Source of the DNA: a virus
Taxonomy: Duplodnaviria; Caudoviricetes
Virus record (IMG/VR): IMGVR_UViG_3300049910_000003
Span: 1-25,145 of that record
Direction: 5' to 3' (one strand)
Length of the DNA: 25,145 nt
Both the position numbers and the translations under genes were made by a program. The notes beneath the pieces are model-generated. The model did no database searches and was not told where the DNA came from. It saw nothing but the letters and a program-made list of their open reading frames with translations. Positions 1 through 25,145 of this stretch are shown piece by piece (within the stretch, counting starts at the first letter, position 1; every line of letters starts with the position of its first letter).

Positions 1-369
1 GCCAGCCGAAGACTTGCGCCATCTTAAAAACTCGGCCGCGTTTTTTTCGCGCGAAATATTTTCGCGAAACTTTTTTTGCGCGGTCGTGCCGCTATTGCGC
101 GCGGTTTTCTTTTTGTTTTCTATGCCGAAGGTGCCGCGTGTTCTTAACGCGCGTCGGGTCGCTACCTCTAAGCCGCGTCGGCAGTTGCAACTAACGCATG
201 CGGCTACAAGGTTGGATAGATCGAAGGCCGCGCCTCCGTCGGCTAGTGACCGTACGTGGTCAACGGTTGTTGCGTAACCGCCGCAGTACCGGCACCTGTA
301 CCCGTCACGGAGTAGGACGGTTACCCGCACCCGTCGCCACCTACGGGAGTCCCTAGGGTCACCCGACAT
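1..369 (-). CDS. HNH endonuclease (phage packaging-associated), 5' part; runs off the left end
   Basis: Not in the ORF track. My translation from ATG 369 is MSGDPRDSRRWRRVRVTVLLRDGYRCRYCGGYATTVDHVRSLADGGAAFDLSNLVAACVSCNCRRG..., with the W..R...RD.Y.C.YC...VDH...GG...NL...C..CN pattern. GAGGTGG SD upstream; no stop before nt 1. Confidence 0.9.
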   Translation of the reverse strand, partial: MSGDPRDSRRWRRVRVTVLLRDGYRCRYCGGYATTVDHVRSLADGGAAFDLSNLVAACVSCNCRRGLEVATRRALRTRGTFGIENKKKTARNSGTTAQKKFRENISREKNAAEFLRWRKSSAG

Positions 370-381
370 ATAGACCACCTC

Positions 382-426
382 ACCCGGACCCGGACTACCC
401 GGACCCGTTAGTACCCGGACCCGTTT
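382..426. repeat. Three direct repeats of ACCCGGACCCG at ~15-16 bp period
   Basis: Copies start at 382, 397 and 413, just upstream of the HNH ribosome-binding site. Confidence 0.8.
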
Positions 427-491
427 AGCCAGGCCACGAACACAAGCGTTAGTAGTACGCCTAGTAACACGACGATTGCTAGAACGATCAC
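408..491 (-). CDS. 27-aa single-transmembrane peptide
   Basis: GTG 491 lies 2 nt after the MTase stop. The product MIVLAIVVLLGVLLTLVFVAWLNGSGY is one hydrophobic helix. Confidence 0.5.
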   Translation of the reverse strand: MIVLAIVVLLGVLLTLVFVAWLNGSGY

Positions 492-493
492 GG

Positions 494-1441
494 TTAGGCC
501 TTGACGTATTGCAACAACTGTGCGCCTAGGTACTCCGTGTATGCGGGTGGTATGGCCTGTGCCAACTCTGCCCTAGTCATAGGCCAATCAATCCCCATTG
601 CCTGCCGTGCCTTTGCTATCCCTGCCTTACGTGATCGTCCGCCTACCGTCGTGCGTACTGTGTGACTAGGCCCACCACCCGTTACGTCTATCGGTTCAGG
701 TTGTAGGTAGTGCGTACATTCGGCCGTGAGTAGTAGAACGTTGCTACCAAACCGCCTGTGTCTGCGTACGCCTAGACCAAACGTGGTGCCGCACAGTGTG
801 ACGTACCACCCGTTCATTTCCACGGACGTACCAACCACGTTCTCTACGATCCACGGCACAGAGACAGAGGCCAGGCGTTCTAACGTGGCGTTGAGTAGAT
901 ACGCCTTGCCACGTTGTGTTGTCTTCGTGCGTAACGTTGAATGTTCCTGGCATGGTGGAGACGCGTGTATCGCGTCAAATCCATCTAGCGGGTACGTCAA
1001 TGCGTCGGCATTATGGAACGTGTATGGGTAGTGCGGTTGATCCACAATGTCTACGCCTACAACGTCAAACCCGGCACGGTGGTAACCAACGGCCGCACCA
1101 CCCGCGCCACAAAACAAATCTAAGAGGCGCGGCCTTTGTGACTTAGGCCGGCCAAACGTCACAGTCTCTACGTTCTGTGTTGTCACGTTGCGTTGTTCCT
1201 TTAGTTCTTTGCGCCGTTCCTTTGCCCAACGTTGTTCTATGCGCCACGTTGTTAACCCATGGTCAAGGCCTAGTAGGTCGTACCATGCCAACGCATCGCA
1301 CCATTGGCCTAGTGCTATGTAGTGCGCTACTAATCGTTGCGCCTCCGCATAACAAGGAACGGGAACGGCCGGAGGGAACAGGCCTTGCGCGTCCGGGATC
1401 GCACAACCGTTGACCCGAAGTATTACGCCGTCGCCTCTCAT
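494..1441 (-). CDS. DNA cytosine-5 methyltransferase (short phage type) with ~100-aa N-terminal extension
   Basis: Motif I LDLFCGAGG, motif IV ASPPCQ, motif VI IVENV, motif VIII-like RRHRRF and C-terminal AQAIPPAYT. Start moved to ATG 1441 because of the ATGA overlap with the VRR-NUC stop. Confidence 0.9.
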   Translation of the reverse strand: MRGDGVILRVNGCAIPDAQGLFPPAVPVPCYAEAQRLVAHYIALGQWCDALAWYDLLGLDHGLTTWRIEQRWAKERRKELKEQRNVTTQNVETVTFGRPKSQRPRLLDLFCGAGGAAVGYHRAGFDVVGVDIVDQPHYPYTFHNADALTYPLDGFDAIHASPPCQEHSTLRTKTTQRGKAYLLNATLERLASVSVPWIVENVVGTSVEMNGWYVTLCGTTFGLGVRRHRRFGSNVLLLTAECTHYLQPEPIDVTGGGPSHTVRTTVGGRSRKAGIAKARQAMGIDWPMTRAELAQAIPPAYTEYLGAQLLQYVKA

Positions 1442-1740
1442 TGTGCGGGTCCGGTCAAGTGCGCAGACTGTAGGCGCAGTTTCACTAGGCCAACGTCGGC
1501 GGGTCGCCATACGTGCGTCTCTATGCCGCAACGTTCAAACCGCCATAACACGTTCTCTTGTTCTAGGGTTAACCGGCCTTTGTCTGTCTTTAGTTCGGCA
1601 ACCATGTATTCGGGTGGTCTTAGTAGTTGTAGGTCCGGCCACCCGGCAACGACGCGTTTAGCTTCGTAAACGTGGAAGACCAACCACCCGCCATAACGCG
1701 CGAGGCGTACAACTTCCCTTTGCCATTCACGTTCGTTCAC
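1438..1740 (-). CDS. VRR-NUC domain nuclease (putative Holliday junction resolvase)
   Basis: E..WQ..V...GW.VFH...GWPDL...AELK..KGRLT.EQ signature. GTG 1740 overlaps the upstream TAG. Confidence 0.88.
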   Translation of the reverse strand: MNEREWQREVVRLARYGGWLVFHVYEAKRVVAGWPDLQLLRPPEYMVAELKTDKGRLTLEQENVLWRFERCGIETHVWRPADVGLVKLRLQSAHLTGPAQ

Positions 1741-1898
1741 TACAGGCCTACCGCGTCCACTAACCGTTGTAAGGCCTGGCGTTCGGCCTCGCCTAACTGC
1801 CGTTGCCATGACTCATACCGAATAACTTTGTCTCGTTCTATTAGCCAATCTAGGTAGATGATCGTCTGTAGTAATAGGCGTACGTCGTTTTCATCCAC
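1740..1898 (-). CDS. Hypothetical protein, 52 aa
   Basis: Not in the ORF track. GGAGAG SD, GTG start, product MDENDVRLLLQTIIYLDWLIERDKVIRYESWQRQLGEAERQALQRLVDAVGL, and a TAGTG overlap with VRR-NUC. Confidence 0.65.
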   Translation of the reverse strand: MDENDVRLLLQTIIYLDWLIERDKVIRYESWQRQLGEAERQALQRLVDAVGL

Positions 1899-1922
1899 GT
1901 TTCACTCTCCGTGTCGGGTGGC

Positions 1923-2037
1923 ACCGTTCAAGGCCTTGCCCGTCTGAACGGTTGAACGGTTGAACGGTTGAGGATTGAGGCCGTAGGGTTACCGTTCATA
2001 CCGTTCAACGTTCAAGGCGTGAACGGCCGTGAACGGT
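1923..2037. repeat. Iteron cluster (TGAACGGT/ACCGTTCA); putative replication origin
   Basis: Nine exact or near-exact copies in both orientations, at 1923, 1945, 1953, 1961, 1991, 2000, 2008, 2020 and 2030. They lie directly downstream of the primase-helicase stop. Confidence 0.8.
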
Positions 2038-2045
2038 GCATTTGC

Positions 2046-4040
2046 TCACTCTCTGTCGTCGCGCAGTTGCCAGTACCATTCGCCCGATTCACCGCGCACG
2101 GCCTCTGCGCGAATGTTGTTACGTGCGCGTTTTAGTGTTGAGTCGCTAAACCCTTGCCTCTCGCCTTCCCGGAAAATGTCGCTAGTACGAACGCGGCTAC
2201 CGTCCGCGAGTGTTTCCAATAGCCATACTTCGGCACGTTCTAACTTCGTGTCTCGTTCGTCGTTACTGCCTTTGGCTACTAGTTGGTCGGCCGTGTAATC
2301 GGCGTCTCCGTGCCATGCAATACGTGCGCAATCCCAACCATCGGCTTTAACAACAGAGAACGACAACGCCGAAGGCTTTTCGGCAAGGTTGGATTTCGTA
2401 ACCGCTATAACACGTTTGGTCGGGTCGCGCGGGTCTTCGGTAACGATCCACCCGGCACGCGCCGCGCCGATAATGCCGATACTGCCACCACCTCTATACA
2501 TGGCCGATACGCCGGGTGATTTGTTGAGGTGGCGAAGGCAGACGATCGCGGCCTTTGTGTGTTCGGCTAGTGCCGCCAACCGCATTAGTACGCCGCGCAT
2601 TGACGCGTCGTTATGGCTATTGACGTCGTGCGCGAGGTACGCAACTAACACGTCTACGATTACTAGTGCTACTTCGTGTTGTATCACTAGGCGTTCTAGT
2701 AGCGGTAAGTCGTTAGGCAGTACCAACGTGCGCGGGTCTTTGTTTGGTTCCATGACGGCTACGAATGCGAACGCGTGGCGTGGATCGCCTCCGGCCTCAA
2801 CGAACCGCGGTAGGACGGTATCGGCTAGGCCGTCTTCGGCAGTTAGAACCATGACGTTTCGTCGTAGTGGTCCGGCAAGGGTGCCGTCCGGGAATGCGCC
2901 ACCCGCACTAATCCGCGCCGCTATGTCTAACGCAACGGTTGACTTACCTAGTGCCGGGTCGCCATCTAGCATTGTGAGTTTGCCGCGCGGTAACCATTTC
3001 GGCCACAACCATTCGACTACTTCGCGTGTAATCGTCGTGAACGATCGCACTTCGGCCGCGCTAGGTGTTGCCGGATCAAACGCGGCTTTAGTGAACGGTG
3101 CCGGGTCGGGTGCAAGCGCGCGCGCCGCGCTTTGTAGGTCGCCTTCGTAGTTGAGTTGTGCGAACGCGCCGAACCGATCGTAAGAACGTTCCGACTCAAA
3201 CACGGTTGACGTACTAAATACCCACAACAGGCCGGAACCGTTATGGTTCGTCGTCGCGCTTATGCCGTCAGACTTGCCAGGCCGACGCCAATACGTCGTG
3301 CCATTCTGTTCAAACAACGGCAACCAACCGTGAGGTTCTAGTATCTCCGGCCAATCGTGCGCATTGTTGAACGCGTCGCCTGGCCGATCACCATTGCGCG
3401 CGCCGATCACGCTACGGCTAGGCATTTGGTCAAGAGACTTCGCCAACGCGTACAAAACTGCCCGTTCGTGCAACGTAAACGTTGGTATCGAGTCCGGGCC
3501 TCCGGCAAGTAGCCGCCACGGTTTGCCCGTAGGGTGCGTCTTCCCCGCGGACGGGTGCGTTACAACCCAACCACCTTCGCCGCGCGTCTCTAGCATCACC
3601 TTTACTTTGTCGGCCGGGTTGTCGTTTAGTTCGTCGTCGGTTGCGGGTCGCCTCGCTAGCTTCGTGTTCGCCATTGACGGCCCATCGGTACGAAAGAACA
3701 AGTGCAAACCGCCACTAGGCGTTTCCTCGCGGTAGCCGTGCCAGAGACGCGACCAAATGTCTTCGTAGCCGGAACGCATTAGCAAGCCGCGTAGATCGTC
3801 AACCATTGTGACCGCGCGCGCCTCAAACTCGATCATTTCTAGATACTCACTAACGGCACCGCATACAACGCCGATACCGTGCGCGCGTCTTAACCACGTT
3901 TGTATCTGACTAATGGCCGGCCTCTCTGTCTCATAAAGTTTCCATTCAACCGCGGGCCTCTTAGTGCCGTCGTTTGCGGCCGGGAGAACGCAACAACCGG
4001 CCGCGTACAATGCGGCCGCGAAGTCGTCTAGTTCTGACAT
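2046..4040 (-). CDS. Bifunctional primase/polymerase (Prim-Pol) fused to a RecA-like AAA helicase
   Basis: N-terminal VLPA...KRP..W, GIGVVCG, ETPSGGLHLFF and ETRGEGGWVV..PS motifs. Walker A GDPALGKST, AED, LVIVD, RHLNK and GS.G...AAR. Probable C-terminal winged helix. Confidence 0.92.
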   Translation of the reverse strand: MSELDDFAAALYAAGCCVLPAANDGTKRPAVEWKLYETERPAISQIQTWLRRAHGIGVVCGAVSEYLEMIEFEARAVTMVDDLRGLLMRSGYEDIWSRLWHGYREETPSGGLHLFFRTDGPSMANTKLARRPATDDELNDNPADKVKVMLETRGEGGWVVTHPSAGKTHPTGKPWRLLAGGPDSIPTFTLHERAVLYALAKSLDQMPSRSVIGARNGDRPGDAFNNAHDWPEILEPHGWLPLFEQNGTTYWRRPGKSDGISATTNHNGSGLLWVFSTSTVFESERSYDRFGAFAQLNYEGDLQSAARALAPDPAPFTKAAFDPATPSAAEVRSFTTITREVVEWLWPKWLPRGKLTMLDGDPALGKSTVALDIAARISAGGAFPDGTLAGPLRRNVMVLTAEDGLADTVLPRFVEAGGDPRHAFAFVAVMEPNKDPRTLVLPNDLPLLERLVIQHEVALVIVDVLVAYLAHDVNSHNDASMRGVLMRLAALAEHTKAAIVCLRHLNKSPGVSAMYRGGGSIGIIGAARAGWIVTEDPRDPTKRVIAVTKSNLAEKPSALSFSVVKADGWDCARIAWHGDADYTADQLVAKGSNDERDTKLERAEVWLLETLADGSRVRTSDIFREGERQGFSDSTLKRARNNIRAEAVRGESGEWYWQLRDDRE

Positions 4041-4052
4041 TGCGACAACCGC

Positions 4053-4313
4053 CTATAGGAAGTCGTGAATGCAATGCTGGCAGAATGCGATTCGATCGGC
4101 ACGGATAAACAACACTTTGATAAGGCCTCGCACAAACCAAACGTGCCGCCAACTGCCTTCGTCAAACGGCCGTGATTGCCAGTAGCCGCGAAGGTAGGCG
4201 CGTCGTAGTTCGCGCTTTGTTTGGTAGCAATGCTTGCATTCAAAACATTGCAAGTACGTTGAGGCCTCTAGTCGTTCTGCCGTGCCGTGGCTATAGCAAA
4301 ACACGTAGGACAT
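4053..4313 (-). CDS. Hypothetical Cys/His-rich (probable Zn-binding) protein
   Basis: GAGGTAGG SD; C..H, CFECKH and CQHC.HDF motifs. Confidence 0.7.
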   Translation of the reverse strand: MSYVFCYSHGTAERLEASTYLQCFECKHCYQTKRELRRAYLRGYWQSRPFDEGSWRHVWFVRGLIKVLFIRADRIAFCQHCIHDFL

Positions 4314-4326
4314 TTCCTACCTCAAA

Positions 4327-4374
4327 CGGCCTAGCGCGCGCGGGAAATGGCGGTAAACCGCGCGCGCTAGACCG
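4327..4374 (-). terminator. Strong intergenic stem-loop; terminator, attenuator or processing site
   Basis: Perfect 13-bp inverted repeat CTAGCGCGCGCGG (4331-4343 / 4358-4370). It extends to 17 bp with a G-U pair only in the minus-strand RNA and is followed by UUU. Confidence 0.65.
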
Positions 4375-4380
4375 CGATCG

Positions 4381-4653
4381 TTAGGCCGGTTGGTCGGCCG
4401 TGTCTGCGTCTTCGCCTTCGGGTGCGAGACGTACGAACACGACGGCACCGCGTGCGCGCGCGTCGAGTCCGTAGGTTTTGCGCAACGCCGTTGCGCGGCT
4501 GTACGCCTTGTTCTTATTGCCGTCGCAATCCACCTCAAACCATTCTCCCGGTTCTTTGTGGCATGCGTCGATCAAGTCCATAAAGGCACCCGCATTACGT
4601 GCGCGCCGTACTACAGATGGCGGGCCTTCGGACGGTTGGAAGTTAACGGCCAT
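4381..4653 (-). CDS. Hypothetical protein (possible small DNA-binding protein)
   Basis: Starts 3 nt after the upstream stop with a GAGGTG SD. The PGEW.....A.S.A..LR.....ARARG..VFVR pattern resembles small phage proteins. Confidence 0.7.
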   Translation of the reverse strand: MAVNFQPSEGPPSVVRRARNAGAFMDLIDACHKEPGEWFEVDCDGNKNKAYSRATALRKTYGLDARARGAVVFVRLAPEGEDADTADQPA

Positions 4654-4656
4654 GAC

Positions 4657-5970
4657 TTAGAACACCTCCGTTGCGTTGTCGTCGGGTGGCGAGTCGTAAA
4701 CCTTGTACGACCACGCGCCTTCACTGTCTTTCACAATGTCGGCAGTACGGCCGCTACGGCTAATGAACCGATAGCCACCCGGTACCGGATTCATTCGTAT
4801 TCGTTCGTTCTTAATGTCGTGTAGCCGCGCCTCAACGTGCGCTAGTTCGTCTGCCGTCAAGTCGCTAAACGATTCGACTAACTCACCGCGCCGGTTGACG
4901 GTTTCCAACAACGCCAACGCGTGGCGTCTGGCCTCGCGGTCTACGTTCTCTAGGTTCGGCCATTGGTCTTTCATGGTGGCGAAAATGCGCCGGATCGTCT
5001 TCGTTTTATCGTCGGCCGTTTCGCCTTCGGCGGGTGGTTCCCCTTCGGCCGGTTTGAATGCGACGGCCTCCGGCCGCGGTTCGTCTCTTCCTGGCGTAGT
5101 TTGTGACGGCACCGCGACCGGAGGCGCGCTAGGTGGCGCGGTTCCTGCCTCCGGCAATACGTGAGGTTCCGCGCCTACCTCTCCGCGGTCGATCCGTGGC
5201 CGCGGTTCGGGATATGTCACTACGTCAACGGCCGTGGCCGCGTTGACGGCCTCTACGTTGCGTTCTGCGGCCTCCGGAGGCGACAACTGGCCGGTTGGGC
5301 CGGGAACCTCCGGACGGCCGGGAGACGCCAACGCGGCCGGGTCTAGGCGTACGTCGAGTACCGGCACCGTGAAACGGTGCGGTTGGTCGCCCGGCCGTCG
5401 TGTTACCCGGTCTTCCAACCGTAGAGACGCAAACGCGAAGTGATCGCCACGGCGCGCCGCGATGTTTAACGCAAGGTCTATGGCCGTGCGCATTTCACCC
5501 GCGGCGTAATACGAATGCGTTTCTAGCCGCCAGCTACCGAAGTCCGCGAGGAACGGCAACAACACGGATAGCCGCGTAGTGTAACTACAAATGCGGTTGT
5601 TGTTGATCGCGCACAAACACGGCCGCGGTTGTTCTCCGCGGACTTCGGTAATACCGTCGCAACGCCGATCGCAACCGGCCGCGGTCCAATGCTCAAACCA
5701 TTGCGTAAAGCCGACTTCGGCCGGGATTAACACAACGTCAAACTCTCGCGCCTCTGTGAACACTTCGTATTGAGGCCCACTAGGCGCGGTCCAATCCGTG
5801 ACGGTTCCGCCTAGGTTCTCTGCCACGCGTTCTACCAACACTTGCCGCGGTGAGGTGAAACGGAATGCCTCTAGCGCGCGCGGCCTTGTGCCGTCTTTCG
5901 ATCGTACGGTTTCGCCTGTGCGTATGCGGCCTATCTCGGCCACGCGGCGTTGTAGATCAATAATCGGCAT
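4657..5970 (-). CDS. phiC31 gp3-like (recombination directionality factor-like) protein with Pro-rich linker and extra C-terminal domain
   Basis: N-terminus MPIIDLQRR..EIGRIRTG...RP..L..FRFTS, then C.RRCDG...PCLC...C..TTRLSV.LP....G.WRLETHSYYAA.E, matching my recollection of the Gp3-like family. Confidence 0.8.
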   Translation of the reverse strand: MPIIDLQRRVAEIGRIRTGETVRSKDGTRPRALEAFRFTSPRQVLVERVAENLGGTVTDWTAPSGPQYEVFTEAREFDVVLIPAEVGFTQWFEHWTAAGCDRRCDGITEVRGEQPRPCLCAINNNRICSYTTRLSVLLPFLADFGSWRLETHSYYAAGEMRTAIDLALNIAARRGDHFAFASLRLEDRVTRRPGDQPHRFTVPVLDVRLDPAALASPGRPEVPGPTGQLSPPEAAERNVEAVNAATAVDVVTYPEPRPRIDRGEVGAEPHVLPEAGTAPPSAPPVAVPSQTTPGRDEPRPEAVAFKPAEGEPPAEGETADDKTKTIRRIFATMKDQWPNLENVDREARRHALALLETVNRRGELVESFSDLTADELAHVEARLHDIKNERIRMNPVPGGYRFISRSGRTADIVKDSEGAWSYKVYDSPPDDNATEVF

Positions 5971-6331
5971 TCGGGTTACCGTCCGGCCACGTTGCGTTGT
6001 CGTGACAATCGTTGCAACACCCTTGTTCGTCTTTCTCGCGGTACGTCATTACGCGTTGGCAGTACGGGCAAACTGGCGTTGTCTCGTTCATTTCGTTTAC
6101 CTCTACGTAGTCAAACTCTCCGTCCGCGCCGATTAAGTAGCCGCGGTTTGGGTTGCGTTGACTGTGAACCGATACGCAACAACCGCATTCGTTTACGTGC
6201 CATATCGGCAAGTCGCCATTTTCACGGATCGCCTCACAACACGCGACCATTGCGGTTACTTGCGCGCGCGGCAACGTGACGTTGCCGTGAGGCGTCGGGA
6301 TTGTGATTACGCCTGTGCCGTTAGCCGTCAT
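5957..6331 (-). CDS. Hypothetical Cys-rich protein
   Basis: GGAGG SD; overlaps both neighbours; ECGCC, CPYC and CCNDC motifs. Confidence 0.65.
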   Translation of the reverse strand: MTANGTGVITIPTPHGNVTLPRAQVTAMVACCEAIRENGDLPIWHVNECGCCVSVHSQRNPNRGYLIGADGEFDYVEVNEMNETTPVCPYCQRVMTYREKDEQGCCNDCHDNATWPDGNPNADY

Positions 6332-6533
6332 GGTTGAAATCCTCCGGCCACAACACGGCCGCTACACGTTCCGCGTGCGGTTGCATCCGATCGCGCGCGC
6401 CAATCAATCCACCCTTTACGGCGTCGGCAATCACTGTGTGCCGGTTATGGCCTCGCAAGTCTGCGCACGGATAACCGGCCTTGCGTTCACACTTCGGACA
6501 ATCGACGGTTTGGGCCTCTGTGTGCGTCACCAT
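6321..6533 (-). CDS. Small phage zinc-finger protein
   Basis: CPKC..K.G.PC...PH.ER motif. Start moved to ATG 6533 (TAATG overlap). Confidence 0.7.
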   Translation of the reverse strand: MVTHTEAQTVDCPKCERKAGYPCADLRGHNRHTVIADAVKGGLIGARDRMQPHAERVAAVLWPEDFNHDG

Positions 6534-6751
6534 TACACAACGTCCGGTGCCTCTAGCCAATCGACCGATACACACTCAAAGGCGTACTGTCGTTCGTTGT
6601 CTTCGTCGGTTGTGTCCGTATCGGTTACGTAGATTTCGGTTGTGTTGTTAATCGCGTCGTCTACGGCCATGCGTACGTCTTCGTCGTCGTGCGCCGGTTT
6701 GCCCATTGCCTCAACTTCGATCAACGCCGTTAGCTTTAGGCGTTTGCCCAT
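6533..6751 (-). CDS. Hypothetical acidic protein
   Basis: AAGGGGG SD and tight operon packing. Confidence 0.65.
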   Translation of the reverse strand: MGKRLKLTALIEVEAMGKPAHDDEDVRMAVDDAINNTTEIYVTDTDTTDEDNERQYAFECVSVDWLEAPDVV

Positions 6752-6906
6752 TGGTCGGCCCCCTTTGTTTGTTTTGCCGTTTCAAACAATCGGTCTAGTG
6801 CGCGGTCGATACCGGACGACGGCCAATAGCGGCCTTGTTTGTCACGCGTCACGCGCCTACGCAATAACGCTACGGCGTCGGTTAGTTCTCGTTCTGCCTT
6901 CGTCAT
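6736..6906 (-). CDS. Hypothetical protein, 56 aa
   Basis: Not in the ORF track. ATGA overlap with the exonuclease stop; product MTKAERELTDAVALLRRRVTRDKQGRYWPSSGIDRALDRLFETAKQTKGADQWANA; fills the gap exactly. Confidence 0.6.
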   Translation of the reverse strand: MTKAERELTDAVALLRRRVTRDKQGRYWPSSGIDRALDRLFETAKQTKGADQWANA

Positions 6907-7769
6907 GCCGTGCCTTCCACGTAAGACCCGAACACGGATCGTTTGGCTATGACTTCCACAAACCGCGACACTTCCCGAAGGAAAAGGAACGCGTCCGTTG
7001 CGTCTGCGTCAACGCGCACAGGCCACAAACGCCATTCAACCGGCGTCAGTTGAACAATGGCGCAACCGTCAACGTCCGGCATTGGAACGGCCGCGGCCTG
7101 TTGTTCTTTCGTTATGTAGTAGTGCCGTGGTGATCCTTGTTCGGCCTCCGGTACGTCAACGCGTACCGGCAACGCAAACGGCGCACGTTTGTAGGCCGCG
7201 AGTTGTAAGGCCCATTCGGAATAGGGCGAACGTACGTGGCCTTGTTTGTCGCGACTTTCACGCGTGGTCTTCCAATCGAGTAGGTACCGCTTACCGTCCG
7301 CAAACTCAACGATCGCGTCGGCAGTACCGGCGTAACGGTACGTCGGATCGTAAACCGTCATTTCGGCCGCTAAGAACCGCGGTTGAAACTTCGCAACAAA
7401 CGCGTGAAACTGTGCGACCAACGGCGCGGCTTCGTCGTGATACTTCCCGGCTTGCGCGTTGTTGAGTATGTAGTTTTCCACGGCCCTATGGACTTCGGAC
7501 CCTAGGTCGCGCGCGGACAACTCATAGCCTGGCCGTTGCCAGTTGCTTTGCCGGGTCAATATCTGTACGGCTTCGTCTTCGGTTAACGATTGCAACGCGC
7601 CGCGTCGTGCGTACGCCGTGCGCGCCACCTGTTGTTGAAACCAAATGTTGAGGCCGTAACTGTTCAACGTCGAAAGGATCGACGTTACCGACCAACAATC
7701 TAAGGCGTCTTCGTCAATGTTCGTGACGCCTCGCGGCTTCGGCCAAATGATTGTGTCCGTTGCCGTCAT
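6903..7769 (-). CDS. PD-(D/E)XK phage exonuclease (Cas4/RecB-like fold)
   Basis: SVTSIL, GSEVH, AE..V......YAGTAD, LLDWKT and ALQLAAY motifs. Start moved to ATG 7769 (ATGA overlap). Confidence 0.88.
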   Translation of the reverse strand: MTATDTIIWPKPRGVTNIDEDALDCWSVTSILSTLNSYGLNIWFQQQVARTAYARRGALQSLTEDEAVQILTRQSNWQRPGYELSARDLGSEVHRAVENYILNNAQAGKYHDEAAPLVAQFHAFVAKFQPRFLAAEMTVYDPTYRYAGTADAIVEFADGKRYLLDWKTTRESRDKQGHVRSPYSEWALQLAAYKRAPFALPVRVDVPEAEQGSPRHYYITKEQQAAAVPMPDVDGCAIVQLTPVEWRLWPVRVDADATDAFLFLREVSRFVEVIAKRSVFGSYVEGTA

Positions 7770-8050
7770 TGACGGGAGACGCCTTCCTCCATTGGAAACA
7801 TGGTGTTTCCCAACGCGACGGTTAACGCGCCCATGAATACCGACGCGTCGCGCATGGTGGCGAAGTTGACGAACCGCGCGAGTGTTCCGCCTTCCCAAAG
7901 GTCTAACGCGATTTCGTACTCTGCGCGTTGACCTGTAGAGAGGCGTTCAAACGCACGTTGTGTCATCTGTACGACGCGGCCGTTAATAACTGCGCCGGGA
8001 ACGAGATTGCCGATTAGTACCGCGGCCTCGCGCATTCGGGTTTGTTCCAC
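7766..8050 (-). CDS. Hypothetical protein
   Basis: AAGGGGG SD before GTG 8050; stop coupled to the exonuclease start. Confidence 0.65.
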   Translation of the reverse strand: MEQTRMREAAVLIGNLVPGAVINGRVVQMTQRAFERLSTGQRAEYEIALDLWEGGTLARFVNFATMRDASVFMGALTVALGNTMFPMEEGVSRQ

Positions 8051-8147
8051 GTTTCCCCCTTTGTGATTGCGCCTCTGTATCGAGTCGTTCCGCATGCCTC
8101 CGTAGAACGGCCGCTATAGACGCGAGCGTTTCACGATTGAATGTCAC
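7983..8147 (-). CDS. Possible 54-aa hypothetical protein
   Basis: GTGA overlap with the HTH gene stop; product MTFNRETLASIAAVLRRHAERLDTEAQ... It overlaps the next gene by 68 nt, which lowers confidence. Confidence 0.35.
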   Translation of the reverse strand: MTFNRETLASIAAVLRRHAERLDTEAQSQRGKRGTNPNARGRGTNRQSRSRRSY

Positions 8148-8419
8148 TTAGGCCGGCCATCTGTATATTTGCGCGGCAGTTTCGCGCCTCTAAAGAACGT
8201 GGCCGGATCGGCGTCGAATGCTTCCGCGAGGCTTACAAGTGTGCGCCATGTTGGCGCGTGGTGTTCGTTCGGACTTTCAACACTCGCGATTGTGCGTTTT
8301 GCAACGCCGGAAACTTCGGCTAACTCTGCCTGTGACCAACCGCGCAACCGTCGCGCACGGCGTACTTTGTTTGCCCACTCGACTAGTTGGCGTTTGGTCA
8401 CCTCATCCGCGGTCATCAC
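8144..8419 (-). CDS. XRE-family (Cro/CI-type) helix-turn-helix regulator
   Basis: VRRARRLRGWSQAELAEVSGVAKRTIASVE...PT..TL..LAEAF. No peptidase domain. Start GTG 8419 or ATG 8416. Confidence 0.9.
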   Translation of the reverse strand: MMTADEVTKRQLVEWANKVRRARRLRGWSQAELAEVSGVAKRTIASVESPNEHHAPTWRTLVSLAEAFDADPATFFRGAKLPRKYTDGRPK

Positions 8420-8455
8420 TCCCGGCACAATGCGAGGCGCGGCGCAGACGCGCAA
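8420..8455 (-). promoter_or_regulatory. Putative housekeeping-sigma promoter producing a leaderless mRNA for the HTH gene and early operon
   Basis: TTGCGC(8455-8450)-N17-CATTGT(8432-8427)-N7-GTG. Confidence 0.55.
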
Positions 8456-8466
8456 TCGGCCGGAAC

Positions 8467-8502
8467 CGTTGCAACGTTGCGCCACGTTGTGACGTTGCGC
8501 CT
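8467..8502. repeat. Tandem 18-bp imperfect repeat with overlapping palindromes; candidate operator array
   Basis: CGTTGCAACGTTGCGCCA followed by CGTTGTGACGTTGCGCCT; contains palindromes CGTTGCAACG and GCAACGTTGC. Confidence 0.55.
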
Positions 8503-8751
8503 AGTGGGCCGGTACATGACGCGGGAGGCACGGTGCAACTTGGCACCCGGATTTTTTCCACGGTTCGGCCTTATGGTCGGACGCCGTGTCTGGCGCGGCG
8601 TCGGCTATCCGGTCACCCGCCCCTATCGGGCCGTCCGTGGCGTCCGGCCTGGCCTGCCGTGTTCCCGACTACCCGGCCGTAACCGCACGTTAGACGGCCT
8701 ACGTGCCGTTGTCACGGGTCGCGACGGCACGGCCGGTACCTAGGCGCGGAA

Positions 8752-8789
8752 CGGCCCCCTGGCGGAACGTGGAACCGCACAGGGGGCCG
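8752..8789 (-). terminator. Stem-loop downstream of the integrase operon; probable terminator
   Basis: CGGCCCCCTG / CAGGGGGCCG 10-bp perfect stem plus 4 bp more after a bulge, ~50 nt after the stop at 8837. The U-tail is weak. Confidence 0.55.
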
Positions 8790-8836
8790 CGGGGGCCGGG
8801 TGTTTGCCCGGTACCGTCAGACGCTACGCCATGCCG

Positions 8837-9238
8837 TCAACCGGCACCGCCGATCGCGCACGCGGCGCACAGATGGAACGTGAGGCCTCCGTACGCCTCT
8901 ACGGGTACGCCGGGATCGTCGGCCGGTTGCACCCGGCCGCATTGTTCGCATTGCCATTCGCCACGGTTCCCGGCCTGTATGTCGGCAACTGTGGCGTTGG
9001 CTACCAACACGGCCGCGGTTTCGTCGTCGCCATATTCGTTCACCAGGAAACGCCGTAGGTTGTCCGCGGGTCCGGTCACGCGGTACCACCAGGCCCAACT
9101 AGCCAACGGGTGCGCACTTGACGTGTCTTCGATTTTGACGCCGTAACGTTCGGCTATCTCAACTAGTGACGCGTAACCGCAACAACCGTCGTACGGGTGT
9201 TCGTGGCAATCAATCTCTAACGTGTAGATAACTTTCAT
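8837..9238 (-). CDS. Hypothetical protein with C-terminal CxxC...CxxC zinc ribbon, coupled to the integrase
   Basis: ATGA overlap with the integrase stop; CEQC...CAAC. Confidence 0.7.
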   Translation of the reverse strand: MKVIYTLEIDCHEHPYDGCCGYASLVEIAERYGVKIEDTSSAHPLASWAWWYRVTGPADNLRRFLVNEYGDDETAAVLVANATVADIQAGNRGEWQCEQCGRVQPADDPGVPVEAYGGLTFHLCAACAIGGAG

Positions 9239-10722
9239 GCGGCTTCGCCTTCGGTTTCGGGTGCCGTGTCCGGCACGAAGTTAATACGATCGGCTGTAAA
9301 CGGTGCCTTCGGCCGTGCGGGTGGCGCGATCACGGCACGGTGTTTCGTCGCCAGGAACAAGGCGCGGTGTTCGTCGTCGGTCAACTTGCCGGAGGCCAAC
9401 GCCGCGCCTAGTGCGTCACCCTTGCCTAGCCAACGTTCTACGGGTCCGGCACTACCGGCCTTGCGCAACTGCGCCAACGCGTCGGTTTCGTCTGCGTCTA
9501 CGGCCGCTAACGCACGGTTGTACGCATCCATGTTGCGAAACTGGCCGTTGCCTAGGCCGTCGTCAATCATCTTGCGCCGTTCACCTATGCGGCCTAGCCG
9601 TTCCAACGCGACGGTTCGTGCCTTGCTATCTCCGGCCAACATTGAACGAAACGCCTTGCGGTTGGATTCGTGGCGAATCCACGCGTACGCCTTCGTTTCG
9701 AGTATGTCGCTACGGCAATAGTTGTGGCCGCATGCGCGACGGCCTGCCGACGCGTTGCACTTGTAGTTAGTTCGGCCTGTGTGATCTACAGACGCCAACA
9801 TGGTTGCGCCACAGATGGAACCGTCCGGCATGGTTCCGCCACAGATAACGAAACCTGTCCAACGGGTGGCCGCGCCGCGGTTCTTTCCACGTACACGACT
9901 ACCGAACAACTCGCGTAGTTCGGCGTACGTCTTATCGTCAAAAATCGGTTCGTATGGCCGATCTACGATTTCCCCGCGGAACGTTCGGTAGCCTCCGTAA
10001 ACTGGGTGGTTGAAGATACGGCTAATCATGCCAGCTTGCCACGGCGTTTGTTCTTTGGTCTTCGTGCGCAGTACCGGCGTTATGCCGTCAACCTGGCCGG
10101 ACCATTCCCGCGCTATCTGACTTGCGCTAATGCCGTTCAACAACCGTTGTGCGTCTTCCCGTAGGCGTTGCACTTCGGGTGCGTAGTGTTCGTGCGTTGA
10201 ATCGTTATCGTTGCCGTGGCGGGTGCCGTAAAAACCAACCATGAAAACGCCACCCGTTGGCCTACCTTCGTCGCGCAATCGTCGCAACGTGCGTTGTAAC
10301 CGATTGGAGAGTTTGCCTACTTCCCGATCGGCCGCGGCAACTTCCAACCGTGCCGCGTATTTGCCGTCTTCGGTTCGTAAGTCGTAGGTACGTTCGTCCG
10401 TGACGATTTGCCAAAACTTCCCGGCTTCGGCCAGGTCTATTAACTTTTCCAACTCGCGAGGCATGCGGACTAGCCGATCATGCATAACGGAAACGATCGT
10501 ATCTACTTCGCCTTGTTCGATTGCCTCTAGTAGTTGTAGCCATTCCGTGCGTTTGCGCGTAGCGAAACGACTTGCCGAAATGTCGTTGTCCGTATACGTG
10601 CGTTCGATCGTTAGGCCTAGGTCTTTCGCCATAGCCTCGCATTCTCGTTTTTGCCATTCCACGTTTCGGCCGACTTCGTTTAGGTCTTTGCTTCGTCGGC
10701 AGTAGCTAACCGCGCTTGCCAT
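9235..10722 (-). CDS. int: Large serine recombinase (phage integrase)
   Basis: YCRRS catalytic motif, DNDISAS and DRLVR; recombinase domain; Zn ribbon (C..CG..M...Y.C...C); coiled coil. Start moved to ATG 10722, which follows a purine-rich SD. Confidence 0.95.
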   Translation of the reverse strand: MASAVSYCRRSKDLNEVGRNVEWQKRECEAMAKDLGLTIERTYTDNDISASRFATRKRTEWLQLLEAIEQGEVDTIVSVMHDRLVRMPRELEKLIDLAEAGKFWQIVTDERTYDLRTEDGKYAARLEVAAADREVGKLSNRLQRTLRRLRDEGRPTGGVFMVGFYGTRHGNDNDSTHEHYAPEVQRLREDAQRLLNGISASQIAREWSGQVDGITPVLRTKTKEQTPWQAGMISRIFNHPVYGGYRTFRGEIVDRPYEPIFDDKTYAELRELFGSRVRGKNRGAATRWTGFVICGGTMPDGSICGATMLASVDHTGRTNYKCNASAGRRACGHNYCRSDILETKAYAWIRHESNRKAFRSMLAGDSKARTVALERLGRIGERRKMIDDGLGNGQFRNMDAYNRALAAVDADETDALAQLRKAGSAGPVERWLGKGDALGAALASGKLTDDEHRALFLATKHRAVIAPPARPKAPFTADRINFVPDTAPETEGEAA

Positions 10723-10898
10723 TTCCCTTTTTCCCTTTCCACGTTGCGCCGGACCCGATCGGACCCGGCCGGGTTGGTCTTCCCGACGTTGGCGAATATC
10801 GAACATGCGCCGACGCCTACGCGCGATTCTAGCCTAGAGAGGCAGGCGGCTACGTCCGGCCTCTGGCCTAGGTTCTAGGCCGCTCGCCTCTAGGAACG

Positions 10899-10931
10899 TT
10901 GACCACGGCAGACGCACGGTTTAGCGTCTGC
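10899..10931 (+). promoter_or_regulatory. Near-consensus promoter with an overlapping palindromic operator
   Basis: TTGACC(10899-10904)-N17-TAGCGT(10922-10927). A perfect inverted repeat GCAGACGC-N8-GCGTCTGC (10908-10931) covers the spacer and the -10 box. Confidence 0.75.
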
Positions 10932-10992
10932 GTCCGTTGCTTAGGCAGTCTGGCAACGTGGCGGGTATCGACCGATCACCAGGGGGCCGACA

Positions 10993-11316
10993 TTGCCGCG
11001 TACGCCGCGTTTTCTAATGGCTATCGAGTACGAAAAGTGCCGCGTTTGGGGTCACGCGTGGGAAGACTTCGTACCTACGAAACGGCCTAGCGATTGGGGA
11101 ATGCGGTTTTCCCTTCGTTGCGTTAGGTGCGCCACGGAACGGCACGACGTAATAGACAGTCTCGGCCAGTTGTCTACGCGCCACTACGACTACCCGGACG
11201 GGTACAGCATGGCGAAAGACGAAACGCCGGATAGGCCGACCCTACGCCTAGAGTTGTTGCAACAACTACGGACAACGGCACGCGAAAAAGCGGCCAGGCG
11301 AAGGAAGGCAGGGTAA
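10993..11316 (+). CDS. Hypothetical Zn-binding actinophage-type protein
   Basis: CR..GHAW...LRC.RC.TER...Y.YPDGY. TTG 10993 with AGGGGG SD, or ATG 11017. Directly abuts the next gene. Confidence 0.8.
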   Translation: MPRTPRFLMAIEYEKCRVWGHAWEDFVPTKRPSDWGMRFSLRCVRCATERHDVIDSLGQLSTRHYDYPDGYSMAKDETPDRPTLRLELLQQLRTTAREKAARRRKAG

Positions 11317-11976
11317 ATGGCAACGGCCAAAAAGGCCACGAAACGCACGGCCAAACGGCCGCGCAAGGCAGTAACGAAACGCGCCAGTAACCAACGGCTA
11401 CGGCTAACCGACGAAAGAAAAGCCGAAGTTTTGGCTATGGCTAACGAAGGTGGTCCGGAGGCAGTAGCGAAGGCCTACGGCTATTCGTTGGGTTACGCAA
11501 CGCAACTGGCGACCAAATGCGGCTATCGCAAACCGGGTGCCGCCAACCGTGGCACGTACACGAAGGAACGCGCCGACGCTACGCGCATAACGAAGGCCGT
11601 AGCCAGGTACCTAGACCAATGCCGCGAACACGGCGCTAACGGGAAACCGGGAGTTTGGCTAGGTTCGTTGAAGGGTTACCCGGCACGAACTAGCGACCCG
11701 GAAACCGTGGCCGCGGTAATCGACCTATACCAACGGGAAGTGATCCCGGCCCTAACGTCACCCGTTCAAGAGCTAAAGGCACGGCAACGGGTTATGACGT
11801 TGCGCCGCGAACTAGAACGAATGCGCAAGGTATCCAACGGCACGGCCGATGCCGCGCGGGAAGACTTCGTACTAGTAGCGGCCGATTGGGCCGTAACGAA
11901 TGGCATTAGCTACGCCGCGTTTCGGGAAATGGGAGTACCGGCCGACGTACTACGTGAGGCCGGGATCACGGCCTAA
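11317..11976 (+). CDS. Putative DNA-binding protein: basic histone-like tail, HTH, and a domain resembling a conserved Acidimicrobiia hypothetical protein
   Basis: MATAKKATKRTAKRPRK tail; HTH-like LTDERKAEVL...AVAKAYGYS; AV.RYL... and C-terminal FV..A..W...NGISYAAFREMGVPADVLREAGI. Confidence 0.8.
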   Translation: MATAKKATKRTAKRPRKAVTKRASNQRLRLTDERKAEVLAMANEGGPEAVAKAYGYSLGYATQLATKCGYRKPGAANRGTYTKERADATRITKAVARYLDQCREHGANGKPGVWLGSLKGYPARTSDPETVAAVIDLYQREVIPALTSPVQELKARQRVMTLRRELERMRKVSNGTADAAREDFVLVAADWAVTNGISYAAFREMGVPADVLREAGITA

Positions 11977-12036
11977 CGGACGCGGGGAGACGCAACGGCG
12001 CGCGCGCGGAGGCACCGCGTGGGCCGTTTGCACGGT

Positions 12037-12130
12037 ACGGCCTCTAGGTTGCGTTCTAACGTGGCCTAGGGGCCGTCCGGTCTACCAATCCGGCCGGGTG
12101 CCGGGAGGCCGTCAGACGGCCACCTAGAGG
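12037..12130. repeat. Long imperfect inverted repeat with nested hairpins in the intergenic region
   Basis: CCTCTAGGT (12041-12049) can pair with ACCTAGAGG (12122-12130). It also lies within the alternative 12-bp stem 12037-12048 / 12065-12076. Palindrome GGCCGTCAGACGGCC at 12107-12121. Confidence 0.65.
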
Positions 12131-12142
12131 GAGGCGCGCACG

Positions 12143-12571
12143 GTGCGACGGCCTTTGATCGTCACGGATCGCATGCTTTACGGCCTCGCGGTCTTCGCCT
12201 TCGCCTGTGGCGTCTTGTTCGTGTTCCTAGGCGGCTACGTCATGGCCGTAATCCTCGCATGCGAGGCCGTACTACTAGTCAACTGCGTTACCTTGCGCCG
12301 CGCCGCGTTCCGTGACGGTTGGTTACAAGGCCGCGCCGCAATGTTCCAATCGTTGGCAGAGGCCCAACGCCGCGGTTTGTCGCCTGGCGAATGGATCATC
12401 GGAGAATGCGAACGTGACGGCTACCGCGTCGAATGGGCCGACGCACCCGCGTTGTGTAGCCATTGCCACCTACCGATTAACGAAGGTGACGCCGTAACGT
12501 GGATCACGTCTCCGGACGCGGCACCGTTCCCGTTGCACGAAAAGTGCGCCAACGAACTACGCAACCGTTAG
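12143..12571 (+). CDS. Membrane protein (two N-terminal TM helices) with C-terminal CxxC...HxxC zinc finger
   Basis: GGGAGG SD; hydrophobic stretch over roughly residues 12-50; CSHC...HEKC. Confidence 0.75.
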   Translation: MRRPLIVTDRMLYGLAVFAFACGVLFVFLGGYVMAVILACEAVLLVNCVTLRRAAFRDGWLQGRAAMFQSLAEAQRRGLSPGEWIIGECERDGYRVEWADAPALCSHCHLPINEGDAVTWITSPDAAPFPLHEKCANELRNR

Positions 12572-12792
12572 TTGCCGTTGTTGTTACTCCCGGCCTTATA
12601 GCCGACGTACGCGCCTAGTACGCCGATAATGCCGCCAAAGGCCGCGGTCAACAACTGTGTTGCGTTGTCCGACAATCCCGGACCTTCGGAAAAGATCGCG
12701 TCATACAACACGGCCGCGGTAATGACGTTGACGGCTAGGACGATCCCAACCGCCAACACCACGGCTACCCAATCCTTAGCGGGTCGGTTCAC
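12568..12792 (-). CDS. Two-TM membrane protein, holin candidate
   Basis: Two hydrophobic helices; last gene of the late operon, after the endolysin. Confidence 0.7.
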   Translation of the reverse strand: MNRPAKDWVAVVLAVGIVLAVNVITAAVLYDAIFSEGPGLSDNATQLLTAAFGGIIGVLGAYVGYKAGSNNNGN

Positions 12793-12884
12793 TTACGAAC
12801 GATTCCCCATAGGAAATGAACAAGTGCGATTCCCGCGAGTACGCCGACTTCCCAATCAATGATTGTTGCCTGTACGTGCGTCAT
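12789..12884 (-). CDS. 31-aa single-TM lysis-cassette peptide
   Basis: Not in the ORF track. Product MTHVQATIIDWEVGVLAGIALVHFLWGIVRK; starts 2 nt after the endolysin stop; GTGA overlap with the holin candidate. Confidence 0.65.
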   Translation of the reverse strand: MTHVQATIIDWEVGVLAGIALVHFLWGIVRK

Positions 12885-12886
12885 GG

Positions 12887-13738
12887 CTACGACCATTCAA
12901 CTAGATACGTACCAACTTGATTGTTGCCTAGGTCGAACAAGGCCACTACGCCGCGGCCGTCCGGCCTTCCATTGCCGTCAACTGTCGCGGCAATGTCAAT
13001 CAGTTTGTTACCGGCGTTCTTTACGGCTTGATCGTTGGAAACCCAAACGCGGTTACTGCCGCTAGGTTGGTCACCTCGCAACGCCGCGCCGTTCTCCAAA
13101 AGGATTGCGCCTAGTGCGGGTACTGGCCGCGCCGTAGGAACGCGTCCGGCCGGGTTGCCTTTCTGTGGCGAAGCTACTGCTCCCATTGGGTATGCCTCCG
13201 GCGTTGCGGGTGGTTGCGTTGTACCGCCTCCGGCCGCGCGCGCGTTGATCGTTGGTATCTGTGCAATCAGGTTGACGCCACAACACGCGGTTGCATTGCC
13301 GGGTGCGTCTCTGTGTGGGCCTGTATAGGCCGGCCGTTGTATTGCGCCGCGTTCAAACAACCATGCGACGATTTCGGCTAGAGACGTAATCAGTTGTTGC
13401 GTCGGTTGTTGCGTCTCAAAGTTGCCCATTGCGCAGACGGCATGGCTACGTGCGTTGTTCGCAACGCCGTTGGTACTGCCGCCAGTTGCGGCCGTGTTAC
13501 GTCCGATGCCGCGCGACTCATAGATCGCGCCGTCAGTATCTACGACGTATGAATACTCTAGATCGACGTAACCGCCAGCTAGTGCGTTCTGTTGTAGTGA
13601 ACGCATACCCGACGCGCCGTGTAGGCCGGTTGACGCCGTATGGTGTAGCCAACAATCCGGCGTTGGCGTTGCGATCCCGGAGGCAGGCGTTGGGTTTGGG
13701 TTTGCTCCCCATTGACTACGACCCGTTATCGTCACCAT
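12887..13738 (-). CDS. Endolysin, N-acetylmuramoyl-L-alanine amidase (Amidase_2/PGRP-like)
   Basis: R..WGA, LHHTA, Y.YVV..DG.IYE.RG, GPHRD and TAC motifs; Pro/Gly linker and an unrecognised C-terminal domain. Confidence 0.92.
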   Translation of the reverse strand: MVTITGRSQWGANPNPTPASGIATPTPDCWLHHTASTGLHGASGMRSLQQNALAGGYVDLEYSYVVDTDGAIYESRGIGRNTAATGGSTNGVANNARSHAVCAMGNFETQQPTQQLITSLAEIVAWLFERGAIQRPAYTGPHRDAPGNATACCGVNLIAQIPTINARAAGGGTTQPPATPEAYPMGAVASPQKGNPAGRVPTARPVPALGAILLENGAALRGDQPSGSNRVWVSNDQAVKNAGNKLIDIAATVDGNGRPDGRGVVALFDLGNNQVGTYLVEWS

Positions 13739-13856
13739 TCTCTACGGCCTCCGGGTTGTCTTCGTGGTCTTGCGGTTCCTCTACGTCGTCTTCCTTTGCA
13801 ATGCGTTCGTGTTCCTCTGCCATTGCGTCATGTTCCGTTGGTTCGTTCGGCGTCAT
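13716..13856 (-). CDS. 46-aa highly acidic hypothetical protein
   Basis: Not in the ORF track. GAAAGG SD; product MTPNEPTEHDAMAEEHERIAKEDDVEEPQDHEDNPEAVENGDDNGS. Confidence 0.6.
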   Translation of the reverse strand: MTPNEPTEHDAMAEEHERIAKEDDVEEPQDHEDNPEAVENGDDNGS

Positions 13857-13872
13857 AGCCGTTGCCTTTCTG

Positions 13873-14451
13873 TTACGGAATCCCTAGGTCTTGAACAACT
13901 GTGAATAGGCCGTTGGCCGCAATGCGGTACGCGCCAGGCGTTGACGTTGCCCAAAGAACAACGGCGTTGGCACCCGCGGTTAGATCCCATATAGAGACGA
14001 TCGAACAAACTTGTATGTTGTTCACCGCGATACCCGGCCAAATGGCGTCCGATCGGATCATTGCGCCGTTGACGTAGTGCCGGTAAGAAACCGTAGATGG
14101 GCCGCTAGTCACAATCTGGCCGCGTGACCATGTTTCGATACGTACGCGCCGTGTCTCGGCAAGCTGAACGTTGACCTGCATTGCATTCGCGTTCGTCGTA
14201 ATGTCAATGGCAGGCGCGTACGCGAAACCTAGTGCTCCCTTACTAGGGGAGAACCAACGCGTACCGTTCCACCAATAGAACGCGTCCGTTGCGACGACGT
14301 ACACGACCATTCCCGCGACTTTGTTAACGATCGCGTCTCTGTCGGCAATGGTCGCAACAACCGTGTTACTGCGGTTGCGTATGTCGTTTCCCCATGCCGA
14401 CAGTATCGGCGCGTTGGGTACAACGTCGGGTAGCCATCCAACGGCAGGCAT
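13873..14451 (-). CDS. Minor tail protein / putative receptor-binding protein
   Basis: Position in the tail module; I.SAWGN..R N-terminus, RDA.....GM.VYV...D.FY.WNGT.W motif and a beta-rich C-terminus. Confidence 0.75.
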   Translation of the reverse strand: MPAVGWLPDVVPNAPILSAWGNDIRNRSNTVVATIADRDAIVNKVAGMVVYVVATDAFYWWNGTRWFSPSKGALGFAYAPAIDITTNANAMQVNVQLAETRRVRIETWSRGQIVTSGPSTVSYRHYVNGAMIRSDAIWPGIAVNNIQVCSIVSIWDLTAGANAVVLWATSTPGAYRIAANGLFTVVQDLGIP

Positions 14452-14466
14452 GGCGATTCCCTTCCC

Positions 14467-15825
14467 TTAGTAGGCCCAAAGGCCTTCGTCCCATACGTCG
14501 CGATCCCATAGACCGACTTTGAACACGGCCGCGGCGCCAAACGTCTTTAGGTTTACGTTCCATTCGTGCGCGCTGATTGTGTGTTCGATTGATTCGGTTT
14601 GGAGTTGCGCGACAACTTGAAACCCTGTGGCGCGCCTACGTACTTCGACCATCCATAGAAGGCCGATCGTTAGTGCGGCCTCAATCGTGTTCGGAAACAC
14701 GGACGGCTTAAACGAGAGAGAATCGATGCGTTGCGCCGCGTCTTTCCACGTATCTAGGTAAATCTGCGCGATCGTTGGGCCTTGCGCGTCGTCTTCGTGA
14801 ATCAAGTCCGTACGTTGGTAAGTGTGTTGCCCGTAACGCGCGATCGAATGCGTATCGCTAACTGTGTGTTTGATTGGTTCCGGTGCCGTGTCGTCGCCTG
14901 GCGGTTTCGTGTTCGCAACCGTGACGATGTTCTTTACTTCGTCAACGTTCATTAGCAACGCGATTTCGTCGTAACACAACTCCGGTTCGACTTCGCCAAA
15001 CACAAGCTGAACCTCCGTATACAACGGATCGGTTTCTAAGCCTGTGCGATCACGAAAACGAATCGTGCCGTCCGGCAGGCAAAACAACGCGCCGACTTCG
15101 GTATCAATGACGATCCCGGCCTCTGATTCCATGTTCTGATTTAGAACCGTGGCTAACAACGGGATTGACCCGGCGTCTAACTGTGGCATGCCTTGATAGC
15201 CGATAGCCGCGAAGATTCTTTCAAGTCGTGCGCCTGGCAACTCTCCCGCGCCTACTGGCGGTTGTTCTATGCCGTCAACTAGCGCCAGGTACTTAAGATC
15301 GTCGGTAGCGTTAAACGTAACTTCGTGGCCGGTTACGTTCGGAAACTCATCCGCGATCGCGTCAACTGTGCCGTGGAAAATCGGGTAGTCAACGTCGTTG
15401 TATGTCGCGCCGATTCGTAGACCTATGCCGGGTCGGATGCGGCTATACGATTCGGCGTCGGCCGCGTCGGTCCATGGCGTATAGATGCCTTCGGGATCGT
15501 TGACGACGATGGACGCGGTACCAACACGGAAACGGCCTAACGGTGCGTCTCGGCCTTCGTTCGTGCCAATGCTTATTACGTCACAAGCTACGTCATGTTC
15601 TATGGCGTCTCCGGTCCATGTATCGGCGCTATCCCATTGCGCAACGTCCCAAAGGCTTACGGGATCGCCTGGCGCGTAATACTGCAACCACGCGTGAAAC
15701 TTGACGCCTTTAACCGGCCCTACTGTGTTCGGGTCCGATTGGTGCGCTATGCCGAATGGTTGCGGCCGTAGTTCGTCGGCCCATTGTGTGCCGGGTCCGG
15801 AGTAGAACACGTCATTAACCGTCAT
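14467..15825 (-). CDS. Minor tail protein (tail tip / baseplate hub-like)
   Basis: Follows the tape measure gene with an ATGA overlap; GR......G.A...V.D..G and D..SIARYG motifs. Confidence 0.8.
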   Translation of the reverse strand: MTVNDVFYSGPGTQWADELRPQPFGIAHQSDPNTVGPVKGVKFHAWLQYYAPGDPVSLWDVAQWDSADTWTGDAIEHDVACDVISIGTNEGRDAPLGRFRVGTASIVVNDPEGIYTPWTDAADAESYSRIRPGIGLRIGATYNDVDYPIFHGTVDAIADEFPNVTGHEVTFNATDDLKYLALVDGIEQPPVGAGELPGARLERIFAAIGYQGMPQLDAGSIPLLATVLNQNMESEAGIVIDTEVGALFCLPDGTIRFRDRTGLETDPLYTEVQLVFGEVEPELCYDEIALLMNVDEVKNIVTVANTKPPGDDTAPEPIKHTVSDTHSIARYGQHTYQRTDLIHEDDAQGPTIAQIYLDTWKDAAQRIDSLSFKPSVFPNTIEAALTIGLLWMVEVRRRATGFQVVAQLQTESIEHTISAHEWNVNLKTFGAAAVFKVGLWDRDVWDEGLWAY

Positions 15826-17588
15826 GGCCGACCCGTCACGGTTCTACGCCACGAAGTACCGGCTACGGATTCGTAACTACGGATTGCGTCTACGACGGCA
15901 CGGCCGGTTTGAACCGGGTTAGCGGTTACCGGCACGGTTACGTAGATGTTGACGTTGCCGCCACTACCGGCCGCGGCCTGTGAGGCCATAGGCGTTATCA
16001 CTTCGGCCGGGTGCAACCACGCGAGGCCTTGCGTTAGCGTGTACCCGCCTTGCGCTAGTTCGGGAATCTTCGGCAGGCCTATTGTTTGTCCGCCGATATG
16101 TACCGGCCCAATGTTTACGGCCGGTACCGTAAACTGTATGCCGTTCCATGCGCGAATAACCGCGTTGATTGGGCCTTTAATCGCATTGGCGATTGACGAA
16201 ACGGCACCGCTTACCTTGCCGACGATACCGCCTATAACGTCGGCCAACGCTTGAAACTTACCGGCAACCCAGTTATAAACCTCCGTGGCCGCTGCAATGG
16301 GTAGTTTGATTGCCGCAACAATCGCGCTTATTGCGCTACCGATCGCGCCTGCCACAGTGTGAAAGATCGAAACGAGGTTTTGCCAACGTGCCGCAACCCA
16401 ACTAGTTACGGCCGTTGCGGCCGACTTGACCTGATCCCAATACTTGTAAATGAGAGCTACCGCTAGTGCGATCGGCCCTAGCATTATGCCTAGGATCAAA
16501 GGCCAGTTGCCTTTTAGCCAGTTGAATACGGCTTGTGCCGCGGCCGTGATCCAGCCGAAGGCAACTTGTATCCCTGCCCACGCGGCTTGTACCGCGTCAC
16601 GGAACCACCCGACTTTTTGGTAGGCAATCACAAGGATTGCTATTAGGGCAATGATCGCCAACACAACTAGCATGATTGGGTTAGCGTTTAGGGCCGCATT
16701 CCATAGCCACGTTGCGGCCGTCGCTATACCCGTAGCGGCCGTGGCGATTGACTGTGCCGCTTGATACAGCTTGACGGCCACTACAACGCCAACGATTGCG
16801 GCCGCTAGTACCGTCATAATGCCGGGATACTGCTTAAACAGATTGGCTACCGTCTGTATCGGTCCCATCATTTGAATAAAGACGCCGGACAACTGCGTAA
16901 TGATCGGCATTAACGCTTGGCCTACCGTCGTCTGTAGGGCCTTCATCTGTAGGCCCATATTCTTAATCCGGCCTGCCGACGTATCGGCCTGTTTCGCGGC
17001 CTGGCCTCCGAACGTGCGGTTGGCGTTTTGCATGATTTGATCCATGCTTAACGCCTTGCCTGCCGCGTCTTTCGTTGCGATTCCCAACCGGCCTACGGCA
17101 CCCGCATTGCCTAGATAACCCTTCGTCAACGCCTGTGACACTTGCGCCAATGGCTTACCGGAACCGGCCGAAATGTCTAGGGCCGTCTGCAACGCGCCTT
17201 GCGCCTTCGTAATGTCACCTGTACCGCGTAGCAACGATTCAAACGCGGGCCGTAGTTCACCCTTACTAACTGCGGCCTGTTTGGACATTGACGAAAGGAA
17301 ACTACCGGCCGACGCTACTTGTTTGTCCGTTGCGCCTGCCACGTTCTTTAGCGTTGTCGCGAAACGTTGGTTAGCCTGTTCCGCGTTCATTGCCATTTGA
17401 ATGGACCCGGTAAAGAAATCCTTTGCCTTAGAGGCCGCTTGTGTAAGAACGTTGCCGCCGAAGACGCCTGCCGCTACCTGGCCGATACTGCCTAGCTTTG
17501 ACTTCGTAACGGACGCGGCCGTAGCCATGCCTTTTTCAAGACCGCTAGTATCTGTGCCGTATTTAACGTCAATGGTAGGTCCGGCCAC
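15822..17588 (-). CDS. Tape measure protein
   Basis: 588 aa, Ala/Gly-rich and helical with periodic W/F; C-terminal IP.LA.GG...HP.E.ITP. Confidence 0.92.
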   Translation of the reverse strand: MAGPTIDVKYGTDTSGLEKGMATAASVTKSKLGSIGQVAAGVFGGNVLTQAASKAKDFFTGSIQMAMNAEQANQRFATTLKNVAGATDKQVASAGSFLSSMSKQAAVSKGELRPAFESLLRGTGDITKAQGALQTALDISAGSGKPLAQVSQALTKGYLGNAGAVGRLGIATKDAAGKALSMDQIMQNANRTFGGQAAKQADTSAGRIKNMGLQMKALQTTVGQALMPIITQLSGVFIQMMGPIQTVANLFKQYPGIMTVLAAAIVGVVVAVKLYQAAQSIATAATGIATAATWLWNAALNANPIMLVVLAIIALIAILVIAYQKVGWFRDAVQAAWAGIQVAFGWITAAAQAVFNWLKGNWPLILGIMLGPIALAVALIYKYWDQVKSAATAVTSWVAARWQNLVSIFHTVAGAIGSAISAIVAAIKLPIAAATEVYNWVAGKFQALADVIGGIVGKVSGAVSSIANAIKGPINAVIRAWNGIQFTVPAVNIGPVHIGGQTIGLPKIPELAQGGYTLTQGLAWLHPAEVITPMASQAAAGSGGNVNIYVTVPVTANPVQTGRAVVDAIRSYESVAGTSWRRTVTGRP

Positions 17589-17591
17589 GGC

Positions 17592-18013
17592 TTAGTGTCT
17601 CCGTGTAGCGCGTCGGTTGGCCTTGTTTATGGCCTTGATTTCGGCCCGCATGTATTTAACGAATGCGAGGTATTCGTCCGTCGTCATTTCGTCAACTTCC
17701 CGCGGTGTTAGTCGCCAGAATCGGCAAAATGCCGCGAGGCCGTCGCAATGACGACTTATGTAGGGTCCGGCGTCTCGTTTTCAAACTCGATCGGTACGTC
17801 TCCGGCCTGTTCCCATGACGGTTCGTAGCCTTCCTTGCGCAACTCAAACCACGCGAAGGCTTGCATTACGTTTGCCGGATCGTTCATTACGCGATCCATC
17901 GGCATTCCCGTTACTGCCGCCAACGTGCGTAGTTGGTTTGCGCTGAACCGTGGCGTACCTTTGACAACCACGAAGGCAGGTAGGCCGGTTTCACTGTTTA
18001 GGGTTTGTGCCAT
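17592..18013 (-). CDS. Tail assembly chaperone, long form via -1 programmed frameshift
   Basis: The -1 frame is open across GAC CCT ACA TAA (17767-17756). It reads PYISRHCDGLAAFCRFWRLTPREVDEMTTDEYLAFVKYM... to TAA 17592, 3 nt before the tape measure start. Confidence 0.7.
17756..18013 (-). CDS. Tail assembly chaperone, short form
   Basis: Position upstream of the tape measure gene; ends in DPT. Confidence 0.75.
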   Translation of the reverse strand: MAQTLNSETGLPAFVVVKGTPRFSANQLRTLAAVTGMPMDRVMNDPANVMQAFAWFELRKEGYEPSWEQAGDVPIEFENETPDPT

Positions 18014-18393
18014 CTGTAACCGTTCACTTCCCTAACCGCGGACTGTTCCAACGCGGCTACGTAGTCGTTCTCTGTTCCTGTGAAGACCGGGTATAGGTAA
18101 CGGCCCGCGGGTACGGCCTCGCGGCCACGGCTACCGCCAAACTCGATCCACCCGGCATACGGCGCGCGGCCTTCGTTGTAGCCCACAGACTGCCCACCCG
18201 ATACGGCCAACGTCTCTAGTGATCCACGAAGGTTGCCGGTTAGTACCGGCACCCGGCCGCGCGTCGCCTCTGCCGTCTTTGAGGCGTACTCCGTTGCGAT
18301 CCGTTCCGCGTCTGCCGCCATTAGGTGGCCGACTTTGACCATATCGGCCGCGGCTTCGTTGACGCCTAGAAACGTGATCCCTTTCTCTGCCAT
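17998..18393 (-). CDS. HK97 gp10-like tail completion/neck protein
   Basis: VPV.TG.LR.S, APYA.WIEFG and GRYLYP motifs. Confidence 0.8.
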   Translation of the reverse strand: MAEKGITFLGVNEAAADMVKVGHLMAADAERIATEYASKTAEATRGRVPVLTGNLRGSLETLAVSGGQSVGYNEGRAPYAGWIEFGGSRGREAVPAGRYLYPVFTGTENDYVAALEQSAVREVNGYRWHKP

Positions 18394-18396
18394 GGC

Positions 18397-18909
18397 CTAG
18401 GCCGCGGGTGTTGTACCGCTACTAGGTGCCGTTGACGTTGACGAAGACGCACTAGCGGCCGTTGTTGTAGGCGGCACGATGAGAAACTCCGGTTCGCCTT
18501 GAATGGCTAGTTCAATGTCGCTATCGGAGGCCTCATTGACGTTGGCCGCAATGAACGGCACCGTAGGAACGCGACACTTCCCTTTCATTAGTGGATTGGT
18601 CGCGCTAACGGGTTGCGTTGCATCCGGCAAAAACTCGAAATCTACGACTTGACCCGCCAACGGGTGCAATACCTGCCATGGGCCGTCTGTGTCGTAGTTT
18701 TGGTAAATGCTCAACGTCAACGTATGGTGAGCAACGCCGTAGACACGGTACGAACCGCAAAACGTGTCATAGTCGTTCGTGTCTTGATCGGCCGCATGTT
18801 CCACCTGGTGAGCCGCGCATCGTAGTTCTTTCAAGTCCGGATCAATGCCGACTTTGATTGACGGCTTCGTCAGAATGAATGGCGGAAACTCTACGTCGGT
18901 AACTGTCAC
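18397..18909 (-). CDS. Major tail (tube) protein
   Basis: Position; strong AAAGGGA SD; TFCG and S..NP...G motifs; acidic and beta-rich. Confidence 0.8.
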   Translation of the reverse strand: MTVTDVEFPPFILTKPSIKVGIDPDLKELRCAAHQVEHAADQDTNDYDTFCGSYRVYGVAHHTLTLSIYQNYDTDGPWQVLHPLAGQVVDFEFLPDATQPVSATNPLMKGKCRVPTVPFIAANVNEASDSDIELAIQGEPEFLIVPPTTTAASASSSTSTAPSSGTTPAA

Positions 18910-18923
18910 GGCGGTTCCCTTTC

Positions 18924-19298
18924 TTAAAACGTCACGGCCGCGCGCAGTCCTATACGCGTGGCTATGTAGCCAAGTGCCGCGATGTCAAAGACGCGCGGCC
19001 CACTAATGCGCACGATTCCCCAACCGTTAGAGTCATCGCGCAAACGTGCGATTACGTCGGCAACCATGGCCTCTAAGACGTTGAGAGTTTCGCCTGGTTC
19101 AACACGGCCGGCCACTGGCATAACTACCGGGTGAACAATGCCGGTACAAACGCCGGTTGACTCAAACCATGGTTCGTCCCATAGAAGCATGACGCACGGA
19201 ACATCAATAGCGTCTACAAGGTCTTTGTAGAGTTGGTATTCGTTGTCTGTCGGCGCTAACACTGTCGCCAACGTTGTCCGCACGTCATTGAGTTTCAC
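18924..19298 (-). CDS. Putative tail terminator
   Basis: Lies between the adaptor and tail tube genes; GTGA overlap at 19295-19298. Confidence 0.65.
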   Translation of the reverse strand: MKLNDVRTTLATVLAPTDNEYQLYKDLVDAIDVPCVMLLWDEPWFESTGVCTGIVHPVVMPVAGRVEPGETLNVLEAMVADVIARLRDDSNGWGIVRISGPRVFDIAALGYIATRIGLRAAVTF

Positions 19299-19642
19299 GC
19301 GAGGCCAAACTGTTGTTTCCATAGCGGGTCAATAACCCAACTATGACGGCCGAAGGAATCCTTCGGCGCGCGTAGTGCGCCTGTATCTGCGTAACCAACA
19401 ACGCCGAACGCCGCGTCATTGGCCTTGTACCATTCGACCGCGCGCGCAATGGCTACGGATACGATCACGTCCGGCGTCGGTTCCGGTAACGGATCGTCTT
19501 CGTAGCGGTCTAGTGATGCGTCGATTTCGTCGCTAGCCGCGTCAACGCACCGTTGTAGGTACGGCGTGTTCGTTGGCGTTGCCGTTGTGCGTACGGCCTG
19601 TGCCAACTGTTCCGGCGTTGCGTACGATCGTTCCCTAGCCAT
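19295..19642 (-). CDS. Head-to-tail adaptor (gp6/gp15-like)
   Basis: YAT.EQL...C.DAAS.EID...AVE.YK...A.FGV.G pattern; immediately after the capsid gene. Confidence 0.78.
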   Translation of the reverse strand: MARERSYATPEQLAQAVRTTATPTNTPYLQRCVDAASDEIDASLDRYEDDPLPEPTPDVIVSVAIARAVEWYKANDAAFGVVGYADTGALRAPKDSFGRHSWVIDPLWKQQFGLA

Positions 19643-19660
19643 TGCGCTTACGGCCTTCGG

Positions 19661-20950
19661 TTACTTACCGCTAGCGGCCGTTGAGGCCGACAACGGAGGT
19701 GGCGCAGGTGGCACAAGGTGAACGAACGCGGCCGGTTCCATGGCCTCTGACGCAAACGCGCCAATGACGCCTACCTCCATGCCGCCAATCGACGGTTCGA
19801 CCGCGCGCAACTCAACTGGCGCACCCGCGGTTTCGGCACACAACAACAGTTGTGAGTTACCGACGATCACGGCCGGGTTGCTAAGGCCGGGTGACGTAAC
19901 CAACGTCATTCCGGCAATAGAACCTTGACCCGTTGTCGCATTGATCGTACCGGCCGCGTTGAATACGGGTGCCATGTTTGACGCAAGACCCGCCAACTTA
20001 AAGCCCGTAGCAACGTCGGCCCAAATGGTATCGGCCCGAACGCGTGCGTTGGTCATTACCATTCCGGCCGCGGCAACGATCGCGGCATACCAACCGGGAA
20101 AGTCGTCACTAGCAACCGGCACACTGTCGGGTGTTGCCGCCGCGACGATTGTTGCGCCTGCCGCGGTTTCCGTTTGGATTGCGTAGGCCTCTGCCGCCAG
20201 TTGGAACCAAAGCAACAGCGCGTCCGGCACAGTCCAGTTGATCGTTTGCCATGAAAGATCACCCGCGCCTAGGAACGTGTCCGCTAGCACTTCGTTCATG
20301 GCAACAACCATCTTTTGTGACGGTGTTTCGGTTTTCTCTGCGGCCTGCTTTGAGACGGTCGGCCGTTGTGTGATCTTCGGGTATGTCAACTTGCCGTTTT
20401 GCAACGTGATTTGACGCGCGGACGTAACGATCGGCCGTGCCGTACTGATTACGTCGATTATCTGCGCCAAGTGTTGCGGAGGCAGTAGGCCGGGAACATC
20501 CGAAGTAATCGTGTTCGCAACGGCGCGCGTTAGTACGCGTTCCCTTGCCTGTTCCCGCGTCATACCGGCACGAACCGCGATCGAATCAAACCGCGCGATG
20601 ATTTCGTCGCGTGCGTACTCCGCAAACGTGCGGTACAAGACTTGATTGCCGGTACCGCGCGCGCGGTCGTTCTGTTCGTCGTCGTTACGCCGGTTCTCCG
20701 GCACGGATACCCGCGCACGTTCCAACACGGCCCGCGCGTCGCGTGACTGTTCCCGCGTTTCCTCAATATCGAGTTGCAACGCGATTTGCGGTTCTAGGTC
20801 CGTGAGGCGTTGACGTTGACGCGTCAACAACTCTCGTTCGGCCTCTGACGGATCGCGGCCGTCGTCTTCGATCGCGTGTAGTACGTCGTCAATCTGCGCG
20901 TTGATCGAATCACGTTCCGCCGCGAGGCGTTCTAGTACGGCATTACGCAT
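19661..20950 (-). CDS. Major capsid protein, HK97 fold, with N-terminal coiled-coil scaffold (delta) domain
   Basis: Charged helical N-terminus, GLLPP...IID.I...RP and Q.AEK.E motifs; GAAAGGGA SD. Confidence 0.92.
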   Translation of the reverse strand: MRNAVLERLAAERDSINAQIDDVLHAIEDDGRDPSEAERELLTRQRQRLTDLEPQIALQLDIEETREQSRDARAVLERARVSVPENRRNDDEQNDRARGTGNQVLYRTFAEYARDEIIARFDSIAVRAGMTREQARERVLTRAVANTITSDVPGLLPPQHLAQIIDVISTARPIVTSARQITLQNGKLTYPKITQRPTVSKQAAEKTETPSQKMVVAMNEVLADTFLGAGDLSWQTINWTVPDALLLWFQLAAEAYAIQTETAAGATIVAAATPDSVPVASDDFPGWYAAIVAAAGMVMTNARVRADTIWADVATGFKLAGLASNMAPVFNAAGTINATTGQGSIAGMTLVTSPGLSNPAVIVGNSQLLLCAETAGAPVELRAVEPSIGGMEVGVIGAFASEAMEPAAFVHLVPPAPPPLSASTAASGK

Positions 20951-20988
20951 GACTGTTTCCCTTTCAAACGTCGTGTTCGTCGTCTGTC

Positions 20989-21053
20989 CGGGAGGCCGTC
21001 TACCTACGGGTTGCCGCGTGATACGCGGGAGGCCGTCTACGTACGGGTTGCCG
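20989..21053. repeat. Two 28-bp direct repeats (1 mismatch) in the capsid gene leader
   Basis: CGGGAGGCCGTCTAC(C/G)TACGGGTTGCCG at 20989-21016 and 21026-21053. Confidence 0.9.
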
Positions 21054-21067
21054 GTTACCTCGCGCGG

Positions 21068-21664
21068 TTACTGGCCGCGCAGTTTCGCTAGCCGATCGTC
21101 TAACGCCTTGTTCGGTACTGGCCGCAACGCCTGTAGTTCGCGTGACAACGCCTCTACGGGTGCGCTACGTACCGATTCGATTAGTGCGCCTTTGTAGGCC
21201 GGATCACGTACTAGGCCTACATGGTCAAGATGGCAGGCCGCGCGCACGACTACGCCACGCGGGCCGTTGAGAGAACGCAACGGTACGAAACCGACGCTAA
21301 AGCCGTCGATTAGTTCGGCTTCGATCATTGCTAACGCTTGTTCGGCCGCGGCGCTACGTTCCATCGCGCGGAACGACCCCCAAAGGCCGTCGTTGCGTTC
21401 CTGTAGTTCGATTGAAGGTCCGATTACCTCTAGTACCGAATCACTGTGACCGTACCGCAAGTCAACACGACGGCCCGCGGCCGTGGAACGCACGGCGCGC
21501 TTGAATGATCCTGGCGCGAACATTTCATCGTAAAGCGGGCCGTTGGGATCGTCGGCTACGCGTGCCGGTTCGTTGTATGGAACAACGCGGCCGGTAATCG
21601 TGCGGCCGTCTCCCGTTAGCTTGGCGTGATCGAATGCGCGCAACAACACCGTTTGTTCTGTCAT
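21068..21664 (-). CDS. HK97-family prohead maturation protease
   Basis: G..VPY, E.FAPGSF, L.YGH, DGFSVGF and L.HVGLV..PAY.GA motifs. Confidence 0.92.
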   Translation of the reverse strand: MTEQTVLLRAFDHAKLTGDGRTITGRVVPYNEPARVADDPNGPLYDEMFAPGSFKRAVRSTAAGRRVDLRYGHSDSVLEVIGPSIELQERNDGLWGSFRAMERSAAAEQALAMIEAELIDGFSVGFVPLRSLNGPRGVVVRAACHLDHVGLVRDPAYKGALIESVRSAPVEALSRELQALRPVPNKALDDRLAKLRGQ

Positions 21665-22869
21665 TGTGATTGAACCACCGTGAGAGGTGCCGGTACTGAC
21701 ACGTTCTGTGCGTCCGGCGCAGTAACGCCGGGTTGTTCCGTGAGGCCTAGTGCCTCGCCTTCGGCCAATGGTGGCAAGTTAAGTACGCGTGCGCGTACTT
21801 CGTCGGCCGTCACAACTTGCGCGTTAAGTAAGGCAATGTAGCTACTAACCATTGTCTCAAACGCGGGCCGGAGAACTAGCGACGGATCAAACTCAATCCA
21901 GTTGCCGCCCGGTAGCCAGTTGCTAAGGCCTGCCGTCAAGGCATGCGCGTTAGGCAGTAGTTCGGCGCGCCACCATATTTCAAACAGTTGTACCGGGTTT
22001 TGATACGTGAGGCCACCCGACATAGCAAGGTTCAAGAGAAATGCCGGTACTCCGAACGCGCTTGCTATCTGCTTCGTATCAAACTCGCGCAACTCCAATA
22101 GCATTAAGTCGCGCGGTGAAAACGCCAGTACCGAAAAGTCTAGGTTTTGGTCTAGTACCGCGGGTGCGCCTTGCCTATTACTGACGGCCGCTACCCATTG
22201 CGCCTGTAGGTCACTAGCTTGTTTCTGCGTTAGCTTGCCTTGATTCCATTTTAGAACCGTGGCAGGAACGCCGGAACGATCGAAGTTGTTAGCCGCGAAC
22301 GTTTCACTAGACCATGCCGACGCGAGGTTAGACCAATACGCTTGCAACGCGGGAGTACCGCGCAACGCACCCGCGCGCGGGTCACGTTTGATATGTAGTA
22401 CGTCTTCCCGCGCCAATGCGTAGCCGTTACTTTCGTAGATCGGCGCGCCGTATTCGTCGGCCTGTACCGACATTGTTACCGGGTCCAACACAATCCACGT
22501 TGCCGGAAACCCGGTAGCGAGACGTGACGTTACGTACAGGAACGTTTCACCGCGCGAGTACCGCGACCATACGGCCGCGAATATCGCCTCCGCAATATCG
22601 TTGTAGTATTCCGGTTCCGGGTTTTGAGTCCAGGCCGGTTGCGGTGAACGGCCGTTATACTTTAACGGCATTGCGCTTACTTGTTGAGACGTGAGTTGTA
22701 GACAACGGTTAACCGCGCCGAGTTTCTCCATGAATAGCGGTGACATTGAACCGCCACTAAGGCTATTCACGAACGACGCGATTAGCGGGTCTATGTTGCT
22801 AAAGCCTGTGCCGTCCGATAGAACCGGCGTACCGACTAAGGAACGTTGCCGTTTCTTTAGGCCCAACAA
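21661..22869 (-). CDS. Portal protein, HK97 family
   Basis: VLHIK...G, SP.D..LLE.R.F....IA.AFGVP..L and TY.N motifs; TTG start after a GGAG SD. Confidence 0.92.
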   Translation of the reverse strand: MLGLKKRQRSLVGTPVLSDGTGFSNIDPLIASFVNSLSGGSMSPLFMEKLGAVNRCLQLTSQQVSAMPLKYNGRSPQPAWTQNPEPEYYNDIAEAIFAAVWSRYSRGETFLYVTSRLATGFPATWIVLDPVTMSVQADEYGAPIYESNGYALAREDVLHIKRDPRAGALRGTPALQAYWSNLASAWSSETFAANNFDRSGVPATVLKWNQGKLTQKQASDLQAQWVAAVSNRQGAPAVLDQNLDFSVLAFSPRDLMLLELREFDTKQIASAFGVPAFLLNLAMSGGLTYQNPVQLFEIWWRAELLPNAHALTAGLSNWLPGGNWIEFDPSLVLRPAFETMVSSYIALLNAQVVTADEVRARVLNLPPLAEGEALGLTEQPGVTAPDAQNVSVPAPLTVVQSQ

Positions 22870-23157
22870 CTACCGTCTCCGTAGACCTGGCGCATGTACG
22901 GTTCCATGCGCACGACTTACCGTCTTTATTTGGCCTTGTGTCCGTGTCCGTGCAACCTTCGCAACCTTCGGATAGCTACCACGCGTGTTGCGTTGTGACG
23001 CACGGCTTAAAGCGTTGCGGTGAATGTTGAGGCGTTGCTTTTCGCTAATACCCGCGCGTCTTGCCTGTGCCTTTGTAGGCATTGGGTATTTGCGTTGCGA
23101 CGGGATCGCAAAGGCCGACTTCGGTAATGCGTTGCGTTGTTTTGCGGTTAGTGCCAT
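22870..23157 (-). CDS. Small very basic protein (LT.KQR..LP.SAFA.P..RKYP; DUF6582-like by recollection)
   Basis: GGAGG SD before ATG 23157; 95 aa, Arg/Lys-rich with a single acidic residue. Confidence 0.8.
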   Translation of the reverse strand: MALTAKQRNALPKSAFAIPSQRKYPMPTKAQARRAGISEKQRLNIHRNALSRASQRNTRGSYPKVAKVARTRTQGQIKTVSRAHGTVHAPGLRRR

Positions 23158-23198
23158 ATGTTTTTGCCTCCATGCGACACGGCCCGCGTTTGCTAAAC

Positions 23199-23227
23199 AG
23201 AATGGAACCGAACGATCACAAACGCAA
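23199..23227 (-). promoter_or_regulatory. Putative internal late promoter between terL and the head genes
   Basis: TTGCGT(23227-23222)-N17-CATTCT(23204-23199) in the 82-nt intergenic gap. Confidence 0.55.
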
Positions 23228-23239
23228 GTGCAATCTGCG

Positions 23240-24688
23240 CTAGTAGATCGAAGGTGCCTCAACCACAGGCGTAGAGGCCAACTCAATAGCGCGCCACCAG
23301 GCCAGGCGAACGGCTAGCGCGGCGTCAACCCAACGGGTCGGGTCGGCCGGACGTTGCAAACGTATTGACCCGTCACCTAACCGCCTTGCTACTAACGCGT
23401 CCATTTGTGACACGATTAGCGGGTGGTGGTCGTGCGCTATGCGGCCTTCCACTATTGCACGGAATAGTTCATCGGCCGCGGGTCCGTCGTCTTTGTTTTG
23501 CCAACGGTAAACGGCTACGCCGTCGTTCTCTATAGCCTTAAACAAGTGCGGCCGGATACGTGGCGCAACGGCTATCTCTCGCACGTTGTACCGTGCGCAC
23601 GCGTCGTCAATCACGGCGCGTAGTTCAAAGTCCGTTGCGGCCTCTGCGGCCCAACCGTAGAACGCGGACCCGTCTAACGTGACGCCAACAACGGCCGTTG
23701 TACGCCGGTACGTGCCTTCAACGCCTAACACAACTTCGGTACCTTCGGCCGGTACTGGCGACATAGGGCAGGTATCGAACGCGCCGACAGGTAGCCAACC
23801 GCTAACACTGTCAACCCATTGCCCTAGGTGGTAGACACGAAACGACGGTTCGTCAATCAGTACCGCTTGTGTTGCCAGTGCGTCTTCGCTAAGGAAACCG
23901 GCACGTAACGCCGGGTTAGCGTCACGCCATGCGGCTTTGTCGGTTAGTTCGCAACCGTCCGGCGCGGACCATTCCAACCATGCAACGCCTTGCGGCAACG
24001 TGTTTGTCTTCGCACGTTCGCGCATGCGGAACATGACGTTTTCCTCAAAGCCTGGCGTACCAATCCCTACGATTGTTGCGTCCGGTCGTTTGCCTAGCCT
24101 CGCAATCAAGCTCTCTACAACGTCATCGTTCGCGAATCCAAACTCATCCACAATGCAAAGGTTGAAGTTGAGGCCTTGCACCGCGTCAAGTTTGTTCGGA
24201 TGCGCTTTGAGTTGTGATCCTGTAGGCCTGTATTCAAGGATGCCGTCCGACGCATAAAACGCGAACAACGGCACCAACTCCGGACTTGATTCGACCATGC
24301 GTTTAGCCGTCTCAATGATTTGGCCGGCCTGTTCTTTCTTAGTCGCTACAACGTCTATCTCCGCATAGTCGTCGCCACGCGCCATACGTTCCAACGCTAA
24401 AGCCGCGAGTAGCGTTGTCTTACCGTTGCCGGTTGGAACGCTAATGAACGTGGCACGGTTGCCGTAGATAGCGCGAATCATTCTCTCTTGAAACGCGGCA
24501 ACCCGTATCTTGCCTCCGGCGTGATAGCCAGTAGGAACACGTACGTACGTCTCTAACCATTGCCGAACACGACGGCTAAGGCTTGTGTGTTGCCAACCGT
24601 GCCAAGGCGGCAACTCCGTAAGTCGTAGCGGTTTCTTAACTCCGGCGTGTTGTAGTACGCCGTGGTCCGGCCGGTTGTAATCGGCCAT
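23240..24688 (-). CDS. terL: Terminase large subunit
   Basis: Walker A PTGNGKT, A.KKEQA, Walker B CIVDE, coupling motif IGTPG, W..ANPAL and C-terminal VDAA.A. Start moved to ATG 24688 (AAGGGA SD). Confidence 0.93.
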   Translation of the reverse strand: MADYNRPDHGVLQHAGVKKPLRLTELPPWHGWQHTSLSRRVRQWLETYVRVPTGYHAGGKIRVAAFQERMIRAIYGNRATFISVPTGNGKTTLLAALALERMARGDDYAEIDVVATKKEQAGQIIETAKRMVESSPELVPLFAFYASDGILEYRPTGSQLKAHPNKLDAVQGLNFNLCIVDEFGFANDDVVESLIARLGKRPDATIVGIGTPGFEENVMFRMRERAKTNTLPQGVAWLEWSAPDGCELTDKAAWRDANPALRAGFLSEDALATQAVLIDEPSFRVYHLGQWVDSVSGWLPVGAFDTCPMSPVPAEGTEVVLGVEGTYRRTTAVVGVTLDGSAFYGWAAEAATDFELRAVIDDACARYNVREIAVAPRIRPHLFKAIENDGVAVYRWQNKDDGPAADELFRAIVEGRIAHDHHPLIVSQMDALVARRLGDGSIRLQRPADPTRWVDAALAVRLAWWRAIELASTPVVEAPSIY

Positions 24689-24699
24689 TGGTCTTCCCT

Positions 24700-25008
24700 T
24701 TACGCTTGTAACTCCCAACGATCCCGGCACACAAGGTCAATGGCCGCGGCCGATTGCCGTTCCGTGAAACCGCTACGCCGTAACGCGGAGTAGATATCGC
24801 GAAACGAACGCACCGTTAGGCCGCAATGGTCGGCCATGATCCGGCAGGCCTGTTCCATACGTTCCGCCGCGATCCGATCACCCGGCCGACGATCCCAACG
24901 GCGCACGGCCACCAGGAACCTCTCTACGGCCTCCCGGTTCGCCTCCGGCCCATCTAGGCCAGGCGTCACCTCTCCGGCCGTCTGCGGGCCGTGTAGCGGT
25001 TCCGTCAT
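24700..25008 (-). CDS. Hypothetical protein in the terminase small-subunit position
   Basis: AGGAAGG SD, helical 102 aa, directly upstream of terL. No diagnostic motif is recognised. Confidence 0.6.
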   Translation of the reverse strand: MTEPLHGPQTAGEVTPGLDGPEANREAVERFLVAVRRWDRRPGDRIAAERMEQACRIMADHCGLTVRSFRDIYSALRRSGFTERQSAAAIDLVCRDRWELQA

Positions 25009-25145
25009 GCCGTCCGGCCTTCCTGGCCGAACGCACCCGGCCAAACATGCCGTGAATCCGCGGTAACTGCCGTGTTTGGTAAACTGTCGGCCTTTTTTGC
25101 GCTGATCGTTGCGGTTTCGGTCGTTTGCGGCGGAAATCGGCCCGA
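25005..25145 (-). CDS. Probable 3' part of the HNH ORF after circularisation (46 aa plus stop)
   Basis: The frame continuing from nt 1 to nt 25145 is open (SGRFPPQTTETAT...GRTA*). It ends at TGA 25005-25007, in an ATGA overlap with the next start at 25008. Confidence 0.6.
   Translation of the reverse strand, partial: SGRFPPQTTETATISAKKADSLPNTAVTADSRHVWPGAFGQEGRTA

What the first reader, a model, noticed from the sequence alone, without database searches (positions are those of the whole stretch)
1..25145. Genome-wide avoidance of the non-palindromic words CAGC/GCTG and GAGC/GCTC while palindromes are abundant
Seen: reading nt 1-3000 by eye I find one CAGC (nt 3) and one GCTC (nt 2044) against about 27 TAGC/GCTA. 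The same skew appears to hold across the window. Leu is often CTA/TTG/TTA rather than CTG/CTC, which is atypical for GC-rich actinobacterial DNA. GGCC, CCGG, CGCG, GTAC, ACGT, GATC and even CTAG are common. Established: type II restriction avoidance usually depletes palindromes. Inference: strong selection against SAGC (S = C/G) points to a host defence or DNA-modification system with a short asymmetric target. It could also reflect a context-specific mutational process.
Basis: partly seen in the sequence, partly recalled or inferred. Interest (0 to 1): 0.75.

Follow-up and report, generated by a model that had tools for sequence, protein, structure and literature searches.

The report
Soil phage purged of defence words
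A small soil phage has lost about 95% of the four-letter words CAGC and GAGC from both DNA strands, along with dozens of other short words including half of all six-letter palindromes, likely because its unknown host carries many site-specific DNA defences, some of which would read unusually short one-directional targets.

Summary
The depletion is real, but it is not a single-motif story and palindromes are not generally abundant. The window is a whole 25 kb integrase-bearing soil phage. SAGC occurs 25 times in coding DNA against 247-plus in each of 100 codon permutations. It is low on both strands, in all 12 motif-by-frame cells and in non-coding DNA, and stays significant after fitting all 3-mers and 112 palindromes. 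That points to selection on the word, not cytosine deamination. But AATT is absent, 31 of 64 six-base palindromes are absent from coding DNA, and CCCC, GCCC, TCAG, CATC, CCAAG and 27 asymmetric 6-mers are purged too. Best reading: cumulative restriction-site avoidance that includes asymmetric four-base targets (inferred; host and enzymes unknown). Among 110 related soil-phage clusters none loses both words, but 16 purge a trinucleotide (mostly CAG or GAG), scattered over the tree. Known phosphorothioate motifs are over-represented among the avoided words (post hoc test), and GAGC is one; this is the main rival. The scan noted CAG purging before in other phage DNA (e1-6089108, e1-6067021).

The parts
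1..25145 (.). Whole phage genome (57.7% GC) with genome-wide depletion of CAGC/GCTG and GAGC/GCTC: 30 sites left, 13 on + and 17 on -, 1-6 per 2.5 kb
   Evidence: independent 25,149-base variant contig in run X3
1..25145 (.). Other purged words: AATT (0), GCWGC, 31 of 64 six-base palindromes, CCCC, GCCC, TCAG, CATC, CCAAG, CCGAG, AGAAG, AGGAG, GGGAC, CTCAG, and 27 further asymmetric 6-mers absent from coding DNA
494..1159 (-). Compact C5 cytosine DNA methyltransferase (221 aa stretch; the ORF can be read back to 1531); tested as a cause of the depletion and not supported
   Evidence: PF00145, phrog_363
2046..4040 (-). Prim-Pol plus AAA_25 primase-helicase
9235..10806 (-). Large serine integrase (Resolvase + Recombinase domains); temperate lifestyle inferred
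19661..20950 (-). Predicted major capsid protein (by position after the prohead protease; no Pfam hit); query for relatives
21661..22869 (-). HK97-type portal protein; used for relatives and the tree
23240..24730 (-). Terminase large subunit

Best explanation
The phage has removed CAGC and GAGC from both strands by synonymous codon choice, together with dozens of other short words, likely under selection by a large set of host restriction-modification systems, some of which would recognise asymmetric four-base sites. Shown: depletion, both strands, all frames, non-coding DNA, independence from 3-mers and palindromes, lineage-specific word sets in relatives. Inferred: that palindromic gaps come from ordinary Type IIP enzymes, that SAGC and the many ...AG words come from adenine-methylating asymmetric systems (Type IIG, III or IIA-like), and that the low GC (58% vs 65-73% in most relatives) and odd Leu usage are by-products of the purge.
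For: 25 vs at least 247 SAGC in 100 codon permutations. All 12 motif-by-frame cells are low, e.g. GCT|G 2/64.8, xCA|GC 2/60.0, xxG|CTC 0/41.0, so any escape base is used. SAGC penalty -2.0 +/- 0.2, dLL 65.8, after all 32 3-mers and 112 palindromes. The same genome lacks AATT, 31 of 64 six-base palindromes and 27 asymmetric 6-mers where 0.1 are expected. Across 80 related loci of 10 kb or more, loss of palindromes goes with trinucleotide depletion (rho -0.39, p 3e-4). Depleted lineages are scattered on a 39-row portal tree (11 changes, shuffled mean 12.1), as expected for host-imposed, changeable specificities. CAGC, GACC, CCRAG and AGGAG are reported as non-palindromic methylation motifs in H. 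pylori (PMC3983042 Table 6, passages). Eco57I-type m6A methyltransferase domains pass the cut-off in 90 of 151 genomes of the candidate host order (the tally includes unpublished G047; the family also matches non-IIG enzymes).
Against: A survey of about 4000 viruses found no avoidance of Type I or IIG sites, rare avoidance of Type III sites and weaker avoidance in temperate phages (PMC6286503, abstract and passages). No strand bias (13 vs 17), which Type III escape would predict. Penultimate-A grammar is not significant: 16 of 26 5-mers vs 47% background, p 0.10, and 4 of 27 absent 6-mers vs 42%. 18 recalled Type IIS 5-mers are not depleted as a class (p 0.41). 30 sites remain, which an efficient nuclease would still cut. 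No methylation-based enzyme known to me explains the three-base purges in relatives. The host is not identified.
Confidence: 0.6

Rival explanations
1. GAGC/GCTC (and part of the CAG and CTC loss) is avoided because it is the consensus of a host phosphorothioate system (Dnd or BREX type 4), which acts per site at low probability and so gives graded, both-strand depletion.
For: GPSAGC/GPSCTC is a mapped Dnd motif; NCTC, GAAG and GACG are BREX-4 motifs; CAG was mapped in a gut metagenome (PMC12914056 sections 9, 10, 12). GAGC has the strongest independent penalty of the SAGC pair. In 110 related clusters PT words are over-represented among purged words: 3-mers 9 of 329 testable cells vs 23 of 2784 (p 0.005), 4-mers 11 of 639 vs 22 of 10161 (p 2e-6), non-palindromic 4-mers only 5 of 430 vs 16 of 9369 (p 0.002). 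Blind fits returned GAMG (L112, L146) and GAWC (L122, L141). sspABC-like loci: DUF4007 in 9 of 151 Acidimicrobiales genomes, 8 loci read.
Against: The enrichment test was chosen after seeing the data, and its cells are not independent; GATC and GGCC are also common Type II sites (recalled). DndC passes the cut-off in only 1 of 151 genomes. The Ssp motif CCA is 0.74 in the window and had 0 hits in relatives, as did GACG. GATC, GGCC and GAAC are not depleted in the window. CAGC is not a GNNC word, and CAG is not depleted in ACAGA, ACAGG or ACAGT. Passages read on SspE, SspFGH and Dnd do not show that site number sets phage survival.
Confidence: 0.25
2. The phage's own C5 methyltransferase marks SAGC/GCTS and deamination erodes the word.
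For: The gene is present; the C-to-T products CAAC/GTTG and TAGC/GCTA are enriched.
Against: Frames where only the A/T base is synonymous are depleted as strongly (GCT|G 2/64.8, GCT|C 3/28.9, xCA|GC 2/60.0, xGA|GC 3/28.4). Only 4 of 63 clusters with this methyltransferase show a trinucleotide purge, against 14 of 53 with a portal match. AATT has no C.
Confidence: 0.03
3. CRISPR PAM avoidance.
For: PAMs are short and asymmetric, and PAM depletion is reported (PMC4246573 passages; PMC12174588 abstract).
Against: Reported effects are small and need comparison groups; SAGC is down about twentyfold; the AAG PAM is 0.85 here. Spacers were not searched.
Confidence: 0.04
4. The phage simply mirrors a host with this composition.
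For: It is temperate by gene content and the host is unknown.
Against: SAGCSAGC occurs in 151 of 151 Acidimicrobiia genomes, hundreds of times in those of 2 Mb or more, and above its reversed control in the 1 Mb ones; no fetched phage locus shares the 4-mer profile (best r 0.44 of 98 loci; 0.42 of 97).
Confidence: 0.03

Closest known systems
Restriction-site avoidance in dsDNA phages (Rusinov et al. 2018, PMC6286503)
   Same: Near-complete loss of many 4-6 base palindromes (AATT, 31 of 64 six-mers).
   Different: Here asymmetric 4-mers are purged on both strands in an integrase-bearing phage; that survey found avoidance almost only for orthodox Type II sites and weaker in temperate phages.
Hemimethylated non-palindromic motifs of Type III-like systems in H. 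pylori (PMC3983042 Table 6)
   Same: CAGC, CCRAG and AGGAG are listed there and are purged here.
   Different: Unrelated host; motifs not assigned to enzymes there; no strand bias here.
Dnd and BREX type 4 phosphorothioation (PMC12914056)
   Same: GAGC/GCTC is an exact Dnd motif; CAG, CTC and GAAG are PT motifs that recur as purged words in relatives.
   Different: Described in gut bacteria; phage avoidance of PT motifs was not found in my searches; CAGC is not a described PT 4-mer.
MANTIS / Gao_RL (bioRxiv 10.64898/2026.09.23.753747, abstract and passages)
   Same: Asymmetric target inferred to leave depletion in phage genomes.
   Different: 6-base sites, strand-biased depletion, not seen in temperate phages; here 4 bases and both strands.

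Membership tests
Type IIP restriction-site avoidance | Palindromic 4-6 base sites under-represented beyond codon composition | tested here: met
   AATT 0/63, GCWGC 1/56, TGGCCA 0/10.8, CCCGGG 0/8.3, GGCGCC 1/18.5; 31 of 64 six-mers absent
Type IIP restriction-site avoidance | Host encodes nucleases for these sites | not testable with these tools
   host not identified; no REBASE
Type III RM target | Short asymmetric site containing adenine | tested here: met
   all 32 NSAGCN 6-mers have 0-3 copies
Type III RM target | Escape by loss from one strand only | tested here: not met
   CAGC 8 and 9, GAGC 5 and 8 on the two strands
Type IIG / BREX-1 m6A target | Adenine next to last in the motif (recalled grammar) | tested here: inconclusive
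   16 of 26 5-mers (p 0.10); 4 of 27 6-mers, below background
Type IIG / BREX-1 m6A target | Such enzymes in the candidate host group | tested here: inconclusive
   PF07669 over cut-off in 90 of 151, NF033452 in 1 of 151 (tallies include unpublished G047); host assignment unproven
Dnd phosphorothioate target | GNNC consensus such as GAGC/GCTC | tested here: met
   met for GAGC only; CAGC is not GNNC
Dnd phosphorothioate target | dndC in the candidate host group | tested here: inconclusive
   1 of 151 over cut-off; genomes incomplete, host unknown
Ssp phosphorothioate target | CCA is the purged word | tested here: not met
   CCA 0.74 in the window; 0 hits in relatives
5mC deamination footprint | Loss only where the C is a synonymous position | tested here: not met

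The most novel reading that the evidence does not exclude
Soil actinophages of this small HK97-portal family record, in their codon choice, a class of host DNA defence that reads only 3-4 asymmetric bases and switches specificity between lineages (CAG, GAG, GAGC, GAAG, GAWC, CAC, GCA). The vocabulary matches phosphorothioate consensus sequences, so this would be genomic evidence that phages evolve away from phosphorothioation targets, and the window's genome is a lineage that has stacked many such purges until its GC fell by about ten points.
Probability: 0.25. Interest if true: 0.78.

Novelty: new variant of a known kind. Interest (0 to 1): 0.52.

Why it matters
Site avoidance is thought to be almost confined to palindromic Type II sites and virulent phages. 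A temperate phage with twentyfold, both-strand loss of asymmetric four-base words, in a family where 16 of 110 clusters purge a trinucleotide, says that uncultured soil bacteria likely carry defences with targets shorter than most described enzymes. The purged words give a ready list of predicted motifs to look for in long-read methylomes or PT maps of soil, and a way to match these phages to hosts.

Tried and rejected
Assembly artefact: rejected; run X3, from another study, holds a 25,149-base contig with 277 differences over the laid stretch. Read by eye, none of the 40 listed differences creates SAGC (contexts); about 2 would be expected, so this is weak, and the other 364 rows were not shown. 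RNA-level selection: rejected, both strands and non-coding DNA are depleted. Bipartite site: no fixed base within 14 nt of 29 residual sites apart from no C at -2, which other purged words explain. Union of palindromes: SAGC survives the fit. Primase recognition site: the window's Prim-Pol matched none of the fetched loci, and 78 proteins from 12 loci showed no replication gene shared by purged lineages; loci are partial, so not excluded. Host search: portal kin lie in Acidimicrobiales and Gaiellales bins, but G001:C400 is a 26,750-base contig of phage genes, not a proven prophage; cultured phages match at under 30%. Portal scan with the single protein found nothing. Ten paper searches listed no report of SAGC avoidance; the library lacks most subscription papers and REBASE, and bioRxiv supplements were closed. 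Runs X7-X9 give no habitat evidence.
Full report
What the window is. G000 is the window itself, one 25,145-base virus record. Pfam finds terminase, portal, prohead protease, amidase, serine integrase, Prim-Pol/AAA, a PD-(D/E)XK nuclease, HNH and a compact C5 methyltransferase among 30 ORFs scanned. Seven of nine listed runs hold it or part of it, all soil metagenomes, two possibly its source. Run X3 holds a 25,149-base variant contig, so the composition is no assembly artefact. Portal kin lie in Acidimicrobiales and Gaiellales bins, but no prophage junction was found, so the host is unknown.

The observation. Whole window: CAGC 8, GCTG 9, GAGC 5, GCTC 8. In 30 ORFs (21,640 bases) SAGC occurs 25 times; 100 permutations that keep proteins and codon usage give at least 247. 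Against a base-weighted synonymous null the ratios are 0.06 and 0.05; AAGC is 0.47 and TAGC 1.39. Non-coding DNA shows 2 vs 36.8 for each word. All 32 NSAGCN 6-mers have 0-3 copies. A conditional-logit fit with all 3-mers and 112 palindromes still gives SAGC -2.0 +/- 0.2; fitted apart, GAGC is -2.6 and CAGC -1.45, because GCWGC and CAG absorb part of CAGC.

AATT is absent (63 expected), GCWGC is 1 vs 56, and 31 of 64 six-base palindromes are absent from coding DNA; some have low expectations, but TGGCCA 0/10.8, CAATTG 0/10.0, TTCGAA 0/8.4, CCCGGG 0/8.3 and GGCGCC 1/18.5 do not. CCCC 0.06, TCAG 0.17, GCCC 0.25 and CATC 0.27 are low; 26 of 451 testable asymmetric 5-mers fall under 0.25, and 27 of 1074 asymmetric 6-mers are absent where 0.1 is expected. 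Common palindromes such as GGCC and CGCG are likely the words left over. In the greedy fit the C and G weights rise from about 0.5-0.6 to 1.2 once motif penalties are included, so the 58% GC is likely a by-product (inference).

Selection or mutation. All 12 motif-by-frame cells are depleted. In two frames per word only the A/T base can change silently, so 5mC deamination by the phage's methyltransferase cannot produce the pattern. Across clusters the methyltransferase does not predict purging (4 of 63 vs 14 of 53 portal-bearing clusters). Both-strand loss excludes an RNA-level cause; lack of strand bias argues against classical Type III escape.

Relatives. Scans with capsid, methyltransferase and a portal alignment gave 195 loci. 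Loci under 4 kb were dropped; 173 sequences including the window formed 116 clusters, of which 110 others with GC of 57% or more served as background. None is flagged for both CAGC and GAGC; five are flagged for GAGC and eight for CAGC, mostly through trinucleotide loss. 16 of 110 have a GC-rich trinucleotide under 0.4 of the family median: CAG 7, CTC 3, GCA 3, ACC, CAC and GGA 1 each, on both strands and in all frames where tested, while controls L001 and L003 match expectation. On a 39-row portal tree, with labels that I set by hand, the purged label needs 11 changes (shuffled mean 12.1): no clustering, and neighbours avoid different words. Earlier notes of this scan describe CAG purging in two other phages; these are unchecked AI notes and not evidence.

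Mechanism. Absolute gaps at palindromes fit orthodox Type II restriction (established pattern, PMC6286503, abstract and passages). For SAGC I commit to asymmetric restriction-modification at 0.6 for the whole reading: the genome is already a broad restriction avoider, such methyltransferase domains are common in the candidate host order (tally includes unpublished G047), and CAGC is a reported non-palindromic methylation motif (PMC3983042 Table 6). Against it stand that survey's finding of no Type I/IIG avoidance, the failed strand-bias test and the inconclusive adenine-position tests. The rival is phosphorothioation (0.25): GAGC/GCTC is an exact Dnd motif (PMC12914056 section 10), and PT words are over-represented among the family's purged words, but the test is post hoc, DndC is in 1 of 151 genomes, DUF4007 in 9 of 151 and 5 of 301 phylum-wide, and the Ssp motif CCA is barely touched. 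The 5% of sites left could reflect weak per-site cost or decay after a host change; I could not separate these.

Literature seen. Named sections and passages: PMC12914056. Abstract and passages: PMC6286503, MANTIS preprint. Passages: PMC3983042, PMC4246573, PT-seq preprint, PMC13251355, PMC8092258, PMC10470545, PMC11842806, PMC12707154. First fifth: PMC12904381. Abstract: PMC12174588. Ten searches listed no report of SAGC avoidance; supplements were not read and motif tables there may bear on novelty. Enzyme-site names not cited to a paper are recalled.

Verdict. Real and strong, a new variant of restriction-site avoidance that reaches asymmetric four-base words in a temperate phage; enzyme unknown. 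Interest 0.52, higher if the phosphorothioate link holds for the family.

Noticed in passing
L099 (also L100, L154, L155), L122, L141, L123, L109, L020, L043: CAG/CTG purged 3-10 fold on both strands and in all frames tested (L099 27 vs 280; L122 88 vs 473). L099 is among the window's closest relatives (capsid 67%, terminase 65%) yet avoids GGCC, which the window enriches.
   Followed up: partly
L049 (L029, L031), L165 (L110), L150, L012: GAG/CTC purged (L049 84 vs 657; L165 117 vs 621); L049 also lacks GATC (0 vs 140); L165 also purges CAA/TTG.
   Followed up: partly
L112, L146, L122, L141, L142: Blind motif fits returned GAMG (GAAG plus GACG, the pair reported for one BREX-4 PT system) in L112 and L146, GAWC in L122 and L141, GMAG in L142.
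   Followed up: partly
L114, L119, L017, L102, L015: Other lineage-specific trinucleotide purges: CAC, GCA and CAA, ACC, GGA, RCCC.
   Followed up: no
window 6078-6440: Variants in other soil runs carry an 83-base replacement at 6078-6161 and a dense block of differences and small indels at 6203-6440, likely an exchanged module in two small ORFs.
   Followed up: no
G001:C400 (L199, L200): A 26,750-base contig of phage genes with a serine integrase lies in an Acidimicrobiales bin; its 4-mer profile is ordinary (70% GC).
   Followed up: partly
L201-L208, L196: Cysteine desulfurase, DUF4007 and a long downstream ORF in tandem (sspABC-like) in 8 Acidimicrobiales loci; one genome (G043) also has a dndC locus.
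   Followed up: partly
window 494-1159: The compact C5 methyltransferase belongs to a very large family (8000 of 8000 scored candidates hit) whose specificity I could not find.
   Followed up: no
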